Shown: positions 1-64,000 of the stretch, piece by piece
Numbering within the stretch: the stretch's first letter is position 1
How the letters are laid out: every line of letters begins with the position of its first letter
Source: an uncultured Candidatus Rokubacteria bacterium
Lineage (GTDB): Bacteria > Methylomirabilota > Methylomirabilia > Rokubacteriales > CSP1-6
Assembly (NCBI GenBank): GCA_963827505.1
Contig: CAWHBD010000002.1
Coordinates: 393,692 to 457,691, forward strand
DNA: 64,000 nucleotides
Reading direction: 5' to 3'
Translations under genes and position numbers: made by a program
Notes under the pieces: generated by a model
Databases searched by the model: none
Told to the model about the DNA's origin: nothing
What the model saw: only the letters and a program-made list of their open reading frames with translations

Positions 1-192
1 GTCGTCACCGACGCAGCCGATCAGCCGCACATCGGCGCCCAGCCGCCGCGCCGCCACCGCCTGGTTGGCGCCCTTGCCGCCGCGCGCGAGGAACAGCGTG
101 CCCTCGCTGACGGTCTCCCCCGGCCGCGGCAGCCGCGGAAGGGTGACGGTGAAGTCGGCGTTGGCCGAGCCGACGATCAGGACGCGGGGCAC
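1..192 (-). CDS. rbsK: PfkB-family sugar kinase, most likely ribokinase; only the N-terminal ~64 codons are in the window (gene runs off the 5' edge)
   Basis: Reverse complement of 1-192 translates VPRVLIVGSANADFTVTLPRLPRPGETVSEGTLFLARGGKGANQAVAARRLGADVRLIGCVGDD, the classic ribokinase N-terminus (GGKGANQAVAAxRLG). The GTG start at 192 overlaps the stop of the nucleoside hydrolase downstream by 16 nt. Confidence 0.55.
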   Translation of the reverse strand, partial: MPRVLIVGSANADFTVTLPRLPRPGETVSEGTLFLARGGKGANQAVAARRLGADVRLIGCVGDD

Positions 193-1074
193 AGCCGCTC
201 CAGGAACGCGGCCAGGAACCGTGAGGTGTCGACACGGCGCGCGAAACGACAGTTGACCGGGCCGGCCGCCCGCCGCGTCTGCCCGTCGGGGGCGACCTCG
301 ATGCGCGTTTCCTCCCAGCCGACGAGGCTCGGATCGAGCGCGGCCGCCACCGCCAGCGGGTCGTGCAACACCATGCCCGAGGTTCCCGCATCGCCGGTGA
401 ACCCGCGCCGCGTGAAGGCGGCCACGCGGGTGGCCAGCGGGCCTGGGCAGCGGCCCAGCGCGCGCTCGAAGTCCTCGCGCGAGACGACGGCCTGGCGGGT
501 GGCGTCGAGCGGGACGAAGTCCACCGGCAGCGCCGCCGCGACCACGCGCGCGGCGGCCTCGGGATCGACGTGGATGTTGAACTCCGCGGTCGGCGTCACG
601 TTGCCGCGCACGTCGACGGCGCCGCCCATCACCACCACGCGGGCCAGCCGCCCCAGCGCCACCCGGTCACGCTCCAGTGCCAGGGCCACGTTGGTCAGCG
701 GCCCGAGCGCGATCAGGGTCAGGGGCTCGACCGCCTGCCGGGCCGTCTGCACGATCAGCTCGGCCGCGCTCTGGGGCACCAGCGTCCCCGCCGAGGGGGG
801 CCACTCCGGGAGGTCCCCCAGGCCGTCCTCGCCGTGGTACGCGGTCGCCGTCACCAGCGGGCGGCCCAGCGGCGCCGCCGCCCCCTCGGCGATGGGCGGC
901 GGCACGATGCCGGCGCAGCGCCACGAGGCGCAGCAGGTTGCGGGTGGCCGCGGCCACCGGCACGTTGCCAGCCACCGTGGTGAGGGCGGCCAGCCGCAGG
1001 TCCGGCGAGTTCCAGGCGTACAGCAGCGCCAGGGCGTCGTCGAGGCCCGGATCGGTGTCGATCAGGGCGAGCAT
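177..1074 (-). pseudogene. Inosine-uridine-preferring nucleoside hydrolase (IUNH family), disrupted by one frameshift near 905-935
   Basis: N-terminal frame (667..1098 ORF) reads MLALIDTDPGLDDALALLYAWNSPDLRLAALTTVAGNVP, the DTDPGxDD nucleoside hydrolase signature. C-terminal frame (177..905 ORF) reads LIALGPLTNVALALERD...VVVMGGAVDVRGNVTPTAEFNIHVDPEAA. The two halves are in different frames. Confidence 0.6.
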
Positions 1075-1145
1075 GGAATCGGGATGGCGCCCGGACACGT
1101 CATATACAATGACGTAACAATCCTGCCCGGGGGGAGGGACGAGTC

Positions 1146-1373
1146 ATGGACATCGAGATCCTGTATTGCGGGGAGTGAAACTACCTCCCCCAGGCCTCCA
1201 GTCTGCAGGCCTCCATCCAGAGCAAGTACGGCATGACGGCGCGCCTGAAGGAAGGCGTGGGCGGCATCTTCGAGGTGTACATCGACGGCCAGACCGCCTA
1301 CACCAACCAGGAGACGTACCGGTTCCCGACCGACGAGGAGATCTTCGCGAAGATCGACGCCGCTAAGAAGTAA
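1146..1373 (+). CDS. selW: SelW/Rdx-family selenoprotein (75 codons) with in-frame TGA (selenocysteine) at 1176-1178
   Basis: ATG at 1146 is preceded by GGGGAGGGA (RBS). Translation is MDIEILYCGE-U-NYLPQASSLQASIQSKYGMTARLKEGVGGIFEVYIDGQTAYTNQETYRFPTDEEIFAKIDAAKK, with stop TAA at 1371. The CxxU motif after a beta-strand and the GxFEV...G core match SelW/SelT/Rdx redox proteins. Reading through TGA keeps a single clean frame with GC3-rich codon usage. A hairpin AGGCCU(1192-1197)/AGGCCU(1207-1212) with a GU-containing loop starts 13 nt after the UGA (SECIS candidate). The ORF track misses this gene because of the TGA. Confidence 0.7.
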
Positions 1374-2636
1374 GCGCACGCTCGAGTTCCCCCTGGAAAC
1401 GCGGATGGGCCACGGTGAGCAACGCCGTGGCCCTCGCTGTGTCCGACAGCCCTCGCAGCCGCGCCGCCCCGTGCTCGGTCACGACCCAGTCGGCCAGGTA
1501 CCGAGGCGTGGTGACCGCCGCCCCCGCCGTCAGCCGCGGCACGATCCGCGAGACGGCGCCCTCCCGGCCCGTCGACGGCAGCGCGATCACCGACAGACCG
1601 CCGGCCGAGCGCGAGGCGCCCAGCACGAAGTCGAACTGCCCCCCGATCCCCGCCACCTGCCGCGGCCCCAGGCTCTCGGCGGTGACCTGTCCGGTCAGGT
1701 CCACCTCGAGCGCCGAGTTGATGGCGACGAACCGGTCGAGGCGCGCGATGACGTCGGGGTCGTGCGTGTAGGCCGCCGACTCCATGTTGACCGTGTCGCT
1801 GGCGCCGAGAAAGTCGAACGTGCGCCGCGTGCCCATGGCCTCGGCCAGGTCCATCCGCCCGCGATGCACGCGCTTGCGCGCGCCGGTCACGACGCCGCGC
1901 TCGACCAGGGCCACGCCATGGTCGACCAGCAGCGAGTGCAGGGCGAGGTCGCGGTGACCGGTCAAGCGCCTCGAGCACCGCCTGCGGAATGGCGCCCGAC
2001 GCCCACCTGGACGGCGGCGCCGTCCGGCACCAGGGCCGCCACGTGGGCGCCGATCGCGCGCTCGACCGCGCCCACCACCGGTGGCGGGTACTCCACCAGC
2101 GCGCTCGTCGACGTCCACGCGGATGTCGACCTGGCTGGCGTGCAGCCACGCATTGCCGCGGGTGCGCGGCATGCGCGGGATTGACCTGGGCGATGACGAG
2201 CGGGGCCAGCCGCGCCGCCGGCAGCGCCACGCCCACGCCGACGCCGAGGCTCAGGTAGCCGCGCGCGTCGGGCGGCGCGGTGTGCACCAGCACGCAGTCG
2301 GGCGGCCAGCGGCCGCCGGGCAGCGAACTCGGTCGCCACGTCGAAGTAGCGCACCGGCAGGAACTCGACGCGGCCGCGCCGGCGGGCGTCCTCCAGCCGG
2401 GGCGACATGTGCCAGGTGGCGTAGCGGAGCGCCGCACATTCCGGCCGGGCCCACGGATAGTCGCCGAGGTGGATCCCGCCCATGAGCGTGAGGTCGGGCA
2501 GCCGCTCGGACTGCCGGCAGATCTCGGCGACGAGCGCGCGCGGCTCCCCGCAGCCGGGCGGCAGCAGCACCCGCATGCCGGGCCGCAGCCGCTCGACGGC
2601 CTGCTTCGGCGTCATCGCGACGAACCCTCGCGCCAT
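1363..2636 (-). pseudogene. Acetyl-CoA hydrolase/transferase family protein (4-hydroxybutyrate CoA-transferase-like), about 5 frameshifts
   Basis: N-terminus MTPKQAVERLRPGMRVLLPPGCGEP...FLPVRYFDVATEF (frame of ORF 1962..2636). The following pieces DARGYLSLGVGVGVALPAARLAPLVIAQVNP, RMPRTRGNAWLHASQVD, YPPPVVGAVERAIGAHVAALVPDGAAVQVGVG, SGAIPQAVLEALD and GTRRTFDFLGASDTVNMESAAYTHDPDVIARLDRFVAINSALEVDLTGQVTAESLG are spread over three frames. Its 3' end overlaps the selW 3' end by 11 nt (convergent). Confidence 0.6.
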
Positions 2637-2690
2637 CGCGTCGCTATATACACCTTCCCGCCGCGCGAGGGCGGGCGATAATATGCGCCG

Positions 2691-2870
2691 ATGACCTGGA
2701 TCCGACGCACCCTCCTCTGCCTCGTCGCGCTCGTCGTGCTCGCCGGCTGCGCCGCGCCCGCCGCCTCGCCCCCGCGCGCCTCGCAGGCCCCGCGCACGCG
2801 CTGCCTCAGCAATCCCAACGAGACCGGGACCCGGCCGCTCCTCTTCCTGTTCTGCGTCGAGAGCCCGTAG
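2691..2870 (+). CDS. Small putative lipoprotein (59 aa), below the ORF-track length cutoff
   Basis: Translation is MTWIRRTLLCLVALVVLAGCAAPAASPPRASQAPRTRCLSNPNETGTRPLLFLFCVESP, a signal peptide with a LAGC lipobox. The region just upstream is AT-enriched (tatatacacc...gataatatg), which is rare in this window. GC3-rich codons. Confidence 0.35.
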   Translation: MTWIRRTLLCLVALVVLAGCAAPAASPPRASQAPRTRCLSNPNETGTRPLLFLFCVESP

Positions 2871-2887
2871 CCGCCGGCGGCGCCCAC

Positions 2888-3655
2888 GTGATGCGGGTGG
2901 CGTTCGTCACCGGCGGTGGTCGCGGCCTCGGGCGCGCGGTGGCGATGGCGCTGGCCCAGGCGGGACTCGCCGTGGCGGTCGGCGCCCGGACGCCGGAGCA
3001 GGTCGCGGCGGTGGTCGCGGAGATCCGCGCCGCCGGCGGGGAGGCGCTGGCGGTCGCGCTCGACGTGACGGAGCCGGCCTCGGTGACGGCGGCGGCCGCC
3101 GCCGCCGGCGCGCTGGGTCCGGTCGACGTCCTCGTCAACAACGCCGGCATCGCGGAGTCCGCCCCGTTCGTGCGCACCGACCTCGCGCTGTGGGAGCACC
3201 ACCTGCGTGTCAACGCCACCGGCCCTTACCTCACGGCGCGGGCCCTGCTGCCCGGCATGCTCGAGCGCCGGCGCGGCCGGGTGGTCAACGTCGCCTCCAT
3301 GGCCGGCCTGCACGGCGCGCCTTACGTGAGCGCGTATACGGCCTCCAAGCACGCGCTGGTCGGACTCACCCGGGCGCTGGCCGCCGAGGTGGCCGGGCGC
3401 GGCGTCACCATCAATGCCGTCTGCCCGGGCTTCGCGGCAACCGACATCGTGTGGAACGGGGCCCGCGCCATCGCGGCGCGGACCGGGCGCGCCTTCGAGG
3501 ACGCGGTGGCGGCGATGGCCGCCCTGAACCCGGGTGGCCGTCTGATCGAGCCGGCCGAGGTCGCCGACGCGGTTCTGCGCCTCGTGCGCGACGACACCAT
3601 CAACGGCGAGGCCGTCGTGCTCGACGGGACCGCGCCCCAGCGGAGGGAGCCATGA
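2888..3655 (+). CDS. SDR-family short-chain dehydrogenase/reductase (3-oxoacyl-ACP reductase-like)
   Basis: Intact 255 aa ORF. TGGGRGLG cofactor motif, NNAG and a YxxxK catalytic pair (YTASKHAL). Its stop overlaps the next start (ATGA). Confidence 0.85.
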   Translation: MMRVAFVTGGGRGLGRAVAMALAQAGLAVAVGARTPEQVAAVVAEIRAAGGEALAVALDVTEPASVTAAAAAAGALGPVDVLVNNAGIAESAPFVRTDLALWEHHLRVNATGPYLTARALLPGMLERRRGRVVNVASMAGLHGAPYVSAYTASKHALVGLTRALAAEVAGRGVTINAVCPGFAATDIVWNGARAIAARTGRAFEDAVAAMAALNPGGRLIEPAEVADAVLRLVRDDTINGEAVVLDGTAPQRREP

Positions 3656-4061
3656 AGGACCACATCAGCGCGGTGCGGCCGCGGACGCTGCCCAAGCCGG
3701 CCGGCTTCTCGTACGGCTACGAGGTCAAGCGGGGTCGGATCGTCTTCATCGCCGGCCAGGTTGCCCGTGACGAGCAGAACGCCCTCGTGGGCCGGGGCGA
3801 CCTCATCGTCCAGTTCCGCCAGGTCTGCCGCAACATCCAGACGGTCATGAGCGCCGCCGGTGGCGACATGACCGACATCGTGAAGCTGACGATCTACGTG
3901 CTCGATGCCAACGACTACAAGCTCCGGCTGACCGAGATCGGCACCGTTTACCGGGAGTACTTCGGCAAGCACTTCCCTGCCATGACGCTGGTCGGCGTCC
4001 GCGACCTGTTCGACGCCGCCGACGGCTGCCTCATCGAGATCGAGGGCGTCGCCGCCCTGGC

Positions 4062-4065
<4 letters not shown>
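3652..4065 (+). CDS. ridA: RidA/YjgF family reactive-intermediate deaminase
   Basis: MKDHISAVRPRTLPKPAGFSYGYEVKRGRIVFIAGQVARDE...MTLVGVRDLFDAADGCLIEIEGVAAL, the conserved RidA fold (137 aa). ATGA overlap with the genes on both sides. Confidence 0.8.
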
Positions 4066-5549
<1,484 letters not shown>

Positions 5550-5558
5550 TCGCCGAGC

Positions 5559-6284
5559 ATGCCCGCCCGTAGGCGACGGCGGCGCGGCCTCCGCCGCCTG
5601 CTCATCCTGGTCGTGCTCGCCGTCGTGGCGTGGCTCGCCTGGGAGGTGTGGGCGTGGCCCAACGTCGGCGCGCTGGCCGCGCGGCCACCAGCCACGACCG
5701 CGTTCATCGAGCGCTGGCGGGCGGCGCAGCGTCAGGCCGGGCGAAGCGATCAGATCGATCGGCGGTGGGCCGCGTACGGTTCGATCGCGCCGTCCATGAA
5801 GGTGGCGGTGCTGGTGGCCGAGGACATCAACTTCTTCTCGCATCGCGGATTCGACAGCGGCGAGATCCGCAAGGCGCTCACGCAGGCGATCGAGGAAGGC
5901 GAGCTGCCGCGGGGCGCCTCGACCATCAGCCAGCAGCTCGCCAAGAACTTGTGGCTGTCGCCCGCCCGCGACCCGCTCCGCAAGATGCGGGAGGCGATCC
6001 TGACCTGGCAGCTCGAGCGCACGCTCGGCAAGCGCCGCCTGCTCGAGCTGTACCTCAACGTCGTAGAATTCGGCCCGGGCGTGTGGGGGGTCGACAGCGC
6101 CAGCCGCCGCTACTTCGGCAAGGCGGCCGCCGACCTCGGCGACGACGAGGCGGCCCTGCTGGCCGCCGCCCTGCCGAGTCCGACCACGTGGCACCCGGGC
6201 TCCGGCAGCGTCGCGTATCGCCGCCACGCCGACAACGTACGACGCCGAATGGACAAGGCCCAGTTCCTGAGGAGGCTCATCTGA
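5559..6284 (+). CDS. mtgA: Monofunctional biosynthetic peptidoglycan transglycosylase
   Basis: 241 aa, N-terminal membrane anchor. Has the GT51 motifs EDINFFSHRGFD, GASTISQQLAKNL, RKMREAILTWQLERTLGKRRLLELYLN. Confidence 0.85.
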   Translation: MPARRRRRRGLRRLLILVVLAVVAWLAWEVWAWPNVGALAARPPATTAFIERWRAAQRQAGRSDQIDRRWAAYGSIAPSMKVAVLVAEDINFFSHRGFDSGEIRKALTQAIEEGELPRGASTISQQLAKNLWLSPARDPLRKMREAILTWQLERTLGKRRLLELYLNVVEFGPGVWGVDSASRRYFGKAAADLGDDEAALLAAALPSPTTWHPGSGSVAYRRHADNVRRRMDKAQFLRRLI

Positions 6285-7150
6285 TGGCCGCACCCGTGTT
6301 CCGTGACTACGATCAGAAGGCCCTCGACGCCGAGTACAACAATCGCGTCAAGGTCAAGAACGCCATGGACTGGATGGCCCGCGCCGGCGGCGAGAGTGCC
6401 CGGACCCGCGCCGAGCTGCCGCTCCGCTTCGACGTACCGTACGGCGCCCATCACGCCGAGCGCCTCGACATCTTCCCGGCCACGCGGCCGGGGCCGGCCC
6501 CGGTGCACGTCTTCATCCACGGGGGCTACTGGCAGCGCATGGACAAGGCCGACTTCAGCTTCGTGGCGCGCGGGCTGGGACCAGCCGGCGCCGCCACCGT
6601 CGTCATCAACTACGGCCTCGTGCCCTCGATCGACCTCGACACGCTCGTGCGGCAGTGCCGCGCCGCCGTGGCCTGGGTGCACCGTCACGCCACCGAGTGG
6701 GGCGGCGATCCCGGTCGGATCTCCATCTCCGGCCACTCGGCCGGCGGCCACCTGGTAGCCATGCTGCTCGCCACCGACTGGCCGGCGCTGGGCGTCCCCG
6801 CCGACGTCGTCAAGTCAGGGTGCGCGGTCAGCGGCCTGTACGACCTCGAGCCCATCCGCCTCTGCTATCTCAATCAGGTCCTGGCACTGACGCCCGAGGT
6901 GGCGCAGCGCAACAGTCCCGTGCTCCTGGCCCCGTCGCGGCCGACGCCGCTCATCCTGGCCCTCGGCGGCGCCGAGGGTCCCGAGTACCACCGGCAGACC
7001 GACGCCCTGGCGGCGGCGTGGCGGGCACGCGGGGTGCCGATCGAGGTGATGGACCTGCCCGGCCACGATCACTTCTCGATCGTCGCCGAGCTCGAATCGC
7101 CGTTCAGCTCGCTTGCACGCGCGATCCAGACGCAGATGGGTCTGGCCTAA
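6284..7150 (+). CDS. Alpha/beta-hydrolase fold esterase (arylformamidase / kynurenine-formamidase-like)
   Basis: Real start is MAAPVFRDYDQKALDAEYNNRVKVKNAMDW (ATG at 6284, TGATG overlap with mtgA). HGGYW oxyanion motif, nucleophile elbow GHSAGGHL, C-terminal HDHF. The long upstream extension in the ORF track (5630..) is an out-of-frame artefact. Confidence 0.8.
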   Translation: MAAPVFRDYDQKALDAEYNNRVKVKNAMDWMARAGGESARTRAELPLRFDVPYGAHHAERLDIFPATRPGPAPVHVFIHGGYWQRMDKADFSFVARGLGPAGAATVVINYGLVPSIDLDTLVRQCRAAVAWVHRHATEWGGDPGRISISGHSAGGHLVAMLLATDWPALGVPADVVKSGCAVSGLYDLEPIRLCYLNQVLALTPEVAQRNSPVLLAPSRPTPLILALGGAEGPEYHRQTDALAAAWRARGVPIEVMDLPGHDHFSIVAELESPFSSLARAIQTQMGLA

Positions 7151-7177
7151 CGTTCGGCCCGCTGGCGCGGGCGGCGC

Positions 7178-7347
7178 CGCTGGGCGGCGGGGGCGGCAGG
7201 GCGACAGGGCCTCCTGAGGTTCCGTTGGCTTCGATCGTGTAGGGCCTCACGTAGGACCAGGCTCCGACCGCGCCTTCGCGCGCCGGGTCGTCTCTCGCGG
7301 AACCGAAGGGGGCCCTGTCGCCCTGCCGCCCCCGCCGCCCACCGGCG
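7178..7347. repeat. Structured intergenic repeat, family 1, copy 1: ~38-bp self-complementary arms around a ~100-bp conserved core
   Basis: Left arm GCTGGGCGGCGGGGGCGGCAGGGCGACAGGGCC pairs with right arm GGCCCTGTCGCCCTGCCGCCCCCGCCGCCCAC. The core ...GGCTTCGATCGTGTAGGGCCTCACGTAGGACCAGGCTCCGAC... is ~90% identical to the reverse complement of 17200-17285. Lies between the convergent esterase and PQQ-dehydrogenase genes. Confidence 0.7.
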
Positions 7348-7394
7348 ATCCCGGCTGGCAGAAGGGCCAACCTCTCTCACGCGACGCGCATCGG

Positions 7395-8576
7395 TTAGCG
7401 TTCGGGCTCCAGGCGGACGATGCGGCCGTTGGGCTCGTCGGTCAGCAGGTAGATGAGGCCGTCGGGGCCTTGGCGGACGTCGCGGATGCGGGCGTTGGGT
7501 GTCAGCGTGTAGCGTTCCTCGGCGGCGACGCGGCCGTTGAGAAGGCGCAGGCGGACGAGGCCGCGGCGCTGCAGTGAGGCGAGGAACAGGTCGCCGCGCC
7601 AGGCGGGGAAGCGGTCGGCCGTGTAGAACAGGGCGCCCGAGGGCGCGATGACGGGATCCCAGTAGTAGACGGGCTGCTCCATCCCCGGGCGCGAAGTGCC
7701 GACGCCGATGCGGGTGCCGGAGTAGTCGACGCCGTAGGTGATGATCGGCCAGCCGTAGTTGCGGCCGGCGCGCGGATTGTTCAGCTCGTCACCGCCACGG
7801 GCGCCGTGCTCGGCCGTCCACAGCTCGCCCCGCGCGTCCAGGGTGGCCCCCTGCACGTTGCGGTGCCCGTATGACCAGATCTCAGGGCGGGCGCCGTCGC
7901 GGCCGACGAACGGGTTGTCGCGGGGGGCCGAGCCATCGGGGTTGATGCGCACGATCTTGCCAATGGTCACCGCCAGGTCCTGGGCGGCGTCGCGCCGGGA
8001 CAATCGGTCGCCGAGCGTGACGAACAGCGTGCCGTCGGGGCGAAACACGAGCCGCGAGCCCCAGTGGAACTCGCTGGTGACCTTAGGCACCTGGCGCCAC
8101 ACCACCTCTGTTCCTTCCAGCCCGCGCTCGCCCAGCCGTCCTCGCGCCACCGCCGTGCCGGCCCCGCCCGCTCCCGGCTCCGAGAAGGACAGGTAGACGA
8201 GCCGATCCTGGGCAAAGCTCGGGCTCAGCGCCACGTCGAGCAGGCCTCCCTGGCCGCCAGTCGCGACCCCCGGCACACCGGCCAGCGGATCGGAAAGGCG
8301 GCCGCTCGGCGCGACGAGCCGCAAGCGCCCCGCCCGCTCGGTGACGAGCAGGCGGCCGTCGGGCAGAAACGCGAGCCCCCACGGATGCTCGAGGCCGCGC
8401 ACGACGTCGATGGCGCGCGCGGGCAGCCGCACCGGGATCGGCGTGGGCGAGCGCGTCGCCTCCTGGGCAAGGGCTGGAAGCCCGAGCAGCACGATGGCGA
8501 CGATCATGCCGAGCCAGAGCTTGCGCGTCGTCGTACATCCGGTCGAGCCGAGGCGGAGAGCCGCTGGTGATGGCAT
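7395..8576 (-). CDS. PQQ-dependent soluble sugar (glucose/sorbosone) dehydrogenase, beta-propeller, secreted
   Basis: MPSPAALRLGSTGCTTTRKLWLGMIVAIVLLGLPALAQEA (signal peptide), then LEHPWGLAFLPDGRLLVTERAGRLRLV, PLAGVP, GQGGLLDVALSP, IWSYGHRNVQG, YGWPIITYG, the hallmarks of the SGDH family. The ORF-track extension above 8576 has no support. Confidence 0.8.
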   Translation of the reverse strand: MPSPAALRLGSTGCTTTRKLWLGMIVAIVLLGLPALAQEATRSPTPIPVRLPARAIDVVRGLEHPWGLAFLPDGRLLVTERAGRLRLVAPSGRLSDPLAGVPGVATGGQGGLLDVALSPSFAQDRLVYLSFSEPGAGGAGTAVARGRLGERGLEGTEVVWRQVPKVTSEFHWGSRLVFRPDGTLFVTLGDRLSRRDAAQDLAVTIGKIVRINPDGSAPRDNPFVGRDGARPEIWSYGHRNVQGATLDARGELWTAEHGARGGDELNNPRAGRNYGWPIITYGVDYSGTRIGVGTSRPGMEQPVYYWDPVIAPSGALFYTADRFPAWRGDLFLASLQRRGLVRLRLLNGRVAAEERYTLTPNARIRDVRQGPDGLIYLLTDEPNGRIVRLEPER

Positions 8577-8636
8577 GGCGCAACTCCAGTCTACGATGGC
8601 GTCTGCTACAATCCACCCCGCCCCGGAGGTGCAGCG

Positions 8637-9884
8637 ATGCGCACCCTGCTTCGCAATGCGCGACTGATCGACGGCACCGGCCGCGCAGCCCAGGACGGCG
8701 CCGCGCTGCTGATCGAGGGCGACACGATCGTCCACGCCGGCCCGCTGGCCGGGGCCGATGCACCCGGTCCCGACGCCGCCGTCGCGCTCGATCTCGCCGG
8801 CCGCACCGTGATCCCCGGCCTGGTCGAGGCTCACCTGCACCTCTCCTACAACGACGTGAAGCAGATCGCCGACCTCGACCTGAACTGTCCGCCCGAGTAC
8901 TCCACGCTCCTGTCGGCGAAGAACGCGGAGCTGGTGCTGCACTGTGGCTACACGGCGGCCCGCTCGGCCGGCTCGGTTCACGCCGTCGACGTGGCGCTCA
9001 AGCGCGCCATCAACGAGGGGCTCTTCCCCGGCCCGCGACTGCTGGCGGCCGGCCGCGACATCTGCGCCACCGGCGGCATGGCCGACTGGAACCCGTCCTA
9101 TCTCAAGCTCGGCATGGAGGGCCTGGCGCTGATCGCCGATGGCCCCGAGCAGATCCGGGCAGCGGTGCGACGGGTCATCAAGGACGGCGCCGATGTGGTG
9201 AAGTGCTACGTCGGCGGCGACGCGCTGTTACCCCACACACCCATCGCCGACTGCACCTACACGCTGCCCGAGGTCCAGGCACTGGTCGACGAGGCCCACA
9301 TGCGCGGCCGGATGGTCGCCGCCCACGTGCGCGGCGAACGCTCGAGCGAGGTGGCCGCCCGGGCCGGCGTCGACTCGATCGAGCACGCGACCTACGCCAG
9401 CGACGACACGCTGAAGCAGATCCGCGACCAGGGGCTGACACTGGTGCCGGGGCTGCGCTATCTCTACTCGATCATCGAGAACGGGCCGCGCTTCGGCATC
9501 ACCGAGGCCGTCGTCCGCCCCAGCGGGCTGCACGACGAGATCAAGCAGGCCTCCGATACGTATCGACGCGCGCGCGAGCTGGGCATCCGGATGTGCCCGG
9601 GCGGTGATTTTGGCTTCGCCTGGAACCCCCACGGGGAGTACGCCAAGGACGTCCAGGTGTTCGTCGACGTCATCGGCTTCACGCCGCTGGAGGCGATCAC
9701 CTGCGCCACCCGCCACGGGGCCGAGTTGATGCGCATGCAGGACCGGATCGGCACCCTGACCCCCGGCAAGCTTGCCGACCTGGTCGTCGTCGACGGCGAT
9801 CCGCTGCAGGACATCGCCGTCCTCCAAGACCGGACCCGCCTGTCGGTCATGAAGGGCGGCCAGTGGGTGACCCGGAGGTTCTGA
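8637..9884 (+). CDS. Amidohydrolase-superfamily metal-dependent hydrolase (imidazolonepropionase / prolidase-like)
   Basis: Intact 415 aa. N-terminal LIDGTG...DTIV...GR.VIPGLVEAHLHL metal-binding motif. Diverges from the PQQ dehydrogenase gene. Confidence 0.8.
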   Translation: MRTLLRNARLIDGTGRAAQDGAALLIEGDTIVHAGPLAGADAPGPDAAVALDLAGRTVIPGLVEAHLHLSYNDVKQIADLDLNCPPEYSTLLSAKNAELVLHCGYTAARSAGSVHAVDVALKRAINEGLFPGPRLLAAGRDICATGGMADWNPSYLKLGMEGLALIADGPEQIRAAVRRVIKDGADVVKCYVGGDALLPHTPIADCTYTLPEVQALVDEAHMRGRMVAAHVRGERSSEVAARAGVDSIEHATYASDDTLKQIRDQGLTLVPGLRYLYSIIENGPRFGITEAVVRPSGLHDEIKQASDTYRRARELGIRMCPGGDFGFAWNPHGEYAKDVQVFVDVIGFTPLEAITCATRHGAELMRMQDRIGTLTPGKLADLVVVDGDPLQDIAVLQDRTRLSVMKGGQWVTRRF

Positions 9885-9978
9885 GGTGGTCCGGCGAGGG
9901 CGGCCAGCGCAAGTTGGCCGCCCCGGGCCCCGCATGGTAGTGTGAGCGCGCTTTTCGACGACCCAACGGAGGGACGCC

Positions 9979-10169
9979 ATGCCGTTCGTCAACATCACGA
10001 TCTACGAGGGCCACGGCAAGGACCGCAAGGACGAGATCGCCCGCCGGGTCACCGACGCCATCACCGACGTCTGCAAGCTGCCGCGCGAGGCGGTATGGGT
10101 GGTCTTCAAGGAGGTGACACCGCCCGACTGGTACGTGGCCGGCAAGCCGGGAGCGCCGGCAAGAAGTGA
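9979..10169 (+). CDS. 4-oxalocrotonate tautomerase family protein (~60 aa domain)
   Basis: MPFVNITIYEGHGKDRKDEIARRVTDAITDVCKLPREAVWVVFKEVTPPDWYVAGK has the catalytic Pro1 and the beta-alpha-beta fold. As written, the reading frame runs on without a stop into the gluconolactonase domain. An alternative frame gives ...AGKK-stop at 10167-10169. The 3' end is therefore uncertain (true fusion or a 1-nt indel). Confidence 0.5.
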
Positions 10170-11017
10170 CCGCGGCTCACGGTTCGAGAAGCTCGGGACC
10201 GGCTTCCTCTTCACCGAGGGGCCGCTGTGGCACCCGACCGGAAAGTACCTGCTCTTCAGCGACATGCCCGGCGATCACCTGCGCCGGTGGTCGGCCCGGG
10301 ACGGCGTCACCACCTTCCGCAAGCCCTGCAACATGTCCAACGGGCTCACCTATGACCGCCAGGGGCGTCTGGTCGCCTGCGAGCACGCCTAGCAGCCAGG
10401 TGACCCGCACCGAGGCCGACGGCCGCATCGTGCCGCTCGCCACGCACTACCAGGGCCGGCAACTCAACAGCCCCAACGACATCGTGTGCCGATCCGACGG
10501 CGGCATCTACTTCAGCGATCCGCCCTACGGCCGGGCCAAGTTCTACGGGGTCGAGCGGCCCCAGGAGCTCGCCTTCCAGGGTGTCTTCCGGGTCGGCGCC
10601 GACCCCAAGTCGCCCACACTGCTCGTCGACGACTTCGAGCGTCCCAACGGGCTCTGCTTCTCGCTCGACGAGGCGCGCCTGTTCATCAACGACACCGCCC
10701 GCAAGCACATCCGCGTCTTCGACGTGGCCCCCGACGGCGGCGCTCCGCCGACGGCCGGCTCTGGGCCGAGACGAAGGGCGACGGGCCGGGCGCGCCCGAC
10801 GGCATGAAGCTCGACTCCGCCGGCAACGTGTACTGCTGCGGGCCGGGCGGCATCCACGTGTTCGACCCCGACGCGAACCTGCTCGGGGTGATCTGACGGT
10901 TCCCGAGTACACGGCGAACTTCGCGTGGGGCGACGACGATTATCGCTCGCTGTTCATCACCGCCTCGACGTCGCTGTACCGGGTGCGCGTACCGTCCCCG
11001 GCCTGCCGGCGTTCTGA
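10166..11017 (+). pseudogene. SMP-30/gluconolactonase/LRE-like (SGL) beta-propeller hydrolase, 3 or more frameshifts
   Basis: Fragments RFEKLGTGFLFTEGPLWHPTGKYLLFSDMPGDHLRRW...NGLTYDRQGRLVACEH (frame 1), GRQLNSPNDIVCRSDGGIYFSDPPYG...RPNGLCFSLDEARLFINDTARKHIRVFDVAPDGG (frame 2), ETKGDGPGAPDGMKLDSAGNVYCCGPGGIHVFDPDANLLGVI (frame 3), and VPEYTANFAWGDDDYRSLFITASTSLYRVRV plus ...PGLPAF-stop (TGA at 11015). Confidence 0.55.
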
Positions 11018-11044
11018 GCGCGCCGACTCGACAAGGAGGTCGTC

Positions 11045-12243
11045 ATGCAACGACGCACTGCTGCTGATCCTGCTCGCTCGCCCTGATCGCTGGCCGTGCC
11101 GATCGGCCGCCGACGCCCAGAAGCCGATCAAGGTCGGCATGCCCATGCTCGCTCTCCGGCCCGCGGCGCCCTCTTCGGCGAGCCCGCCTCCAAGGGCGCC
11201 AGATGTACGTCGAGGAGGTCAACGCCAAGGGCGGCGTGCTCGGCCGCAAGATCGAGCTCATCGTGCGCGACTCCAAGGCCGACGCCAACGAAGCGGTGCG
11301 CAGTGCGCGCGAGCTCATCCTGAAGGACAACGTCGACTTCCTGGTCGGTACGCTGACCTCCGCCGAGGGCCCGGCCGTCTCGGTGGTGGCCAAGGAGAAC
11401 AAGATCGTCTTCATCGCGCCGATCCCGAAGACCGACCAGCTCACCGCCCCCGACAAGCTGCACCCCTACGTGTTCCGCGTCGCCGCCAACACCACGATGG
11501 AGGGCCGCAGCGCCGCCGAGATCGTGGCCAAGTGGCCGGTCACGAAGGTCGCCACGATCGCCTTCGACTACGCCTACGGCCAGGACGTCACCAAGGCGTT
11601 CGTCGAGCACATCAAGAAGATCAAGCCGAGCGTGCAGATCGTGGACCAGCAGTGGCCCAAGCTCGGCGAGCAGGACTACAACGCCGTTCATCAACGCCCA
11701 GATGGCCAAGAAGCCGGAGGCCATCGTTTCGTCGCATCTGGGGCGGCTTCTTCGTCACCTACTCCAAGCAGGCCAAGGCGCTCGGCGTGTTCGACGCCGT
11801 GAAGTACAACTTCCTCGGCCTCGGGGAGGCGGCTACGCCGGAGACGACCAAGTCGATGGGCGCCGACTACCCGGTCGGCATCTGGGGCAACGCCTACGAC
11901 GCCTTCTACTGGGGCGAGACGCCAGGCCCACAAGGACTACACGGCGCGGCTGTCGAAGTACCTGAAGGACGAGTATCCGTCGTCGTGGGCCATCCAGGGC
12001 TACACCGGCATGCAGTTCCTGGTCGAGGCGATCAAGAAGGCCAACAGCACCGACTCCGACAAGGTGGCCAAGGCCCTGCTCGGCCTCACGGTCGAGACGC
12101 CGATCGGGCCGCAGACGATCCGGGAAAAGGACCACCAGGCGAACCGCGGCCAGCTCTACGGCAAGACCGCGATGGACCCCAAGTACCCGTTCGCGATCAT
12201 GAAGCCCGCCGTGTACGTCGATCCCACGAAGTTCATGGATTGA
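11045..12243 (+). pseudogene. livK: Branched-chain amino-acid ABC transporter substrate-binding protein (LivK/LivJ family), 8 or more frameshifts
   Basis: AAGGAGG RBS before the ATG at 11045. Signal peptide MQRRT(L)LLLILLA..., then PIKVGMPMLAL, MYVEEVNAKGGVLGRKIELIVRDSKADANEAVRSARELILKDNVDFLVGTLTSAEGPAVSVVAKENKIVFIAP, MAKKPEAIVSSHLG, FFVTYSKQAKALGVFDAVKYNFLGLGEAATPETTKSMGADYPVGIWGNAYDAFYWGETPG and KANSTDSDKVAKALLGLTVETPIGPQTIREKDHQANRGQLYGKTAMD...KPAVYVDPTKFMD-stop are spread over all three frames. Confidence 0.6.
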
Positions 12244-12349
12244 TTGGACTGGGGGCCACGACATGGCCCCCAGACCCCCAGGTCGCTCGGGGCGCCCCGG
12301 CGGAGCCGTGGCGCCCCTCGACCTTCGGGGGTAACCTAACGCGTCCTAC

Positions 12350-13239
12350 ATGCCCGATCCCTCGTTCGTCTTCGCGCAGTCGATCAGCGGCCTCACGGCG
12401 GCGATGTTCCTGTTCCTCATCGCCTCCGGGCTGTCGCTCATCTTCGGCGTGCTGCGCGTGCTCAACTTCGCGCACGGCACCTTCTACATGCTCGGCGCCT
12501 ACTCGGCTTTCCAGCTCGTGCAGTGGCTGGGCGTGGGCGGCGGCCGGTTCTGGCTGGCCGCGCTGGGCGCCGCCACTGCGGTGGCGCTGCTGGGCGGGAT
12601 CATCGAGCGGCTGCTGTTCCGCCACCTCTACGGCAAGGAGGAGCTCTACCAGCTACTGTTCACTTACGCGCTGGTGCTGATCCTGAGCGACGCCGCGAAG
12701 ATGATCTGGGGCACGCAGCAGAAGTCGGTGAGCCGGCCGCCCGGGCTCGACCGGCGCGCTTCTCGCTCTTCGGCGCCACCATCCCCTACTACAACCTGTT
12801 CATCCTGCTGCTGGGGCCGGCCATCGCGCTCGGCTTCTGGTTCGTGCTGCAGCGCACGCGGGTCGGGCCGCTTCATCCGCGCGGCGGCGCTCGACCGCGA
12901 GACGCTCGGCGCCCTCGGCGTCAACGTCGACGCGCTCTACACGGGCGTCTTCGTGATCGCCTCGTTCCTCGGCGGCCTCGGCGGCGCCCTCGTCACGCCC
13001 GATGCGCGACCATCGTGCCCGGCATGGACACCGAGATCATCGTCGAGGCCTTCGTGGTCGTGGTCATCGGCGGCCTCGGCTCGTTCTGGGGGACCTTCCT
13101 CGGCGCGCTCGTCTACGGCCAGGTGCTGTCGTTCGGCATCCTGTTCTTCCCGCGCTTCTCGATCTTCTCGGTCTTCGCCCTCATGGCCGGCGTGCTCATC
13201 ATCCGGCCGTGGGGCCTGCTGGGCCGCCCGCTCAAGTGA
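12350..13239 (+). pseudogene. livH: Branched-chain amino-acid ABC transporter permease LivH, about 3 frameshifts
   Basis: N-terminus MPDPSFVFAQSISGLTAAMFLFLIASGLSLIFGVLRVLNFAHGTFYMLGAYSAF is intact. Then FSLFGATIPYYNLFILLLGPAIALGFWFVLQRTRVG and IVPGMDTEIIVEAFVVVVIGGLGSFWGTFLGALVYGQ...GLLGRPLK-stop fall in another frame. Confidence 0.55.
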
Positions 13240-14228
13240 TGGCGCAGCTGGCCCGGCTGCCGTGGGGTCTGCTCGTCCTCGTGGCCGCGTTCTGCGTGCC
13301 CGCCGCTCGGCTCGCGCTTCTACACGTTCCTGGCCAACGACATCGTCATCTGGGCGCTGTTCGCCACCAGCCTCAACCTGCTCGTCGGCTACACCGGCCT
13401 GGTGTCGTTCGGCCACGCCGCCTACTTCGGCATCGGCGCCTACACGACCGGGCTCCTGATGAAGAAGCTGGCGGTGCCATTCCTGCTCGCCTTCCCGGCC
13501 GCCGGCGTGGTGGCCGGCGCCTTCGCGCTCGTCTTCGGCTTCTTCTGCGTGCGGCTCACGCGGATCTACTTCGCGATGCTCACGCTGGCCTTCGCCCAGA
13601 TCGTGTGGGCCATCTGCTTCAAGTGGAACGAGGTCACGGGCGGCGAGCAGGGCATGCCGGAGATCCCCTACCCGAGCTTCGACTGGGTGGACGCTCGCCG
13701 GTGCTGCCGCTGGTGGGCGGCTACCGCACGGCGCGAGTACTTCTACTTCCTGACGCTGTGCTGATGGTCGCCCTCTGCCTGTGGCTGCTCCGGCGCATCG
13801 TCGGCTCGCCGTTCGGGCGCATGCTGACGACGATCCGCGAGAACGCCGAGCGCGCGGAGTTCATCGGGGTCAACGTCCGGCGCTACGAGCTGGCCGCCTT
13901 CGTGCTGGCCGGGCGCCTTCGCCGGGCCTCGCCGGCGGGCTCTTCGGCATCTTCAACCGCGGCGTCTTCCCCGACTTCGCCTACTGGACGAAGTCCTCCG
14001 AGGTGCTGATCATGACGCTGCTGGGCGGCATGGGCGCGTTCTACGGCCCCGCCGTCGGCGCCCTCGTGCTGCTCTGGCTCAACCAGCAGATCGTCGTCCT
14101 ACACCGAGTACTGGCCGCTCGTCCTCGGCACCATCCTGGTCATCCTGCTCTTCGTCTTCCCCGGCGGGCTCGCCGGGCGCCGTCGCAGCGCTCGGCAGCC
14201 GGCGCCTGGCGGAGGCCGCGCGCGTGCT
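13236..14228 (+). pseudogene. livM: Branched-chain amino-acid ABC transporter permease LivM, multiple frameshifts
   Basis: MAQLARLPWGLLVLVAAFCVP... then NLLVGYTGLVSFGHAAYFGIGAYTTGLLMKKLAVPFLLAF...IYFAMLTLAFAQIVWAICFKWNEVTGGEQGMPEIP... then MVALCLWLLRRIVGSPFGRMLTTIRENAERAEFIGVNVRRYELAAFVLAG... then GIFNRGVFPDFAYWTKSSEVLIMTLLGGMGAFYGPAVGALVLLWLNQQIVV, across three frames. Confidence 0.55.
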
Positions 14229-14975
14229 TGAGGTGCGCGACGTCCGCAAGAGCTTCGACGGCTTCCAGGCCGTGGGCGGCGTGAGCCTCGACGGTGGCCC
14301 GCGGGCTCGATCAGCGCCATCATCGGTCCCAACGGCGCCGGGCAAGACCACGCTCTTCAACCTGATCACCGGTCACCTCCGGCCCGACGCCGGCCCGTGG
14401 TGCTTCAAGGGCCGCGACATCACCGGCATCGCCCCGCACGACTCTGCCGGCTCGGGCATGGGGCGCTCGTTCCAGCGCACCAACATCTTCCCGCAAGCCT
14501 GACCGTCTACGAGAACGTGCAGGCCGCCTTCCTGTCCCACCGTGGGCGGGGCTGCGAACCTGTTCGAGCCGCGTGGACGCGGCTCTACCGGGACGAGACC
14601 GACGGCGCTGCTGGGCGCGGTCGGCCTGCTCGACCAGCGCCGGGGAGGTCAGTCCGGCTTCCTCTCCCACGGCGCCCAGAAGCAGCTCGAGCTGGGCATC
14701 GCGCTGGCGCTGCGAGCCGGCGCTCCTGCTCCTCGACGAGCCGACGGCCGGCATGTCGGCCACCGAGACGCGCGAGACCATCCGTCTGATCGAGCGCATC
14801 GCCCGCGAGCGCGGCCTGACGCTGCTGTTCACCGAGCACGACATGGAGGTGGTGTTCTCCATCGCCCAGCGCATCACCGTGCTCCACCAGGGCCGGGTGA
14901 TCGCCGAGGGCGCGCCGGCCGAGGTGCGCGCCGATCCCGAGGTGCGCCGCGTCTACCTCGGGCGAGCGCCGGTGA
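14224..14975 (+). pseudogene. livG: Branched-chain amino-acid ABC transporter ATP-binding protein LivG, about 3 frameshifts
   Basis: LEVRDVRKSFDGFQAVGGVSLD...IIGPNGAGKTTLFNLITGHLRPDAGPWCFKGRDITGIAPHDSAGSGMGRSFQRTNIFP (Walker A), then TVYENVQAAFLSHRGRG, then SPTAPRSSSSWASRWRCEP...LLLLDEPTAGMSATE (Walker B)...LFTEHDMEVVFSIAQRITVLHQGRVIAEGAPAEVRADPEVRRVYLGE. Confidence 0.55.
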
Positions 14976-15691
14976 GCACGCCGCCGCCGCTGCTCGAGGT
15001 GCGCGAGACTCCACACCGCCTACGGCCTGTCGCGGTGCTGTTCGGCGTGTCGCTCGAGATGCCGCGCGGGCGAGTGCGTGTGCCTGCTCGGCCGCAACGG
15101 CGTCGGCAAGACCACGACCATGCGCAGCATCATGGGCCTCACCCCGCCGCAGCCGCGGCCGCGTCGTGTGGAAGGGCACGCGACATCACCGGCTGGGCGC
15201 CCTACCGGATCGCCCGCGCCGGGCATCGGCTTCGTGCCCGAGGACCGCCGCATCTTCGCCGACCTGACGGTGTGGGAAAACCTCGACGTGGCGAGCGCGG
15301 CGCCGCCGGCCGGCGGCTTCACGGTCGAGCGCGTCTTCGACCTCTTCCCCAAGCTGCGCGAGCTGTGCGCTCGCGCAACGGTGGCTTCCTCTCCGGCGGC
15401 GAGCAGCAGATGCTCACCATCGCCCGAACGCTCATGGGCAACCCCGAGCTGCTGCTGCTCGACGAGCCGTCCGAGGGGCTGGCGCCGCTGGTGGTCGACC
15501 ACCTGCGCGAGCAGGTCGAACGCCTCAGGCGCGAGGGGCTCACGATCCTGCTCGCCGAGCAGAACGTCGAGTTCTCGCTCGCGCTGGCCGACCGCGTCTA
15601 CGTGCTGGAGAAGGGCTCGATCCGCTTCAGCGGACCGGCCGCGCGCCTTCGCGATGACGAGGCACTGAGGCACGAGCTGCTGGCGCTCTGA
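14972..15691 (+). pseudogene. livF: Branched-chain amino-acid ABC transporter ATP-binding protein LivF, about 3 frameshifts
   Basis: LLEVRET.H.AYG...LFGVSLEMPRGECVCLLGRNGVGKTTTMRSIMGL, then GFVPEDRRIFADLTVWENLDVASAAPPAGGFTVERVFDLFPKLREL, then GGFLSGGEQQMLTIARTLMGNPELLLLDEPSEGLAPLVVDHLREQVERLRREGLTILLAEQNVEFSLALADRVYVLEKGSIRFSGPAARLRDDEALRHELLAL-stop. Confidence 0.55.
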
Positions 15692-15808
15692 CCGCACAAG
15701 GGCCGGGCCCGGCCTCCGACCGGCGGGCGCAAACCCTTCCCGGGGCCGTGCGGTGTGTCATACCATAGACTTCAGTCACGGCTGGCGACCGCGCCAGCGG
15801 AGGGTGGC

Positions 15809-17131
15809 ATGCGGATTCGCTTCTGGGGCACCCGCGGCTCCATCCCCAAGCCGGGCCCGGCCACCGTCCGGTACGGGGGCAATACCTCCTGCGTCGAGGT
15901 CCGGTCCGACGGCACGCTGATCGTGCTCGACTGCGGCACCGGCGCCCACGAGCTGGGCCAGCAACTCGTCACCACCTACCCCGGCCCGATGCGCGGTCAC
16001 CTGCTGATCACTCACACGCACTGGGACCATATCCAGGGCTTCCCGTTTTTCGCGCCGCTGTTCGTTTCCGGCAGCGAGTGGGACGTGTACGCGCCACGCC
16101 AGGTGGGCCGCACGTTGGAGGAGATCCTCGGCGGCCAGATGCACCGCACGTACTTTCCGGTGCCGCTCGGCGAGCTGGCCGCGACCATTCGCTACCACGA
16201 GCTGAGTGAGGGGGCCTTCAACCTCGACGCTGTCCGCGTGACCACCCGCTACATGAACCATCCGGCGCCCGCGCTCGCCTACCGGCTGGAGGCCGGAGGG
16301 GTGGCCGTCGTCTACGCCACCGACCACGAGCCCCACTCGCGCCACCATCCGGAGGCCACCGGCGAGGCCGCGCGGGTGCATCGCGAGGACGCCCGCCACA
16401 TCGAGTTCCTGGCCGGAGCCGACCTGGTGATCCACGACGCGACGTACACGCTAGAGGAGTACCCGGCCCGGCTGTCGTGGGGGCACACGCCGGCCGAGTG
16501 GGCCGTCGACTTCGCGGTGGCGGCGCGAGTCCGCCGGCTCGCCCTCTTCCACCACGAGCCGTCGCGCACCGACCGCGCCATCGACCGGCTCCTCGCCAGC
16601 TGCCGCAAGCGCCTGCCGGCCAAGGACGGCCCCGAGGTGTTCGCGGCCGCCGAGGGCCAGTACCTGGTGGTCGTGCGGCCCGGCGCCACGCCGACGTCGT
16701 CCACGCCGGTGGTCGCCTCCACGGCCGCGCGGATGGCAGCGCCAGAGAAGACGACGATCCTCGTGGCCGACGACGACCCCGACGTGATGGCGGTAATCTT
16801 GGAGACGCTGGAGCCGGAGGGCTACCGGGTCATCACGGCCACCGACGGCGACACCGCGCTGCAGCTCGCCCGCGACGAGCGGCCGGACATCGTCGTGCTC
16901 GACTGGATGATGCCGGGGCAGGACGGGCTGTCCGTGTGCCGGGCGCTGCGTCAGGAGAGCGATCCCAGGCTGGCCGAGGTTCCGGTCGTCCTCATCACCG
17001 GGCGTGCCGACGCCCAGGACACGGCAGCGGGCTTCACCGCCGGCGTGACCGACTACCTCACGAAGCCGTTCAAGCCCACGCACCTCGTCGCACGCCTGCA
17101 GTCCTGGCTCAGCCGCTCGCACAGCGGCTGA
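15809..17131 (+). CDS. MBL-fold metallo-hydrolase (RNase Z / PhnP-like) fused to a C-terminal response-regulator receiver (REC) domain
   Basis: Intact. RBS GGAGGGTGG before ATG 15809. MRIRFWGTRGSIPKPG...VLDCGTG...HLLITHTHWDHIQGFPFF (HxHxDH) in the N-terminal ~300 aa. C-terminal 120 aa: TILVADDDPDVMAVILETLEPEGYRVITATDGDTALQLARDERPDIVVLDWMMPGQDGLSVCRALRQ...VPVVLITGRAD...DYLTKPF, with the phosphoacceptor Asp in VVLDW. Confidence 0.8.
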   Translation: MRIRFWGTRGSIPKPGPATVRYGGNTSCVEVRSDGTLIVLDCGTGAHELGQQLVTTYPGPMRGHLLITHTHWDHIQGFPFFAPLFVSGSEWDVYAPRQVGRTLEEILGGQMHRTYFPVPLGELAATIRYHELSEGAFNLDAVRVTTRYMNHPAPALAYRLEAGGVAVVYATDHEPHSRHHPEATGEAARVHREDARHIEFLAGADLVIHDATYTLEEYPARLSWGHTPAEWAVDFAVAARVRRLALFHHEPSRTDRAIDRLLASCRKRLPAKDGPEVFAAAEGQYLVVVRPGATPTSSTPVVASTAARMAAPEKTTILVADDDPDVMAVILETLEPEGYRVITATDGDTALQLARDERPDIVVLDWMMPGQDGLSVCRALRQESDPRLAEVPVVLITGRADAQDTAAGFTAGVTDYLTKPFKPTHLVARLQSWLSRSHSG

Positions 17132-17157
17132 GCGCGTTCCCCCGCGCCGGCCACGCC

Positions 17158-17330
17158 GGTGCGCGGGGAGCGGGCGATGGAGCGACAGGGTCCCCTTCGG
17201 TTCCGCGAGAGACGACCCGATGCGCCGTGGCATGGTCGGAGCCTGTCCTACGTGTGGCCCTACACGATCGAAGCCAACGGACCCTCAGGAAACCCTGTCG
17301 CTCCATCGCCCGCTCCCCGCGCACCGGCGT
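17158..17330. repeat. Structured intergenic repeat, family 1, copy 2 (core inverted relative to copy 1)
   Basis: Arms CCGGTGCGCGGGGAGCGGGCGATGGAGCGACAGGGTCCCC and GGAAACCCTGTCGCTCCATCGCCCGCTCCCCGCGCACCGG form a perfect ~38-bp stem. The arm sequence differs from copy 1 (GCAGGG vs ATGGAG) but the changes are compensated on the partner arm. Core GGTTCCGCGAGAGACGACCC...GTCGGAGCCTGTCCTACGTGTGGCCCTACACGATCGAAGCCAACGG. Lies between the convergent MBL-REC and hydroxylase genes. Confidence 0.7.
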
Positions 17331-17372
17331 CCCCAACACCGCTTCAGGCGAATCTGAACTTCGGACGGCGGG

Positions 17373-19628
17373 CTACGTCGGGCGGGGGGTGAAGGTCTTC
17401 ACTGAGATGTACTGGTCGGGCCAGGGGAGGTCGAGGCCCTGGTCGCGGGCGGCGTGGCGGGTCCAGTAGGGGTCGTAGAGGTGGGCACGGGCCAGGACGC
17501 AGAGGTCGGCGCGGCCGGCGGCGATGATCGAGTTGACGTCGGCGCTGGAGGCGACGCCGCCGACGGTCATGGTCGGAATGCCGGCCTCGTGGCGGATCCG
17601 GTCGCTGAACGGCGTCTGGAACAGGCGGCCGTGATCGGGCGCCTGATCGGGCACCGTGTTGCCGGCCGACACGTCGACGATGTCACAGCCGTGGGTGCGT
17701 AGCGCGCGCGCCACCTCGACGGCATCCCTCGGCGACAGGCCGCCCTCCTTCCAGTCGGTGGCCGAGAGCCGGACCGAGATGGGCTTGGCGACAGGCCATG
17801 CCGCCCGGACGGCGTCGAAGACCTCGAGCGGGAAGCGCAGGCGGTTGGCGAGCGCGCCGCCGTAGGCATCGGCACGCCGGTTGGTGAGCGGCGACAGGAA
17901 CGACGCCAGCAGGTAGCCGTGGGCGATGTGGAGCTCGAGCAGGTCGAAGCCGGCCTCCTCGGCCATGCGGGTGGCTCGCACGAAGTCGTCGCGCACGGCG
18001 TCCATGTCCCCGCGGTCCATCTCGCGCGGGACCTGGCTGTGCGGGAAGTACGGGATCGGCGACGCCGAGATCAGCGGCCAGTTGCCCTCGGGCAAGGGCT
18101 CGTCGATGCCCTCCCACAGCCGGCGCGTGGAGCCCTTGCGCCCGGCGTGGGCGAGCTGGATGCCGATCCGGGCCGGGCTGGCGCCGTGCACGAAGTCGAC
18201 GATGCGCTTCCACGCGGCCACGTGCTCGGGCTTGTACAGGCCGGTGCAGCCAGGGCTGATGCGCCCGTCGCGGCTGACGTCGGTCATCTCCGTCATCACC
18301 AGCCCCGCCCCGCCGACCGCGCGACTGCCCAGATGCACCAGGTGCCAGTCGCCCGGCGTGCCGTCCTCGGCCGAGTACTGGCACATCGGCGAGACGACGA
18401 CGCGGTTGGACAGCACCAGTCCTCGGAGCCGGAACGGCGTGAACATCGGCGGCGGGAGCGGGGCCGCGGGCACCGTCACGCCGCTCTGCTGCGCAGCCTT
18501 CTCGGCGAGCCAGCCGTCGACCGTGGCCACGAGCTTGGCGTCGCGGGCCTTCAGGCTGTCGTGCGTCACCCGCAGGCTGCGCGTGAGCAGGCTGTAGGCG
18601 AGCTGGGCGGGCTCCAGGCGGCCGTGGTACCGCTCGGTGTGCTCGAACCACTCCAGGCTGCGCTGGGCCGCGCGCTGCAGCGCCTCGACCTGGGGCCGGC
18701 GCTCCGCCTCGTAGGCCGGCAGTGCCCGCCGCACCTCGTCGTGGGCCTGCAGGCTGCGGCTGAGAGCGATGGCGTCCTCCATCGCGAGCTTGGTGCCGGA
18801 GCCGATCGAGAAGTGCGCGGTGTGGGCGGCGTCGCCGACGAGGACGATGTTGTCGTGGTACCAGGCGTCGTTGCGGATGACCGGGAAGGCCCGCCACAGC
18901 GAGCGATTGTTCAAGATCGGATGGCCCTCCAGCTCGCGCGCGAACAGCGCCTGCGCGAACGCCACCGTGTCGTCCTCGCGGGCCTCGTCCAGGCCGGCCC
19001 GCCGCCAGGTGTCCTCCGTGCACTCGAGGATGAACGTCGAGTGGTGGCGGTCGTAGCTGTAGGCGTGCACGCGCCACAGCCCGTGCTCGTCCTCCTTGAA
19101 CATGAAGGTGAAGGCCCGGAACGGGAACGTCGTGCCGAGCCAGACGAACCGGTTGCGGCGCCAGTCGATGCGCGGCCGGAAGTGACGGGCATGGCGCTGG
19201 CGCACCCAGGAGTTCACCCCGTCGGCGGCCAGCACGAGGTCGGCCCCCGCCCACGCCTCCGGCCGATCGACCTCCGTGGAAAAGCGGAGGACCACACCCA
19301 GGTCGGTGGCCCGGGCCTGGAGGATGTCGAGCAGCCGCTGGCGGGAGAGGCCGGCGAAGCCGTGGCCGGTCGAGGTCAACACCTGCCCCCGGTAGTGGAT
19401 ATCGATGTCGTCCCAGTGGGCGAAGGCTCGGGTGATGGCGGCGTGCGTCTCAGGGTCGGCCTCGCGGAAGTTGTCGAGGGTGGCATCGGAGAAGACCACG
19501 CCGAAGCCGAAGGTGTCGTCGGAGCGATTGCGCTCGAGGACGATCACCTCGTGGGCCGGATCGGCCCTCTTCATCAAGATCGCGAGGTACAGGCCGGCCG
19601 GCCCGCCGCCGATCGAGACGATCTTCAC
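17373..19628 (-). CDS. Bifunctional FAD-dependent aromatic monooxygenase / Old Yellow Enzyme oxidoreductase (salicylyl-CoA 5-hydroxylase-like), 751 aa
   Basis: Intact. N-terminus [19 protein letters not shown] (GxGxxG FAD fold)...[27 protein letters not shown] (flavoprotein hydroxylase). C-terminal ~350 aa OYE domain: [42 protein letters not shown]...[12 protein letters not shown]...[26 protein letters not shown]. The domain order matches the gentisate-pathway salicylyl-CoA 5-hydroxylase type. Confidence 0.75.
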
Positions 19629-19644
19629 GCCTTCGATTGTACGA

Positions 19645-20898
19645 TCAGGTGGCCGCCTTGGTCGAACGCGTCATCCGTCGCCATCGCCACCTCGCGCGGG
19701 CCACGAAGAATCGCCACGCCATCTCCAGCCGGTGCCGGCGCAGGCTCGCCTCGCCCAGCGCCACCAGCGCGAAGAGCCGGCACAGCCGGGCGTCGAGCGC
19801 GGCGGCACGGATGATCGCATCGGCCAGGGACGGATTGGCGAACAGCCGGCGCTGGATGCGCACGGAGTCGGCGAGCTCGTCGCCGATCTCCTCGCGCCAG
19901 CGCCTCTCGTAGGCCGCCAGCCGGGCGGCCGAGCCGTCGCCGGCCTGCACGGCGTCGGCCGCCACCTCGCCGGCGTGGCGGCCCGTCACCATCGCGTGGT
20001 AGATCCCCTCGCCCGTGTAGGCGTTGACGAAGCCGCCGGCGTCGCCGCAGACGAGGACACGCTCGGCGTAGGTCCGGGCCAGCGGCCCCCCCAGCGGCAG
20101 CCGGTACGCCTTGAAGTTGGCGGGATTGGAGCGGCCGCGCACGATGCCGCGGGCGGCGACCTCGTCGAGAAACCGCGCGTGGTGCGCGTAGGGCGGCCCG
20201 GTCAGCGTCTGCTTGAAGAACGGCAGCAGGAAGCCGACGCCGAAGTCGACGCAATCCCGCTTGGGGAACACGTAGCCGTACCCGGGCCAGCCCTTGTAAC
20301 CGTAGGCCACGTACATCGTGTCGGGGGCGGCCATCGACAGCTCGGCCAGCGGCGTCTCCTCCATCGTGTCGATGGCCAGCGTCTCCTCGGCAAAGCCCGT
20401 CGTGAGCCCGGCCGCCCGCGCCACCACGCTGTTGACCCCGTCGGCGCCGATCACGAGCCGGGCGGTCAGCGCGCGGCCGTCGACGCAGTGAACCACGACG
20501 CCGTCGGCGCCGGGCTCGATCCCCGTCACCCGTGCGCGCTCCAGGACCCGGGCGCCCTCGGCGCGGGCCCGGGCCAGCAGGGCGGCGTCGAGCTCGGTGC
20601 GGCGCAGCGTGAGGTAGAACGGCGCATCGCCGGAGGCCGTCACGGCATGGCCGGCCGGCGACTCCATCAGCACGCGGTGGATCTCGTGGATGGCCACCGT
20701 CGAGCGCAGGTGCTCGGCGAGATCGGGGAAGCGCCGGTAGACCCCGTAGCGAATGCCACCGCCGCACGGCTTGTCGCGCGGAAAGGGCTTCTTGTCGAGG
20801 ACGAGGACGTCGACGCCGCGCCGGGCCAGGGCCAGCGCGGCGAGCGACCCGGCCGGACCACCGCCGACCACGATCACCGCCGCGTCCACGTCTCGCAT
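19645..20898 (-). CDS. Geranylgeranyl-reductase-family FAD-dependent oxidoreductase
   Basis: Start [49 protein letters not shown] (GGR family signature), ...[19 protein letters not shown]. 417 aa, intact. The ORF-track N-terminal extension to 21114 is antisense to lhr. Confidence 0.75.
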
Positions 20899-20937
20899 CG
20901 GGACAGCGTACTCCACACGCCGGGTACAATGGTCGGG

Positions 20938-23900
20938 ATGCCGGAGTTCCTCCCCTTCGTCCGCCGCTGGTTCACCGAGACGTTCGCCGACGCGACCCGC
21001 CCGCAGCGCGAGGGCTGGGAGGCCATCGCCTCCGGCCGCGACACGCTCATCGTGGCGCCGACTGGCTCCGGCAAGACGCTGGCCGCCTTCCTGTGGGCGC
21101 TCGACCACCTGCACCGGCTCGGCCTGGAGCGACGCCTCGAGGACCGCGTGTACGTGGTCTACGTCTCACCGCTGCGCGCGCTCAACAACGACATCGAGAA
21201 GAACCTGCGCGAGCCGCTGGCCGGCCTCCGCGCCGCGGCGGCCGCCGACGGCCTCGACCTGCCCGAGGTCCGAGTGGCCGTGCGCACCGGCGACACGCTG
21301 GCCGCCGCCCGCCAGGCCATGACGCGCCGCCCGCCGCACGTACTCATCACCACGCCGGAGTCGCTGTACATCCTGCTCACGACCCAGGGTTTCCGGCCGG
21401 CGCTGGCTCAGGCGCGGTTCGTGATCGTGGACGAGGTCCACGCGCTGATGGCCAGCAAGCGCGGGGCCCACCTGGCCCTCTCGCTGGAGCGGCTGCAGGC
21501 GCTGGTGGAGGGCGACGGGACCGCTGCCCGCCCCCAGCGGATCGGCCTGTCGGCCACGGTGCGACCGGTAGAAGACGCGCTGGCCTTCCTCACCGGCGCT
21601 ACCGCCCGTGACCCCGTGCTGATCGACACCGGCTTCTCGCGCGACCTCGACGTGCAGGTCGTCTCGCCGGTCGACGACTTCCTCACCACGACCAGCGACA
21701 CGGTCTGGGACGCCGCCCTGCAGCAGATCGCCGAACTGGTCCAGGCGCATCGCACGACGCTGGTCTTCGCCCAGAGCCGGCGCGCGGCCGAGCGCCTGGC
21801 CCGCGATCTCAACGACCGGGTCACCGACGGTCGAGTGGCCGCCCACCACGGCTCGCTCTCGCGTCGGGCCCGGCTGGACGCCGAGAACCGCCTGAAGGCC
21901 GGCGAGCTACGCGCGCTGGTCGCCACCTCCTCGCTGGAGCTCGGCATCGACGTGGGCGCCATCGACCTCGTCGTGCAGGTGCAGTCGCCGCGCAACGTCG
22001 CCGCCGCCCTGCAGCGCGTGGGCCGGGCCGGCCACCTGCTCTCCCGCACCTCCAAGGGCCGCATCCTGGTGACGAAAGGCGAGGAGCTGATGGAGGCGGC
22101 TGCGGTCGTGCGGGCGATCCGCGAGCGCTCGCTCGACCGCATCGCGATGCCCGAGGCCCCGCTCGACGTCCTCGCCCAGCAGATCGTGGCGGCGGTGGCC
22201 GCCGAGTCGCTCGACGTCGACACCCTGCACCGGCGCTTCATCAACGCCGCCCCGTACCGCGCGCTCTCCCGCGCGACCTTCGTGGAGGTCGTCCGGGCGG
22301 TGGCGGAGCCGCTGCCGCTGGAGGTCAAGGGGATCGCGCCCCGCATCCTCTGGGACCGCGTCAACGATCGGCTCCACGCCCGCCGAGGCACCCGCTTCCT
22401 GGCGCTGACCGCCGGCGGCACCATTCCCGACGCCGGGCTGCTCGACGTCTACGTGACCGAGACGGACCTCAAGGTCGGCACCCTCGACGAGGAGTTCGTC
22501 ACCGAGAGCCTGCCCGGCGACGTGTTCCTGCTCGGCTCCCACGCCTGGAAGATCGCCAAGGTCAAGGCCGGCCGCGTCCTGGTCGAGGACGCCCAGGGCA
22601 TGGCGCCGACCATTCCGTTCTGGAAGGGCGAGCACCCCTCCCGCTCGTTCGATCTCGGGGTGGCGGTCGGTCGCCTGCGCCGAGACGCCGCCGACAAGCT
22701 CGACGACCCCGACTTCGACGCGTGGGCGACCGCCGAGGCCGGTCTCGACAGCCGTGCCGTGCGCGCGATGCATGCCTGGCTGGTCAAGGCCGGCGAGGTG
22801 CTGCAGGGCGTGCCCGACGACCAGGGCATCGTCGTGGAGTCGTTCTCCGACGAGATGGGCGGCCGGCACGCCATGATCCACTCCGTCTTCGGCATGCGGG
22901 TCAATGGCGCCTGGGGCATGGCCCTGCGCGAGCAGGTCCGCCGGCGCTTCGGCCTGCTCGTCGAGGCCAGCCACGTCGACGACGGCATCCTGCTGTCCTT
23001 CGCGCCCGGCCAGGTGCCGCCCGCCCCCGAGCGGCTCGTCACCCTGGTGGGGCCCGACGAGCTCGACCCGCTGCTCGGCGAGGCACTCATCGGCTCGCCG
23101 ATGTTCGCCACCCGCTTCCGCCATGCGGCCGTGCGCGCGCTGTTCATCCCGCGCATGACGCGCGGCCAGCGCACGCCCGCCTACCTGCAACGGCTGAAGG
23201 CCGACGCGCTGCTGGAGTCCGTGCGCGGCCAGCCCGATTTCCCGGTGGTGGCCGAGACGCTGCGCGAGTGCTTCCACGACGCCTACGACGTCCCCCGCCT
23301 CAAGCGCCTGCTCGAGCGGCTGCAGGACGGCGAGCTGTGGACGCGCCACGTCGACACCCCGCTGCCCTCGCCCTTCGTCTACCCGCTGCTGATGGCCTGG
23401 GACTGGGCCTACCTGGACGCCGGCCACGCCGAGGAGCGGCGCAGCGACACGATCGTGATGCGCAAGGCGTGGAGCGTGGCGCCGGGACCGATGCGCGCCG
23501 ACATCGTCGCCGCCGTCGAGGCCGAGCTGCAGAAGACGACACCCGAGCGCCGGGCCCGCGACGCCAACGAGCTGGCTGCGATCCTGGACGACCTCGGCGA
23601 CCTCACGCGCGCAGAGATCGCCGAGCGCGTGCTGGGGGAGGCTGACGCGCTGATCGCGGCCCTGGTGGCCGAGCGGCGGATCGTCGAGGTCGAGTTCGGC
23701 GGCGGGCGGTGTACGTGGATCCCGGCCACCGACGCCACGCTCTACGCCGGCCTGGCGACCGAGGCCGGGCTGGAGCGTCTCACCTTGCGGGTGCTGCGCA
23801 CCCGGGGCCCGATGTCGGCCGACGCACTGGCCGCCCGCTACGGCCTCGTCGCCGCCGAGGTCACCCCCGCGCTCGATCGCCTCGTCCTGCGCGGCGTGGT

Positions 23901-25275
23901 GCGCGAGGGCACGTTCGTCGAGGGCGTCGAGGGTCGACAGTACGTGCACGTTGCCGTGCTGGACGAGATCCAGCGGCGCCAGGTCCACGCCCGACGCATC
24001 CCGCGGCCGGTGGTCACCGCCGAGCAGTTCTCGGCCTTCCTGCTGCGTCGCCATCACCTGCACCCCGAGCAGCGCCTGGTCGGTCCTCCCGGCGTCCTCG
24101 CCGCCCTCGAGCTGCTGCAGGGCGAGGACTTCGCGGCCCGCGTGTGGGAGCAGGACCTGCTACCCGCGCGGATCGACGGCTACCAGCGCGAGTGGCTCGA
24201 CCGGCTCGGCCTCTCGGGCGAGATCGTGTGGACGGTGTTCGAGCCGGGGGGCGGCGATCGCGGCCGCTCGGGCCGCGTGGGAGCCGCGCTGCGGGAGAAC
24301 GTCGGCTGGCTGCGCGAGAGCACCGAGCGGCCGCCGCTGGAGCCCGCCGTGAAGAACGTCCTGCTCCACCTGCAGCTGCGCGGTGCCTCGTTCGCCCGCG
24401 ACCTGGGTCGAGCCACGGGCCTCGACGGCCCCCAGGTCCTCGACGCCCTGTGGGCCCTGTTCCGGGCAGGCCTGGCCACTCCCGACACCTTCAGCGCGAT
24501 CGTCGCCGCGAGCACGGCACCACGTGCGATCGACACGCGGGGCCCCGCCCGTCGGCGTCCTCGCCGCGGCCAGGCCCGTGGCCCGCTCGTCCACCTGCCG
24601 CCGGTCGGCCGCTGGAGTGCGCTGGCCGAGGAGGAACCGCTGTCACCCGAGGATCGCGACGAGGCCTGGGCCCACCTCCTCCTGGCCCGCTACGGCGTGG
24701 TGGCGCGCGAGCTGGCGCGTGGCGACTGGGCCACGCTGCGCCACGTGCTGCTGCGCATGGAGTACGGCGGCGAGGTCGTACGGGGCTACTTCGTCGAGGG
24801 GCTCTCCGGCGAGCAGTACGCGCTCGAGGACGCGCTGGCCGCGCTGACGGCGCCGGCCACCCGCCGGGCCGAGCCACACGTCCTCACGAACATCGTCGAC
24901 CCCGCCAACCTGTGGGGCCGGGTGTGGCCGTTGTCGCGCCGCGACGGCTCGCGGCTGAGCGTGGCGCGGCTGGCTCATGCCTGGCTCGTGCTGCGGGCCG
25001 GGCGGCCCGTGCTGCTGGCCGAGAACTACGGCCGCGAGCTGACCCCGCTCGGCGGCTTCGAGCCGGTCGACCTGCCGGGGACCGTGCGCGCGCTGCAGGC
25101 GATGCTTGATCGCCCGCTCACGCTGCGCCCGGTCCGCCGGCTGGAGATTCTCATCTGGGACGGCCGGCCCGTTCGCGACAGCGAAGCCTTCTCGGCCTTC
25201 GCGGAGGCCGGCTTCAGCGCCGACGGCGCGCGCCTCAGCTGGGACGGCTACCCGGGTCCTCGACTACCGCGTTGA
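20938..25275 (+). CDS. lhr: Lhr-family large ATP-dependent DEAD/DEAH-box helicase (1445 aa)
   Basis: MPEFLPFVRRWFTETFADATRPQREGWEAIASGRDTLIVAPTGSGKTLAAF (Walker A), VIVDEVHAL (DExH), GLSATV, HHGSLSRRARLDAENRLKAGELRALVATSSLELGIDVG, QRVGRAGH (motif VI). The long C-terminal Lhr-specific domains are intact. The upstream part of the 1956-aa ORF in the track (19405-20937) is antisense to the GGR gene and I rejected it. Confidence 0.85.
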   Translation: MPEFLPFVRRWFTETFADATRPQREGWEAIASGRDTLIVAPTGSGKTLAAFLWALDHLHRLGLERRLEDRVYVVYVSPLRALNNDIEKNLREPLAGLRAAAAADGLDLPEVRVAVRTGDTLAAARQAMTRRPPHVLITTPESLYILLTTQGFRPALAQARFVIVDEVHALMASKRGAHLALSLERLQALVEGDGTAARPQRIGLSATVRPVEDALAFLTGATARDPVLIDTGFSRDLDVQVVSPVDDFLTTTSDTVWDAALQQIAELVQAHRTTLVFAQSRRAAERLARDLNDRVTDGRVAAHHGSLSRRARLDAENRLKAGELRALVATSSLELGIDVGAIDLVVQVQSPRNVAAALQRVGRAGHLLSRTSKGRILVTKGEELMEAAAVVRAIRERSLDRIAMPEAPLDVLAQQIVAAVAAESLDVDTLHRRFINAAPYRALSRATFVEVVRAVAEPLPLEVKGIAPRILWDRVNDRLHARRGTRFLALTAGGTIPDAGLLDVYVTETDLKVGTLDEEFVTESLPGDVFLLGSHAWKIAKVKAGRVLVEDAQGMAPTIPFWKGEHPSRSFDLGVAVGRLRRDAADKLDDPDFDAWATAEAGLDSRAVRAMHAWLVKAGEVLQGVPDDQGIVVESFSDEMGGRHAMIHSVFGMRVNGAWGMALREQVRRRFGLLVEASHVDDGILLSFAPGQVPPAPERLVTLVGPDELDPLLGEALIGSPMFATRFRHAAVRALFIPRMTRGQRTPAYLQRLKADALLESVRGQPDFPVVAETLRECFHDAYDVPRLKRLLERLQDGELWTRHVDTPLPSPFVYPLLMAWDWAYLDAGHAEERRSDTIVMRKAWSVAPGPMRADIVAAVEAELQKTTPERRARDANELAAILDDLGDLTRAEIAERVLGEADALIAALVAERRIVEVEFGGGRCTWIPATDATLYAGLATEAGLERLTLRVLRTRGPMSADALAARYGLVAAEVTPALDRLVLRGVVREGTFVEGVEGRQYVHVAVLDEIQRRQVHARRIPRPVVTAEQFSAFLLRRHHLHPEQRLVGPPGVLAALELLQGEDFAARVWEQDLLPARIDGYQREWLDRLGLSGEIVWTVFEPGGGDRGRSGRVGAALRENVGWLRESTERPPLEPAVKNVLLHLQLRGASFARDLGRATGLDGPQVLDALWALFRAGLATPDTFSAIVAASTAPRAIDTRGPARRRPRRGQARGPLVHLPPVGRWSALAEEEPLSPEDRDEAWAHLLLARYGVVARELARGDWATLRHVLLRMEYGGEVVRGYFVEGLSGEQYALEDALAALTAPATRRAEPHVLTNIVDPANLWGRVWPLSRRDGSRLSVARLAHAWLVLRAGRPVLLAENYGRELTPLGGFEPVDLPGTVRALQAMLDRPLTLRPVRRLEILIWDGRPVRDSEAFSAFAEAGFSADGARLSWDGYPGPRLPR

Positions 25276-25602
25276 GCCGGGCGAGGCCGCCGGCGTCGAG
25301 ATCTGCAGACTATTGACCACGCGGCCCACGCCCTTCACCTGCCGGGCAATCTCCTCGGCCCGCACCTTCTGATCGACCGAATCGACCACGCCGTCGAGGT
25401 GCACCTGGCCGTTGACCGTGTTGACGCCGACCCGCGTGAAGTTCGACGCCTTCTCACCGACCAGCTTGGCCTTCACCTCGGCCGTGATGGTCGAGTCGTC
25501 GATCACCCGGCCGGTGCTGCGGCCGGTCATCGACTGGCAGCCCGACGCGAACGCCACGACCATCAGCAGCGCGACGACGACCTTGAACGTTGGACCGCGC
25601 AT
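25264..25602 (-). CDS. BON-domain lipoprotein (OsmY-like)
   Basis: MRGPTFKVVVALLMVVAFASGCQS (lipobox), then a BON domain STITAEVKAKLVGEKASNFTRVGVNTVNGQVHLDGVVDSVDQKVRAEEIARQVKGVGRVVNSL. Overlaps the 3' end of lhr by 12 nt (convergent). Confidence 0.65.
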   Translation of the reverse strand: MRGPTFKVVVALLMVVAFASGCQSMTGRSTGRVIDDSTITAEVKAKLVGEKASNFTRVGVNTVNGQVHLDGVVDSVDQKVRAEEIARQVKGVGRVVNSLQISTPAASPGSTR

Positions 25603-25815
25603 GACTCTCACTCCGTGTCTCGCGCTCGGCATCGCCGGCGCGGAATCGCCTGTCTGGTGTTCACGCGATGATCGGAGCCCGCCCATCGGACCCCGGCAAC
25701 GCCCTGTATACCCGCACGGAGCAGAGCAGTCCGCGTGCCAGCGACCTCCGCGCCCTAGTGGAGCGCGCGCAGGCAGGGTACGCTTGGCCGCCATGGCCAC
25801 TCCTTCGAGGCCGGC

Positions 25816-26259
25816 GTGAAGGCGCGTGCCGGTCGCTCCGCGGCCGCGCGCCCGCGGCCGACCCGGCGCGCCGCGGACCGGACGCGCCCGCCGGCCAGCG
25901 CGCGAGTGGCCACCAAGCGGGTGTACGAGGCGCCGGCGGCTGCCGACGGCACCCGCGTGCTGGTCATGCGCTATTGGCCGCGCGGGATCCGCAAGGAGAA
26001 GGTCGACGTCTGGCTGCGCGAGCTGGGGCCGGTCATTCCGCTGCTGCGCAGCTTCCTGGATGGGGAGATCACCTGGGCGCAGTACGTGCCGCGCTATCGG
26101 GCCGGCCTGCAGCGCGCCGAGGCGCAGGCCGCGCTCGCCGAGCTCCGGGGCCTCGCCGGCCGCGGGGCCCTCACGCTGCTGTGCAGCTGCGCCGATCCCG
26201 AGCGGTGCCATCGCACGCTGCTCCAGCGGCTTCTGCTAGACTCTGGCGGCGAGGCGTGA
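25816..26259 (+). CDS. DUF488-family protein
   Basis: KRVYEAPAAADGTRVLVMRYWPRGIRKEKVDVWLRELGP...LRGLAGRGALTLLCSCADPERCHRTLLQRLL matches the DUF488 pattern (RLWPRG...K...W.KEL.P; TLLY/CS.D...HA.VL). The true start may be an internal GTG near 25910. Confidence 0.55.
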   Translation: MKARAGRSAAARPRPTRRAADRTRPPASARVATKRVYEAPAAADGTRVLVMRYWPRGIRKEKVDVWLRELGPVIPLLRSFLDGEITWAQYVPRYRAGLQRAEAQAALAELRGLAGRGALTLLCSCADPERCHRTLLQRLLLDSGGEA

Positions 26260-26269
26260 CCCTGATCGG

Positions 26270-26689
26270 ATGAGACGCGCACGGTGGCTGCTCCCGCTGC
26301 TGCTCGCGGCCGCCGCAAGCACGGCGACGGCCGAGCACGAGATCTTCTATCGCTACACGGTGCTCGGCTACGTCAAGGACGCGGCCGGCCAGCCCCGCCC
26401 CGGGCAACGCCTGGAGCTGACGCGCGACAAGACCGGCTTCTCCTACCTCGGGGAGAGTGACGCGGCGGGGCTCTTCGTGATCGTCGCGCGGCTGGGCGAC
26501 GAGAGCGCCGGCGAGTCGCTCACCTTGCGGATGGGCCCGACCCAACTGCAACTGGTGGCGAGCTTCGACCCGGCCAACCACACCGAGGAGCGCGGTACGC
26601 GGATCGACCTGGAGGGCGCGCAGGCCCTGGAGCGGCCGACCTGGTTCCGGGCGACGCTGACCCAGCTGCGCAGCGCGCCCCGGCCCTGA
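26270..26689 (+). CDS. Hypothetical secreted protein (139 aa, signal peptide)
   Basis: MRRARWLLPLLLAAAASTATAEHE, then a beta-rich sequence. GC3-rich coding pattern. I recognise no family. Confidence 0.45.
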   Translation: MRRARWLLPLLLAAAASTATAEHEIFYRYTVLGYVKDAAGQPRPGQRLELTRDKTGFSYLGESDAAGLFVIVARLGDESAGESLTLRMGPTQLQLVASFDPANHTEERGTRIDLEGAQALERPTWFRATLTQLRSAPRP

Positions 26690-26693
26690 GCCA

Positions 26694-26978
26694 ATGGAGG
26701 CAAACATGGCGACGAAGACACCGCGGCGCGGGATGAAGGCGTTCGTGCTGATCGAGACGGCCCCCGGCAAGACCAAGTCGGTCAAGAAGGAGCTGAGCCG
26801 GATCGCCGGCTCCGGCTCCAGCCTGGCTCACCTCGACGCCGTCACCGGCCCCTACGACTTCATCGCCCAGGTCGAGGGCGCCACCCTGGACGCCATCGGG
26901 CGACTGGTCACCGACGAGATCGGCATCATCGACGGAGTGACCCGCACCACGACCTGCGTCGCGGTCGCCATCGGCTGA
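26694..26978 (+). CDS. Stand-alone Lrp/AsnC ligand-binding (RAM) domain protein
   Basis: MKAFVLIETAPGKTKSVKKELSRIAGSGSSLAHLDAVTGPYDFIAQVEGATLDAIGRLVTDEIGIIDGVTRTTTCVAV is the beta-alpha-beta-beta-alpha-beta RAM fold without an HTH. The start could be the internal ATG (MKAF). Confidence 0.6.
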   Translation: MEANMATKTPRRGMKAFVLIETAPGKTKSVKKELSRIAGSGSSLAHLDAVTGPYDFIAQVEGATLDAIGRLVTDEIGIIDGVTRTTTCVAVAIG

Positions 26979-26979
26979 C

Positions 26980-27936
26980 GTGCGGGTCCTCGTCGCCGGC
27001 GGCACCGAATTCATCAGCCTGCACCTGGTCCAGGCGCTGCGGCGCGACGGCCACGACGTCACCGTCCTCAACCGCGGCCGCCGGCCGGCCCGACTGCCGG
27101 CCGGCGTGCAGGCCATCGTCGCCGACCGCAAGGACCACGGCGCTCTGCGGGCGGCGCTGGCCGGCGAGCGCTTCGACGGCCTGGTCGACGTCACCTACGC
27201 GCCCACGCTCGGCGAGGACGTGGCGGCGCTGCTCGACGCGCCGGCGGCGGTCGGTCACGTGCTGTTCGTGTCCACCGGCCGCGTGTACGACCACGCGCGG
27301 CCGATCCCCTTCGACGAGGACACCGCGCGCACGCTCTACTGGGGTGACTACGCGAAGCACAAGATCGCCGGCGAGGACGTCCTGATGGAGCGGCACCGCG
27401 CGCGGGGGCTGCCGGTGACCATCGTGCGGCCCACCCACGTGTACGGGCCGCTCAACACGCGCAACAACGAGACGTTCTTCTTCGACCGTCTCGTGCGCGA
27501 CCGCCCCATCCTGGTGCCGGGAGAGGGCGGCTGGCTCCGGCAGTTCGGCCACGTGGCCGACCTGGCCGACGCCATGGCCGCCATGCTCGGCGTGCCGGCC
27601 GCGTTCGGGCGCGCCTACAACGTCAGCGGCGAGGAGGCGATCACCCAGGTCGGCTTCGTCGAGCTGATCGCCGAGGTCATGAAGCGCCACCTCACGCTGA
27701 TCTTCACGCCGCCCAAGGTCGGCCAGACGCCGGTCCCCTTTGGCCAGAACCTCGTGTACGACTGCCACGCCGTGTACACGACCGCCCGCGTCCGCGCCGA
27801 GCTGGGGGTGAGCCCCAGCTACACGCTGGGGGCCGGGCTGCTCCACACGCTCGAGTGGTACCAGGGCGAGGGCCTCGATCGGCGCGAGATCGACTTCTCG
27901 GCCGACGACGCCATGCTGCGGGCGCTCGGCGCCTGA
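26980..27936 (+). CDS. NAD-dependent epimerase/dehydratase family protein (extended SDR)
   Basis: VRVLVAGGTEFISLHLVQALRRDGHDVTVLNRG (GxxGxxG), YAKHKIAGE (YxxxK). 318 aa, intact. GTG start directly after the upstream stop. Confidence 0.75.
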   Translation: MRVLVAGGTEFISLHLVQALRRDGHDVTVLNRGRRPARLPAGVQAIVADRKDHGALRAALAGERFDGLVDVTYAPTLGEDVAALLDAPAAVGHVLFVSTGRVYDHARPIPFDEDTARTLYWGDYAKHKIAGEDVLMERHRARGLPVTIVRPTHVYGPLNTRNNETFFFDRLVRDRPILVPGEGGWLRQFGHVADLADAMAAMLGVPAAFGRAYNVSGEEAITQVGFVELIAEVMKRHLTLIFTPPKVGQTPVPFGQNLVYDCHAVYTTARVRAELGVSPSYTLGAGLLHTLEWYQGEGLDRREIDFSADDAMLRALGA

Positions 27937-28898
27937 TGTCGGTGCCGGAGGCGGCCCCGGCCTCACTGCTCGTCTACCACCCCGACGAGGCCCCGCAGTA
28001 CGCGCAGCTGATCCGCATCCCGGCCGGACGCGAGGTCACCCTGCACGTCTGCGCCACCGAGAGCGAGGCCGCCTCGGTCATCGGCGAGGTCCAGGCGGCC
28101 TACGCGTGGAAGCTGCCGCCGGTGCTCTACGGCAAGGCGCGGCGCCTGCAGTGGCTGCAGGCCATGGGGGCGGGCGTGGACTGGGTGCTGGTGCCGGAGC
28201 TCCCGGCCCGGATCGTCGTCACGCGGGCGCCGGGCATCTTCGGCCCGTGGATGAGCGAATACGTGCTCGGCTGGTGCTCGTGGGTCACCCAGAAGACCGA
28301 GGTCTACCGCGCGGCTCAGCGCGAGCGACGCTGGCGCGAGGACGTGCTGCCGGGACGGCTGCGCGGCAAGACGCTGACGCTGGTGGGCGTGGGCGACATC
28401 GGCCGCGAGATCGCCCGGGTGGCCCGCGCCGTCGGCATGCACGTCATCGGCGTCAGCCGCTCGGGCGAGCGGGTGCCGGCCGTGGAGCGCGTGTACCGGC
28501 CGGGCTACCTGGCCCGGGCCCTGGCCGCCGCCGACTTCGTGGTGGTCGTGGTGCCGCTGACGAAGAAGACGCGCGGCCTCATCGACGCCGAGGCGCTGGC
28601 GGCGATGCGGCCGGACGCCTGGCTGCTGAACATCGGCCGCGGCGCGGTGGTCGACGAGGCGGCGCTGCTGGAGGCGCTGCGGACCAGGCGCATCGCGGGG
28701 GCCGTCCTCGACGTGTTCCCGACCGAGCCGCTGCCCGCCGAGCACCCGCTGTGGGAGCTCGACAACGTCGTGATCACGCCCCACGTGGCCGGGCCCAGCA
28801 CCGCCGAGGAGATCGCGCCGGTCTTCAACGACAACCTCGCCCGCTGGCTGCGCGGACGCCCGCTGCAGCACGTCGTCGATCGCACGCGCGGCTACTGA
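27936..28898 (+). CDS. D-isomer-specific 2-hydroxyacid dehydrogenase family protein (glyoxylate/hydroxypyruvate reductase-like)
   Basis: GKTLTLVGVGDIGREIARVARAVGMHVIGVSRS (NAD site), VVVVVPLTKKTRGLIDAEALAAMRPDAWLLNIGRGAVVDEAAL, ITPHVAGPS (catalytic His). The start ATG overlaps the upstream stop (TGATG). Confidence 0.8.
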   Translation: MSVPEAAPASLLVYHPDEAPQYAQLIRIPAGREVTLHVCATESEAASVIGEVQAAYAWKLPPVLYGKARRLQWLQAMGAGVDWVLVPELPARIVVTRAPGIFGPWMSEYVLGWCSWVTQKTEVYRAAQRERRWREDVLPGRLRGKTLTLVGVGDIGREIARVARAVGMHVIGVSRSGERVPAVERVYRPGYLARALAAADFVVVVVPLTKKTRGLIDAEALAAMRPDAWLLNIGRGAVVDEAALLEALRTRRIAGAVLDVFPTEPLPAEHPLWELDNVVITPHVAGPSTAEEIAPVFNDNLARWLRGRPLQHVVDRTRGY

Positions 28899-28910
28899 TC
28901 GCCCCGACGG

Positions 28911-29645
28911 CTACGGCCGGCGGATCACCAGCCGGTAGCCCAGGTCCAGCTCCTCGAGGTCCAGCAGGTCGGCGTGGCGCCGACGCCAGGTGCCGTCGGC
29001 GAGATCACGATGCAGCCGGGCCAGGCCGGGTTCGGCGTCGCCCAGCTTGCTGAACGTCGACATCGCCCCGCGCACGCCGGGATCGAGGTAGGCCTCCGGG
29101 CGCCGCCAGTAGGCGCCGACGAAGCCGTCCGTGCAGTCGTGCGGCACCGGCACCGGCCGGACCTCGATCGGCCCCAGCCGGCGACGCAGCTCGTCCAGCG
29201 TCGGGAAGATGGGCCGGTCGATCGCCCAGATGCCAGGGAAATATTCGTCGACGAGCCAGAAGCGCGGCGTGGCCGGATCCCACGTCAGCAACACCACGCA
29301 TGCGGCGACGCGGGCGAGCTCGGCCAGGCCCCGGGTGCGGTCCGGCCAGTGGTGCACCGTCAGTATGGCCAGCGTCGCGTCGAAGGCGGCGTCGCGGAAC
29401 GGCAGGTCCGTGGCTGACGCTTGCAGGGCCGGCGCGGCGCCGGGCGGCCGCTGGGCGATCATGGCCGCCGAGGGCTCGACGGCGACCACCCGGCGCCCGC
29501 CCGGCTCGTAGGAGCCGGCGCCGGCTCCCACGTTGACGATCGTGACCGCCTCGCCGAGGGCGGCGTCGATGGCCGCGGCTACCCGCGCATCCGGCCGCCG
29601 GTAGGCGCCGTAGCCGCGGCCGATGCGGTCGTAGAGCTCCGCCAC
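28911..29645 (-). CDS. Class I SAM-dependent methyltransferase
   Basis: VAELYDRIGRGYGAYR...TIVNVGAGAGSYEP (motif I), AFDATLAILTVHHWPD. GTG start. The longer ORF-track extension to 29762 has no support. Confidence 0.65.
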   Translation of the reverse strand: MAELYDRIGRGYGAYRRPDARVAAAIDAALGEAVTIVNVGAGAGSYEPGGRRVVAVEPSAAMIAQRPPGAAPALQASATDLPFRDAAFDATLAILTVHHWPDRTRGLAELARVAACVVLLTWDPATPRFWLVDEYFPGIWAIDRPIFPTLDELRRRLGPIEVRPVPVPHDCTDGFVGAYWRRPEAYLDPGVRGAMSTFSKLGDAEPGLARLHRDLADGTWRRRHADLLDLEELDLGYRLVIRRP

Positions 29646-29646
29646 T

Positions 29647-30084
29647 CTAGCGGGGCGCGACCTCCGAGGTGCAGTGCGGACACCGGCGAGCCCGGAGCGG
29701 GATCTGGCTGGTGCAGGCCGGGCACTCGCGCGTCGTTGGCGCCGCCACCGGCTCGGGGCCACGCAGGCGGTTCACGTTCTTGACCACCAGGAAGACGGCG
29801 AAGCCCACGATGACCAGGTTGATGATGCTGTTGATGAACAGCCCGTAGTTCAGCGTGGGGACTCCGGCCGCCTTGGCGGCGGCGATGGTCGGGAAGCTCC
29901 CGCTGCCCAGCGTGACGAACAGGTTGGCGAAGTCCACCTTGCCCAGCAGCAGTCCGACCGGCGGCATCAAGATGTCGCTCACGAACGAGCCGACCACGGT
30001 GGTGAAGGCCGCTCCGATCACGATGCCGACCGCGAGATCGACCATGTTGCCCCGCATGATGAAGGTCTTGAATTCGCCGAGCAT
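29647..30084 (-). CDS. mscL: Large-conductance mechanosensitive channel MscL with a C-terminal C4 zinc-ribbon extension
   Basis: [56 protein letters not shown]...[25 protein letters not shown] is canonical MscL. A tail [21 protein letters not shown] (CxxC-x10-CxxC) follows. Confidence 0.8.
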
Positions 30085-30109
30085 GTCGCGCCTCCTGAAG
30101 GTGGGCCGT

Positions 30110-31867
30110 TCACCGCTTGGAGATCAGATACCGTCCGAGCGCGAGGTGCGGCAGTCCTGAGCGCTCGAACGTGTCCACCGCGTCGGCCGGTGATCCGACC
30201 AGCGGCTCGCCATGCAGGTTGAACGAGGTGTTCAGGACCGCCCCGGTCCCGGTGCGTCGCTCGAATTCGCGAATCACGCGGTGGTAGCCGGGGTTCCACG
30301 TCTCGTCCACGATGTGGGCCCGGGCGGTGCCGTCCTGAGGGTGCACCGCGGCAACGATCTCGTCACGCCGCTTGGGGTTGGTGGGGAAGGCCAGCATCAT
30401 GTACGGCGAGGCAAGCCCCTTGGGGTTCACCAGGTAGTCGCCCTCGCGCTCCCGCAGCACGCTCGGGGCGAACGGCATCCAGAAATCCCGGTTCTTGATC
30501 ATGCGATTGATGAGCCCGACCACCCGGTGATCGGCCGGGTTGGCCAGGATCGAACGGTTGCCGAGCGAGCGGGCGCCGAACTCCATGCGGCCGGCGCAGC
30601 GGGCGACCACACCGTCGGAGACGAGCAGATCGGCGATGCGCTCCTCCATCTGCTCGGGCTCGCTCACGCGGTGTCGGGCTCCGAGATCGCGGCGGCGCAC
30701 GAGGTCCTCGACCTCGGCGTCGTCGATCGAAGGCCCCAGGTAGGCGGGCCCCAGCGGAGCCGGCCGGGCCTCGACGCCGGCCCCGGCGCAGGCATCCACG
30801 TAGCCGAGGTAGGCGGCGCCGATCGCATTGGACTCGTCGCCGCACGACGGGAACACGAAGAGGTCGCGCACCCACTCCTCGTCGGCCAGCCGCATGTTGG
30901 CCTTGACGTTCATGAACACGCCGCCGCCCAGGGCCAGCCGCTCGCCGCCGTAGCGCGTGTGCATGAGCCGCGCCCATCGCAGCAGCAGATCCTCGACCAT
31001 CTGCTGGGCGCCACCCGCCACCGCGTCGAAGCGCTGGCCCAGCGTGTCCTCCAGCAGCAGCCGGTAGCGGCCGCCCCGGCGCCGCCAGGCGAAGCGGGCC
31101 GGCGTGTCCTCCACGAGGCCGAAGGTCTCCCCGAGGGCGGCGACGGCGCGCTCCACCGCCTTGGCCGGGGCGTAGGGGGCCAGCCCCATCACCTTGTACT
31201 CGTGCTCCCCGAACTTCATGCCGAGCAGCAGCGTCACGAACGAGTAGAACGATCCGAGCGAGCCGGGTGCGCTGGGGGCGGCCTCGTGGCGCTGCAGCGC
31301 GGTACCGCTGGCGCTGGAGGCGGTGGCGCAGAGACCGTCACCGGAGTTGTCGTTGGTGAGCACCAGCGCGGGCGCCCCCGTGAACGGCGCGCCGAAGTAC
31401 GCGGAGGCGGCGTGGCAGGTGTGGTGATCGAGCGTCACGATCCGCTCGGCGCCGAGGCCGAGATGGCCGTCCACCAGCCCCAGCCGCTCGTTCTCCGACA
31501 ACGTGAACTTGCCCTGGGCCGGCTCGATCAGCCCGAGGCGAGCGCCCAGCTTGCGCGCGCGCTTGCGTAGCCCGGTCCGCGGCTCCTGCAGCCGCACGCC
31601 GTAGTACTCGCGCGCGTAGTCGCCGTCGTGGAGCACGCGGTTCATCCAGTCGCGCGCGTAGGCGCGGCGGCCGGCCAGCGCCACCAGGTCGATCTGCTGG
31701 GGGCGCAGCCGTAGCTCGCGCAGGAGGGCGTCGATGGCCCGGCGCGGATAGCCGGCGTCGTTCTTGAGACGGGTGAAGCGCTCCTCGGAGGCGCAGCCCA
31801 CGACGACGCCGTCGTGCAGGATGGCCGCGGTCGCGCAATGCGTCTCCGAGATGCCGAGGACGATCAT
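30110..31867 (-). CDS. Carbamoyltransferase (NodU/CmcH family)
   Basis: [51 protein letters not shown], a C-terminal carbamoyltransferase domain ([40 protein letters not shown]). 585 aa, intact. Confidence 0.8.
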
Positions 31868-31915
31868 GCCGGCATGATCTTAACAGACGCCCGGCCGGCG
31901 GCCGGCACCACGCGA

Positions 31916-32358
31916 TCACGCGCCGGGATCGGCGACCAGGCGCGCCGCGGCGATGCCGGCCACGGCGCAGGCCTCATCCTTGTCGGAGGTGTCGCCGGAG
32001 ATCCCGACCGCACCGAGGATGTCTCCGCCCGCATCGCGGATCAGCACGCCGCCGGCGGCCGGCACCACGCGGCCGTCCGACATGGCGTTGAGGGCCGCGA
32101 AGAACGCCTGCTGCTGCGCCTGTCCGTCAGCCACCCGGCGGGCCAGCGTGCGAGAGCCGAAGCCCATCCCCAGCGCGCCCCACGCCTTGCCCACCGCGAT
32201 CTGGGGCCGCACGATGCCGGCGCCGTCCTCGCGTGCGAAGGCCTTCAGGTGCCCGCCGGCGTCCAGCACCGCCACCGCCAGCGGCGCACAGGTCGTCTCG
32301 CGACCAGTGCGTAGCGCGGTCTCCACGATCGTCGTCGCCTGCTGCAGGGTGAGGCTCA
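31916..32358 (-). CDS. GlcG/HbpS-like heme-binding protein (DUF336)
   Basis: MSLTLQQATTIVETALRTGRETTCAPLAVAVLDAGGHLKAF...GGVLIRDAGGDILGAVGISGDTSDKDEACAVAGI. Coordinates are within 2 nt. Confidence 0.65.
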
Positions 32359-32440
32359 TGCGCGGGGCGCCCTCCCAGGAGCCCGCGCTAGGGTATGCTC
32401 TGGCCACTGACCACGCAACCTGGCCCCGGGAGGAATGTCG

Positions 32441-33163
32441 ATGGCACGCTGGGACACCATTCAGGTCGATGGACAGCCGATGCGGGTTTACCTGGACACC
32501 CCGCCCGGCGGCGGCGCCGTACCCGGTGTCGTCGTCATCATGCACGGGCCCGGCCTCGATCGCTTCGTCGAGGATCGGGTGGAGGATCTCGCGCGCAACG
32601 GCTACGCAGCGATCGCGCCCGATCTCTATCACCGCCAGCCCCCGGACGGCGACATGATGACCCGCGTCGGCCGGCTGCGCGACCGTGAGATCCTCGCCGA
32701 CGCCGACGCCGCCACCGCCCACCTCAAGGGGCTGACCGAGGTCCGGGTCGGCGATCTCGCCGTGCTCGGCTTCTGCATGGGCGGACGCATCACGTACCTG
32801 CTGGCCGGCGCCCGGCCCGCCAACTGGAAAGTGGCCGGCGTGTTCTACGGCGGCAACATCATGAAGCCGTGGGGCGAGGGCCCGGCGCCGCTCGAGCTGA
32901 CCGGCCAGATCGCTTGTCGGACCATCGGCTTCTTCGGGCTGGAGGACGCCAACCCCTCGCCCGACGACGTGAAGAAGATCGACGCCGAGATGACCCGGCA
33001 CGGCAAGCCGCACGAGTTCCACAGTTACGAGGGAGCCGGCCACGCCTTCCTGAACTTCATGAACGCCGAGCGCCACCGGCCCAAGCAGGGCGCCGACGCC
33101 TGGGCCAAGATGCTCGCGTTCCTCGAGCAGAACCTCAAGCTCAAGGCCGCCCGCGCCTCCTGA
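32441..33163 (+). CDS. Dienelactone hydrolase family protein
   Basis: GVVVIMHGPGLDRF...LARNGYAAIAPDLYHR, VLGFCMGG (nucleophile elbow, Cys type), C-terminal HAF. An ATG at 32435 is also possible. Confidence 0.75.
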   Translation: MARWDTIQVDGQPMRVYLDTPPGGGAVPGVVVIMHGPGLDRFVEDRVEDLARNGYAAIAPDLYHRQPPDGDMMTRVGRLRDREILADADAATAHLKGLTEVRVGDLAVLGFCMGGRITYLLAGARPANWKVAGVFYGGNIMKPWGEGPAPLELTGQIACRTIGFFGLEDANPSPDDVKKIDAEMTRHGKPHEFHSYEGAGHAFLNFMNAERHRPKQGADAWAKMLAFLEQNLKLKAARAS

Positions 33164-33989
33164 CCGCCCGCGCCCGGAATCCCGACGGCGGCGGGCTCTC
33201 GAACGCGACCCGCCGGCCGTCGGGATGCACGAAGCCCAGGCGGGTGGCGTGCAAGCACACGCGGCCCAGCGGATCCCGGCGGCCGCCGTAGGCGCGGTCG
33301 CCGACGATCGGGTGCCCGAGCTCGGCCAGCTGTGCGCGAATCTGGCCGCGGCGCCCGGTCACCAGCGACAGCTCCAGCACCGTTGCGCCCTCCTCTCGCG
33401 CCAGCACCCGGTAGCGCGTGATCGCCTCCCGGCCCTGGCGGGTGTCGCGGGAAGGCCGGACGCGCAGCGAGCGGTCCTCGACCAGTCTCGAGGTCAGCGT
33501 GCCGGTGTCGTCGCGGATGTTGCCCTCCACGCGGGCCACGTAGACACGCTCGGGCGTCCGCGCGCGGAACTGCTCCTGCAGCACGTCCTTGGCCTTGAGC
33601 GTCCGCGCGAAGACCAGCAGGCCGGACGTCTCGCGGTCGAGCCGGTGGACGACGAAGACGCGGCCGGCGTCGCGGCCGTCCATCCAGTCGCGCAGCAGCC
33701 GGTAGGCCGTCCGCTCGCGCTCGCTCAGGTCGGCGATCGTGAGCAGGCCGGGCGCCTTGTCGATCACGAGGATCTCGGCGTCCTCGTGGACCAGCCGCAG
33801 CGGCGCCGGGATGGGCGCGTCGGGGGGTGACCCCAACTCGACGCGATCGGCGGTCCGGACCGGCGCGTCGCCCCGCCGGACGACGGTGCCGTTGACGCGC
33901 ACCCGCCCCCGCTCCAGCCACTGCTTGAGGCTCCGCCCGGACGTGCCCGGAAACAGCGCGTGGAGGCGGGCGCGGACCGTTCCCTTCAC
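33141..33989 (-). CDS. RluA-family pseudouridine synthase with N-terminal S4 domain
   Basis: S4 domain (LHALFPGTSGRSLKQWLERGRVRVNGTVV), HRLDRETSGLLVFART (catalytic Asp motif). GTG start assumed at 33989. Converges on and overlaps the dienelactone hydrolase gene by ~22 nt. Confidence 0.7.
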   Translation of the reverse strand: MKGTVRARLHALFPGTSGRSLKQWLERGRVRVNGTVVRRGDAPVRTADRVELGSPPDAPIPAPLRLVHEDAEILVIDKAPGLLTIADLSERERTAYRLLRDWMDGRDAGRVFVVHRLDRETSGLLVFARTLKAKDVLQEQFRARTPERVYVARVEGNIRDDTGTLTSRLVEDRSLRVRPSRDTRQGREAITRYRVLAREEGATVLELSLVTGRRGQIRAQLAELGHPIVGDRAYGGRRDPLGRVCLHATRLGFVHPDGRRVAFESPPPSGFRARAVRRRGRP

Positions 33990-34043
33990 CAGCTTGCCGT
34001 TCCTTTCTTGACCCCGGCGGCCGCAACGGCCTAGCGTCGGAGC

Positions 34044-34448
34044 ATGCCCCACCAGCCGACCGCCGCCACCGAATTCCGGCGCGGCCTGAATGGCTACAAC
34101 CTGACGGTCGGCCTGATCGCGTCGCTCGCGCTCGGCGGGGCCGTACTACTGGCGACTGCGACCGGCCTCGGCCCCGACCTGCTCGGCCGCGGCGCCGCGC
34201 CGCAAGCCGCCGTCGCCGCACTCGCCCTCTTCGTGGTGATCACTGCCATCCACACGGCCGTGCACACCTACCTCGGCTGGCGCTTCGACCGCGGCATCCG
34301 GGCCGCCACCGCCGGCGACCACCCCCGCGCCGTCCGCCTCCTCATCCCCGTCACCCGTCCCGGCCTGGACCACTATGACCCCGACGGCACCGCCCGCCAC
34401 ACCCTGGAATCGAGCCGCGCCGAAGTTCAGCGAACCGCCCGCCGCTAG
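34044..34448 (+). CDS. Hypothetical membrane protein (2 predicted TM helices)
   Basis: 134 aa, hydrophobic segments LTVGLIASLALGGAVLLATA and AVAALALFVVITAIHTAV. Coding-like GC3 bias. No family recognised. Confidence 0.35.
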   Translation: MPHQPTAATEFRRGLNGYNLTVGLIASLALGGAVLLATATGLGPDLLGRGAAPQAAVAALALFVVITAIHTAVHTYLGWRFDRGIRAATAGDHPRAVRLLIPVTRPGLDHYDPDGTARHTLESSRAEVQRTARR

Positions 34449-34459
34449 TCTCCCTGGTC

Positions 34460-34665
34460 GATGATTCGCCCCCCGGGTTGCGGTGGGGGAGTCCGGTGCT
34501 CGGGGTGGGGTCCGTGGACCCGTTCCCGCCAACCATCACCGTACGCCCCCCAGCCTGATGGAGCCCAGCCGCCAACGGCCCGATGCGGACTCCAGCCCCG
34601 TGGTGCCACGGACCCCACCCCGAGCACCGGACTCCTCCACCGCAACACGGGCCGGACGAATCGCC
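34460..34665. repeat. Large inverted repeat / hairpin element: ~57-bp arms, 88-bp spacer
   Basis: GATGATTCGCCCCCCGGGTTGCGGTGGGGGAGTCCGGTGCTCGGGGTGGGGTCCGTGG (34460-34517) is near-perfectly complementary to CCACGGACCCCACCCCGAGCACCGGACTCCTCCACCGCAACACGGGCCGGACGAATCGCC (34606-34665). It sits 12 nt after the stop of the + gene and 11 nt before the stop of the convergent amidase. Confidence 0.65.
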
Positions 34666-34675
34666 GCTCCGGAGA

Positions 34676-36020
34676 CTAGGCGGCGGGCGAGACCGCTCCC
34701 ACCAGCCAGCGTGCGGTGCGCAGGAGACGCGCATCGCCGTGGCGAGGCCCGACGAGCTGGACACCGAGCGGCAGGCCGTTAGCGCCGCGCATGATGGGCA
34801 CGCTGATGGCGGGCATCCCGGCGAGCGTCCACAGCGCGCAGAAGGCCGGATCGCCGGTCGAGTCGAGTCCCGCCGGCGCCGTGCCGGGGGCGGCCGGGGT
34901 CAGGATGGCGTCGTAACGCTGCTCGAACAGCTCCGTGAAGCTCGCCTGCAGCTCGGGGATGCGGGCCAGCGCGCGCAGGTAGTGGGGGGCGCGCACCTCG
35001 TGGCCGCGCTCGATGCTGGCCCGCAGCGAGTTCGACAGCCCCGCCCGTCCGGTCCGCCATTCCCGGTCGAGGTTCACCGCCAGCTCGGCGTTCATGATGG
35101 TGCGATGCCACTCGGCCGTCTCCGCGGCCGGCCTCACCAGCTCCACCTCCTCTAGGCGATCGCCGAGCACGGCGGCCAGCTCCTCGAAGGCCTCGCGGGC
35201 GTCGGGGTCGACCGCGTCCCACATCGTCGTCTTCACGAAAGCGAACATCGGCGGCAGCGGGGGCTCCTCGCCAGCGAGCTGCCGGTAGGGCACACGCGCG
35301 CGTGGCCGGGTGTCGGGATCACGCTCGTCGTGGCCGGCCAGCTGCTCCAGTAAGCAGAGCGAGATCGTCGATGGAGCGCGCGAACAGCCCCACGTGATCC
35401 AGCGTGCGCGAGAGCTGGAACATGCCGTGGCGCGGAATCAGCCCGTGGGTCGGCTTGAGGCCGTACACGCCGCAGTAGGAGGCGGGCCGGATGGTGGAGC
35501 CGCCGGTCTGGCTGCCGAGCGCCAGCGGGACCATGCCCGCCGCCACCGCCGCCGCCGAGCCGCTCGACGATCCACCCGGCGTGTGGGCCGGGTCGTGCGG
35601 GTTGCGCGTCTTGCCCGGCTGTCGCGTCGCGAACTCCGTGGTCACCGTCTTGCCCAGGATGACCGCGCCCGCCCCCCGCAGCATCGCCGTCACGCTCGCG
35701 TCCCGGGAAGGCGTCCGGCCGGCGTGCAGCACCGAGCCGTTCTCGGTCGGCATGTCGGCGGTGTCGATGATGTCCTTCAAGGCCACCGGCACGCCGTGCA
35801 GCGGCCCGATCACTCGGCCCGACATCCGCGCCTCGTCCGCCGCCCTCGCCTGCCCCAGCGCCAGCTCCGGGTCCAGGAAGGTCCACGCCTCGACGTCCCG
35901 ATCGACGGCCCGGATGCGCGCCAGGCACGCCTCGACCAGCTGCTCCGAGCTGATCACCCCATCCCGAATCAGCCGCGCCCCCTCCCCCGCCGACACCGCA
36001 TACAGATCCGTCAAATCCAT
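34676..36020 (-). pseudogene. Amidase (amidase-signature family, GatA-like), single frameshift near 35325-35345
   Basis: N-terminal 233 aa intact, including the GGSSSGSAAAVAAG signature and VPVALKDII. The C-terminal 200 aa sit in the other frame (…GLPLGVQLVGPRHGDARLL). A 1-nt indel at ...IDDLALL|LEQLAGHDERDP. Confidence 0.6.
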
Positions 36021-36150
36021 CCCACCACCCCCTCCTCCCCATTGGCTCCACGCCCAGCACCCACGTGCCCGCGTAATCCTAGCCCAGGACGACGTCAGCC
36101 GGCGTCTCTCGCCCCTCCGCCAACAACCCTTATCAGCGAGACGGTCTGAT

Positions 36151-36267
36151 CAACCGCGCTCGAGCGCGGGCTTCGCCCGCGCAATCCGGTCCGAGGGGGA
36201 GGCAGGAAGGAGCGCGACGCCAGTCGCGCGACGACCGCCGGAAGGGGGACGAAGTCCCCCTCCGGGC
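36151..36267 (-). repeat. Structured repeat, family 2, copy A (minus orientation), starting at the dctM stop codon
   Basis: On the minus strand: TAG-CCCGGAGGGGGACTTCGTCCCCCTTCCGGCGGTCGTCGCGCGACTGGCGTCGCGCTCCTTCCTGCCTCCCCCT...GCGCGGGCGAAGCCCGCGCTCGAGCGCGGTTG. Three hairpins (GGGGGAC/GTCCCCC; GCGCGAC/GTCGCGC; GCGCGGG-cgaa-CCCGCGC containing the GCGAAGC mini-hairpin) plus a CU-rich tract CUCCUUCCUGCCUCCCCCU. About 85% identical to 53897-54018. Confidence 0.65.
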
Positions 36268-38301
36268 TACTTCCCGTAGAGAAACTCCGGCAGCCACAGC
36301 GTCATGCCCGGCCACACGTGCATGAAGACGAGACACACGACCACGATGATCATGTACGGCATCATGCCCGCGAAGATCTGGTTGAGCGTGACGTGCTTGG
36401 GGGCCACTCCCTTCAGGTAGAACGCCGACATCGCCACCGGCGGCGACAGGAACGCGGCCTGCAGGTTGACCGCGACCATGGTGCCGAAGAGCAGCGGATC
36501 GATCTGGAAGTGGGTCAGCAAGGGGATGAAGATCGGACAGAAGATGACGATGATCTCGGTCCACTCCAGCGGCCAGCCGAGCAGGAAGATGATGAGCTGG
36601 GCGATGATCGTGAACCCCAGCGGGCGACAGGTTCAGGCCGAGCACCCAGCGCTCGATGAGCGACTGGCCCCCGTGCAGGGCGAACACGGCGGAGAAGAGG
36701 GCGGAGCCGACGAAGAGCCAGCACACCATCGCCGTCGTCTTGGCGGTGAGGAAGGTCGACTGCTTGAGGTTCTCGCGGAGCTCGGGGGAGTCCCGCAGGT
36801 GCCACAGGCCCGGCACGACGGTGCCCAGGAACGTCCCGCCGATCGAGCCGGCCACCAGCAGCGAGGCCAGCGTCTCTTCCTGCCACCAGCCGAGCGTGAC
36901 CCCGACCACGAACCCGACCAGGCTCCACCACCAGACCTGGCGCGGGTAGCGCGCCATCACCGCCAGGTAGAGCGCGCCGAGGGCGCCGATGGCGGCCGAC
37001 TCCGTCGCGGTGCAGATGCCGAACAGGATCACCGCCAGCACCACCGCGGTGAGCACGCCGAGCGGCACGACCGAGACGATCAGCTCCTTGAGGATCTCGA
37101 GCTGCTCGCCGTCCATCCGCCAGAAGTAGACGGCGAGCAGGAGCCCCGAGAACGCCGCCAGCCCCCAGAACCAGGGATAGAAGTGCGCGGGCACCTTGCC
37201 GGCCGACGTCACCGCCGTGGCGTCCCGCAGCGACGTCATCTCCTCGGGTGGCCCCTCGGTTCGCGGTGAGCGCGCCGTGCTCTCCGACGAGGCCCCCGAC
37301 CCCAGCTCCTGCACGGGCTCAGCCTCCACGGCGGAGCCCAGCTCCTGCGGCTTGTCCTCGCCGGCGGCGACCGGCGCGGCGCGGCGGTGCCGGGGCAGCC
37401 GCGACGGGCCGTGGGCTCGGCGCCGGGGCGAGCTGCCGTGACCTCCGGGGCGTTGTAGACGACGACGTACCACCACGTCGCCCCGAAGGTGCCGGCCGTC
37501 GAGCAGGACGGGCACCGCCAGCGCGGCGACGTCCCGCGCGATCGCCCGGTAGCCGGCGCCGGCGGCCGCTCGGGCCGGCCGAAGGGCGGCGCCGAGGAGC
37601 CCGGGCACGATGCGGCCCGAGCGCCCGCGCTCCAGCGCGGCCAGGTAGGCCGGCACCGCGACGCGATACTGGTCGGGCGCCAGCTTGGGGGCGATCTTCG
37701 GGTTGATGATCGCCCAGCCCAGGATGTAGACGAGGTAGAGGAACGTCAGGAAGAAGCCCGGCAGCATCGCCGCCGCGTACAGCTTGACGATCGACTGGCC
37801 GGCCACCGCCGCGTAGACGATCAGCATGACCGAGGGGGGGATCAGGATGCCCAGCGTGCCCCCCGCGGTGATGGCCCCCGAGGCCAGCCGGATGTCGTAG
37901 CCCGCCTTGAGCATCGGCCGCAGGGCGATGACGCCCATGAGCACGACGACGGCCCCGACGATGCCGGAGGCGATGCCCCAGAAGGCGCACACCAGCAGCG
38001 TCGTCACCGCCAGCGAGGCCGGCACGCGGCGGAAGGCGAGCTGGACGCTGTGGAACATGCGGTCGACCAGCGCCGCCCGCTCCATGATGTAGCCCATGAA
38101 GACGAACAGCGGGACCGACAGCAGGGTGTCGTTGGTCATCACCCCGTAGGTGCGCTGGGCGATGAGGTCGAAGATCCGGTTGTCGTACCAGTGGGCCCCG
38201 GGCACCCAGAACGCGATGAACCCGAAGACCATGCCGAGGCCCATCAGCGTGAACGCGGTCGGGTAGCCCATCATGATGGCGACCACGATGAGTCCCAGCA
38301 T
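36267..38301 (-). pseudogene. dctM: TRAP transporter large permease DctM, one frameshift near 36590-36610; possible ~150-aa low-complexity insert
   Basis: N-terminus MLGLIVVAIMMGYPTAFTLMGLGMVFGFIAF...; central FYPWFWGLAAFSGLLLAVYFWRMDGEQLEILKELIVSVVPLGVLTAVVLAVILFGICTATESAAIGALGALYLAV; C-terminus in another frame (LTHFQIDPLLFGTMVAVNLQAAFLSPPVAMSAFYLKGVAPKHVTLNQIFAGMMPYMIIVVVCLVFMHVWPGMTLWLPEFLYGK-stop). Confidence 0.6.
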
Positions 38302-38325
38302 CGATGAGACCGAGCGAGGGATCGC

Positions 38326-39034
38326 TCACGGCTTGGGCTCGTCGTCCCGGATCGCCCGCTCGTGGACGACGCCCTCCTCCATCACGCTCCGGTGACGGGC
38401 GGCCTCGTCGATCGCCTTGGCCCCCTCCATGGCCGCCCGGCGCGACTCCTCGTCCACGTACTGGCTGTGCCCGAGCTGGGTGTCGATGACGTCGATCTCC
38501 TCGACGTCGGCCAGCCGCGCCGGCCACGCCCCGGTGCGCAGGCAGACGACGCAGCGCACGATCTCGGCCAGCCCCTGGAGCATGACGAGCACGCCGGCGA
38601 TCGGGAATCACGCGTCTTGAAGTGGTAGACCGGCGGCCCCTCGGCGGTGACCGTGGAGTGCTCGCCGATGCGCCAGGAGTCGGCGGCGAAGCCGCCCCCC
38701 GCGTAGATGAGCCCGAGCATGCACGGGATGAAGAAGAGCAGGTAGAGGGTCAGGTCGAGCGCGGCCTGGCCGCGCGGCTTCATGTAGACGTAGACGAAGT
38801 CGGCGCGGACGTGGCCGGCCTGGGCCAGGGTGTAGGCGCCGCACATCATGAACAGCGTCCCGTACAGCATGTTGTTGAAGTCGAAGATCCACGCCGTCGG
38901 CGCGTTGAGGATGTAGCGCTTGAACACCTCGATGGACGACGACGAACGTGAGGGCCACGATGAGCCACGCGAAGGTCTTGCCCGACCAGTAGCTGAGCTG
39001 GTCGACGGCGCGGATGAAGCGCGGTGGCGCTCAT
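38326..39034 (-). pseudogene. dctQ: TRAP transporter small permease DctQ, 3 or more frameshifts
   Basis: MSAPPRFIRAVDQLSYWSGKTFAWLIVALTFVV (shifted already at codon 4), FKRYILNAPTAWIFDFNNMLYGTLFMMCGAYTLAQAGHVRADFVYVYMKPRGQAALDLTLYLLFFIPCMLGLIY..., and the C-terminus LVMLQGLAEIVRCVVCLRTGAWPARLADVEEID in another frame. Confidence 0.5.
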
Positions 39035-39113
39035 CGGCGGCGAACCGCCGGCCCGGCCACCCGGCGGGCGCCGGGTGACGGCCGGGACGACGCGGAGACG
39101 GCCACGGAGGTCG

Positions 39114-40257
39114 CTAGCTCTTCTTCGGGGCGGGCTTGCCGAAGTAGTGGTTGTACGCCATGCGGCGGCTCACGTTGGTGTCGAGGTCCCACTTCACCGC
39201 CCGCGCCGCGAAGGCCTTCTGGGACTCGACGATCTCCTTGAACATCGGGTTGTCGGCGGCCTTCTTGTCGGCGACGCGCGTCGTAGATCTCCAGCTGCCT
39301 CTGCAGCACCGAGTCCGGCGTCTTGTAGAAGCGCACCTTGTCCTTCGTCTGCAGCTCGATGTAGTCCTTGGAGTAGCGGTCGATCGCCTTCCACGCCATG
39401 TCGGCCGAGGCCGCCTCGACGGCGTACTCGATGATGGCCTTCATCTTGTCGGGCAGGGCGTCGAACTTGGTCTTGTTGAACGTGATCTCGAACTGCTCGG
39501 CGTTCTGGTGGTAGCTCTGCAGCATGCACACCTTGGAGACGTCGGCGAAGCCGAGGATGCGGTCGGAGGTGGCGTTGTTGAACTCGGCGGCGTCGAGGAG
39601 GCCGCGGTCCATGGCCGGCACGATCTCGCCGCCCGGCAGCGCGTTGACGGCGGCGCCCAGCCCCGTGAACACGTCGATCGAGATGCCGACCGTCCGGAAC
39701 TTGAGGCCCTTGAAGTCGTCGGCCTTGGTGACCGGCTTCTTGAACCAGCCCAGCGGCTGCGTGGCCATGGGCCCGTACGGGAACGACACGACGTTGGCGC
39801 CGATCGAGGCGTAGAGCTTGGTCAGCAGCTGCTTGCCGCCGCCGTACTTGTGCCAGGACAGCAGCATGTTGGCGTCCATGCCGAAGGCGGGGCCCGAGCC
39901 CCACAGCGCCAGCGCCGTCTGCTTGCCGTAGTGGTAGACGAGGACGCCGTGGCCGCCGTCGAGCGTGCCCTTCGACACGGCGTCGAGCAGGCCGAAGGCC
40001 GGGACGACCGCGCCGGCCGGCAGCACCTCGATCTTGAGGTCGCCGCCCGTCATGTCGTTGACCTTCTTGGCGAAGTCGAGCGCGTACTCGTGGAAGATGT
40101 CCTTCTGCGGCCACGTGCTCTGCCAGCGCATGGAGATCGGGCCCTGCGCCTTGGCGACCATCGGGAAGCCCAGGGCTGCGGCGCCCGTCGCCGCCACGGC
40201 CGCTCCTGTCAGGAACCTTCGACGCGATGCCTCGGGGGCTGCCTGCGGAGTGTTCAT
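39114..40257 (-). pseudogene. dctP: TRAP transporter substrate-binding protein DctP (Tat signal), one frameshift near 39290
   Basis: MNTPQAAPEASRRRFLTGAAVAATGAAALGFPMVAKAQ (twin-arginine). 340 aa of the DctP fold is intact. The C-terminal 55 aa (VVADKKAADNPMFKEIVESQKAFAARAVKWDLDTNVSRRMAYNHYFGKPAPKKS-stop) are in the +1 frame. Confidence 0.6.
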
Positions 40258-40353
40258 GTGCCCGTCCTCCTCAATGAGGGTGCCTGAGAGATCCGCGTGG
40301 TCTCTCGGTCAGACCATGGCGAAAATACTGGCCCTATCGCACTTCTGTCAAGT

Positions 40354-41046
40354 TTACGGGCGGACGTCCGGTGCCGGCAGGGTCAGGCTCACATGGCCGC
40401 CGTCCCGCCGGACCGTGAGCTGCAGTGGCCGCTCCATCCCGATCTCACCCAGTGCCTCCCGGGCGGCGTCGCGAGTCAGAACCGCCTGCTCGTTGATCTG
40501 CAGCAGGACGTCGCCCACCTCCAGCCCTGCCTTCTCGGCCGGGCTGCCCTTGGCCACGAAGGTCACCGCCGGCATGCTGGGCGAGGGGCGCGCCTCCCGC
40601 CCGGCCACCGGCTGCGACTCTTGCAGGACGAAACCGAACTCGGCGGCCAGGCGTTCCCCGGCGACCCCTCGCGGCATGGCCATCAGCCGGACCGGCAGGG
40701 GCCGGCGCCCCTCCCGGCGCAGGACCGTGAGCCGCACGTCGCTGTCGACGGGGGCCCGCGCGATCAGCCGCTGGAGCAGGCGAGTGTCGGTCACCGGTCG
40801 TCCCTCGACGGCGACCACGATGTCGCCGGAGCGCATCCCGGCCCGGGCGGCCGGCGTGTCCTCCATGACCTCCACGATCACGACGCCGAAGCCCTCGCCG
40901 ATGCCGTGGCGGCCCGCCAGCTCGTCCATCTCCTGCTCGCTGAGGTCGCGGATTCGCACGCCGAGCCAGCTCCACGACCGCGCGTCGGCGGCGGCCGCCG
41001 CCACCAGCAGGAGCAGGGCCACGAGGAGGCCGCGCCGGAGCGTCAC
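40354..41046 (-). CDS. Secreted protein with two PDZ domains (periplasmic PDZ-only, HtrA-like without protease domain)
   Basis: VTLRRGLLVALLLLVAAAAADA signal, then WLGVRIRDLSEQEMDELAGRHGIGEGFGVVIVEVMEDTPAARAGMRSGDIVVAVEGRPV (PDZ1) and GFVLQESQPVAGREARPSPSMPAVTFVAKGSPAEKAGLEVGDVLLQINEQAV (PDZ2). Intact frame. GTG start overlaps the upstream stop (GTGA). Confidence 0.65.
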   Translation of the reverse strand: MTLRRGLLVALLLLVAAAAADARSWSWLGVRIRDLSEQEMDELAGRHGIGEGFGVVIVEVMEDTPAARAGMRSGDIVVAVEGRPVTDTRLLQRLIARAPVDSDVRLTVLRREGRRPLPVRLMAMPRGVAGERLAAEFGFVLQESQPVAGREARPSPSMPAVTFVAKGSPAEKAGLEVGDVLLQINEQAVLTRDAAREALGEIGMERPLQLTVRRDGGHVSLTLPAPDVRP

Positions 41047-41630
41047 TCGCGACCGCCCTTCAGCTCGCGAACGAGCGCCTCCACCGCGTCGGCGACGCGG
41101 GTCACCCGCGTGGCCACCTCCGGGGTCTCCAGCAGGCTCTGGCGCAGGTCGGGGTCGGGCAGGACAGCCGCCGCCACGCGATCGGCGATGGCGCCCGCGC
41201 CCTGGCCCTCGGCCAGGGCGGTGTCGAGCAGGTTGGCCGGGCGCTGGAGCGCGTCCAGCAGCGTGCGACAGGCGGCGCGGATGCGGGCCAGCGCGCGGAG
41301 CAGCGTCGCCGGCCTCGACGTCGGGCAGCCGGTGCGCGCGGACGACCCGGTAGAGCGTGTCGCTCGGCAGCTCGCTGCTCGAGCCGGATGCGGGCCTCGC
41401 CCCGCAGGAGGATGTTGTAGCGCCCGGTGGCCAGGCGCTCGCAGGCGACGATCTCGCCGAGCCCCGCCACCGCGTGCACGGCCGGCTTGCCCGCGTAGCT
41501 CGCCTCGTAGCCCGGCCTGCAGCCCGACCACGGCCAGTCGCCGGTCGCGCTCGAGGACGTCGGTCACCATCGCCCGGTAGCGGGCCTCGAAGACGTGCAG
41601 GGGCAGCAGCGTGTGCGGGAAGAACGTCAC
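41043..41630 (-). pseudogene. LON N-terminal (substrate-binding, PUA-like) domain protein, about 4 frameshifts
   Basis: MTFFPHTLLPLHVFEARYRAMVTDVLERDRRLAVVGLQAG, then HAVAGLGEIVACERLATGRYNILLRGEARIRLEQ (second frame), then ELPSDTLYRVVRAHRLPDVE (third frame), then ...LAEGQGAGAIADRVAAAVLPDPDLRQSLLETPEVATRVTRVADAVEALVRELKG-stop back in the first frame. Confidence 0.5.
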
Positions 41631-41684
41631 GTCGGGTAGCGGGAAGATCGGGAGATGACGACCGGTGCCGCCATGCCCGGCGCG

Positions 41685-42825
41685 TCAGCTGATCTTCGGC
41701 AGCGAGCCGAGCGCGGCCAGCTCGTCGATGCGCGCTGGTGACGGCGGCGGCGAGGTTCCGGAACGCCTGCCGCCTGGGCCGAGTCGGGCTGGCGCACGGT
41801 GATCGGCGTGCCCTCGTCGCCGCCCACGCGCGTCTCGGGATCGAGCGGAGATCGGGCCAGCAGCGGCACGCCGTACTCGTCGGCCACCCGCTGGCCACCG
41901 GCCTCGCCGAAGATGCTGGTGTGCTGGCCGCAGTGCGGGCGCGGCGAAGTGCTCATGTTCTCGACGACGCCCGAGGATCGGCACGTTGAGTCGCTGGAAC
42001 ATGCCGATGGCCTTGCGCACGTCGAGCAGCGCCACGTCCTGCGGGGTCGTCACCATGACCACGCCGCTCGAGCGGCAGTACCTGGGAGAGCGAGAGCTGG
42101 GCGTCGCCGGTGCCGGGAGGCATGTCGAACACCAGGTAGTCGAGCGCGCCCCACATGACGTCCTTGCAGCATCTGCTGGATGAACGAGTGGATCATCGGG
42201 ACCGCGCCAGACCAGCGGCTCCTTGTCGCTCACGAGCAGCCCGATCGACATGATCTTGATGCCGTGGGCCTCGACCGGAATGATCCGGTTGTCGAACATG
42301 CCCGGCTTGCCCTTGGTGCCGAGCATCAGCGGCACGTCGGGGCCGTACACGTCGACGTCGATGATGCCGACGGTGGCGCCCGCTCTGCCGGAGCGCCAGC
42401 GCCAGGTTCACCGCCACCGTGGACTTGCCCACCCCGCCCTTGCCCGAGGACACCGCGACGGTGTGGCGGACCTCGGGGATGAAGTCCGGCCGCGGCGGTG
42501 GCGCCTGGCTCTGGGGCTGACCGTGGGCGTGCGCGTGTCCTGCCCGGGCGCTGGGCATGGGCGGCCGGGGCCGGCGGCGGCCCGCCGCCCATCTTGATCT
42601 GCACCCGCGCCACGCCCGGGAGCTGCCCGACCAGCTCGCGTGGCCATGCTGTGCACGCTCGGCCTTGGTGGCTGGCGCCTGGCCGGTGAAGGCCAGCGTG
42701 AAGCTGACCCCGGCGTCGTGCGATCGCGAGGTCGCGGACGAGCCCGAGCGCCACGATGTCCTTCTGGCTGTCGGGATCACGGACGCCGCGCAGCGCGTCC
42801 AGGATCTGCTGCTCGGATGCGCCAT
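41685..42825 (-). pseudogene. mrp: Mrp/ApbC/NBP35-family iron-sulfur cluster carrier ATPase with N-terminal MIP18/DUF59 domain, about 7 frameshifts
   Basis: [116 protein letters not shown]...[95 protein letters not shown], alternating among three frames. Confidence 0.55.
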
Positions 42826-42905
42826 ACCGCCGCGACTATACAGCACGGTGCGGGCGCAGCCTTCGAGATCTTGCATTCGCCGAACCTTCCTGCTACATAA
42901 AGACC

Positions 42906-43404
42906 GGTGATCCCCGCCGACGACTTTCGCACGCGTTCTCGGTCACTTCGCTACGCGGAGTCACCATCATCACCACCTGCGACATCGACGGGCGCCCGAC
43001 CGGCCTGACCGCGAGCGCGTTCTCCTCGGTGTCGCTGGATCCCCCGCTCGTCCTGGTCTGCGTCGACCACAAGTCGCAGAGCTACCCCGCGCATCAGGGA
43101 GCGGGCTGCTTCGCGGTCAACGTCCTGAGCCGCCGACCAGGAGGCGATCTCGCGCAACGTTCGCCTCCTCGCGCCTGCGACAAGTTCGACGGCGTCCCCC
43201 ACTCGATCAGCGACCTCGAGCTGCCGCTGATCGACCGGGGCCCTCGCCCAGCTCGAGTGCACCACCGTCACGCGTGCACGTGGAGGGCGACCACACCATC
43301 TTCGTCGGCCGGGTCGAGCGGGCTCAGGTGCGACGCCGGGCGAGCCCCTGCTCTACTTCCGGGGTCAGTACGACCGACTCGCCAGTCCCAGCCCAGGAGC
43401 CTGA
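42906..43404 (+). pseudogene. Flavin reductase family protein (FMN-binding split barrel), 4 or more frameshifts
   Basis: IPADDFR.AFS..GVTIITTCDIDGRPTGLTASAFSSVSLDPPLVLVCVDHKSQSYPAHQGAGCFAVNVLS..DKFDGVPHSISDLELPLID..VHVEGDHTIFVGRVERAQVR..EPLLYFRGQYDRLASPSPGA-stop. Confidence 0.5.
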
Positions 43405-43405
43405 C

Positions 43406-44490
43406 GTGAGCGCGATCCCGCTGTCCCGGCCGCCGGTGGACGACGAGATCAAGCAGGCGGTCCTGGCGGCCATCGACTCCCGCCAGTACATCCTCGGCCC
43501 CGAGTGCCGTGCATTCGAGGCCGAGCTGGCTCGCTACGTCGGCGTCCGCCACTGCGTGCTGAGCAACTCCGCCACCGCCGGGCTGTGGCTCACTCTGCGC
43601 GCGCTCGGCGTCAAGGCCGGCGACGAGATCCTGGTGCCCTCCCACACGGCCTTCCCGACCATCGAGGCCATCTGCTTCGCGGAGGCCACGCCGGTCTTCG
43701 TCGACGCCGACGACTACTACACGATGGATCCGGTCGGACGCCGCCGCCAAGGCGACGCCGCGCACGGTCGGGCTGATGCCCGTGCACCTCTACGGACAGC
43801 CGGTCGACCTTGACGCCATCCGTGAGCTGCGCGCCGGATGGGCGTGTGGATGCTGGAAGATTGCGCGCAGGCCCACGGGGCGGCCTGGCGGGGCAAGAAG
43901 GTCGGCGGCTTCGGGCGCGCGGCGGTCTTCTCGTTCTACCCGTCCAAGAACCTCACCGTCATGGGCGACGGCGGCGCCGTCGTGACCGACGACGACGAGA
44001 TCGCCGCCCGCTGCCGGCGGCTGCGTGACCACGGCCGCCTCAGCAAGGACCTGCACGCCGAGGTCGGCTTCAACCTGCGCTTCAACGACATCCAGGCGTC
44101 GATCGGCCGGGTGCTGCTGCGCCGGCTCGACGCGATGAACGACGCGCCGTCGCGCCCTGGCCGCCCGCTACCGATGCGGCCCTGGCCGGGCTGCCGCTGG
44201 GCCTGCCGCGCGAGCGTCCGGGCGCCTGCCACGTCTATCACCTCTACGTCGTGCGCACGCCGCGCCGGGACGAGCTGGCGGCGTTCCTCAAGGCGCGCGA
44301 GCATCCAGACCGGCATCCACTACCCGGTGGCGACCCACCGGCAGCCGGCCGTGGAGCGCTTCGCCGGGCCGCCACTGCCCGCGACCGAGCAGCTCGTGAA
44401 CGAGATCCTGACCTGCCGATCTCCGCCGGCCACACCGAGGCCGAGATCGACGCGGTGGCGGCGGCGGTGAGAGAGTTCTTCGGAGCCTGA
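43406..44490 (+). pseudogene. DegT/DnrJ/EryC1/StrS-family PLP-dependent sugar aminotransferase, about 6 frameshifts
   Basis: VSAIPLSRPPVDDEIKQAVLAAIDSRQYILGPECRAFEAELARYVGVRHCVLSNSATAGLWLTLRALGVKAGDEILVPSHTAFPTIEAICFAEATPVFVDADDYYTMDPV.. MPVHLYGQPVDLDAIREL.. GVWMLEDCAQAHGAAWRGKKVGGFGRAAVFSFYPSKNLTVMGDGGAVVTDDDEIAARCRRLRDHGRLSKDLHAEVGFNLRFNDIQASIGRVLLRRLDAMND.. CHVYHLYVVRTPRRDELAAFLKAREH.IQTGIHYPVATHRQPAVERFAGPPLPATEQLVNEILTLPISAGHTEAEIDAVAAAVREFFGA-stop. Confidence 0.55.
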
Positions 44491-45621
44491 TGGCGGGAAC
44501 CCCCCTTCGGATCCTCGCAGATCTACCCGAAGGGGGACTTCTTCACGGGCGCGGCCATCCAGCTGCGCGAGCTCGCTCGAGGCCTGGCCGCCCGCGGCCA
44601 CCACGATCACCGTGGTCACGCCGCCCAGCGAGGTGTGGGCGGCTCGCTGCCGGGAGGCCGGGCCTCGCCCACGCGGCCATCCCCATGCGGCGGCCCTACG
44701 ACCCGCGCGCGGCGTGGCGGCTGGCCCGGCTGATCCGCGCAGCAGCGCATCCAGATCGCCCACGCCCACAAGGGCCGGGCGCGCACGCTCACGCTGCTGG
44801 CCGGCCTCGATCGGCGCCCGGGCCGCTGCTCGTCCTCAACCGCGGGGTGAGCTTCCCGATCGACCGCGTGCACCGCGTGGGCTACACGAGCCGCCGGGTG
44901 CACGCGATCGTCGCCGTCTGCCGAGTCGATCAAGCGACGGGCTGGTGGCCTCCGGCGTGCCCGCCGGCAAGGTCGAGGTCGATCTACTCGGGCACGGACC
45001 TCGAGCGGTTCCACCCGGGCGTGGACGGCGGCCTCGTGCGCCGCGAGCTCGGCCTCACCGCCGGGCACGCGCTGATCACGCAGGTCGGCGTGCGCTCGTG
45101 GCGCGGCTGGACGGACGTGCTGGAGGCGATGCGCACCATTGCCGCCGGCTGCGACCGCGCGCGACTGCTCTTCGTGGGCGCGCCGCCACCGCGCGTCGTC
45201 GAGATCGCCGAGCGGGCGCGGGCGGCGCGGCCTCGAAGGGCGCGTGCTGACCCTCGGCCACCGCGACGACGTGCCGGCGATCCTCGACGCCTCCGACGTC
45301 GTCGTCGACGCCTCCTACGCCGGGCTCGGCATCACCGGCTCGATTCGGGAGGCGCTGGCGTGCGAGCGACCGGTGGTCGCCACCGATCTCGAGGGCATGC
45401 CGGAGCTGATCGACCGACGGCGAGACGGGGCTGCTGGTGCCGCCGCGCCAGCCGGCCGCGCTGGCCGAGGCGGTGCTACGGCTGCTCGGCCGACCCGACG
45501 GCCGCTCAGACGATGGCTCGGGCGGGGCGCAAGCGCGTGGAGGCGCCACTTCTCGCTGCGCGCCAAGCTCGACGCCACCGAGGCGCTCTACCGCCGACTG
45601 GTCGCGGGCGGGGCCGCGTGA
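44490..45621 (+). pseudogene. Glycosyltransferase family 1 (GT4-like), 8 or more frameshifts
   Basis: MAGTPLRILQIYPKGDFFTGAAIQLRELARGLAARGHH.., ..HAAIPMRRPYDPRAAWRLARLIRAAA.., VSFPIDRVHRVGYTSRRVHAIVAVC.., ASGVPAGKVEVIYSGTDLERFHPGVDGGLVRRELGLTAGHALITQVGVRSWRGWTDVLEAMRTIAAG.., ARLLFVGAPPPRVVEIAERARAA.LEGRVLTLGHRDDVPAILDASDVVVDASYAGLGITGSIREALACERPVVATDLEGMPELID.. (EX7E region), LLGRPDGR../AAQTMARAGRKRVEA.., FSLRAKLDATEALYRRLVAGGAA-stop. Confidence 0.5.
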
Positions 45622-45636
45622 GACGACGCCGTCGTC

Positions 45637-47368
45637 GTGTACCGCCGACTGCTGCCGCTCATGCGGCCCTACCTGCCCGTGCTGATCCTGGGCGCGGCGC
45701 TGGCCCTGATCGTCGCCGCCATGGAGGGTGCCATCGCGTGGCTGGTGAAGCCGGCCATGGACGACATCTTCATCCGCCGCGACGAGGCCATGCTGCAGGC
45801 TCATCCCGCTGCTGCTGCTCGGCGCCTACCTGGGCAAGGGGTTCGGCCCGCTACGGGCAGTCGTACCTGATGGCCTCGGTCGGCGAGCGCGTGGTCGCCA
45901 CGCTGCGCCGCGGGCTCTACACGCACATCCAGGCCATGCCGCTGTCGTTCTTCGCCGACCTGCACTCGGCCGAGCTGATGTCGCGCGTCGTCACCGACGT
46001 CAACCGCCTGGCCCGGGTCTCGTCGACGGTGCTGGTCATGGCCTTCCGGCAGGTGGCGATGGTGATCGCGCTGCTGTCGGTCATGCTGGTCCGCGAGTGG
46101 CGGCTGGCCCTGATCGCGCTGATCGTCTTTCCCGTTCGTCGGCGTGGCCGTGCGCTCGATCGGCCGCCGGCTGTACCGGATCAACAAGCGCTCGCAGGAG
46201 AAGGTGGCCGAGCTGAACGTGCTCCTGCACGAGGCCTTCTCGGGGACGAAGATCGTCAAGGCGTTCGGCCGCGAGGGGCACGAGGCGGAGCGCTTCGACC
46301 GGGTGAACCGCCGGCTCCTCGACCTGGCGCTGAAGGATCACCGCACCGACGAGATCACCGAGCCGCTCATGGAGGTGCTGGCCGCCTTCGGCATCATGGG
46401 CGCGCTCTGGTACGGCGGCCACCAGGTCATCGCCGGCGCCATGACCCCCGGCGACTTCTTCTCGTTCACGGCGGCGCTGGCGCTGATCTACGGCCCCGTG
46501 CGCCAGCTCTCGCGCATCATGAACACCATCCAGCAGTCCACCTCGTCGGTCGAGCGCGTGTTCGAGATCCTCGACACGCCGCCGGCCATCGCCGACCGGC
46601 CCGGCGCCCATCCCCTGCCCGGCTTCCGGGAGTCGCTGCGCTTCGAGGACGCGTCGTTCCGCTACCCGGGCTCGACCGAGCCTCACGCTGCGGGACATCA
46701 CCCTGGACGTCCGCCGCGGCGAGGTGGTGGCCTTCGTCGGGATGAGCGGGGCCGGCAAGTCGACGCTCATCGACCTGGTGCCGCGCTTCCACGAGGTGAC
46801 CTCGGGCCGCATCACCGTGGACGGCCACGACGTGCGCGACGTCACCCAGGCCTCGCTCCGCGCCCAGATCGCCGTGGTGACCCAGGAGACGTTCCTGTTC
46901 AGCGACTCGATCCACTACAACATCGCCTACGGCCGGCCCGGCGCCACCACCGAGGAGATCTCGCGGGCCGCCCGCCAGGCCAACGCCGAGGAGTTCATCC
47001 TCGCCTGCCCCGAGGGCTACGCCACCCTGGTCGGCGAGCGCGGCGTCCGCCTCAGCGGCGGCCAGCGCCAGCGCCTGGCCATCGCCCGCGCGTTCCTGAA
47101 GGACCCGCCCATCCTGATCCTGGACGAGGCCACCTCCGACCTCGACGCCGAGAGCGAGTTCATGGTGCAGCAGGCGCTGGCCGAGCTCATGCGTGGTCGC
47201 ACCGTGCTGGTGATCGCCCATCGCCTGGCCACCGTGCGCAACGCCGATCGCATCGTCGTCGTCCACGAGGGCCGGCTGGCCGAGGTCGGCCGCCACGACG
47301 AGCTGATCGCCCGCGACGGCGTCTACCGCCGGCTCTACGCGCTGCAGATGGAGGGCGTGGCCGGCTAG
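45637..47368 (+). pseudogene. ABC transporter ATP-binding/permease protein (MsbA-like lipid/multidrug exporter), about 3 frameshifts
   Basis: MYRRLLPLMRPYLPVLILGAALALIVAAMEGAIAWLVKPAMDDIFIRRDEAMLQ | LIPLLLLGAYLGKGFGRYGQSYLMASVGERVVATLRRGLYTHIQAMPLSFFADLHSAELMSRV...LALIALIVFP | VGVAVRSIGRRLYRINKRSQEKVAELNVLLHEAFSGTKIVKAFGREGHEAERFD...GFRESLRFEDASFRYPGSTE | TLRDITLDVRRGEVVAFVGMSGAGKSTLIDLVPRF (Walker A)...LSGGQRQRLAIARAFLKDPPILILDEATSDLDAESEF...VIAHRLATVRNADRIVVVHEGRLAEVGRHDELIARDGVYRRLYALQ. Confidence 0.6.
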
Positions 47369-47378
47369 GCGGCCGCCG

Positions 47379-47938
47379 TCACTTTCCGAAGACCACGATC
47401 GCGGTCATGATCACCGTCGCGGCGATGAACGCCCGGCGACGGACGGGCGAGAGGCCGGCGTACCCGCGCCTCACGACGGGATCGATCGATTCGGACTGCG
47501 CCCAGCCCGGCAACCACCGCTCCAGCCCCCGCCATCGCCACGTCGCCCCGAACATCGCGCGGCGCTTGTAGAAGTACGCGAAGCCGACGCCGGCGGTGAC
47601 GGTCGCGAGAACGAAGATGATCACCACGTCCGTCCGTCCGGGGCCGAAGGCGATCGTGTAGACGACGGCCCACACGAGGAGAAGGGGCTGGCTGGCCAGC
47701 AGCACGTACCAGCCCCACGGCGGACGGTCGTGGCGGCGACGCCGATGACGAGCTTCCAGAGCGTGTACAGCCCGCCCACGACCAGACCCCAGGTCCCCAG
47801 GCTGGCGCTGAGGTGCATGGTCATGGTCGGGTCGGCGGCGCTGGCCAGCGACGTACACGCGACGAGCCAGCCGAGTCTGTAGCCCTGCGACGGCGCCGAG
47901 GTTGTCTGAACGACCGCCGGGACCGCGCGGTCAGTCAC
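47379..47938 (-). pseudogene. Hypothetical integral membrane protein (4-5 TM), one frameshift near 47700
   Basis: MTDRAVPAVVQTTSAPSQGYRLGWLVACTSLASAADPTMTMHLSASLGTWGLVVGGLYTLWKLVIGVAA, then in a second frame RPPWGWYVLLASQPLLLVWAVVYTIAFGPGRTDVVIIFVLATVTAGVGFAYFYKRRAMFGATWRWRGLERWLPGWAQSESIDPVVRRG...AFIAATVIMTAIVVFGK. No family recognised. Confidence 0.35.
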
Positions 47939-47977
47939 CCGCCGCTGACACGAAGGCGGCCGGCCACCGGCAGCGGC

Positions 47978-48652
47978 TCACGAGCTGATCCTGGGAAATC
48001 GCTTGCGGATGAGGTTGTGCCAGCACTGCGGCTCCTCGGTGGTCTCGAGCGTGGCGAGGATCTGCCGGGCGTCCTCGTCGTCGTAGACGGTCGCCACCAG
48101 CGTGAAGCCCGCGGCCAACGGCGCGACGACGCGGTGGGGCAGCTGGACCTTCTGCCCGACCGCCGTCGTCGCCGTCCCGATCGGGCGGCCGGCGATGCTC
48201 GGCGTCACCGTCAGCTCGTCGAATCGTAACAGCAGCGCCCCGGCGCGAGCGGCGACGAACGGCTCGATCGTGCTCGGCGTCGATCCGCTCCAGCTCTTCT
48301 CGATGTCGGCGATGATGTAGGCCAGCGTCTGGGTGACGCCGTCGCCGCCGGAGGGGTTGGCGTAGAGGGTCACGGCCACGACCCGGCCGTCGACGGCGCG
48401 CAGCGCGGGTTCCTGCGTCGCGAACTCCCACTGGCCGGGCAGCGTGTAGGCCAGGCAGTGCGGTGACCGGTTCTCGAAGTAGTGGCTGCGCCCGCCGGCC
48501 AGCACGAGGATCTCGGGCCCCCGCGTCGTCGCCCGCGCGTCGCCGCGGTGGACGAAGCCCGTGGCACAGCCGGCCAGGACGAGGTACCCCCAGAGCAGCA
48601 GCAGGGGCAGTACGCGAGCGAGCGGAGTCGGTGCCGGGGGCCTCGCGCCCAC
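47978..48652 (-). CDS. Hypothetical lipoprotein (224 aa)
   Basis: MGARPPAPTPLARVLPLLLLWGYLVLAGCATG (lipobox LAGC). Intact, coding-like composition, no recognisable domain. Confidence 0.5.
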   Translation of the reverse strand: MGARPPAPTPLARVLPLLLLWGYLVLAGCATGFVHRGDARATTRGPEILVLAGGRSHYFENRSPHCLAYTLPGQWEFATQEPALRAVDGRVVAVTLYANPSGGDGVTQTLAYIIADIEKSWSGSTPSTIEPFVAARAGALLLRFDELTVTPSIAGRPIGTATTAVGQKVQLPHRVVAPLAAGFTLVATVYDDEDARQILATLETTEEPQCWHNLIRKRFPRISS

Positions 48653-48655
48653 GCG

Positions 48656-50379
48656 TCAGCGTTCGCGGAAGCGGTTGACGATGGGCAGGCGCCAGTCGCG
48701 GCCGAACGCCCGCGGCGTGATCTTGACGCCGATGGGGCCCTGGCGGCGCTTGTACTCGTTGACGTCGACCATGCGGATCACCCGGCGCACGGTCTCCTCG
48801 CCGAAGCCGCGGGCCACCAGGTCGCTCACGCCCCGGTCCTCCTCGACGTAGGCCTGGAGGATCGCGTCGAGCTCGGCGTACGGCGGCAGCGTGTCCTGGT
48901 CCGTCTGGTCCGGCCGCAGCTCCGCCGACGGCGCACGGTCGAAGACCGACTCGGGGATGACGGCGCGCCCGGCCCGCGCGTTGACGTGGCGCGAGACCTC
49001 GTACACGAGCGTCTTGGGCACGTCCTTGATCACCGCGAACCCGCCGGCCATGTCCCCGTATAGCGTCGAGTAGCCGACCGCGATCTCGCTCTTGTTGCCG
49101 GTGGTGAGGACGAGCCAGCCGAACTTGTTGCTGAGCGCCATCAGCAGGGTGCCGCGCACGCGGGCCTGGATGTTCTCCTCGGCCACGTCCTCCTTGAGCC
49201 CCTTGAAGGGCGCTGCCAGCGTCCGCTTGAAGCCCTTGAAGACCGGCGTGATGGGCAGTGTCAGGAAGTCGATGCCGAGGTTCCTGGCCAGCCGCCGGGC
49301 GTCGCCCCGGGTGCCGGACGACGAGTACGGCGAGGGCATGGTGACGCCGGTGACGTTCTCCCGGCCCAGCGCCTCCACCGCGATGGCGGCCACGACCGAG
49401 GAGTCGATGCCGCCCGACAGCCCGATGACCACGTGGGTGAAGCCGTTCTTGCGAACGTAGTCACGGGTGCCGAGCACCAGCGCCTCGTAGACCTCGTCGA
49501 CCGGCGGCAGCGGCGTCACCGCGCGGGACGGCAGCGCGGGCGTGGCCGCCGCCGCCAGCGGCGGCAGCACGACGCGGGCAGGCCTCGACGGCCCGCTGCT
49601 TCTCCTTGCGCCGCCGGGAGTCGTGCAGGCGCGCGCGGAAGACGGCGTCGAGGTCGAGGTCGGCGACGACGAAGTCCTCGGCGAACTGGCGACCCGCGCG
49701 CCACCGGCTCGCCGCGCTCGTTGACCACGAGACTGCCGCCGTCGAAGACCAGCTCGTCCTGGCCGCCCACCATGTTGACGAAGGCCAGGCACACCACGTC
49801 GTCGGCGGCCCGGGTCGCGATCATCCGCTCGCGCAGGTGGCCCTTGCCGGCGTGGTAGGGCGAGGCGTTGATGGTGACGACCAGCTCGGCCCCCGCCAGC
49901 GCCTGCCGGGTCGTGGGGCCGGTCGGATACCAGATGTCCTCGCAGATGTTGACGCCGAACGACGTCTCGCCCAGGGTGAACACCGGCGCCTCGGTGCCGG
50001 CCTGGAAGTAGCGGTTCTCGTCGAACACCCCGTAGTTGGGCAGGTATTGCTTGTGATAGACGCCCGCCACGGCGCCGTCGTGCAGGACGGCGGCGGCGTT
50101 GAAGATGTCGTCGCGCTTGTCCACGAACCCCACGACGGCGGTGAGGCCGGCGGTGGCGGCGGCCACCTCGGCCAGCGCCTTGAGGTTGGCCTCGATGAAC
50201 GCCGACTTGAACAGGAGGTCCTCGGGGGGGTAGCCGGTGATCGCCAGCTCCGGGAAGGCCACCAGCTGGGCACCGACGCCCCGCGCCTGCTCGAGGACGG
50301 CGCGGATCCGGGCGACGTTGCCCGCCAGGTCCCCGACGGTGGGGTTGATCTGGGCGAGCGCGACCCGGAAGCGACGCAT
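48656..50379 (-). pseudogene. nadE: Glutamine-dependent NAD+ synthetase NadE (N-terminal CN-hydrolase domain + C-terminal NAD synthetase domain), 2 frameshifts near 49585 and 49760
   Basis: [56 protein letters not shown]...NICEDIWYP (nitrilase E-K-C triad region)...[12 protein letters not shown] | [30 protein letters not shown] | [70 protein letters not shown] (PP-loop SGGxDS)...NRFRER-stop. Confidence 0.6.
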
Positions 50380-50416
50380 GACGGTATTGTACTCGCGGCC
50401 CCGGCGGCCGGGCGCA

Positions 50417-50446
50417 TTGTCAATGACGGCCCCGCCGTGATATATG
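50417..50446 (+). promoter_or_regulatory. Sigma70-like promoter candidate for the peptide ABC operon
   Basis: TTGTCA (50417-50422), a 17-nt spacer, then ATATAT (50440-50445), in an unusually AT-rich stretch. A strong RBS AAGGAGG lies 7 nt before the ATG at 50518. The region is the divergent intergenic gap between nadE and the substrate-binding protein gene. Confidence 0.4.
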
Positions 50447-50517
50447 CTGCCTGTCACACGCTCGAGGCAGCGTCGCCCTCGGCAGTCCCCCGATCCCGGG
50501 TCACAAGGAGGCAACTG

Positions 50518-52047
50518 ATGACGCGCTGGCTCCATCCATTCCTGGTCCTGGCCCTCTTGCTCGCCCTCCCGCCGGCCGGCCACGCCCAGCCCAAGGACAC
50601 CCTCACTGTCGCGCTCGTCTCGCACGCGCCAACCCTCGACCCGCACATGCACTTCGAGCGGGTCGGGATCCTCGTCAACATCAACATGTTCGACTCGCTG
50701 CTGCACCGCAACACCAAGCTCGAGTACGAGCCGTCCCTGGCCACCTCGTGGAAGGCGGTCAGCGACACCCAGTGGGAGTTCAAGCTGCGCAAGGGCGTCA
50801 AGTTCCACAACGGCGATCCCCTCACCGCCGAGGACGTGAAGTTCTCCTTCGACCGCGTGCTGGAGCCGGGCAAGGAGAAGAAGAAGTCGCCGCAGTACGG
50901 CAACATCCGCGCCATCAAGGAGGTCCGGATCGTCGACGCCGACACCGTCCACCTCATCACCGACAAGCCGTTCCCGCTACTGCTGGAGCGGCTGGTCTTC
51001 TTCCCGATCGTGCCGAAGAAGCACATCGAGAAGGTCGGCGACGAGGCGTTCGGCACCACGGCCGCCGGTCGGGACCGGGCCCTGGAAGTTCGTGGAGTGG
51101 AAGCGCGACCAGTTCATCCGGCTCGAGGCCTTCGACGGCACTGGCGCGGCAAGCCGGCCTTCAAGCACCTGGTCATCCGGGCCGTGCCCGAGGTGGCCAC
51201 CCAGATCGCCGAGATGAAGACCGGGCGGCGTGGACCTGATCCGCAACGTCTCCGCCGACCTCGTCCCCGAGCTGAAGTCGCATCCGCAGACCTACGTGTC
51301 GCTCGACGCCCATCCTGCGCGTGCACTACGTCGAGCTCGACATGCGCCAGTCCGCCCTTCGACAAGAAGGCCGTGCGGCAGGCGGCCAACTACGCGATCG
51401 ACAAGCAGGCCATCATCCAGAAGCTCATGGGCGGCCTCGGCCAGCAGGTCGCGACGGTGGTGCAGCCGCTGGCCTTCGGCTTCGACGCCGAGGTGACGCC
51501 CTTCCCCTACGATCCCAAGAAGGCCAAGGAGCTCCTGGCCCAGGCCGGCTTCCCCAACGGCGTCGACATCACCGCCCACAGCGCCTTCGTCGAGTTCCGG
51601 CCGGTCTTCGAGGCGATCGCCCAGATGCTGACCGAGGTCGGCCTCCGCACCAACGCCCGGATGTGGGACCCGGGTCCGGCCTGGAACAAGTTCTTCCAGG
51701 CCGAGGGCAAGGCCACCAACGCCGCCTACGGCATCGTGGGGCAACTACTCGGTCTTCGACGCCGACGCCGTCCTGCACCCGCTCTTCCACACCGAGCCGG
51801 GCGGCTGGATCGGCAAGCACTACACGCGCGTGGAGGGGCTCGACAAGCTGATCGACGAGGCGCGCTCCACGGTGGACCAGCCGCGCCGGAAGCGGACCTA
51901 CTCGCAGATCCAGAAGCTGATCCGCGAGGAGGCGCCCGCCATCTTCCTGTTCACCCAGTACGACACGCTGGCCATCTCCAAGAAGGTCGAGTACGCCGCC
52001 CGCGGCGACGAGTGGCTCTGGCTCTTCGACGCCAAGCCCAAGAAGTA
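50518..52047 (+). pseudogene. ABC transporter substrate-binding protein, peptide/nickel family 5 (DppA/OppA-like), about 6 frameshifts
   Basis: MTRWLHPFLVLALLLALPPAGHAQPKDTLTVALVSHAPTLDPHMHFERVGILVNINMFDSLLHRNTKLEYEPSLATSWKAVSDTQWEFKLRKGVKFHNGDPLTAEDVKFSFDRV... then GPWKFVEWKRDQFIRLEAFDG / WRGKPAFKHLVIRAVPEVATQIAEMKTG / VDLIRNVSADLVPELKSHPQTYVS / PFDKKAVRQAANYAIDKQAIIQKLMGGLGQQVATVVQPLAFGFDAEVTPFPYDPKKAKELLAQAGFPNGVDIT... / SVFDADAVLHPLFHTEPGGWIGKHYTRVEGLDKLIDEARSTVDQPRRKRTYSQIQKLIREEAPAIFLFTQYDTLAISKKVEYAARGDEWLWLFDAKPKK-stop. Confidence 0.6.
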
Positions 52048-52064
52048 GGCGTGCCCGGGCCGCC

Positions 52065-52986
52065 CGTGACGGCCTTCGTGCGTCCGCCGGCTCGTCCGGC
52101 TGGTGGTGGTGGTGATCGGGCGTCTCGCTGGTGACGTTCGCGATCCTGCACGCCAGCGGCGACCCCGTCGCCCTCATCATGCCGGAGGCGCCGGAAGCCG
52201 ACCGGGCCGTCCTGCGCCTGACCCTCGGGCTGCACGATCCGCTGCCGGTCCAGTTCGCGCGCTTCTTCGGAAACGCCGCCACGCGGCAACTTCGGCAACT
52301 CGTTCTTCCACCGCACGCCGGCGCTTCGGGCTGGTCATCGAGCGCATGCCGACCACGCTGCTGCTCACGGCCTGCTCGATGGCCCTGGCCATGGCCATCG
52401 CGGTGCCGGTGGGCATCTACAGCGCGATCCGGCGTGACTCGCGCGGTGGACCAGGTGGCGACCGGCATCGGTGTTCCTCGGCCAGTCGATGCCGGTGTTC
52501 TGGACCGGCATCATGCTCATCCTGCTCTTCTCCGTGCAGTGGCGGATGCTGCCGGTATCGGGGTGGGAGTCGTGGGCGTCGATCGTGCTGCCCACCGCCA
52601 CCCTCAGCACCTTCACCGCGCCGCTGCTCCTGCGCATCGTGCGCTCCAGCATGCTCGAGGTCGTCGGCCTCGACTACGTGCGCACGGCGCGGGCCAAGGG
52701 CGTGTCGGAGTGGCTCGTGATCTGCCGCCACGCCCTCAAGAACGCGGCGCTGCCCCTGGTGACCGTCACCGGGCTGCAGTTCGGGCTCCTGCTGGGCGGC
52801 GCCGTGATCACCGAGACGGTGTTCGCGATACCCGGGCGTCGGGCGGCTCATCGTGGGCGCCATCCGCCAGCTCGACTTCCCGGTCGTACAGGCCGGGGTG
52901 TTCATGCTGGCCATGATGGTGGTGAGCGTGAACTTCCTGGTCGACGTCCTCTACGTCTACCTGAACCCACAGATCCGGGTCCGCTG
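52065..52986 (+). pseudogene. ABC peptide transporter permease (DppB/OppB-like), about 5 frameshifts
   Basis: VTAFVRRRLVRLVVVVIGVSLVTFAILHASGDPVALIMPEAPEADRAVLRLTLGLHDPLPVQFARFFGNAAT.. RLVIERMPTTLLLTACSMALAMAIAVPVGIYSAIRRDSR.. LGQSMPVFWTGIMLILLFSVQWRMLPVSGWESWASIVLPTATLSTFTAPLLLRIVRSSMLEVVGLDYVRTARAKGVSEWLVICRHALKNAALPLVTVTGLQFGLLLGGAVITETVFAIPG.. LDFPVVQAGVFMLAMMVVSVNFLVDVLYVYLNPQIRVR-stop. Confidence 0.55.
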
Positions 52987-52987
52987 A

Positions 52988-53898
52988 GTGGCCATCGGTT
53001 CCCTGCCCTCCTCCACGCTCGCCTACGCCGACGAGGTCCGGCCGGCCGCCGGCGCCTCTCGCGCGTGGCGCAAGTTCGCGCGCAACCCGGCCGCCCTGGT
53101 CGGCGCGCTCATCCTCGCGATCGTGGTCGGGGCGGCGCTGGCGCGCGCCGTGGATCGCGCCCCACGACCCGGCCAAGCAGAGCCTGATCCGGCGGTTCAC
53201 ACCTCCGGTGTGGGCGGCGGGCGGCAACCCGACCTACCTGCTCGGCACCGATCAGGTCGGACGCGACATCCTGAGCCGCATCATCCACGGCGCCCGCATC
53301 TCGCTGCTCGTCGGTGTGCTGGCGGTCATCGTCAGCGTGCTGGTCGGGGTGACGCTGGGGCTCGTCAGCGGGTTCGTGGGCGGGCGCGTGGACACCGTGC
53401 TCATGACGATCGTCGACATCACGCTGTCGTTCCCGCAGATCCTCCTGGCCCTGGCCTTCGTGGCCGCGCTGGGCCCGAGCCTCGTCACGATCATCGCTCG
53501 TGCTGGGCCTGACGGGCTGGGAGCGCTACGCGCGGGTGGTCCGGGCCGAGGTGCTGGCCCTGCGCGAGAAGGACTTCGTCGAGGCGGCGCGAGCGCTCGG
53601 CATCGGCGCCCCCCGGATCCTGCTGCGCCACGTCCTGCCCAACACGTTCTCGTCGATCGTGGTGCTGTCGACGCTGCAGGTCGCCCAGGCCATCCTGCAG
53701 GAGGCGGCGCTGTCGTTCCTCGGCGTGGGCTCGGGCCGGAGCTACCCGACGTGGGGCCAGATGATCGCGCTCGGCCGGGACTTCGTCAGCGTGGCCTGGT
53801 GGCTGCCGACCTTCCCGGGCCTGGCCATCCTGGCCACGGTGCTGGCCATCAACCTCGTCGGCGACCGGCTCCGCGACGCGGTGGATCCAAGAATTTAG
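52988..53898 (+). pseudogene. ABC peptide transporter permease (DppC/OppC-like), 2 frameshifts near 53145 and 53500
   Basis: MAIGSLPSSTLAYADEVRPAAGASRAWRKFARNPAALVGALILAIVVGAALA | PWIAPHDPAKQSLIRRFTPPVWAAGGNPTYLLGTDQVGRDILSRIIHGARISLLVGVLAVIVSVLVGVTLGLVSGFVGGRVDTVLMTIVDITLSFPQILLALAFVAALGPSLVTII | VLGLTGWERYARVVRAEVLALREKDFVEAARALGIGAPRILLRHVLPNTFSSIVVLSTLQVAQAILQEAALSFLGVGSGRSYPTWGQMIALGRDFVSVAWWLPTFPGLAILATVLAINLVGDRLRDAVDPRI-stop. Confidence 0.6.
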
Positions 53899-54018
53899 CT
53901 CGGAGGGGACTCGTCCCCCTTCCGACGGTCGTCGCGCGCCTTTCGGCGCGCTCCTTCCTGCCTCCCCCTAGCTCCAAAAACAGGATGGCGCGGGCGAAGC
54001 CCGCGCTCGAAAGCGTTG
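53897..54018 (+). repeat. Structured repeat, family 2, copy B (plus orientation), starting at the stop codon of the last dpp permease gene
   Basis: TAG-CTCGGAGGGGACTCGTCCCCCTTCCGACGGTCGTCGCGCGCCTTTCGGCGCGCTCCTTCCTGCCTCCCCCTAGCTCCAAAAACAGGATGGCGCGGGCGAAGCCCGCGCTCGA. Same three hairpins as copy A, with compensatory change in hairpin 2 (GCGCGCC/GGCGCGC here vs GCGCGAC/GTCGCGC in copy A). Confidence 0.65.
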
Positions 54019-54030
54019 TATCATTCCGTC

Positions 54031-54219
54031 ATGCCAGCGAAGGTTCCTTGGTTGCCGTCGCAGTTGCCGCCGGGGGCGAGGCCGGAGAAGTGTCCGCGGT
54101 GCGGGAAGGCGGGGTTCATTCCGTGGACATTGCGGCGCGACGATCAGAGCAAGGTCGTCATGCGCACCTGGGTCTGCACGGAATGCCAGCTCACCCAGGA
54201 GCGCCCCGAGCCCGAGTAG
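54031..54219 (+). CDS. Small zinc-ribbon protein (62 aa, two CxxC pairs)
   Basis: MPAKVPWLPSQLPPGARPEKCPRCGKAGFIPWTLRRDDQSKVVMRTWVCTECQLTQERPEPE. CPRC...CTEC zinc-ribbon spacing, GC3-rich codons. Begins 13 nt after repeat copy B. The track's 54016 start is a TTG and is less likely. Confidence 0.4.
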   Translation: MPAKVPWLPSQLPPGARPEKCPRCGKAGFIPWTLRRDDQSKVVMRTWVCTECQLTQERPEPE

Positions 54220-55273
54220 CGGTCGGGGCGGCGAGCGGTCCGCCGAAGCTGTTGACCCGGTCGATCAGGCGGCGGAGCCGGGAGTAGGACGAGCGGGCGA
54301 ACGGGATGATCAGCCGCGGCATCTCGGGACACTCGTTCAGCTCCTGCGGCACCGGGCCCGGAGCCTGGTCGAGCGGTCCCTTCAGGATGTCCTCGAACTG
54401 CTGCTGGAGCTCGCCGATCTCGACGTCCGTGAGCGCGCGCGTGAGCCGGAAGACGAGATGGTCGCCGACGATGCGCGAGGACTGGAAGACCCGGTAGAAG
54501 TCGGTGATCTGGTCCACCGCCTCGTCCACGCTGTCGACGATGCGATAGAAGCCGGTGTCGCCGGGCTCGATGAGCCGGCGATCCACCAGCACGCCCTGCA
54601 CGAAGCGATCCCAGATGCGCCAGTACGGCTTGGGCCCCGTCTCCACCAGGACGACCGGAACGATGGCCGACTTGCCGGTCTGCATGAGCGTCAGCAGCTC
54701 GAAGCACTCGTCCATCGTGCCGAACCCGCCCGGAAACAGCACGACCGCACTCGCCTCCTTCACCAGGAACAGCTTGCGCGTGAAGAAGTACTTGAACGTG
54801 ATGAGCTTGGGATCGGCGGCGATCCACGGGTTGGCCTCCTGCTCGAACGGCAGCCGGATATTCAGCCCGAAGCTCTGCTCGCCGCCGGCGCCTTCCTGGG
54901 CAGCACCCATGATTCCGGCGCCGGCTCCGGTGACGACCATCCAGCCCTCCTGCACCATGCGCTGGCCGAAGTCGCGCGCGGTCACCGCGGCCTCCTCGCT
55001 CATCGCGGTGCGAGCAGAGCCGAACACGGTCACCTTGCGCACGCCCCGGTAGGGAGCGAACACCTTGTAGGCGTAGCGCAGCTCCTTGAGGGCGGCGGTG
55101 GTGACTTTGAGGTCACCGGGCTGGGCGCCGTCCTCGTGCAGCTTGAGCACGGTAGTCAGCAGGTGCTGCACGTACCCGCGCCGCTCGGACGTGACCCCGG
55201 CGGCGTCGACCAGCTCGGCGATCAGGCGGTTGGCGGCTTCGTTCTGCAGTTGATAGCGACGTGCTTCAGCCAC
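54191..55273 (-). CDS. LOG-family (TIGR00730) Rossmann-fold nucleotide phosphoribohydrolase, long form (360 aa)
   Basis: VTVFGSARTAMSEEAAVTARDFGQRMVQEGWMVVTGAGAGIMGAAQEG...VVLFPGGFGTMDECFELLTLMQTGK (PGGxGTxxE LOG motif). Intact. Overlaps the zinc-ribbon ORF 3' end by 28 nt (convergent). Confidence 0.75.
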   Translation of the reverse strand: MAEARRYQLQNEAANRLIAELVDAAGVTSERRGYVQHLLTTVLKLHEDGAQPGDLKVTTAALKELRYAYKVFAPYRGVRKVTVFGSARTAMSEEAAVTARDFGQRMVQEGWMVVTGAGAGIMGAAQEGAGGEQSFGLNIRLPFEQEANPWIAADPKLITFKYFFTRKLFLVKEASAVVLFPGGFGTMDECFELLTLMQTGKSAIVPVVLVETGPKPYWRIWDRFVQGVLVDRRLIEPGDTGFYRIVDSVDEAVDQITDFYRVFQSSRIVGDHLVFRLTRALTDVEIGELQQQFEDILKGPLDQAPGPVPQELNECPEMPRLIIPFARSSYSRLRRLIDRVNSFGGPLAAPTATRARGAPG

Positions 55274-55287
55274 GATTCAGTATACCG

Positions 55288-56169
55288 TCACTGCCGCCCG
55301 GTGACGGTCAACGAAAGCCCCAGCGCGATCAGCGCGCCGCCGGCCACCGTGAAGGCCGTCAGCGGCTCGTGCAGGAGCACGATTCCCAGGATGGCGCCGC
55401 CGATCGGCTGCACGGTGACGAAGACCGCCACCTGGGGAGCGGCGACCCGAGCCAGCGCCCAGTTCCACAGCAGGTAGCCGAACGCCGTGATCACCACCGC
55501 CAGGTAGAGGGCGCCGGCCACCGAGGCGGCCGTCAGCACCGGCCGGGCGCCCCCCAGCCATTCGGCGACGACGAACGGGACCATGACCACCGCGCCCCAC
55601 ACGATCGAGCGCACGGTCACCCGCAACGGGCTGTGGCGGCTCAGCACGCCGCGGCCGAGCAGCGTGTAGGCGCCGAAGGCGAGGCCGGAGAGCACGAGGA
55701 GGAGGTCACCGCGCCAGTGCGGCGCCAGCCCGCGCGTGACTCCCGGCACGCCGTTGAGGATGACGACGACGGCGCCCAGCACGGCCAGGACGGCGCCGGC
55801 CGCCTCCCGGCGGCTCATGCGCTCGCCCAGGACCAGCGGGCTGAGCGCCATGATCGACACCGGCTCGACGATGATCAGCAGCGCGGCGTTGGTGGCGGTC
55901 GACCGGGCCAGCCCCCAGTGGCCGAAGGCGAAGGCGCCGGCGAAGCCGATGACGCCCATCCAGACGATGCGCCGGGCGTCGGCCCGGTCCGGCGGCGCCG
56001 TCCCGGGCTCGAGCATCCGCACGAGCGGGATCAGGACGGCGGCGCCGACGACCAGCCGCACGAGCGCCAGCAGGGCGGGTGGCAGCTCGTCGAGCACGAC
56101 GCGAATGGCGACGTAGGACGTCGCGTAGACGAGGTTGGCGCCGAGGAGCAGAGCGTAGGCCGAGCGCAC
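55288..56169 (-). CDS. DMT-superfamily (EamA-like) transporter, 10 TM
   Basis: Two EamA repeats. Hydrophobic throughout (MRSAYALLLGANLVYATSYVAIRVVLDELPPALLALVRLVVGAAVLIPL...). Intact 293 aa. Confidence 0.7.
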   Translation of the reverse strand: MRSAYALLLGANLVYATSYVAIRVVLDELPPALLALVRLVVGAAVLIPLVRMLEPGTAPPDRADARRIVWMGVIGFAGAFAFGHWGLARSTATNAALLIIVEPVSIMALSPLVLGERMSRREAAGAVLAVLGAVVVILNGVPGVTRGLAPHWRGDLLLVLSGLAFGAYTLLGRGVLSRHSPLRVTVRSIVWGAVVMVPFVVAEWLGGARPVLTAASVAGALYLAVVITAFGYLLWNWALARVAAPQVAVFVTVQPIGGAILGIVLLHEPLTAFTVAGGALIALGLSLTVTGRQ

Positions 56170-56188
56170 GCCTCCCTACGATAGGCGA

Positions 56189-56849
56189 TCAGGCCAGGGT
56201 GTGCCGCACCATCTTGCTGTCGACCATGTAGATGACCATCTCGGCGATGTTGGTGGCGTGGTCGGCGACCCGCTCCAGGAACCGGGAGATGAGGATCAGG
56301 CCGGATGGCGCGCGGGATCGTGCGCGGCGTCCTCCATCATGAAGGTCAGCAGCTCGCGGAAGATCTGCTCCTTGAGCGCGTCGACCTCGGCGTCCTCGCC
56401 GCACACCCGCCGGGCCAGCGCGGTGTCGCGGGCCACGAAGGCGTCCAGGCTCTCCTTCACCATGCGCTGGGCGCGCTCGGCCATGCGGGGCAGGTCGATG
56501 TAGGGCTTGAGCTGGGGCTCCTGGTTCAGCTCCAGCGCCCGCTGGGCGATGTTCACCGCCTGGTCGCCGATGCGCTCGAGGTCGGTGACGATCTTCATGG
56601 CGGTGGTGATGAAGCGGAGGTCGCCGGCCGCCGGCTGGTGCAGGGCGAGCAGCTCCACGCACTTCTCGTCGACCTCGACGTCGTAGGCGTTCACCTGACG
56701 GTCGCGGTCGATGACCTCCTGGGCGAGCTCGTCGTCGCGCTCGAGGAGCGCGCGTCATGACCCGCGCGGATCTGGTCCTCGACCAGCCCGCCCATGGCGA
56801 GCAGGGTCTGCTTGAGCGCCTCCAGCTCCTCGTGGAAGTGCCGCTGCAT
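56189..56849 (-). pseudogene. phoU: Phosphate transport system regulator PhoU, 2 frameshifts
   Basis: MQRHFHEELEALKQTLLAMGGLVEDQIRAGHDA | ..DDELAQEVIDRDRQVNAYDVEVDEKCVELLALHQPAAGDLRFITTAMKIVTDLERIGDQAVNIAQRALEL...FMMEDAA | LILISRFLERVADHATNIAEMVIYMVDSKMVRHTLA-stop. Confidence 0.6.
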
Positions 56850-56862
56850 GCGGGCCTCCGCC

Positions 56863-57689
56863 CTAGCCGAACCGGCCGGTGATGTAGTCCTCGGTCTGCT
56901 GGTCCCGCGGATTGGTGAAGAGCTCCCGGGTGACGCCGAACTCCACCAGCTCGCCCAGGAGCATGAAGCCCGTGTAGTCCGACACGCGGGCCGCCTGCTG
57001 CATGTTGTGGGTGACGATGACGATCGTGTAGCTGTTCTTCAGCTCGAGCATCAGCTCCTCGATCCTGGCCGGTGGCGATGGGGTCGAGCGCCGAGCACGG
57101 CTCGTCCATCGAGCAGCACGTCGGGCTCCACCGCGATGGCCCGGGCGATGCAGAGCCGCTGCTGCTGCCCGCCCGAGAGGCCGAGCGCGCTCTCGTGAGC
57201 CGGTCCTGCACCTCGTCCCACAGGGCGGCCGCGCGCAGGCTCCGCTCCACGATGCCGTCGAGGTCGGCGCCGGCTGCCGCACGCCGAGGATGCGGGGCCC
57301 GTAGGCGACGTTCTCGAAGATCGACTTCGGGAACGGGTTGGACTTCTGGAACACCATGCCCACCCGCTTGCGCAGCTCGGTGACGTCGAGCGCGGGATCG
57401 TAGATGTCGGCGCCGCCGATGCGGATGGCGCCCGTGATCGTGCACGCCGTCGACGAGGTCGTTCATGCGGTTGAGGCAGCGGAGCAGGGTGCGACTTGCC
57501 GCAGCCCGACGGGCCGATGTAGGCGGTGATCCGGTGCTTGGGGACCGACATCGAGACGTCCTTGAGCGCCTGCTTGTCGCCGTACCAGAGGGACAGGTGC
57601 TCGATCTCGACCATGGGCGTCTCCATGATGGCGGCGGCTGCCGCGCGCGGATTCGAGGCTCGCGGCCGACCTGCGACGGGTCCAGCCAT
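56863..57689 (-). pseudogene. pstB: Phosphate ABC transporter ATP-binding protein PstB, about 4 frameshifts
   Basis: GAGGAG RBS before MAGPVAG...[45 protein letters not shown] (Walker A) | ..RAGVRQPLGP../[26 protein letters not shown] (signature, Walker B) | [66 protein letters not shown]-stop. Confidence 0.6.
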
Positions 57690-57705
57690 CACGTGTCTCC
57701 TCGGC

Positions 57706-59315
57706 CTAGACCGCCGACGTCGCGTACTGCCGGCGCAGCCGGTTGCGCATGCGCGATCGCGAACAGGTTCAGGAAGACCACGATCACCAGCAGGAGCAGC
57801 GTGGTCGCGAAGACCATCGGGCGGGCCGCGTCCACGTTCGGGCGACTGGAAGCCGACGTCGTAGATGTGGAAGCCCAGGTGCATGAACTTCCGGTCGAGG
57901 TGCAGGAACGGCCAGAAGCCGTCGATCGGCAGCGACGGGCGCCAGCTTCACGACGCCGGTGATCATCAGCGGCGCCACCTCGCCGGCGGCGCGGGCCATG
58001 GCCAGGATGAGGCCGGTGAGGATCGACGGCATGACCGCCGGCAGGACCACGCGCAGCGTCGTCTCCAGCTTGGTCGCGCCGACAGCGCCAGCGAGGCCTC
58101 GCGCGTGCCGCGCGGGATCGCGGCCAGCCCCTCCTCGGTGGCCACGATCACCACCGGCACCGTCAGCAGGGCCAGCGTGAGCGAGGCCCACAGGATGCCG
58201 CCGGTGCCGAAGGTCGGGGTGGGCAGCGCCTCGGCGAAGAAGAGCCGGTCGATGGTGCCGCCCACGATGTAGATGAAGAAGCCCACGCCGAAGACGCCGA
58301 ACACGATGGACGGCACGCCGGCCAGGTTGTTGACGGCGATCCGCACCGCGCTCACGAAGGCGCCCTGCCGGGCGTACTCGCGCAGGTAGAAGGCGGCGAG
58401 CACGCCCAGCGGCGTCACCAGGAGCTCATGATGAAGACCATCATCACGGTGCCGAAGATGGCCGGGAACACGCCCGCCCTCGGTGTTCGACTCGCGCGGG
58501 TCGTCGGAGACGAACTCCCACACCCGGCCGGCGTAGTGCGCGGCCTTGGCGCGCGATGCCCATCTGCGTTGGGAAAGTGCACGTCGAGCGACCTGGGCCA
58601 GCGGCAGCTCCTTCTCCTTGCCGCCGTCGGCCGTCACCACGACGGCTGCGCCGTCTGCCGCGTCGCGCAGCTCGACCAGGCGGGCCTCCTGCTCCTTGTA
58701 GCGCTCCTGGAGCGCCGCGATCTCGCGCCCGCAGCGCCTCCACCGTCGGGCCGGTCGGTGACGCCGTCGCAGCTCGAGCGCCCTGCAGCCGCAGGCGGAT
58801 CTGCTCCTGGGCGTGGTTGATGGCGCCGATGTCGCCGCGCTCGATGCCGCGGATCTCCGGCGCGGAGCGCGGTCGACCTCGGGCAGGCGCCGGCTCGAGC
58901 TCGGCCCACGCGGCGCGGGCCGGCGGCGACCACGCGCTCGCCCTCGCGCACCTCCTTGATGGTGCCGATCGAGGAGCCCCCACTCCGTCCGCTCGATGAC
59001 CGCGACCTCCGGGGGTCGCTCGCGCGCGACGATCTGGGCCTCGTCGACCCACACGAAGTCGGCCCCGTAGAGGTCGCGGTTGGCCACCTTCAGCTTGATG
59101 CCGGTACTGGCCGGCCGCGCCCGGGAACCCGCTCGCGCTCGGCCACTGGCCGGTCAGCGCCTTGCCGTCCTGCAGGGTGAGCGCGCAGGACCTCGGCCGG
59201 CCAGAAGAAGCCGAGCGCCGTTGGACAGGATGATGCCGATCAGGCCAGCGACCATGAGCAGGGCCAGGGCAGCGCGCCACCGGTGAGCCAGATGAACGGC
59301 TCGCCGCTCCGCCAC
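57706..59315 (-). pseudogene. pstA: Phosphate ABC transporter permease PstA, long form with extended N-terminal region; multiple frameshifts
   Basis: VAERRAVHLAHRWRAALALLMVAGLIGIILSN.., ..LAAFYLREYARQGAFVSAVRIAVNNLAGVPSIVFGVFGVGFFIYIVGGTIDRLFFAEALPTPTFGTGGILWASLTLALLTVPVVIVATEEGLAAIPRG.., [45 protein letters not shown].., true C-terminus [14 protein letters not shown]-stop in a shifted frame. Confidence 0.55.
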
Positions 59316-59335
59316 AGCTGGCAGGCGCTCGGCGG

Positions 59336-61600
59336 CTCACAGGTAGCGGTACTTCCGGCGCAGGCGCAGGCGCACCAGCTCGGCCACGGTGTTGACGACG
59401 AAGGTCAGGCAGAAGAGCAGGAAGGCGGCGAGGAACAGGACCCGGAACAGCGTGCCGCCCTCCGGCGCCTCCGGCAGCTCGACCGCGATGTTGGCGCGAC
59501 AGCGCGCGGAAGCCGTTGAAGATGCTCCAGTCCATCACCGGCGTGTTGCCGGTCGCCATGAGCACGATCATCGTCTCGCCCACCGCCCGCCCGAAGCCGA
59601 TCATGATCGCCGAGAAGATGCCGGGGCTCGCGGTGGGCAGCACGATGCGCAGGGCGGTCTGCCAGCGGTTGGCGCCGAGCGCCAGCGAGCCCGCGCGCAG
59701 GTGCTGGGGCACGTTGGCCAGCGAGTCCTCGGCGATCGTGAAGATGATCGGGATCACCGCGAAGCCCATCGCCACGCCCACCACCAGCGAGTTGCGCTGG
59801 TCGTAGGTGAGCCCCAGCGCGGACGAGGAGCCAGCCCCGGTAGTTGCCGGCGAGCAGCCGCGCTCTCGACGAGGCCGCCCAGCGCGAAGGCCAGCCAGGC
59901 GCCCACGACGCACCACCGGCACCAGCAGGAACACCTCGGTGCCGGTCCGGAAGCGGCCGCGGATGCGGCAGCGGCAGCGACTGCCACAGCAGCAGCGCGA
60001 CGAGGATGCACACGGTCAGCGACGAGCGGCAGCAGGAAGAGCCCGGGCACGACCCGCTCGACCATCGGGCGCCAGCCACAGCCCGGCCAGGAAGCCCAGC
60101 ACCACGCTGGGCAGCGCCGCCATGATCTCGACCACCGGCTTCACGTACGCCTTCACCGTCGGGTGCATGAACTCGCTCACGTAGACGGCGGCGAGCAGCG
60201 CCAGCGGCACCGCGAACAGCAGCGCGTAGAACGTCCCCTTCAGCGTGCCGTAGATCAGCGGGCGTCAGGCTGAACTTGGCCTCGAAGTCGTCGGTGCCGC
60301 CGGTCGACTGCCAGACGTACGCCGGGCTGCGAGTACCCCTCGTACCAGACCTTGCCGAACAGCGGTGCCGAGGGTGATCTCCGGGTGCGGGTTGTCGCAG
60401 CGCCCAGTGCGCGAGACGGCCCTGCTCGTCGAGCGTCAGCAGCCCGTCGGCCTTGGGGGCGAACACGACGGCGCGGAGCGCCGCGCCATCGCCGGCACGC
60501 TCGAGCAGCGGTCGTCGCCCGACGTGCCGTAGTTGACGTGCAGGCCTGCCCGCCGGCGTCGACGGTGACGAAGCCCTTGTCGCGGCGCGACGCGGCTCGC
60601 CGCCACGACCCGGGCGCCGTGCGCGGTGAACTGGTGCGATGCGGGTCAGGCGGCGCCTCGCCGCCCGTCGGCGGCGGCACCACCTGCCAGGTCGAGACGC
60701 CACCGGCCTCGGTCGCCGACCACCAGGGTGCGGTCGCCGATCAGGAACTGCAGCAGCGGTGATCGGCGCGCCCGGCCGGCGCCGCCGCCACCGTCTCGGC
60801 CACGCGCGGGGCGCCGCCGTGTCGCGCAGGTCGTAGCGGACGACCTGCCCGCGCGGAGGTGCCGAGGAACAGATCCTCGCCGCGCCCGTCGAGCCGCAGC
60901 GCCGTGATCTCGCCCTCGGCCTCGACCGCCAGGGCCTGGATCGATTCCTCGCGCCGCGGCGCCCCGATCAGCGCCTTCTTCTCGACCACGCGTCTGCACG
61001 ACGAGCTCGCGCGGGACCGACCTGGGCGACCACGATCGGACCGGCGCCGGTGGCGGCCGCCGGCCAGCCGCAGGATCGGCCGCCGCGCGCTCGGGGTCGA
61101 GCGCAGCCGGCGTCGCCGAACTCCTGCTGCGGCGTGAGCACGCGCTGGCCGTCCTTGAAGTCGGCGTCGAACCGGACCTCGAGCGGCACCACGCGGCCGT
61201 CGGAGGTGCCGAGCGCGTGCTGGCCGCGTCCCGTCGTCGGCGACCGCCGTCACCCGGGCGCCCTCGAGCCCGGGCACCGGCACCGGCGGGTAGGCGCCGG
61301 CCACGCGCAGGGGCGTGAACTGCAGCGTGCCCGCCGGGGTGATGGCGTAGGCGATCTCGCGATACTCGTCGACGCCCAGCGGCATCGCCGGCGGCCGGCG
61401 CCGCGCCCGCGAGCCGCCTGCGCCGATCGCGCTCGGCCGTCGGCGGCCTGGAACAGTGGCCACGATCTCGGCCAGCGATCACGAACAGGATGGCCAGGAT
61501 CGACGGCGATGACGACGATCCCGCCGACGCACCACCAGGCGGGAGGCCCAGCGGTCGAGCGAGGATCCGACGCGCCGTCCGGGCCCGGGAGACGGTCAGC
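59336..61600 (-). pseudogene. pstC: Phosphate ABC transporter permease PstC, long form (~750 aa) with ~450-aa N-terminal extracytoplasmic domain; many frameshifts
   Basis: N-terminal TM (ILAILFVIAGEIVATVPG), then a long soluble region (GVDEYREIAYAITPAGTLQFTPLRVAGAYPPVPVPGLEGARVTAVADDG..., KADGLLTLDEQGRLAHWAL...VWQSTGGTDDFEAKFSLTP), then the canonical PstC core: LIYGTLKG..PLALLAAVYVSEFMHPTVKAYVKPVVEIMAALPSVVLGFLAGLWLAP...LTYDQRNSLVVGVAMGFAVIPIIFTIAEDSLANVPQHLRAGSLALGANRWQTALRIVLPTASPGIFSAIMIGFGRAVGETMIVLMATGNTPVMDWSIFNGFRALSANIAVELPEA..TVAELVRLRLRRKYRYL-stop. The 5' end is uncertain. Confidence 0.5.
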
Positions 61601-61650
61601 GGGCGGGCCGGGCAGCCGGCCCGCCCGCTCGAGCGTCGTCGATGGCCACC

Positions 61651-62632
61651 TACTGGACCTTGTTCAGCTCTTCCTTGGCGATCGGGGCCGGGATCGGGAA
61701 GTAGCCGTCCTTGACGACGACCTCCTGGCCCTCCTTGCGACAGCATCAGCTTGCACGAACTCCCGGGTCAGCGGATCCAGCGGCTTGCCGGGCGCCTTGT
61801 TGACGTAGACGAACAGGAACCGGGCCAGCGGGTAGGCGCCGCTGTAGGCGTTGTCGGCGGTCGCCTCGATAGCACTTGCCGCCGTCCTTCTCGGCGAGCG
61901 GCACCGCCCGGACCCCGGCGGTGGCGTAGCCGATGCCGCTGTAGCCCATGGCGAACCGGTCGACCGTGACGCCCTGCACCACCGAGGCCGAGCCCGGCTG
62001 CTCCTTCACCTCGTCCTTGAAGTCGCCGTTCTTGAGCGCGTGCTCCTTGAAGAACCCGTAGGTGCCGGAGGCCGAGTTGCGGCCGTAGAGGCTGATCGGG
62101 CTTGGCGGCCCACTCGCCGGTGAGGCCGAGCTGGCCCCAGGTCTCGACGTCATCCTTCGCGCCGCGGCGGCGCGACTTCGAGAACACCGCGTCCACCTGG
62201 GCGAGGCTCAGGCACTTGATCGGGTTGTCCTTGTTCACGAAGACCGCCAGCGCGTCGACCGAGGTGCGGATGCGCCGTCGGCTTGTAGCCGTACTTCTTC
62301 TCGAACTGGTCGATCTCGGTGCCCTTCATCTCGCGCGACATCGGGCCGAGCTGGGCGGTGCCGGCGATGAGCGCCGGCGGCGCCGTGGACGAGCCCTTGC
62401 CCTCGATCTGGATCTTGGCGTTCGGGTAGAACTTGCTGAACTGTCTCGGCCCAGAGGGTCATCAGGTTGTTGAGGGTGTCGGAGCCGATGCTCGAGATGT
62501 TGCCGCTGACGCCGCTCGTCGCCTTGTACGCCGGCAGGCCCGGATCCAGCTTGGACCTGGGCGCGACGGCGACGCCGCCGAGCAGCAGCACGCGACGCGG
62601 CCATCGCTGCGAGACTTCCACGCATTCTTCAT
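61651..62632 (-). pseudogene. pstS: Phosphate ABC transporter substrate-binding protein PstS, about 5 frameshifts
   Basis: GAGGAGAGAACAGAG precedes [57 protein letters not shown].. [24 protein letters not shown].. [122 protein letters not shown].. C-terminus ..ELNKVQ-stop. Confidence 0.6.
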
Positions 62633-62696
62633 CTCTGTTCTCTCCTCGTGTGTGGTCTGCATGGTCCCGTGCCGGCGTTGCGGGGCGGTGACAGGC

Positions 62697-62714
62697 GTGT
62701 TACGGTTGTGTTAC
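62697..62714 (-). promoter_or_regulatory. Pho-box-like direct repeats (two 8-bp units at 11-bp spacing) upstream of pstS
   Basis: On the minus strand this reads CGTAACAC-AAC-CGTAACAC, a direct repeat with one-helical-turn spacing, the architecture of OmpR/PhoB-family binding sites. It lies ~65-80 nt upstream of the pstS ATG and overlaps the last codons and stop of the PhoB-like regulator gene. Confidence 0.4.
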
Positions 62715-63449
62715 GAACGGCCGGGACTCCCGGAAGCGGTAGCCGACTCCCCGCACCGTCTCGATCGCGGGCGTCGGGCAGCCGGGCGGCGGTGAACTTG
62801 GCGCGCAGCCGGGCCACGTGCACGTCCACGGTGCGCGGCTCCACGAAGCCGTCGCGGCCCCAGACGAGGTCCAGCAGCTCCTCCCGGCCGAACACCCGCC
62901 CCGGCGCGCCGACCAGGGTGGCGAGCAGCTCGAACTCCTTGGGCGTGAGCTCGACGGGCCGACCCTTCATCCGGACCTCGAAGCGATGACGGTCGATCTC
63001 GAGGTCGCCGGCCCTGAGCACTGGCGCCTTGCGCTCGGCGCCGTCGGCCCGTCCGCGCCGGACCACCGCCCGCACGCGGGCCAGCAGCTCGCGCGGGCGA
63101 GAACGGCTTGGTCACGTAGTCGTCGGCGCCCATCTCGAAGCCGAGCACCTTGTCGCCTTCCTCGGCCCGGCCGGTCACCATGATCACGGGGATGGCGCGC
63201 GGTCTCGGCGTCCTGCTTGAGCCGGCGGCAGACCTCCCAGCCGTTGAGCTGCGGGACCATGATGTCCAGCAGGATCGACGTCCGGGCGCGCCTCCCGGGC
63301 CTGCTTGAGGGCGTCGGCGCCGTTAGCCGCGACGACGACGTCGTAGCCTTCCTTGCCGAGGTTGTAGCGGATCAGCTCGGCGACGTCCGCGCTCGTCCTC
63401 GACAACCAGCACCCGGCCCAATCCGCGTGTCGACGTGGCGATCTTCATC
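62699..63449 (-). pseudogene. OmpR/PhoB-family response regulator (REC + winged helix), orphan (no histidine kinase adjacent); about 4 frameshifts
   Basis: [51 protein letters not shown] | ..[51 protein letters not shown] | ..[93 protein letters not shown] | ..[21 protein letters not shown]-stop. Confidence 0.55.
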
Positions 63450-63558
63450 GCGGCCGAGTGTCGACCCCGGGGGTTACGGGACGATGACGGCGTCGTAAAT
63501 CTTCGGCGACAGCGACGCGCCGATCCGTATCACTTGGGGATATCTCAGTGGACGGCGG

Positions 63559-64000
63559 TGGACAGCTAGCGAGCGAGCGGGACGGCGCCGACGAACTCGG
63601 TCAGCGCCTGGGCGTGACTGCCGCGATTGCCGGCCAGGAATGCGATCGGGGCGCCGCCCAGGTGCGCGGCCGTCGCGGGAAAGAGCGGGGCGCCGTCGGC
63701 GGTGGTGAGGACACCGCCGGCCTCCAGCAAGACCGGCGCTGCCCCGGCGACGTCCCAGAGCGACGCCCGATGATCGTGGACGAGATCGAGGGCGCCGAGG
63801 GCGACATAGCACAGGTGCAGCGCCGTCGAGCCGAACCGACGTAGCCGGTATCGCCGCAGCCACTCGTCGACGAAGGGCGGCGTGCCGTCCTCCAGGGGCG
63901 TGCGGACCGAGACGAGCGAGCTGCGGGTCAGCGGTGCCGGCCGCGCCCGGAGCGACCGGTCGTTGAGCCACGCGCCCCGCCCGACACAGCCGGTGAAGAG
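63559..64000 (-). CDS. Inositol monophosphatase family protein (SuhB/CysQ-like), C-terminal part; gene continues beyond the 3' window edge
   Basis: Reverse complement translates ...GAWLNDRSLRA...TPLEDGTPPFVDEWLRRYRLRRFGSTALHLCYVALGALDLVHDHRASLWDVAGAAPVLLEAGGVLTTADGAPLFP...IAFLAGNRGSHAQALTEFV-stop. This matches the IMPase C-terminal motifs (GSAALDLCYVAAG, WDVAAG, EAGG). Confidence 0.6.

What the first reader, a model, noticed from the sequence alone, without database searches (positions are those of the whole stretch)
177..63449. Frameshift disruptions clustered in specific genes, including all five transporter operons, while interspersed genes are intact
About 30 genes carry 1 to 8 or more frame changes each, yet the encoded peptides are otherwise highly conserved. 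The disrupted genes are:
- IUNH and acetyl-CoA hydrolase
- SGL and livKHMGF
- amidase, dctPQM, LON-N, mrp, flavin reductase, DegT and GT1
- the MsbA-like exporter and a membrane protein
- nadE and the dpp-like SBP-B-C genes
- phoU, pstBACS and the PhoB-like regulator.
About 30 kb of neighbouring genes have none, including an 18.6-kb run at 15809-34448. Intact genes sit immediately beside broken ones (selW; the PDZ gene; the lipoprotein at 47978). RBSs, start/stop overlaps and codon bias are preserved in the broken genes. This argues against old pseudogenes. It favours either systematic indel errors in low-coverage or error-prone parts of an assembly (several shifts fall in short tandem or low-complexity runs), or very recent simultaneous inactivation. 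If the shifts are real, the organism has lost the Liv, TRAP, Dpp and Pst uptake systems and NAD synthetase at once.
Basis: partly seen in the sequence, partly recalled or inferred. Interest (0 to 1): 0.6.

Follow-up and report, generated by a model that had tools for sequence, protein, structure and literature searches.

The report
Frameshifts from a mixed-strain assembly consensus
The roughly 30 "broken" genes are not dying genes: almost every frame change is a single extra base found only in this sequence. That base usually repeats a neighbouring variable site, which points to a long-read metagenome consensus built from mixed strains, so the finding is an artefact.

Summary
About 30 genes of this 72%-GC Rokubacteria (Methylomirabilota) window change reading frame 1 to 27 times, in five blocks separated by clean stretches.

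The cause is technical, not biological:
- **Insertion bias.** Against up to 12 relatives per 500-bp chunk, the window has 172 private one-base and 15 two-base insertions, but only 16 one-base deletions. These account for 106 of 117 frame junctions.
- **Intact in other assemblies.** Short-read assemblies of the same species carry the IUNH, acetyl-CoA hydrolase and SGL genes intact. Another long-read assembly has LivK, amidase, DctQ and Mrp intact, but is broken in genes that are intact here.
- **Not in homopolymers.** 74% of insertions differ from both neighbouring bases.
- **Doubled variable sites.** In 87-92% of cases the extra base equals the allele that relatives carry at the adjacent site. 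Controls gave 41-50%, and no simulation reached the observed value. A variable site is written twice, once per allele.
- **Foreign alleles.** The broken blocks also carry window-private substitutions that match more distant relatives.

Best explanation: two haplotypes were collapsed into one consensus. The organism has not lost Liv, TRAP, Dpp, Pst or NadE. Interest is low, except as a diagnostic signature for this kind of error.

The parts
192..2624 (-). Block A: the IUNH gene (192-1074) and the acetyl-CoA hydrolase gene (1371-2624). Six window-private one-base insertions lie at 912, 1968, 1994, 2103, 2174 and 2321.
   Evidence: each of the six bases is absent from 8 same-species contigs (L166-L173) and from L085 and L089; acetyl-CoA hydrolase is called at 415 aa, intact, in 8 of 8 contigs, and IUNH at 298 or 324 aa; 16 window-private substitutions cluster at 1500-3000, and 12 of them match alleles of distant relatives.
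1143..1369 (+). SelW/Rdx-like gene between the two broken genes of block A. It is intact and carries an in-frame TGA at 1176-1178 within a C-G-E-U motif.
   Evidence: One search gives the translation MDIEILYCGE*NYLPQ..; relatives have a 46-aa Rdx (weak) gene call at the same place.
2691..9872 (.). Clean stretch holding a lipoprotein, SDR, RidA, OYE, transglycosylase, esterase, GSDH and amidohydrolase.
   Evidence: no window-only inserted columns at 3001-9999. L083 is 99.5% identical over 7374-9826 with no gaps; only substitutions against L081 and L082.
9979..15688 (+). Block B: the tautomerase and SGL genes (fused here by 8-bp and 5-bp insertions) and livK, livH, livM, livG and livF. It has about 44 private frame-breaking insertions and 3 deletions. 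The first is at 10138-10155 and the last at 15372-15373.
   Evidence: aligned with same-species L081, L082 and L164; per-chunk and per-gene counts. SGL is 280 aa in L081 and LivK is 396 aa in L164.
10138..10155 (+). An 8-bp insertion that reads as two versions of the same stretch placed one after the other: GCCGGCAA, then GCCGGGAG.
   Evidence: L081 and L164 have GCCGGGAC, while L086 has GCGGGCAA. The window carries one copy resembling each version.
11061..11062 (+). Example of a doubled variable site. The window reads CAC-T-G-CTG. L081 has the T allele and L164 has the G allele, each without the other base.
   Evidence: Alignment.
15809..34448 (.). Clean 18.6-kb run. Frames change only at gene boundaries.
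   Evidence: essentially no window-extra bases within coding sequence here. The other long-read assembly (L164) has its own extra bases at 18000-19500 and 21000-24000.
34700..47875 (.). Block C: amidase, dctM, dctQ, dctP, LON-N, mrp, flavin reductase, DegT, GT1, an MsbA-like exporter and a membrane protein. The PDZ gene (40378-41045) keeps its frame.
   Evidence: window-extra bases against same-species L165 at 35017, 35354, 36625, 37381, 37498, 38304, 38602, 38614, 38937, 39022, 39041, 39055, 39096, 39277 and further on; in L165 amidase (447 aa), DctQ (234 aa) and Mrp (316 aa) are intact; 44 single insertions at 41-47.4k, of which 84% match the adjacent allele.
48656..53886 (.). Block D: nadE (one insertion at 49692-3) and a dpp-like operon of binding protein, B and C genes (14 insertions and 1 deletion, spanning 51059-53496).
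54191..56169 (-). Clean pair of genes: a LOG-family gene and an EamA transporter gene.
   Evidence: L163 (Logan contig) is 99.5% identical over 55061-56264 with no gaps; the exact proteins occur in independent assemblies.
56192..63449 (-). Block E: phoU, pstB, pstA, pstC, pstS and a phoB-like regulator. It has about 71 private insertions and 4 deletions, roughly one per 65-100 bp. Substitution divergence from L001 rises to 7-12%, against 2-4.5% in the flanks.
   Evidence: alignment in which 9 relatives all keep the frame..

Best explanation
The frame changes are consensus errors of a long-read metagenome assembly. They arose where reads from two related haplotypes were collapsed into one sequence: the backbone strain plus a more divergent co-occurring strain or relative.

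At many sites where the two haplotypes differ, the consensus wrote both alleles one after the other instead of choosing one. The result is a one-base insertion, or occasionally a 2-8-base tandem near-duplicate. At other variable sites it simply took the foreign allele. The broken blocks are therefore the stretches where a second haplotype contributed reads. Stretches with one haplotype, or with near-identical haplotypes, came out clean.

The genes are intact in the organism.

**Shown here:**
- The indels are private to this sequence.
- Insertions greatly outnumber deletions.
- The insertions avoid homopolymers.
- The inserted base matches the allele of the adjacent site.
- Foreign alleles sit in the same blocks.
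- A second long-read assembly is broken in different genes.

**Inferred:**
- The sequencing platform and the assembler or polisher used.
- That reads in these blocks really fall into two haplotypes.
- Why these particular blocks recruited a second haplotype.
For: 1. **Insertion bias.** There are 172 one-base and 15 two-base window-only insertion events against 16 one-base deletions. 106 of 117 same-strand frame junctions lie within 40 nt of such an event.
2. **Relatives keep the frame.** All relatives stay in frame where the window shifts, for example 9 of 9 across 58400-59300.
3. **Same-species short-read assemblies are intact.** L081 and L082 have SGL at 280 aa. L166-L173 have acetyl-CoA hydrolase at 415 aa in 8 of 8 and IUNH at 298 or 324 aa.
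4. **Another long-read contig of the same species is broken elsewhere.** This is ERZ25039547 contig_14354 (L164-L166). LivK (396 aa), amidase (447 aa), DctQ (234 aa) and Mrp (316 aa) are intact there. GSDH, OYE, the transglycosylase, Lhr and SGL are split there, although they are intact in the window and, for GSDH, OYE, the transglycosylase and SGL, in the short-read contigs that cover them.
5. **The inserted base matches the adjacent allele.**
   - It equals an allele that relatives carry at the adjacent column in 92% of 91 events, against 41±5% for random insertion (0 of 1000 simulations reached this).
   - The figure is 82-93% in each of blocks B, C, D and E.
   - It is 88% against 41% after planting random insertions and re-aligning (Fisher p = 3e-23).
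   - It is 87% against 50±3.5% with flanking-base-matched controls.
6. **Homopolymers are avoided.** Only 25-28% of inserted bases equal a neighbouring base, against 55% expected.
7. **Direct examples.** Site 11061 carries the L081 allele followed by the L164 allele. The 8-bp tandem at 10138-10155 holds one L086-like and one L081-like version.
8. **Divergence is raised in the broken blocks.**
   - It is 2.5-3.3% against 0.2-1.1% versus L081 and L082.
   - It is 7-12% against 2-4.5% versus L001, while L001-L002 divergence stays flat.
   - Window-private substitutions cluster in block A, and 12 of 16 match alleles of distant relatives.
9. **A long-read source is likely.** Every exact-protein look-up reports one carrying contig longer than 1 Mb. 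That is only plausible for a long-read assembly of a soil Rokubacterium.
10. **Literature support.** Flye collapses strains of 97.6-98.65% identity into one consensus (PMC8302730). Polishers have frequent problems in heterozygous regions (bioRxiv 10.1101/2020.12.14.422624).
Against: - No reads, coverage or assembly metadata were available, so the two-haplotype mixture is inferred, not observed.
- In block A the second allele is not seen in any of 8 same-species contigs, only in relatives about 75-85% identical. The second contributor is therefore unsampled.
- A strong context preference exists: 55 of 172 insertions are C[G]C or G[C]G. This could partly reflect a systematic base-caller or polisher bias, although the flanking-base-matched control still leaves 87% against 50%.
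- I know of no published description of exactly this "both alleles in tandem" output for a named polisher.
- Why all five transporter operons fall in affected blocks is not explained.
Confidence: 0.8

Rival explanations
1. Ordinary random read noise. The blocks would be low-coverage, unpolished or long-read gap-filled stretches whose residual errors are raw sequencing indels.
For: - The errors cluster in blocks with sharp edges, while flanking DNA is clean.
- A second long-read assembly of the same species also has private indels.
- Low coverage could coexist with the mixture model.
Against: - Random insertions would match an adjacent-site allele in about 41-50% of cases, not 87-92%.
- They would extend homopolymers about 55% of the time, not 26%.
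- Nanopore errors, by established knowledge, are mostly homopolymer-linked deletions. Here insertions outnumber deletions by about 10 to 1 and avoid homopolymers.
- The accompanying private substitutions match real alleles of relatives in 12 of 16 cases, rather than being random.
Confidence: 0.1
2. Genuine, very recent pseudogenisation. This strain would really have lost the Liv, TRAP, Dpp and Pst uptake systems, NadE and the other affected genes through many small insertions.
For: - The frame changes are in the deposited sequence.
- The affected genes form functional groups, namely uptake systems.
- Ribosome-binding sites and codon bias are preserved, as expected if inactivation were very recent.
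Against: - One gene carries up to 27 frameshifts yet still gives near full-length Pfam matches.
- Insertions outnumber deletions 10 to 1. Bacterial pseudogenes are known to show a deletion bias.
- Natural insertions arise mainly by slippage in repeats, and these avoid repeats.
- No known mutation process inserts the neighbouring site's alternative allele.
- The genes are intact in 7 short-read and 1 long-read same-species assemblies.
- The other long-read assembly is broken in a different set of genes.
- Loss of NadE and Pst would be hard to survive.
Confidence: 0.02
3. A systematic, sequence-context-specific error of the base-caller or polisher, such as a methylation-linked miscall that inserts G in C|C or C in G|G. 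No second haplotype would be involved.
For: C[G]C or G[C]G contexts make up 55 of 172 insertions, and 61% of insertions create a CpG-containing triplet.
Against: - The same contexts are abundant in the clean 30 kb, yet there are no private insertions at 3001-9999, 49001-49500 or 54501-55999.
- Controls matched for flanking bases still give only 50% against the observed 87%.
- The model does not explain the foreign substitutions that sit in the same blocks.
- It does not explain the 8-bp two-version tandem.
Confidence: 0.06

Closest known systems
Indel and frameshift errors in long-read (Nanopore or PacBio) assemblies and metagenome-assembled genomes
   Same: - Small indels split otherwise conserved genes.
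- The splits disappear in short-read assemblies of the same organism.
- Medaka polishing is used to reduce such errors in the Flye assemblies of the closest relatives L001 and L002 (PMC12313526). Homopolymer indels are the classic Nanopore problem (PMC9262707).
   Different: - The errors here are not in homopolymers.
- They are insertions rather than deletions.
- They sit next to variable sites and repeat the alternative allele.
- They are confined to blocks rather than spread along the contig.
Strain-collapsed consensus contigs in metagenome assemblers (metaFlye; described in the Strainberry paper, PMC8302730)
   Same: Strains about 97.6-98.65% identical are merged into one consensus that diverges from each individual strain. 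In the broken blocks the window is a mosaic of backbone alleles and foreign alleles.
   Different: That paper does not describe doubled alleles. Here the collapse seems restricted to some blocks, and the second contributor looks more divergent than ordinary same-species strains.
Polishing artefacts in heterozygous regions of diploid assemblies (Hapo-G preprint, 10.1101/2020.12.14.422624)
   Same: Polishers that work locally on pile-ups or partial-order alignments have frequent problems where two haplotypes map to one collapsed sequence.
   Different: That is a eukaryotic, diploid, short-read-polishing setting. The specific "both alleles in tandem" outcome is my inference from this window, not something quoted from that paper.
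Pseudogene-rich genomes undergoing reductive evolution (for example Mycobacterium leprae or recent symbionts; from general knowledge)
   Same: Many neighbouring genes carry frameshifts while others remain intact.
   Different: Real pseudogenes show a deletion bias, stop codons and relaxed substitution patterns, and they are shared by independent assemblies of the lineage. None of these holds here.

Membership tests
Genuine pseudogenes (recent inactivation) | The disrupting indels are present in independent assemblies of the same lineage. | tested here: not met
   The indels are absent from L081 and L082, from L166-L173 and from L164 and L165. In those contigs the genes are called intact.
Genuine pseudogenes (recent inactivation) | A mutation spectrum typical of bacteria: deletions at least as common as insertions, and indels arising by slippage in repeats. 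| tested here: not met
   There are 187 insertion events of 1-2 bases against 17 deletion events of 1-2 bases. 74% of inserted bases differ from both neighbours.
Genuine pseudogenes (recent inactivation) | Read-level support for each indel at normal depth. | not testable with these tools
   No reads or coverage data were available, and the source record was not retrievable.
Classical long-read homopolymer indel errors | Indels lie inside homopolymer runs, and deletions predominate. | tested here: not met
   Most events have a run length of 1, and only a few fall in runs of 3. Insertions predominate.
Mixed-haplotype (strain-collapsed) consensus artefact | Errors coincide with sites that vary between haplotypes and carry the alternative allele. 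| tested here: met
   87-92% observed against 41-50% in three kinds of control.
Mixed-haplotype (strain-collapsed) consensus artefact | Affected regions show mosaic or foreign alleles and raised divergence from the closest strains. | tested here: met
Mixed-haplotype (strain-collapsed) consensus artefact | Reads over the affected regions split into two haplotypes, and neither haplotype contains the extra base. | not testable with these tools
   This needs the raw reads of the source sample.
Programmed frameshifting or phase variation | One defined slippery site or simple-sequence repeat tract per gene, conserved in relatives. | tested here: not met
   A gene can carry up to 27 shifts. The shifts are not in repeats, and none is present in relatives.

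The most novel reading that the evidence does not exclude
The artefact blocks may mark something real underneath. They could be genomic islands where a soil Rokubacteria population carries two deeply divergent allele sets, roughly 5-10% apart, possibly introgressed from a related lineage, while the rest of the genome differs by less than 1%. These islands would fall preferentially on nutrient-uptake operons (liv, TRAP, dpp, pst). If so, the consensus errors would be a by-product of strong, localised allelic divergence or recombination at uptake systems.
Probability: 0.3. Interest if true: 0.3.

Novelty: not a real feature. Interest (0 to 1): 0.1.

Why it matters
**For annotation.** If taken at face value, the sequence would lead an annotator to conclude that this uncultured soil bacterium had lost branched-chain amino-acid, TRAP, peptide and phosphate uptake and NAD synthesis. 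That would distort metabolic reconstructions and pseudogene counts. The evidence here says those genes are intact.

**For quality control.** The signature offers a practical check that needs no reads, only a few relatives. Chimeric, strain-collapsed stretches in long-read MAGs can be flagged when all of the following occur together:
- private one-base insertions that avoid homopolymers;
- insertions that sit beside variable sites and repeat the alternative allele;
- foreign substitutions in the same stretch.

Such stretches should be re-polished after phasing rather than "repaired" by homopolymer-oriented tools.

Tried and rejected
Rejected. Most events have a run length of 1, and same-as-neighbour cases are depleted (26% against 55%).
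- **Lower GC of the broken blocks as a consequence of the errors.** Rejected. Orthologous stretches of L001 and L002 have the same GC.
- **Random-noise model.** Rejected by static, re-aligned and context-matched simulations.
- **Alignment artefact inflating the adjacent-allele statistic.** Checked by planting random insertions and re-running MAFFT, which gave 41%.
- **Blocks being simply the most conserved genes, attracting cross-mapped reads from other species.** Not supported.
  - L001-L002 divergence is only slightly lower in block E than in the flanks.
  - Divergence from the roughly 84%-identical relatives is similar in clean and broken parts.
- **Hybrid-assembly gap filling.** This could not be told apart from the mixture model on sequence alone. 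It does not predict allele doubling.
- **Retrieving the window's own source record.** Every look-up reported a carrying contig longer than 1 Mb, but it was never returned.
- **Same-species DNA for blocks D and E.**
  - L163 stops at 56264, just short of the first block E event.
  - The contig found with the LOG protein had no DNA available.
  - These blocks therefore rest on relatives of 93% identity or less.
- **Heavier tools.** The large protein-database searches, structure prediction and RNA tools were not needed and were not used.
Full report
**What the window is.** The window has 72% GC. A protein-guided scan of species-representative genomes with an intact LOG-family gene (54227-55249) returned only Rokubacteria/Methylomirabilota MAGs. 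The closest are L001 (MFD09212.bin.1.136, about 93% nucleotide identity) and L002 (MFD06229.bin.2.170, about 86%). Both come from the Microflora Danica project, which used Nanopore reads, Flye and one round of Medaka (PMC12313526). Many Illumina MAGs were also returned.

**Checking the observation.** A GC3 phase plot and a codon-usage Viterbi segmentation with a switching penalty both show dense same-strand frame changes in five blocks:
- A: 192-2624
- B: 9973-15688
- C: 34700-47875
- D: 49580-53886
- E: 56192-63387

Frames change only at gene boundaries in 2691-9872, 15800-34406 and 54227-56172. In detail: about 30 genes are affected, with 1 to 27 frame-breaking indels each.

**Who carries the indel.** I aligned 500-bp chunks of the window with up to 12 relatives.
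- The window alone has 172 one-base and 15 two-base insertion events, against 16 one-base deletions.
- 106 of 117 same-strand frame junctions in the regions with references lie within 40 nt of such a private event. The remainder are gene boundaries.
- Clean regions have no private inserted columns (3001-9999, 49001-49500, 54501-55999).
- Across 58400-59300, nine relatives from several projects, both Nanopore and Illumina, all stay in frame with each other. The window has about 22 extra bases there.

**Independent assemblies of the same species.** Exact-protein look-ups with intact window proteins found same-species contigs.
- L081 and L082 (SPAdes, ENA) cover 7388-11708 at about 98% identity. 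SGL is a 280-aa intact gene there. Both contigs lack the window's extra bases at 10138-45, 10174-81 and 10390. L081, which alone extends past 10726, also lacks the later ones up to 11683. The upstream genes differ from the window only by substitutions.
- L167-L173, seven MEGAHIT, SPAdes and JGI contigs from different samples, carry acetyl-CoA hydrolase at 415 aa intact, seven out of seven. Those reaching IUNH carry it at 298 or 324 aa.
- The window's six insertions at 912, 1968, 1994, 2103, 2174 and 2321 are absent from every covering contig.
- L083 (JGI) is 99.5% identical over 7374-9826 with no gaps. L163 (Logan) is 99.5% identical over 55061-56264 with no gaps.

**A reciprocal control.**
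- ENA ERZ25039547 contig_14354 is 810 kb and has a long-read-style name. It was retrieved as L164, L165 and L166, is the same species (96-99% identity) and covers window positions 1-44.5k.
- LivK (396 aa), amidase (447 aa), DctQ (234 aa) and Mrp (316 aa) are intact in it.
- GSDH, the 495-aa OYE, the transglycosylase, Lhr and SGL are split in it, although all are intact in the window. GSDH, OYE, the transglycosylase and SGL are also intact in the short-read contigs that cover them.
- That contig's own extra bases lie at 18000-19500 and 21000-24000, where the window is clean.

Two long-read assemblies of one species, each with private breaks in different genes, is what an artefact predicts. It is not what biology predicts.

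**What kind of error.**
- The events are not homopolymer errors. Most have a run length of 1. Only 25-28% of inserted bases equal a neighbouring base, against 55% expected for unconstrained random insertion.
- Inserted bases are GC-rich, like the genome.
- The decisive pattern is that the inserted base equals an allele that relatives carry at the adjacent alignment column.

| Test | Observed | Control |
|---|---|---|
| 91 events, random-insertion simulation | 92% | 41±5% (0 of 1000 simulations reach it) |
| Same events, three closest relatives only | 64% | 19±4% |
| Blocks B, C, D and E taken separately | 82-93% | 34-40% (0 of 500 each) |
| Controls matched for both flanking bases and the inserted base | 87% | 50±3.5% (0 of 1000) |

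- The strong C[G]C / G[C]G preference (55 of 172) is what doubling of C/G wobble polymorphisms would produce in a genome rich in GC at third codon positions.
- Direct examples are visible.
  - At 11061 the window reads T then G, where L081 has only T and L164 has only G.
  - At 10138-10155 the window has two 8-mers in tandem. One resembles the L086 version and the other the L081 version.
  - The deletion at 11201 looks like a hybrid of CCATGATG and CCCAGATG.

**Foreign alleles in the same blocks.**
- Substitution divergence rises exactly where the insertions are.
  - Against L081 and L082 it goes from 0.2-1.1% to 2.5-3.3%.
  - Against L001 it goes from 2-4.5% in the flanks to 7-12% in block E, while L001-L002 divergence stays flat.
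  - Against L164 and L165 it goes from about 0.3% in the clean 24-34.5k stretch to 2-5% in block C.
- Substitutions absent from all eight same-species contigs cluster at 1500-3000 (16 of them). There are none at 3000-5000. Twelve of the 16 carry the allele of a more distant relative.
- In block B the window's private alleles are likewise mostly those of the L086 or L087 lineage (by inspection).
- These are therefore real alleles from another lineage, not random noise.
- The lower GC of the broken blocks is a property of the genes, because the orthologues in L001 and L002 share it.

**Interpretation.** In the affected blocks the consensus was computed from a mixture of two haplotypes. At some variable sites it took the foreign allele. 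At others it wrote both alleles in tandem, adding one base and breaking the frame. This one model accounts for all of the following:
- the insertion bias;
- the avoidance of homopolymers;
- the GC-rich inserted bases;
- the block structure;
- the raised divergence;
- the different break pattern in the second long-read assembly.

Every look-up reported a carrying contig longer than 1 Mb, which is presumably the window's source and implies long reads. Published work supports the general setting. Flye collapses strains 97.6-98.65% identical into one consensus (PMC8302730). Polishers have frequent problems in heterozygous regions (Hapo-G preprint). I did not find a paper describing the exact doubling outcome, so that step is my inference.

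**Rivals.**
- *Random low-coverage noise* fails the adjacent-allele and homopolymer tests.
- *Real pseudogenisation* fails in several ways.
  - The genes are intact in independent assemblies.
  - The mutation spectrum is wrong.
  - It is implausible for a gene to carry 21-27 frameshifts yet keep otherwise conserved residues.
- *A purely context-driven base-caller error* fails because the same contexts are untouched in the clean 30 kb, and because context-matched controls remain far below the observed value.

**What remains open.**
- I could not see reads or coverage.
- The second contributor is unsampled. In block A its alleles appear only in relatives 75-85% identical.
- I cannot say why all five transporter operons lie in affected blocks. 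The blocks also hold many non-transporter genes, and one transporter gene (EamA) is clean.
- It is possible, but untested, that these operons are true hot spots of allelic divergence in the population.

**Verdict.** The inferred loss of uptake systems and NadE should be discarded. Interest is low.

Noticed in passing
window 1143-1369 (+), TGA at 1176-1178: The SelW/Rdx-like gene reads MDIEILYCGE-TGA-NYLPQ..., which is a CxxU motif. It is probably a selenoprotein whose Sec codon splits the open reading frame. Relatives are called only as a 46-aa Rdx (weak) fragment. A hairpin (GGCCUC...AGGCC) begins 13 nt after the UGA, but it folds no better than shuffled sequence (z = 0.66).
   Followed up: partly
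L164, L165 and L166 (ENA ERZ25039547 contig_14354), matching window 1-44.5k: A second public long-read-style contig of the same species has its own private frameshifts in GSDH, OYE, the transglycosylase, Lhr and SGL. The same artefact class therefore probably affects other public Rokubacteria assemblies.
   Followed up: partly
window 15500-34500 compared with L164 and L165: Divergence between the two same-species long-read assemblies is strikingly patchy. It is about 0.3% at 15.5-17k, 20-21k and 24-34.5k, but 6-10% at 17-19.5k and 3-6% at 21-24k. This is either recombination mosaicism in the population or chimeric consensus in one of the assemblies.
   Followed up: partly
window 36276-38301 (-), dctM: The stitched DctM is about 675 aa long. 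It has a roughly 130-residue Arg/Pro/Gly-rich middle stretch (around 37300-37700) that matches no Pfam model. The window has extra bases at 37381 and 37498 relative to L165. The stretch may therefore be an out-of-frame read-through between two shifts rather than a real insert.
   Followed up: no
window 9979-10995 (+): The 8-bp and 5-bp insertions (13 bp in total) fuse the 60-aa tautomerase gene in frame to the start of SGL. This creates an apparent fusion protein that does not exist in L081, L082 or L164.
   Followed up: yes
window 56004-56005 (EamA N-terminal region): A 2-bp difference from cross-species relatives appears inside the intact EamA gene. It is shared exactly by the independent Logan contig L163, so it is a genuine species-level difference or an alignment quirk, not an error. 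It also shows that the window-only-insertion criterion produces a small number of false positives.
   Followed up: partly

Follow-up and report, generated by a model that had tools for sequence, protein, structure and literature searches.

Positions 1146–1373 on the forward strand of the window (the whole 64-kb stretch of DNA that was analysed) are best explained as a functional and monocistronic gene, by which a Methylomirabilota/Rokubacteria bacterium encodes a SelW-like selenoprotein of 75 residues and in which an in-frame UGA is read as selenocysteine (Sec) at residue 11; the probability that we attach to this reading is about 0.93. An earlier note on this DNA had proposed a SelW/Rdx-type selenoprotein with a candidate SECIS hairpin. 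The comparison with related genomes supports that overall reading, through the presence of TGA at the same codon in 80 of 80 related species, a hairpin that is frozen in sequence and a match to the Rdx profile.

According to the mechanism proposed here, ribosomes would bind at the GGAGG, initiate translation at ATG 1146 and not terminate at UGA 1176–1178. As in the established bacterial pathway, the hairpin at 1193–1211, with its G-U triloop located 22 nt past the UGA, would recruit SelB.GTP.Sec-tRNA(Sec) while the ribosome draws near, and selenocysteine would be delivered at the UGA as residue 11. The product would be a minimal thioredoxin-like protein carrying Cys8-x-x-Sec11 between strand beta1 and helix alpha1. 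These two residues presumably cycle between selenol/thiol and selenenylsulfide forms, the protein thereby acting as a thiol-dependent oxidoreductase.

Reading frame, fold and conservation of the UGA codon

Translation from ATG 1146 to the true stop TAA at 1371–1373 reads MDIEILYCGE-TGA-NYLPQASSLQASIQSKYGMTARLKEGVGGIFEVYIDGQTAYTNQETYRFPTDEEIFAKIDAAKK, i.e. 75 residues with Sec as residue 11, the TGA at 1176–1178 being the sole internal stop. A Shine-Dalgarno sequence GGAGG (1133–1137) lies 8 nt upstream from the ATG, and the 40 codons located 3' of the TGA display a GC3 of 0.95, in a window whose G+C content is 71.5%. The 75-codon frame across a decoded TGA, the strong ribosome-binding site and the richness in GC3 that had been put forward in the earlier note are all found by direct reading. 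A consensus scan of positions 1000–1500 detected neither a sigma-70 promoter nor an intrinsic terminator near the gene. When the window was scanned twice by GC3 for additional selenoprotein genes, nothing came out except the SelW gene and junctions between genes.

For the comparison with profiles, the TGA codon was translated as Cys. The protein scores 55.8 bits with the Pfam family Rdx (PF10262; cut-off 22.6), residues 3–71 of 75 being covered, and 48.7 bits with TIGR02174 (CXXU_selWTH; cut-off 34.2). Both scores exceed the curated cut-offs, which establishes the homology of the peptide flanking the TGA to Rdx proteins. With the equivalog NF041051 (SelTWH_Campy), it reaches 72.8 bits, below the cut-off of 88; judged by these scores, it is related to this Campylobacter equivalog but is not a member of it. 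Among PDB sequences, it matches best two bacterial Rdx proteins of the Cys type, 3dex and 2fa8; MIEN1 and mouse SelW come next.

The putative redox motif Cys8-Gly-Glu-Sec11 (CxxU; 1167–1178) is found at the end of strand beta1. In the alignments, YCGE-U faces the YCTQC of 3dex and 2fa8, so that the UGA corresponds to the second redox Cys of their CxxC motif, as it also does in 2ljk. This is the Sec site of the CxxU motif of SelW/SelT/SelH proteins, where the TGA had been claimed to lie.

The fold was examined on an AlphaFold2 model built for P0001, an 85%-identical homologue with W at the Sec site, and not for the protein of the window itself. This model (mean pLDDT 93.5) displays the thioredoxin-like order beta1(3–8)-alpha1(14–28)-beta2-beta3-beta4-alpha2. 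In a Foldseek search, its top PDB matches are all SelW-related (2fa8, 2ojl, 2p0g, 3dex and 2obk; TM 0.82–0.90, rmsd 1.4–2.5 Å), with TM 0.87–0.90 and rmsd 1.4–1.5 Å for 2fa8, 2ojl, 2p0g and 3dex. MIEN1, SelW and thioredoxins rank below these bacterial crystal structures. The alignment and the Foldseek superposition therefore locate the CxxU pair at the redox centre of the family. Taken together, profiles and model indicate that 1146–1373 encodes a 75-residue protein that is a member of the Rdx/SelW family by sequence and by predicted fold.

Relatives were obtained by scanning one genome per GTDB species, which led to 80 loci, nearly all from metagenome-assembled genomes (MAGs) of Methylomirabilota/Rokubacteria. 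These loci were fetched with the peptide pattern PQASSLQA and, with the window, make up the 81 sequences considered below. Codon 11 is TGA in all 80 species representatives (81/81 aligned sequences with the window); the identity of their proteins to that of the window ranges from 63 to 93%. To the question of whether homologues carry Cys or Sec at this position, the answer at species level is thus TGA in 80 orthologues out of 80.

The frame is kept across the relatives, with a length of 74–78 codons and an ATG start in 80 of the 81 sequences, and a purine-rich, GGAGG-like motif precedes the ATG at an equal distance in the 19 relatives (19/19) that were aligned there. The ten codons located 5' of the TGA evolve like coding sequence: in codons 7, 8 and 9, variation is almost confined to the third position. 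To judge by these substitution patterns, the UGA is conserved together with coding sequence on both of its sides. The orthologue group appears in essentially every Methylomirabilota/Rokubacteria genome sampled.

TGA was also found in five of six additional metagenome contigs, the exception being a 637-bp contig (L083) that carries TTA (Leu) at the site. A database entry presented as 'full-length', the JGI gene call P0001, shows W at this position, but the underlying contig has TGA. An ascertainment bias due to the pattern PQASSLQA was considered and dismissed, since loci that were found through the similarity of their proteins beyond the hairpin have this TGA and this hairpin as well. Indeed, the four loci fetched through stub proteins (L085–L088) all carry the ATG, the ten codons, the TGA and the same hairpin and block.

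The hairpin downstream of the UGA codon

The sequence footprint of the candidate SECIS element is an invariant 21-nt block, CAGGCCUCCAGUYUGCAGGCC (1191–1211, codons 16–22), that begins 13 nt 3' of the UGA and was delimited by third-position entropy. The core of the hairpin (1193–1211, 19 nt) consists of a 5-bp stem extending from G1193-C1211 to U1197-A1207, a C1198.C1206 mismatch, the pairs C1199-G1205 and A1200-U1204, and an apical triloop GUC (1201–1203), which is GUU in 64 of the 81 sequences. The same hairpin is obtained from the RNAalifold consensus of 33 diverse sequences and from single-sequence folding. It is the minimum-free-energy (MFE) fold, with -8.7 kcal/mol alone and -9.3 kcal/mol in the context of the UGA and the following 38 nt.

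The earlier note had described a stem AGGCCU (1192–1197)/AGGCCU (1207–1212), starting 13 nt past the UGA and closing a GU-containing 9-nt loop, CCAGUCUGC. This hairpin is indeed present in the window and is the MFE fold, but its conserved stem comprises only 5 bp; the outer pair A1192-U1212 is restricted to 10 of the 81 sequences, those in which codon 23 is UCC. Likewise, the GU is present in the loop, but the nine nucleotides are better read as the C.C mismatch, the two additional pairs and the GUC triloop.

The published model of bacterial SECIS elements (bSECIS) specifies an apical loop of 3–9 nt and an upper stem of 4–16 bp (PMC13188914). It also places a G within the first two loop positions, mostly as N1-G-[G/U]-N-N2 with N1 and N2 paired, and requires a distance of 16–37 nt from the UGA to the loop and an MFE of at most -7.5 kcal/mol (PMC13188914). 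In the window, the loop is GUC on a stem of 5+2 bp, the loop G occurs in the arrangement A-GUC-U, the loop lies 22 nt from the UGA, and both MFE values (-8.7 and -9.3 kcal/mol) are below the published limit. Folding of the region that follows the UGA thus recovers a hairpin that agrees with the four elements of the model, and the SECIS-like position that had been attributed to it falls within the published range.

Other foldings were considered. A hairpin GGGGAG/CUCCCC that encloses the UGA in a 71-nt fold and the lower-stem pairs seen in a 52-nt fold have their arms on variable third positions, and both are dropped by RNAalifold. No lower stem reaching back to the UGA is supported by RNAalifold among the 33 sequences.

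Taken as a single sequence, the hairpin does not fold better than expected by chance (z = -1.1 to -1.5, with 16–27 of 200 shuffled sequences folding equally well; over all the folds examined, z goes down to about -2.0). It is therefore the comparative conservation, and not the thermodynamics of one sequence, that sets it beyond chance. Third-position entropy amounts to 0–0.1 bit within the block, whereas the four-fold sites in the rest of the gene reach 1.1–1.5 bits (Mann-Whitney p = 0.0012). Ser19 is encoded by AGU in all 81 sequences although this codon accounts for 2.3% of the Ser codons in the genes of the window, and Leu20 by UUG in 64 of the 81 although UUG accounts for 2.2% of the Leu codons. 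Codons 13–15, the spacer that separates the hairpin from the UGA, are free to vary at their third positions. Across at least 80 species, the element is fixed at every nucleotide but one despite protein identities of 63–93%. The 19-nt element occurs exactly once, and at the same place, in 79 of the 80 loci, and the window and about 1.1 Mb of related flanks contain no further exact copy.

Since the element is invariant, none of its pairs displays compensatory covariation (0/10 in RNAalifold). The single variant, locus L009, has lost the bottom pair, while a change of C1206 to G closes the mismatch, leading to a perfect 7-bp stem (-12.1 kcal/mol); such a change is what a constraint on RNA structure predicts. 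On this comparative evidence, the hairpin is under RNA-level selection that goes beyond the requirements of the protein, and it fits the bSECIS model.

Proposed decoding of the UGA codon and alternative readings

No tRNA at all was detected by ARAGORN in the 64-kb window, nor any tRNA-Sec in the flanks of the 80 related loci (about 1.1 Mb), and, with the gathering thresholds of Rfam, the whole window gave zero matches, tRNA-Sec included. The SelA, SelB and SelD proteins of E. coli, compared by tblastn with the window and the 80 loci, gave nothing at E ≤ 1e-3. The 7 kb located beyond the start of the window, as given by a near-identical contig, are also devoid of sel genes. These local searches show that the sel genes are not adjacent to the SelW gene and do not imply that they are absent from the genome.

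As for the phylum, 63 selenoprotein genes are predicted in one MAG of Methylomirabilota (PMC13188914, citing Deng et al. 2026), and Methylomirabilota also have group 4 [NiFeSe] hydrogenases of the Sec type (PMC13582414). A search of the literature on selenocysteine in Rokubacteria or Methylomirabilis retrieved nothing specific to the SelW gene. From the literature on the phylum, we infer that selA, selB, selC and selD are carried elsewhere in the genome.

It could be argued that the UGA is read through without Sec, whether because it has been reassigned to Trp or Gly or because it is decoded by near-cognate or Cys insertion, and that the hairpin merely slows termination. This would agree with the JGI call P0001, which translates the codon as W, and with the lack of Sec machinery within the window and the related flanks. 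However, the contig from which P0001 derives simply has TGA, and TGA is the main stop codon of the window, where it ends 15 of the 20 long coding-type ORFs; since TGA is a normal stop here, the genetic code is standard and a reassigned code is excluded. Furthermore, it is at this codon that a classic selenoprotein family carries its Sec, the hairpin, G-U loop included, agrees with the model of SelB-type SECIS elements (PMC13188914), and the use of Sec in the phylum is documented (PMC13188914, PMC13582414). Readthrough without Sec is therefore very unlikely.

The public annotation corresponds to another reading, in which translation does end at the UGA, the gene proper is a stub extending from ATG 1233 to 1373 (46 aa), and the first ten codons are a leader peptide or are non-coding. 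The stop-to-stop listing of ORFs yields only this 46-aa tail, and gene callers choose such stubs, with 46 aa on a 98%-identical contig (L090/L091) and about 42–64 aa, starting after the TGA, in relatives. The truncation that the earlier note had expected from standard annotation is thus what public data contain. Moreover, the 46-aa stub alone still matches Rdx, with 27.7 bits. Nevertheless, the relatives do not share any start codon beyond the UGA: most of them have Ile or Leu in place of Met30, and the starts chosen by the callers differ among relatives (codons 14, 20 and 34). The stub would also be deprived of strand beta1 and of the CxxU motif, both of which are part of the fold, whereas the ATG, the Shine-Dalgarno sequence and the ten upstream codons are kept as coding sequence in 80 genomes. 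Termination at the UGA can hence be regarded as extremely improbable compared with its decoding as Sec.

The 21-nt block could also be maintained for a reason unrelated to Sec: it might attenuate translation, be targeted by an sRNA or act as a palindrome for DNA binding, and Sec would then be inserted through another, unrecognised signal. The zero covariation is compatible with this, GGCCT-N9-AGGCC is also a palindrome at the DNA level, and such a degree of invariance is unusual for a SECIS. However, the position, size, loop sequence and spacing of the element all match the bSECIS model, the block is found exactly downstream of a conserved in-frame UGA, and the exact element is absent elsewhere from the window and from about 1.1 Mb of related flanks. 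In addition, the changes in L009 preserve the pairing of the RNA rather than the sequence. This alternative to a role of the hairpin in Sec insertion therefore deserves hardly any credence.

The SelW gene lies alone between two genes carried by the opposite strand, an arrangement that is conserved across the clade. The upstream neighbour, which is divergent, encodes an inosine-uridine nucleoside hydrolase and is preceded by a PfkB kinase gene. The downstream one, which is convergent, encodes an acetyl-CoA hydrolase/transferase, and its 3' end overlaps that of the SelW gene by 11 nt. Both neighbours are frameshifted in the window but intact on the ENA contig ERZ25039547:contig_14354, which is 98.2% identical to the window over 4.7 kb and 100% identical in the SelW gene.

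The extra bases of the window (at 912, 1968, 1994, 2103, 2174 and 2321) are the exact sites of the frameshifts, and the ENA contig has, in turn, extra bases where the gene of the window is intact. As each of the two near-identical contigs is intact where the other is shifted, these indels look like assembly errors, probably consensus errors of long-read assemblies. The density of indels is about 10 events, of 1 nt each, in 35 kb, with none inside the SelW gene. At such a density a 228-nt gene usually escapes, and its intactness therefore carries no message. Hence, the significance that had been given to an intact gene between frameshift-riddled neighbours does not survive the comparison with the 98.2%-identical contig, from which the frameshifts are absent.

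An error of sequencing or assembly at the TGA itself (such as a TGC misread as TGA), or a pseudogene with a nonsense mutation, is the least credible explanation of all and is already refuted by the relatives and by the 98%-identical contig. Many 1-nt indels do separate the window from that contig, but the errors in the neighbour genes are 1-nt indels, none of them inside the SelW gene. All of the 80 other species share this TGA, as does the contig, in which the gene is 100% identical, and the frame is intact and under purifying selection.

Relation to known SelW-like systems and consequences for annotation

Bacterial SelW-like selenoproteins and SECIS elements located in coding regions have been known for about twenty years. 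Conceptually, nothing is new here: the SelW gene of the window joins the known family of bacterial SelW-like selenoproteins. It shares with the other members the Pfam/TIGRFAM family, the N-terminal CxxU and the small single domain, as well as the Sec encoded by UGA and a hairpin immediately downstream, within the coding region, with a G in a small apical loop. This family, first catalogued in surveys of prokaryotic selenoproteomes, ranked first in abundance among the selenoprotein families of the Sargasso Sea data (PMC1088965), and SelW-like is listed as a high-confidence prokaryotic selenoprotein family (PMC13188914). The orthologue group to which the SelW gene belongs differs from other bacterial SelW-like selenoproteins in that it is Methylomirabilota/Rokubacteria-wide, all the retrieved genes being of the Sec form except for the one TTA contig. 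It also differs by a SECIS that is very compact (19 nt) and sequence-invariant across the clade, and by its misannotation in public data.

The Cys-type Rdx proteins Atu0228 (2fa8), BpR68 (2ojl), the SelW-related protein of V. cholerae (2p0g), SAV_2001 (3dex) and that of P. fluorescens (2obk) display the same fold (TM 0.82–0.90), with a redox motif at the same place, YC-x-x-C being aligned to the YCGEU of the window. They differ from the window protein by a CxxC, which does not need any recoding element, in place of the CxxU. Their identity to the window protein amounts to 19–27%, and they comprise about 100–108 residues, with extra terminal segments, versus 75. Mammalian SelW (2npb; CxxU) and MIEN1/C17orf37 (2ljk; CxxC) also share the Rdx fold, the motif after beta1 and a presumed thiol-dependent redox role; for 2npb, the sequence match to the window protein is weak (E = 0.19) and the TM is 0.65. 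Furthermore, eukaryotic SelW depends on a SECIS located in the 3'-UTR, with SBP2/eEFSec, whereas in bacteria a hairpin in the coding region is read by SelB (PMC13188914).

As regards the SECIS itself, the hairpin of E. coli fdhF is likewise located just 3' of the UGA inside the ORF, and its apex CA-GGUC-UG, re-derived from the MG1655 record, resembles the CA-GUC-UG of the window. In the fdhF SECIS, the G23 and U24 of the loop tip are contacted by SelB. The G and U of the window triloop, which are the presumed SelB contact, are nucleotides 26 and 27 when the U of the UGA is numbered 1, versus 23 and 24 in fdhF. Compared with fdhF, the loop of the window is one nucleotide shorter (a triloop), an internal C.C mismatch takes the place of the bulged U, and there is no extended lower stem pairing back towards the UGA.

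The frozen 19–21-nt element may define a distinct, minimal and sequence-specific class of SECIS, read by a strict SelB of Methylomirabilota, or may carry a second function, such as a selenium-responsive regulation. Such a proposal is speculative and rather unlikely; if true, it would explain the lack of drift even at the loop and mismatch positions.

The main value of the finding is practical. Public protein sets hold almost only N-terminally truncated stubs of this protein, without the catalytic CxxU; once corrected, the annotation gives back the full-length selenoprotein and identifies these bacteria of soil and groundwater as users of selenium. The invariant 19-nt hairpin also provides a ready probe and a compact candidate SECIS for the study of SelB specificity in an uncultured, selenoprotein-rich phylum.

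Genes broken by single-nucleotide indels and other features

Several genes of the window are broken by 1-nt indels. Two of them adjoin the SelW gene, both on the minus strand (177-1137, the nucleoside hydrolase gene, and 1363-2642, the acetyl-CoA hydrolase/transferase gene), and the others lie at 7401-8845 (minus strand), 10897-12240 and 12350-13236 (both plus strand) and 34700-35624 (minus strand). None of the six indel sites found around the SelW gene (912, 1968, 1994, 2103, 2174 and 2321) is present in a public contig 98.2% identical to the window (ENA ERZ25039547 contig_14354), where the equivalents of both adjoining genes are intact. This contig carries indels of its own elsewhere, at the equivalents of window positions 4524, 4746 and 5026. 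The 1-nt indels of the window are most likely long-read consensus errors and the genes would not be pseudogenes.

The window also harbours a very large intact ORF (20947-25260, plus strand, inside the stop-to-stop ORF 19396-25275), which shares 62% identity over more than 1,400 aligned aa with a 1,620-aa ORF of L041, one of the SelW loci from GTDB species representatives. At another of these loci, L001, ARAGORN called a tRNA-Ala (CGC) at 10429-10504 (minus strand), within an intact acetyl-CoA hydrolase ORF; this call is probably a false positive.

SelW loci in public MAGs and in a short metagenomic contig

Eight SelW loci (L010, L049, L056, L060, L061, L068, L069 and L073) are Rokubacteria-like in sequence and synteny but lie in public MAGs with the labels Acidoferrum, Binatia, Nitrosocosmicus, Dormiibacterota, Nitrosotalea or Verrucomicrobiia. 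Their contigs were probably mis-binned.

A single contig, L083 (637 bp, metagenomic, ENA ERZ27276474 k141_5862998), has TTA (Leu) at 412-414 instead of the TGA for Sec; the hairpin 3' of this codon is intact and the rest of the gene normal. The TTA stems either from a read error or from a mutation that recently inactivated the gene. The sole 'full-length' non-Sec database protein, P0002, derives from this contig.

Intergenic repeat and terminator codon of the SelW gene

The divergent region of about 70 nt that separates the nucleoside hydrolase gene from the SelW gene includes a perfect inverted repeat (1097-1115, ACGTCAT-N5-ATGACGT, centre TATACAAT), whose core, CGTCATATACAAT, is kept in the closest relatives. 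Remoter relatives carry a canonical TTGACA-N17/18-TATCAT at the equivalent site, and a consensus promoter scan of window positions 1000-1500 gave no match. The repeat may serve as a promoter -10 element, as an operator or in both roles.

Of the 81 sequences (the window and L001-L080), 50 have TAG, 12 have TAA and only 19 have TGA as the true stop codon of the SelW gene (1371-1373 in the window), whereas TGA terminates 15 of 20 ordinary long ORFs of the window. This low share of TGA may be due to chance, or a Sec-decoding mRNA may avoid having a second UGA.

Follow-up and report, generated by a model that had tools for sequence, protein, structure and literature searches.

What is the palindromic sequence that separates two convergent genes around positions 7178 to 7347 of this stretch: a structured RNA, a gene-end signal or a mobile repeat? 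The window, by which we mean the whole stretch of DNA that was analysed (64 kb, GC content 71.5%), holds two copies of it, called copy 1 and copy 2 below. The palindromic repeat is a previously undescribed family of a familiar kind of element, and not a new RNA gene. Our preferred reading, to which we give a probability of about two in three, is that both copies are dispersed, non-autonomous palindromic mobile repeats of the MITE or REP-like type, apparently found in Rokubacteria only, that target CTAG.

Results

Copy 1 forms a long hairpin between two convergent genes

Copy 1 is flanked on its left by an esterase-like alpha/beta hydrolase gene on the plus strand (6284–7150; Pfam BD-FAE/Abhydrolase_3; TAA stop at 7148–7150), which has a 288-aa ortholog in the recovered loci L076, L077 and L078. 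On its right lies a PQQ-dependent glucose/sorbosone dehydrogenase (GSDH) gene on the minus strand (7395–8576; Pfam GSDH, E = 2e-136; stop at 7395–7397), matched by the database protein P0001 (393 aa, 100% identical over the aligned region). The siting between the stop codons of a convergent esterase and PQQ-dehydrogenase pair, proposed in the preliminary description, is thus supported by Pfam, with the two genes ending at 7150 (+) and 7395 (−).

Between these genes, two arms of 50 nt (7175–7224 and 7298–7347), 92% complementary and separated by 73 nt, fold with an energy of −144.9 kcal/mol (z = −9.6 relative to shuffled sequences). The near-perfect inverted repeat of 33–38 bp reported earlier at the ends of the element is therefore real as an inverted repeat, and its stem is longer than stated. 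From the inverted repeat and the covarying stem we delimit a 5′ arm at 7175–7214 and a 3′ arm at 7308–7347, both given on the plus strand. The fold and the alignments place a 3 × 3 internal loop above them, with UGA at 7215–7217 facing GAA at 7305–7307; tandem G.A pairs are possible there on the plus strand, and some other copies are fully paired at this position. The loop leads into a conserved non-palindromic core at 7218–7304, whose sense strand is the plus strand according to the covariance model R1.

The size of ~170 bp given at first is an underestimate, since full-length copies measure about 250 bp, and the degenerate outer-arm sequence of copy 1 itself extends to ~7390. From the alignments, the outer 5′ flank (7151–7183, plus strand), which includes a small hairpin (GCCCGC-TGGC-GCGGGC), probably represents an outer 5′ arm that has degenerated; it is present in L076, which lacks the centre of the element, so that the outermost 5′ bases of the apparent stem (~7175–7183) also occur in a relative without the remainder of the element. 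On the other side, alignment to full-length copies identifies 7348–7394 (plus strand) as an outer 3′ part with a degenerate terminal motif, reaching to the GSDH stop codon. In this part, CCAACCTCTCTCACGCGAC at ~7368–7386 shares 13 of 19 positions with the terminus of the family, CGAATCTCTGACTCGGGAC; copy 1 thus has a degenerate 3′ terminus and no recognisable 5′ terminus.

As had been supposed, no known RNA family was recognised: at gathering thresholds, Rfam 15 has no match anywhere in the window. Searched by E-value, it returned only generic plant miRNA hairpins, MIR8670 and MIR5084, which we discarded as generic long hairpins scoring ~30 bits against cut-offs of 110–150.

Copy 2, copy number and host range

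The preliminary description had noted that the core is ~90% identical to the reverse complement of 17197–17290. This sequence is part of an inverted second copy, recognisable over 17153–17330, with long core stretches identical to those of copy 1. In full, copy 2 spans 17137–17368 with its sense on the minus strand (R1, 157 bits), with arms of 53 nt at 17153–17205 and 17278–17330 that are 91% complementary and a core at 17199–17284; as reverse complement it is 86% identical to copy 1 over 232 columns. It also lies between convergent genes, a metallo-beta-lactamase-fold and response-regulator gene on the plus strand (15809–17131; Pfam; 440-aa orthologs) and a FAD-binding/NADH:flavin oxidoreductase gene on the minus strand (17373–19628; Pfam). 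This copy has a single terminus: the terminal motif of the family is kept at 17347–17368 (reverse complement CCGTCCGAAGTTCAGATTCGCC), just inward of the stop codon of the oxidoreductase gene, a TAG (CTA at 17373–17375).

Scanning the whole 64-kb window with the unfiltered covariance model R1 yields these two copies only, with 163 and 157 bits. A further match at 29428–29516 was rejected, being a weak blastn match to GC-rich arm sequence within a coding region that appears neither with nhmmer nor with the covariance model.

Beyond the window, an 18-mer from the core matched 75 genome loci, of which ~30 are true copies by nhmmer. All of the true copies lie in three Rokubacteria/Methylomirabilia metagenome-assembled genomes (MAGs), CAVTGC01, JBGQLG01 and CAVUPM01; over 7.5 kb, the window is 90–95% identical in nucleotides to CAVTGC010000012.1, which places its source among the Rokubacteria. 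Matches of the 18-mer outside Rokubacteria are due to chance and lack core homology. A pattern built on the other core blocks recovered 68 soil-metagenome contigs, with many of the matches at contig ends, which is expected of repeats that break assemblies. In total, about 100 copies were recovered, all from Rokubacteria (Methylomirabilota) MAGs or soil metagenomes, and the number per genome is modest, ~10–20 by exact 18-mer count. No copy was found in viral contigs, where three matches are chance matches without core homology, or in plasmids, where one 41-nt match concerns GC-rich arm sequence in a Streptomyces plasmid.

Seen from the window alone, with its two copies, the repeat could pass for a simple local duplication, an explanation that the preliminary description had reserved for the case that no other copies existed. 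We reject it: the roughly 100 copies sit in unrelated genomic contexts, in several genomes and metagenomes.

Inverted termini are flanked by CTAG

Full-length copies have arms of 64–94 nt and end in inverted termini in which CTAG is directly followed by TGTCCCGAGTCAGAGATTCG. Many copies carry this motif, with up to 3 mismatches, at one end or at both; paired ends are inverted and 215–245 bp apart. Of 31 termini, 15 have CTAG immediately before TGTCCCGAG, and most of the remaining ones are one mismatch away from it; the background frequency of CTAG is 0.34 per kb. Beyond the terminal CTAG there is no sequence conservation. Note that CTAG is present at both ends of the element and, being palindromic, may represent either a target-site duplication or simply more of the inverted repeat; at the empty sites L078, L147 and L153, sequence divergence obscures the junctions.

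In ~0.8 Mb of recovered loci we found neither an autonomous element with matching termini kilobases apart nor a transposase gene. One candidate for an autonomous or composite element, L118 (Ga0137420_1486226), carries two half-copies facing each other 5 kb apart; it was rejected because the whole 7.5-kb contig is a near-perfect self-palindrome, that is, an assembly artefact. At another locus (L051, 4955–5030), four tandem CAGAGAYTCGTCGGC-like units resembling the terminal motif lie directly 5′ of a copy of the family.

Copies accumulate at the 3′ ends of convergent genes

After filtering of the ORFs on third-position GC content, 25 of the 30 copies that could be scored on both sides are located between convergent genes, and the element is abutted by gene ends 97 times versus 11 times by gene starts. 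TAG makes up 62% of the abutting stop codons, as compared to 43% of all ORFs scored. As a separate observation, this 43% of ORFs with a TAG stop, obtained with the same filter on the Rokubacteria loci, is in itself unusually high for genomes of ~70% GC.

The hairpin is not followed by a T/U tract on either strand, the sequence after both arms being GC-rich. No terminator-like site was detected in 7000–7500, and no promoter-like site at copy 1.

Orthologous sites are filled, empty or otherwise occupied

At the copy 1 site, L077 (CAVTGC contig_49752; GSDH 89% identical) is filled, with near-identical arms, and L078 (84% identical) is empty, its 44-nt spacer bearing no similarity to the arms. In L076 (98% identical), the 175-bp segment corresponding to 7184–7358 (plus strand) is absent, and the outer flanks, including the terminus-like stretch, are kept. 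The limits of this segment coincide with direct repeats, CTGG at 7180–7183 and at 7355–7358 (G[C/G]TGG). Judging from these sequences, we read the L076 state as a probable internal deletion associated with the palindrome, for which the CTGG repeats look like deletion microhomology. We discarded the other reading of L076, a virgin site with a 4–5-bp (G)CTGG target-site duplication, on the grounds that remnants of the outer arm and of the terminal motif are kept there and that the more distant L077 shares the insertion, arms included. L077 itself shows a variant core (3776–3867): its middle block is flipped with respect to the outer two, the inversion having apparently taken place between short AGGCC/GGCCT inverted repeats. 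The recovered loci contain this variant only once.

At the copy 2 site, L056 is filled with an element whose core is that of copy 2 save for a few changes, mostly in the variable segment described below. The flanking gene ends are ~97% identical to those of the window, and the arms differ at about one third of their positions, nearly all of these differences preserving the pairing. We do not attribute them to slow compensatory evolution, since gene conversion, a replaced copy or a separate insertion at a hot spot could account for them as well. This locus (CAVTGC) also has an extra ~52 nt between the element and the oxidoreductase stop codon (4470–4525) that the window does not have. The site is empty in L147, where the spacer is 9 nt, and in L153, where the genes overlap, and in L148–L152 the spacer holds a different small repeat. 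That small repeat consists of a hairpin, GGGGGGCCCCGAAATGGCCCCCC, followed by CGGCGCGCCCCGGCACAGCCGTGGCGCGCCTCGATA, is sometimes in tandem, and lies downstream of the response-regulator gene in L148–L152; the window has one diverged copy of it at ~12250–12325. As orthologous spacers are thus filled, empty or otherwise occupied, they are hot spots of repeat gain, loss and replacement.

The core is invariant and the arms are variable but paired

The core of ~85 nt is composed of three near-invariant blocks, GGTTCCGTTGGCTTCGATCGTGTA, GTAGGACCAGGCTCCGACC and GTCTC[T/A]CGCGGAACC, with pairwise identities of 94–98% that hold also in copies not selected by the block concerned. It also includes a variable segment (7270–7289 in copy 1), for which identity between copies falls to 69%, and two GTAG tetranucleotides. 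The conservation is block-wise and shows no codon periodicity, and the copies, 170–260 bp in size, sit between stop codons. Most likely, the invariant core is a putative protein recognition site.

The arms, by comparison, are only 70–75% identical between copies and remain paired within each copy: 96.6% of the cells in the long stem are paired versus 85.5% in shuffled controls, and sliding the 3′ partner by 1–3 columns brings the value down to 35–51%. Two-sided changes affect 32 of 49 pairs (288 cells versus 54 in shuffles), and arm indels are matched on both sides in L073, L064, L012 and L066. Such covariation is no proof of an RNA, because a DNA palindrome explains it equally well. The complementarity of the arms could be kept either by arm-on-arm repair in an extruded hairpin or by selection for the hairpin or a folded intermediate.

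Within the core no covariation was detected. The three 3-bp helices proposed by RNAalifold are invariant across the alignment and, as they never vary, they receive no structural support; other candidate core hairpins were rejected, their 3′ halves varying without compensation. As for the strand, R1 scores copy 1 at 163 bits on plus versus 57 bits on minus. On the sense strand, wobble pairs number 63 versus 24 A.C mismatches, a U.G pair is conserved and the internal loop allows tandem G.A pairs. These sense-strand features give a weak hint that one strand folds functionally; we did not retain the wobble bias as evidence for an RNA, as the excess of 63 over 24 arises from a few inherited positions.

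Related long-hairpin families

Two other long-hairpin families share the architecture described above. One is present in the window at 34444–34680, with 46-nt arms (34472–34517 and 34606–34651) around a different core of 88 nt. Its outer ends, CTAGTCTCCCTGGTCGATGATTCG and CGAATCGCCGCTCCGGAGACTAG, resemble the termini of the family studied here, and its terminal CTAGs contain the TAG stops of the two convergent ORFs. Weak relatives of it occur in L139 (6438–6561) and L132 (2094–2221). The other family occurs in the same MAGs (L006, 6509–6781; L030, 6345–6619; L038, 6448–6727), with arms of 74–82 nt and a core of ~120 nt that contains CCAGCCCCC(T/A)CTGGGGGATGGGGGG; the window has none of it.

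Discussion

The MITE-like mobile element that figured among the initial candidates is supported by the ~100 dispersed copies, by the inverted termini flanked by CTAG, and by orthologous sites that are filled, empty or otherwise occupied. The family has several of the features by which MITEs are recognised: a small non-coding sequence, well under ~600 bp, shared inverted termini, many dispersed copies and presence/absence polymorphism. In the scenario that we propose, the element would insert at CTAG, with duplication of TA or CTAG, by means of a DDE transposase supplied in trans, of either the IS630/Tc1-mariner or the IS5 type; IS5-type elements with a 4-bp CTAG duplication fit the CTAG flanks as well as IS630 does. 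CTAG is rare at 71% GC and would presumably be found mostly at C-TAG stop codons, where its duplication could regenerate a TAG stop for both convergent genes. Selection would remove insertions elsewhere, and the survivors would pile up between convergent genes, where they are presumably harmless. Once settled, the palindrome may be kept paired through arm-to-arm correction or through selection for hairpin formation, and would readily suffer internal deletion or be replaced. Transcription running on from the neighbouring gene on either side is predicted to leave a very stable, GC-rich hairpin in the 3′ UTR, which might block exonucleases or polymerase; the position makes a role as terminator or RNA stabiliser plausible. 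Note that conservation is reversed with respect to a typical MITE, the core being invariant, the termini moderately conserved and the arms variable yet paired, which hints at a function or mechanism beyond the binding of a transposase to the ends.

Could the repeat instead be a module selected by the host at gene 3′ ends, that is, a bidirectional terminator or a hairpin that stabilises or processes RNA, with the core as an RNA site bound by a protein and with mobility secondary or due to recombination? The strong bias to gene 3′ ends and convergent pairs, the extreme stability of the hairpin, core blocks that stay 94–98% identical while the arms drift, and the sense-strand features (tandem G.A, U.G pair, 63 wobble pairs versus 24 A.C) would all suit such a module. 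However, a CTAG target combined with purifying selection explains the location bias as well, a handful of inherited positions dominates the wobble excess, and there is neither a T/U tract after the stem nor a terminator-like site. Moreover, close relatives with the same convergent genes lack the element at this site, once even with overlapping gene ends, and the module is therefore dispensable; and the orthologous site in L077 keeps the arms but has a rearranged core. We regard this explanation as unlikely. A reading in which the repeat goes beyond a decaying MITE and is a mobile cassette for gene 3′ ends is quite doubtful: the 85-nt core would be a functional RNA or DNA module (protein-binding or catalytic), the arms would be re-templated from each other at each generation, for example on a folded single strand or by repair within the hairpin, and duplication of CTAG would regenerate both TAG stops. 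Re-templating would explain how the arms can be hypervariable yet paired and, if this were true, Rokubacteria would spread bidirectional gene-end structures by transposition.

The conservation of pairing rather than of arm sequence is also what is expected of a folded single-strand substrate, and with it comes the possibility that the repeat is REPIN-like and not a MITE derived from a DDE element, a Y1 transposase (RAYT or IS200-IS605 type) recognising the hairpin and moving the repeat as single-stranded DNA. The two GTAG tetranucleotides in the core, a hallmark of REP heads, and the slight asymmetry in favour of sense-strand folding point the same way. We nevertheless hold it to be quite improbable, given arms of 45–95 nt around an asymmetric 85-nt core, a loop that is more conserved than the arms, conserved CTAG-flanked inverted termini that are typical of DDE elements, and no RAYT gene seen among the recovered loci. 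Less credible still is an independent structured RNA gene (an sRNA, a ribozyme or a protein-sponge RNA) that displays a functional core on a long stem, although the core blocks are near-invariant across genomes, R1 prefers one strand by 163 versus 57 bits and the stem covaries very strongly. The independent sRNA that had been envisaged at the outset is not supported for an element that has no promoter-like site and no Rfam match, whose predicted core helices are invariant and whose covariation, confined to the long stem, is equally expected of a DNA palindrome; many copies, polymorphic insertions and termini with CTAG are what characterises transposable DNA.

How does the CTAG-targeting mobile repeat that we favour relate to known systems? 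Among bacterial MITEs, the Correia elements (CREE/NEMIS) of Neisseria and RUP of Streptococcus pneumoniae have been ascribed to transposition of the IS630/Tc1-mariner type. The Rokubacteria element resembles them in being small (they measure about 100–250 bp), non-coding and multi-copy, with inverted termini; they insert at TA and are often co-transcribed as long hairpins, and the termini of the Rokubacteria element are flanked by CTAG. IS630 prefers TA within 5′-CTAG-3′ (Tenzen & Ohtsubo, 1991, as cited in PMC2170065). Unlike Correia and RUP, the Rokubacteria element has its highest conservation in the internal core and its arms are hypervariable yet paired, its stems are much longer and more GC-rich, and it is strictly sited at the stop codons of convergent genes. 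No sequence similarity to them was seen in this comparison of layout and siting. With REP and REPIN elements, which reportedly have RAYT transposases of their own, it shares the character of an extragenic palindrome at gene 3′ ends or between convergent genes, with hairpin pairing maintained and a distribution limited to one lineage. REP units, however, are 20–40 nt long with conserved arms, and REPIN loops are short and variable, whereas the Rokubacteria element has an invariant, asymmetric loop or core of 85 nt and variable arms of 45–95 nt; doublets of 20–40-nt imperfect palindromes with a GTAG head around a short loop, the layout that defines REP/REPIN, are not found in it.

ERIC/IRU and YPAL-type sequences are enterobacterial intergenic palindromes of 127–170 bp. 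Like the Rokubacteria element, they are imperfect palindromes of about this length that lie in transcribed intergenic regions, their mobility is uncertain, and an effect on mRNA stability has been proposed; they belong to another phylum and differ in sequence, ERIC copies are conserved along their whole length, and evidence for recent gain and loss is clearer for the Rokubacteria element. Intrinsic (Rho-independent) bidirectional terminators are also GC-rich hairpins between convergent stop codons, but they have stems of 5–15 bp, as compared to 45–95 bp here, and the Rokubacteria element, a repeated and mobile sequence, carries an 85-nt conserved core at its apex and no U-tract on either strand, so that the GC-rich stem-loop directly followed by a T/U run by which such terminators are defined is not present. 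Overall, the Rokubacteria family differs from Correia/RUP, REP/REPIN and ERIC by its invariant asymmetric core, its hypervariable paired arms and its very long GC-rich stems. A search of the literature for repeats in Rokubacteria or Methylomirabilota turned up no account of any.

Rokubacteria are uncultured soil bacteria with large genomes, and repeats of this kind break short-read assemblies. With this family and at least two sister families described, annotation and assembly in the phylum gain a marker. The family also documents an inversion of the usual conservation pattern of mobile elements, with an asymmetric core that is invariant and arms that change fast yet stay paired. The siting at stop codons of convergent genes may follow from a simple rule, a CTAG target in a high-GC genome. 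Should the hairpin act on transcripts, the family would illustrate the spread of gene-end structures in a phylum without known terminators.

Follow-up and report, generated by a model that had tools for sequence, protein, structure and literature searches.

Mirrored arm changes in a palindromic, MITE-like repeat family of Candidatus Rokubacteria as a likely by-product of concerted evolution of the arms

Two long hairpins in the window (the whole stretch of 64,000 nucleotides of DNA that was analysed) are copies of an undescribed repeat family of Candidatus Rokubacteria (Methylomirabilota). The family is new, but it is of a fairly ordinary kind: its members are palindromic elements and very probably MITEs. 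The two arms of each hairpin change together from copy to copy. This covariation is real, and it is most likely a by-product of concerted evolution of the arms at the DNA level.

The inverted repeat of copy 2 lies where a preliminary description of this DNA had placed it (Table 1). Its arms are 91% complementary over 53 nt, are separated by 72 nt and form a hairpin of 178 nt, in which the outer 39 bp are all Watson-Crick pairs while every mismatch is confined to the inner 14 bp. On the minus strand, positions 17197-17198 opposite 17285-17286 read as tandem G.A/A.G (T.C/C.T on the plus strand) and positions 17192-17193 opposite 17290-17291 as U.G wobbles. When folded against shuffled controls, copy 2 was far better than the controls on both strands, with z-scores of -9.7 (plus strand) and -11.3 (minus strand) for RNA and of -9.5 (plus strand) and -11.1 (minus strand) for DNA. 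Folding of the minus strand surpassed that of the plus strand by about 5 kcal/mol (DNA) to 14 kcal/mol (RNA). Open reading frames that cross the element are only spurious high-GC frames. Two further statements of the preliminary description were borne out as well: copy 2 is situated between convergent stop codons, and it is inverted relative to copy 1, the plus strand of which aligns with the minus strand of copy 2. The Pfam domains Lactamase_B_2 and Response_reg were found on an orthologue of the gene that reads into copy 2 on the plus strand.

Copy 2 is old, and its ends are eroded. One terminal inverted repeat is left as a remnant at 17347-17366, which reads GGCGAATCTGAACTTCGGAC (reverse complement GTCCGAAGTTCAGATTCGCC) where the family repeat is GTCCCGAGTCAGAAATTCGC. 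The other is gone; in an intact member, another outer arm with its terminal repeat would fall where copy 2 has the spacer behind the TGA stop. The remaining outer arm is unpaired because its partner has been lost. The TA within the adjoining CTA is the putative target dinucleotide.

Table 1. Hairpin elements of the window, their parts and the stop codons next to them.
Feature	Position	Strand	Remarks
Copy 1, paralogue of copy 2 in opposite orientation	7172-7350	+	Flanked by TAA stops at 7148-7150 and 7395-7397
TGA stop of the MBL-fold and response-regulator gene (ORF 15755-17131)	17129-17131	+	Gene reads into the element
Spacer from TGA stop to hairpin, 21 nt	17132-17152		Second outer arm and terminal repeat missing here in copy 2
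Arm A of the copy 2 hairpin, 53 nt	17153-17205		17153-17191 pairs perfectly with 17292-17330
Inner-stem irregularities in arm A of copy 2	17192-17198	-	
Loop ('core') of copy 2, 72 nt	17206-17277	-	Minus-strand reading begins TTGGCTTCGATCGTGTAGGGCC
Arm B of the copy 2 hairpin, 53 nt	17278-17330		
Decayed outer arm of copy 2	17331-17372	-	Now unpaired, partner lost
CTA, the TAG stop of the convergent FAD_binding_3/Oxidored_FMN gene (17373-19628)	17373-17375	-	Adjoins the eroded end of the element
Sister-family element with a different loop	34445-34679		46-nt arms, 96% complementary; termini CTAGTCTCCCTGGTCGATGATTCG ... CGAATCGCCGCTCCGGAGACTAG

Related copies were collected from genomes and metagenomes; the letter L with a number labels the locus of a related sequence that was compared with the window. 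When two conserved loop segments were used as exact patterns against a collection with one genome per species, 12 loci were returned, 11 of which belong to one Candidatus Rokubacteria MAG and one to a Methylomirabilia MAG. Among them, L006 is syntenic with positions 12941-20418 of the window at 90-95% identity and holds the orthologue of copy 2. In metagenomes, an exact-pattern search for 22 nt of loop sequence yielded 70 soil contigs, many of which end within the element, and a covariance model built on the first 14 copies recovered about 59 full-length copies. Besides the two copies in the window, the family as assembled here comprises about 70 others, of which 13 come from the 12 MAG loci and about 55 from contigs of metagenomes. 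Paralogues agree best in the loop and vary most in the middle of the arms; as both collection scans were queried with loop sequence, the apparent conservation of the core is partly a matter of ascertainment, but it also holds between copy 1 and copy 2. Subfamilies exist with distinct arms, each set being internally complementary, and the 5' part of the Family-1 core recurs with unrelated arms in other families (L081/L084/L065 and L046/L087).

The element is common in Rokubacteria from soil, and it appears to be abundant, given two copies within 64 kb. Copies at non-orthologous loci with unrelated flanks reach identities of up to 95-97% over about 250 nt, and such near-identical copies indicate a recent spread in some populations. 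The core pattern had no match in a scan of viral contigs, nor did an intact long-form copy in a plasmid collection, and a literature search for palindromic repeats or MITEs in Rokubacteria returned nothing relevant.

Intact members measure about 249 nt, with a loop of about 73 nt enclosed by arms of about 88 bp each. Both arms terminate in the conserved repeat (C)TAGTGTCCCGAGTCAGAAATTCG, with CTAG as the flanking sequence; the long forms carry CTAGTGTCCCGAGTCAGAAATTCG at both ends. The terminal repeat has the consensus (C)TAGTGTCCCG[A/T][G/C]TCAGAAATTCG at both ends of more than 20 copies, and many metagenomic copies show the long-form ends CTAGTGTCCCG(A/T)(G/C)TCAGAAATTCG ... CGAATTTCTGA..CGGGACACTAG. 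The elements are short by the measure of MITEs (less than about 500 bp) and non-coding, are bounded by conserved terminal repeats, occur as dispersed copies and are polymorphic for presence and absence, all of which are attributes of MITEs. The preliminary description had reasoned against a transposon, since terminal inverted repeats recognized by a transposase should be conserved between copies. This reasoning fails because the true terminal inverted repeats fall outside the arms that had been flagged and are conserved between intact copies; those of copy 2 are eroded, and empty orthologous sites reveal insertion.

Such sites were present at the copy 2 junction itself, where the insertion was absent in three groups of related genomes and another repeat family took the place in further relatives. 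In L013, a 3.28-Mb contig of about 87% identity, only GCGCCGCGG lies between both stop codons, and copy 1 is absent from this syntenic relative too. The convergent genes of L098-L101 overlap and are free of an element. A different hairpin repeat is located at the junction in L014-L023 and L096/L097, and the contigs break there. The Family-1 element occupies the junction in the window and in L006, L024, L025, L033 and L038. Since the junction is empty or differently filled in relatives, the Family-1 element at this place is an insertion.

The termini and flanks imply mobilization in trans by a DDE-type transposase, which would either insert at the TA of CTAG like that of IS630/Tc1-mariner elements or duplicate CTAG like that of IS5 elements. 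IS630/Tc1-mariner elements duplicate TA. GTAG...CTAC is the reading in both L008 and copy 2, and duplication of TA accounts for it better than a direct repeat of 4 bp does; duplication of CTAG is possible for IS5-related MITEs (PMC3189936). We infer the transposase family and the exact target duplication from these features. A 6-bp NCTAGN duplication of the IS481 type was ruled out, as the bases beside CTAG are not repeated. In about 480 kb of loci, we found neither a pair of terminal repeats 1-2 kb apart nor a transposase gene between such termini. Insertion of the core into pre-existing host palindromes was likewise ruled out: no core-less Family-1 palindromes were detected in about 540 kb, and the apparent short-loop matches of that search represent an arm-like motif inside the loop.

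The sister-family element of the window (Table 1) has termini of the same class as Family-1, with CTAG at each end; these two CTAGs contain the TAG codons at which two convergent ORFs stop. Among orthologues, a clean empty site for this intact element was sought and not obtained. In the best orthologue, L102, a whole neighbouring gene is absent and the C-terminus is different, which is not a simple empty site.

Family-1 elements are strongly associated with stop codons. Using crude, GC3-based gene calls, we found TAG stops in 46 and CTAG in 32 of the 64 genes that read into an element, versus 125 and 32 of the 315 background genes in the same sequences (Fisher P=4e-12 for the enrichment of CTAG at element-facing stops). 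CTAG is rare in the window (17 observed versus 76 expected). In this high-GC genome, CTAG is found mainly as a TAG stop preceded by C, and elements would land there. Insertion at the TA of CTAG by an element that starts with G and ends with C would regenerate a TAG stop on each side, and elements that land on stop codons and regenerate them would build up between convergent genes. Copy 1 and copy 2 both sit between convergent genes, a location that follows from the preference of the elements for TAG stops. The hairpin may incidentally block read-through between convergent genes, but the pattern can be explained without this.

Between copy 1 and copy 2 there are 13 edits on one arm and 10 on the other. 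Ten edits, including a 2-nt indel, are mirrored on the partner arm and three affect a single arm, so that the preliminary statement that every change is mirrored holds for 10 of 13. The loops of the two copies differ at 9 of 73 positions. Mirrored arm changes as such are real, statistically strong and general over some 60 copies. In an alignment of 59 copies, double-sided changes were present in 32 of the 35 pairs of the long helix, 96% of its cells were paired, and none of 500 shuffles reached the observed level. This strong covariation is restricted to the long stem, whereas no internal covariation was supported in the loop (no double-sided changes in helices 3 and 4, and two in helix 5). 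An ungapped, model-independent count over the outer arms gave 1668 Watson-Crick, 50 G.T, 28 A.C and 31 other combinations. The outer arms are thus 94% Watson-Crick paired, and the excess of G.T over A.C is modest (P=0.017).

Clustering of the loci by their flanks resulted in 14 orthologous groups, of which 12 were analysed. The twelve orthologous pairs contained 24 mirrored edits, several of them 1-nt indels, along with 37 edits on one arm only. At most 4.7 positions would be shared by chance, and 0 of 2000 simulations reached 24. Mirrored changes, indels included, hence arise in situ between orthologous copies, that is, between related strains at a fixed locus. The window and L038, with flanks that are 99-100% identical, are one mirrored T:A to G:C transversion apart. 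At the same site the arms of L024 are mixed, one with T and its partner with G; this is a noisy long-read assembly with many indels, and some single-arm differences may therefore be assembly errors. Mirrored 1-nt insertions distinguish L001 from L032 and L003 from L076, four mirrored substitutions separate L046 from L087, and mirrored segments of 10-12 nt set subfamilies apart. L025 carries one arm of each allele, and its arms are mismatched; it may have been joined wrongly in assembly or be a true recombinant.

Two kinds of evidence that the preliminary description had named as adverse to selection on the hairpin were encountered in part. Non-compensated arm mutations exist, both in the ungapped count over the outer arms (109 of 1777 cells) and as the one-arm edits between orthologues. 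An origin of the arms by duplication and inversion within each locus has a partial counterpart in the mirrored indels, which look like one arm copied from the other.

Mirrored arms are, on balance, best explained by DNA-level copying from one arm to the other. In such concerted evolution, a change in one arm would be either reverted or transferred to the partner arm, and each copy would drift in sequence yet remain a near-perfect palindrome. We infer the copying mechanism itself; the route would be intramolecular template switching during replication (quasipalindrome correction) or, alternatively, short-tract gene conversion between the inverted repeats. Through template switching, imperfect inverted repeats have been shown to become perfect, and hairpins to be made and kept by one-step 'compensatory' changes (PMC5941160, PMC8794818). 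Four points favour templated correction over selection at the RNA level: pairing is nearly strictly Watson-Crick, the loop lacks covariation, the sense strand has no biased orientation relative to the upstream gene (12 versus 20, P=0.22) and the length of the stems makes selection on single pairs improbable. For a GC-rich stem of 50-90 bp, the effect of one mismatch should be nearly neutral: stability would barely shift, and per-pair selection would therefore be too weak to account for about 95% pairing. Two independent mutations would, moreover, seldom give mirrored indels or mirrored multi-nucleotide segments.

Substitution rates of the arms between orthologues resemble those of flanks and loop, which fits copying better than purifying selection. 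This rate argument is weak because the scatter between orthologous pairs is wide. The comparison of the window with L006 had suggested an outer stem that evolves faster than neutral, but this is not general, since arm rates of the other orthologous pairs are close to those of flank and loop.

Several observations count against arm-to-arm copying. First, the tandem G.A/A.G, in a favourable Py-GA-Pu context, and the U.G wobble are present in about 70% of the copies, always on the same strand. Efficient copying should erase both, and their persistence may point to a constraint that is specific to this strand. Inspection of the tandem G.A showed neither a three-way junction nor a 3-nt bulge, so that a hammerhead-like motif and a kink-turn were rejected. 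Second, the outer arms and terminal repeats have decayed in the window and in the MAG while 47-53 bp of inner stem are still perfect there, as a functional unit of defined length would also predict. The better folding of the minus strand of copy 2 and the excess of G.T over A.C likewise leave room for a strand-specific constraint.

The one-strand irregularities and the lasting inner stem would be expected if the host selected the element as a functional stem-loop of RNA or single-stranded DNA, for example as a bidirectional terminator, an insulator, a protector of mRNA 3' ends or a structured small RNA, with pairing held by true compensatory substitutions. The position between convergent stop codons, the very stable folding of both strands, the strong covariation of the stem and the excess of G.T over A.C agree with this explanation. 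If both strands were transcribed, the need for Watson-Crick pairing on both would also explain why G.U pairs are scarce. However, the position is accounted for by the choice of CTAG/TAG as target, and the structure is evidently not required in relatives whose genes abut or overlap at the empty junction. No match to Rfam was obtained at the gathering score over the whole window, and at E<=10 over the copy 2 locus only sub-threshold models of miRNA precursors were returned, which we ascribe to a long-hairpin artefact. A search for tRNA and tmRNA and scans for promoter and terminator consensus sequences found nothing, no terminator-like site was detected on either strand of 16900-17600, and no T-run that could serve as a U-tract flanks the stem of copy 2. 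The absence of loop covariation and of orientation bias, the mirrored indels and segments, which two independent mutations are unlikely to produce, and the presumably negligible selection on any one base pair of so long a stem (50-90 bp) speak against host selection too. Selection on the hairpin, as proposed in the preliminary description, is unneeded and fits worse than DNA-level copying, and we consider a host-selected structure unlikely.

A narrower version, to which we give still less credence, is that the inner hairpin of 47-53 bp with its conserved core was recruited by the host or forms the unit of selection itself. This reading has its basis in the hairpin that outlasts the terminal repeats, the 5' part of the core that occurs with unrelated arms and the one-strand irregularities. 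If true, the hairpin with its core would be a structured module of RNA or single-stranded DNA that is recognized by a protein, and its long, variable stem would stay paired to serve this role. Where convergent genes of Rokubacteria end, it could act, for example, as a bidirectional terminator, an insulator or a site of processing.

The hairpin might instead be needed for mobilization as single-stranded DNA, as in REPIN/RAYT systems or in IS200/IS605-like PATEs. Only masters with an intact hairpin would then propagate, every copy in a genome would descend in perfect form from a master that had diversified, and the mirrored differences would record the history of master lineages. REPINs have a similar architecture, and compensatory changes in their hairpins were noted to be common (PMC3116915). 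The conserved one-strand irregularities, the subfamilies with distinct but internally complementary arms and the young, near-identical copies at unrelated loci are also in line with this idea. Against it, mirrored changes also separate orthologues at a fixed locus, where no transposition took place, and the conservation is opposite to that of REPINs. Moreover, the long symmetric terminal repeats and CTAG point to a DDE transposase, not to a Y1/HUH enzyme, and no RAYT gene was seen at the loci compared. Mobilization of this type is therefore improbable. Finally, mirrored changes in situ could represent replacement of the whole element by gene conversion from a paralogue or by independent re-invasion, in which both arms shift together as the donor itself is palindromic; two repeat families did colonize the copy 2 junction independently, L025 with one arm per allele could reflect recombination in the core (or assembly mimicry) and L011 and L093 differ throughout the element and in one flank, but a single mirrored change with the rest of the element the same (window versus L038; L007 versus L054) and the need for a separate mechanism that makes donors perfect palindromes render this very doubtful.

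Arm-to-arm copying has a consequence beyond this family. If a palindromic mobile element can be homogenized at the DNA level, 'compensatory covariation' of a long stem, even of textbook appearance, is not evidence of a functional RNA. Covariation tests in RNA discovery hence need a caveat for palindromic elements, and a tempting false positive is removed here. Mirrored transversions, mirrored indels and a mixed intermediate occur in the orthologous series, which is suited as natural material to measure the correction of arms in long inverted repeats. A repeat family is now documented for Rokubacteria/Methylomirabilota, an abundant uncultured soil phylum, and its members break short-read assemblies at gene ends. 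The way in which rare CTAG/TAG stop codons would be hit and then regenerated amounts to a tidy insertion strategy.

ERIC, BOX and RUP are repeats whose long-hairpin transcripts affect mRNA stability or termination. Like them, the Rokubacteria element is an imperfect palindrome of 100-250 nt at the 3' ends of genes. ERIC, BOX and RUP are co-transcribed with their neighbours and have no sequence relationship to the element. With REPINs (PMC3116915), it shares two inverted arms, a spacer of about 70 nt, a long hairpin, an extragenic location, multiple copies and compensatory changes. However, REPINs combine invariant arm ends (the REP 16-mers) with a less conserved, variable spacer. The Rokubacteria element, whose loop is conserved and whose arms vary most in the middle, has no invariant REP in its arms. 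Unlike the RAYT-mobilized REPINs, it also possesses separate terminal repeats and CTAG flanks.

Quasipalindrome correction by template switching during replication is a likely parallel: there, imperfect repeats are perfected by one-step 'compensatory' substitutions and indels, and perfect repeats were reported to be conserved between related genomes beyond neutral expectation (PMC5941160, PMC7202029, PMC8794818). That work mostly dealt with short repeats (arms of 5-20 bp and short spacers) and experimental hotspots, whereas the arms here measure 50-90 bp, their spacer measures about 73 nt and the whole is part of a mobile element. As the mechanism, gene conversion between the arms that depends on RecA stands on an equal footing with template switching.

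MITEs of the IS630/Tc1-mariner type, among them the Correia elements and the plant Stowaway elements, target TA. Together with these, MITEPsy1 of Pseudomonas syringae, which is IS5-related and has a 4-nt CTAG/YTAA duplication (PMC3189936), is the closest known counterpart of the Rokubacteria element. Like these MITEs, the Rokubacteria element is small, non-coding and dispersed, has conserved terminal repeats with CTAG at both ends, is intergenic and polymorphic for insertion among related genomes, and can be folded as a whole into a long hairpin. It differs from known MITEs in its unusually long arms (about 88 bp), which make it palindromic almost from end to end, in its occurrence in an uncultured phylum that has no described insertion-sequence partner for it, and in its very strong link to TAG stop codons.

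Beyond the 50-bp stem of copy 1 of the Family-1 element (a palindromic, MITE-like repeat with two arms and a conserved loop, or core), pairing continues imperfectly into the flanks, with indels. This copy fills its whole intergenic gap, and at both of its extreme ends the family's terminal G/C has possibly given way to A/T; the change would then be a mirrored one. The window also contains an intact-looking sister element, whose termini are of the Family-1 class and whose two ends are both CTAG. These end CTAGs are the TAG stops of two convergent ORFs, 34044..34448 (+) and 34676..35293 (-, amidase). In the window as a whole, CTAG is strongly avoided (17 observed versus 76 expected from dinucleotide-preserving shuffles); ORF ends coincide with several of the 17.

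Repeat elements and palindromes in the window and in related loci (L numbers)
Feature	Position	Details
Copy 1, whole gap	window 7147-7397	filled between two TAA stops: CTAA 7147-7150, TTAG 7394-7397
Sister element, intact-looking	window 34445-34679	46-nt arms, 96% complementary; loop unlike Family-1
Variant elements	L084 around 2293, minus strand; L065 3745 and 3911	
Different repeat family	L014-L023, e.g. L019 3750-3936; L096/L097 2824-2952	directly past response-regulator gene in L014-L023
Unrelated perfect hairpin	L014-L016 (L014 2256-2352)	34-bp stem, 29-nt loop; between ABC substrate-binding and permease genes

The outer arms were asymmetric in the MAG and window lineage. One of them was short or missing in five related loci (L001, L004, L005, L010 and L011) and in copy 2 (window 17132-17152), always on the same side, namely the right for an element oriented like copy 1. 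There the stem lies 2-14 nt from CTAG, and the opposite outer arm persists as a long decayed tail. A 95%-identity orthologue of copy 2 (L025, 1560-1745) combined one arm of the window type with another of the type found in the MAG orthologue L006, giving about 10 mismatches in 45 bp. These mixed arms come either from natural recombination, with the crossover inside the conserved core, or from a chimera of short-read assembly.

We also observed that in the copy 2 loop (window 17232-17240, minus-strand GACAGGCTC), and at the equivalent place in other copies, the left-arm motif GACAGGGTC recurs in nearly the same form; this stretch could form an alternative helix with the right arm. The 5' arm, in the orientation of copy 1, is G-rich (e.g. 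L003 2660-2690 and window 7186-7210) and the 3' arm correspondingly C-rich. Many family copies matched a G-quadruplex motif in the 5' arm, GGGG-C-GGG-CGGC-GGGG-CGACA-GGG.

Four variants (L081, L084, L074 and L065) share with Family-1 the core's 5' portion (TCCGTTGGCTTCGATCGTGTAG). Their arms (GGCGCCGGGCGGGCGCCCGGGCTCGCTCAGCAT...) are unrelated to those of Family-1, yet are again self-complementary. L065 harbours two such units in tandem, spaced 166 nt apart, and L046/L087 form a further subfamily of this core-sharing kind.

At the convergent-gene junction of copy 2, other lineages (L014-L023, L096/L097) carry a different repeat family, GGTGGGGGGCCCCGAAATGGCCCCCCAC...CGGCGCGCCCCGGCACAGCCGTGGCGCGCCTCGATAGCG, at times in tandem, and short-read contigs end inside it. 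Several kinds of long intergenic palindromes are present in the L014-L016 genomes. The gene upstream of copy 2 (window 15755-17131) is kept across many Rokubacteria contigs, with identities from 100% down to about 63%. It encodes an MBL-fold hydrolase fused to a C-terminal receiver domain and has weak precomputed matches to the Anti-Pycsar Apyc1 family (PF23023).
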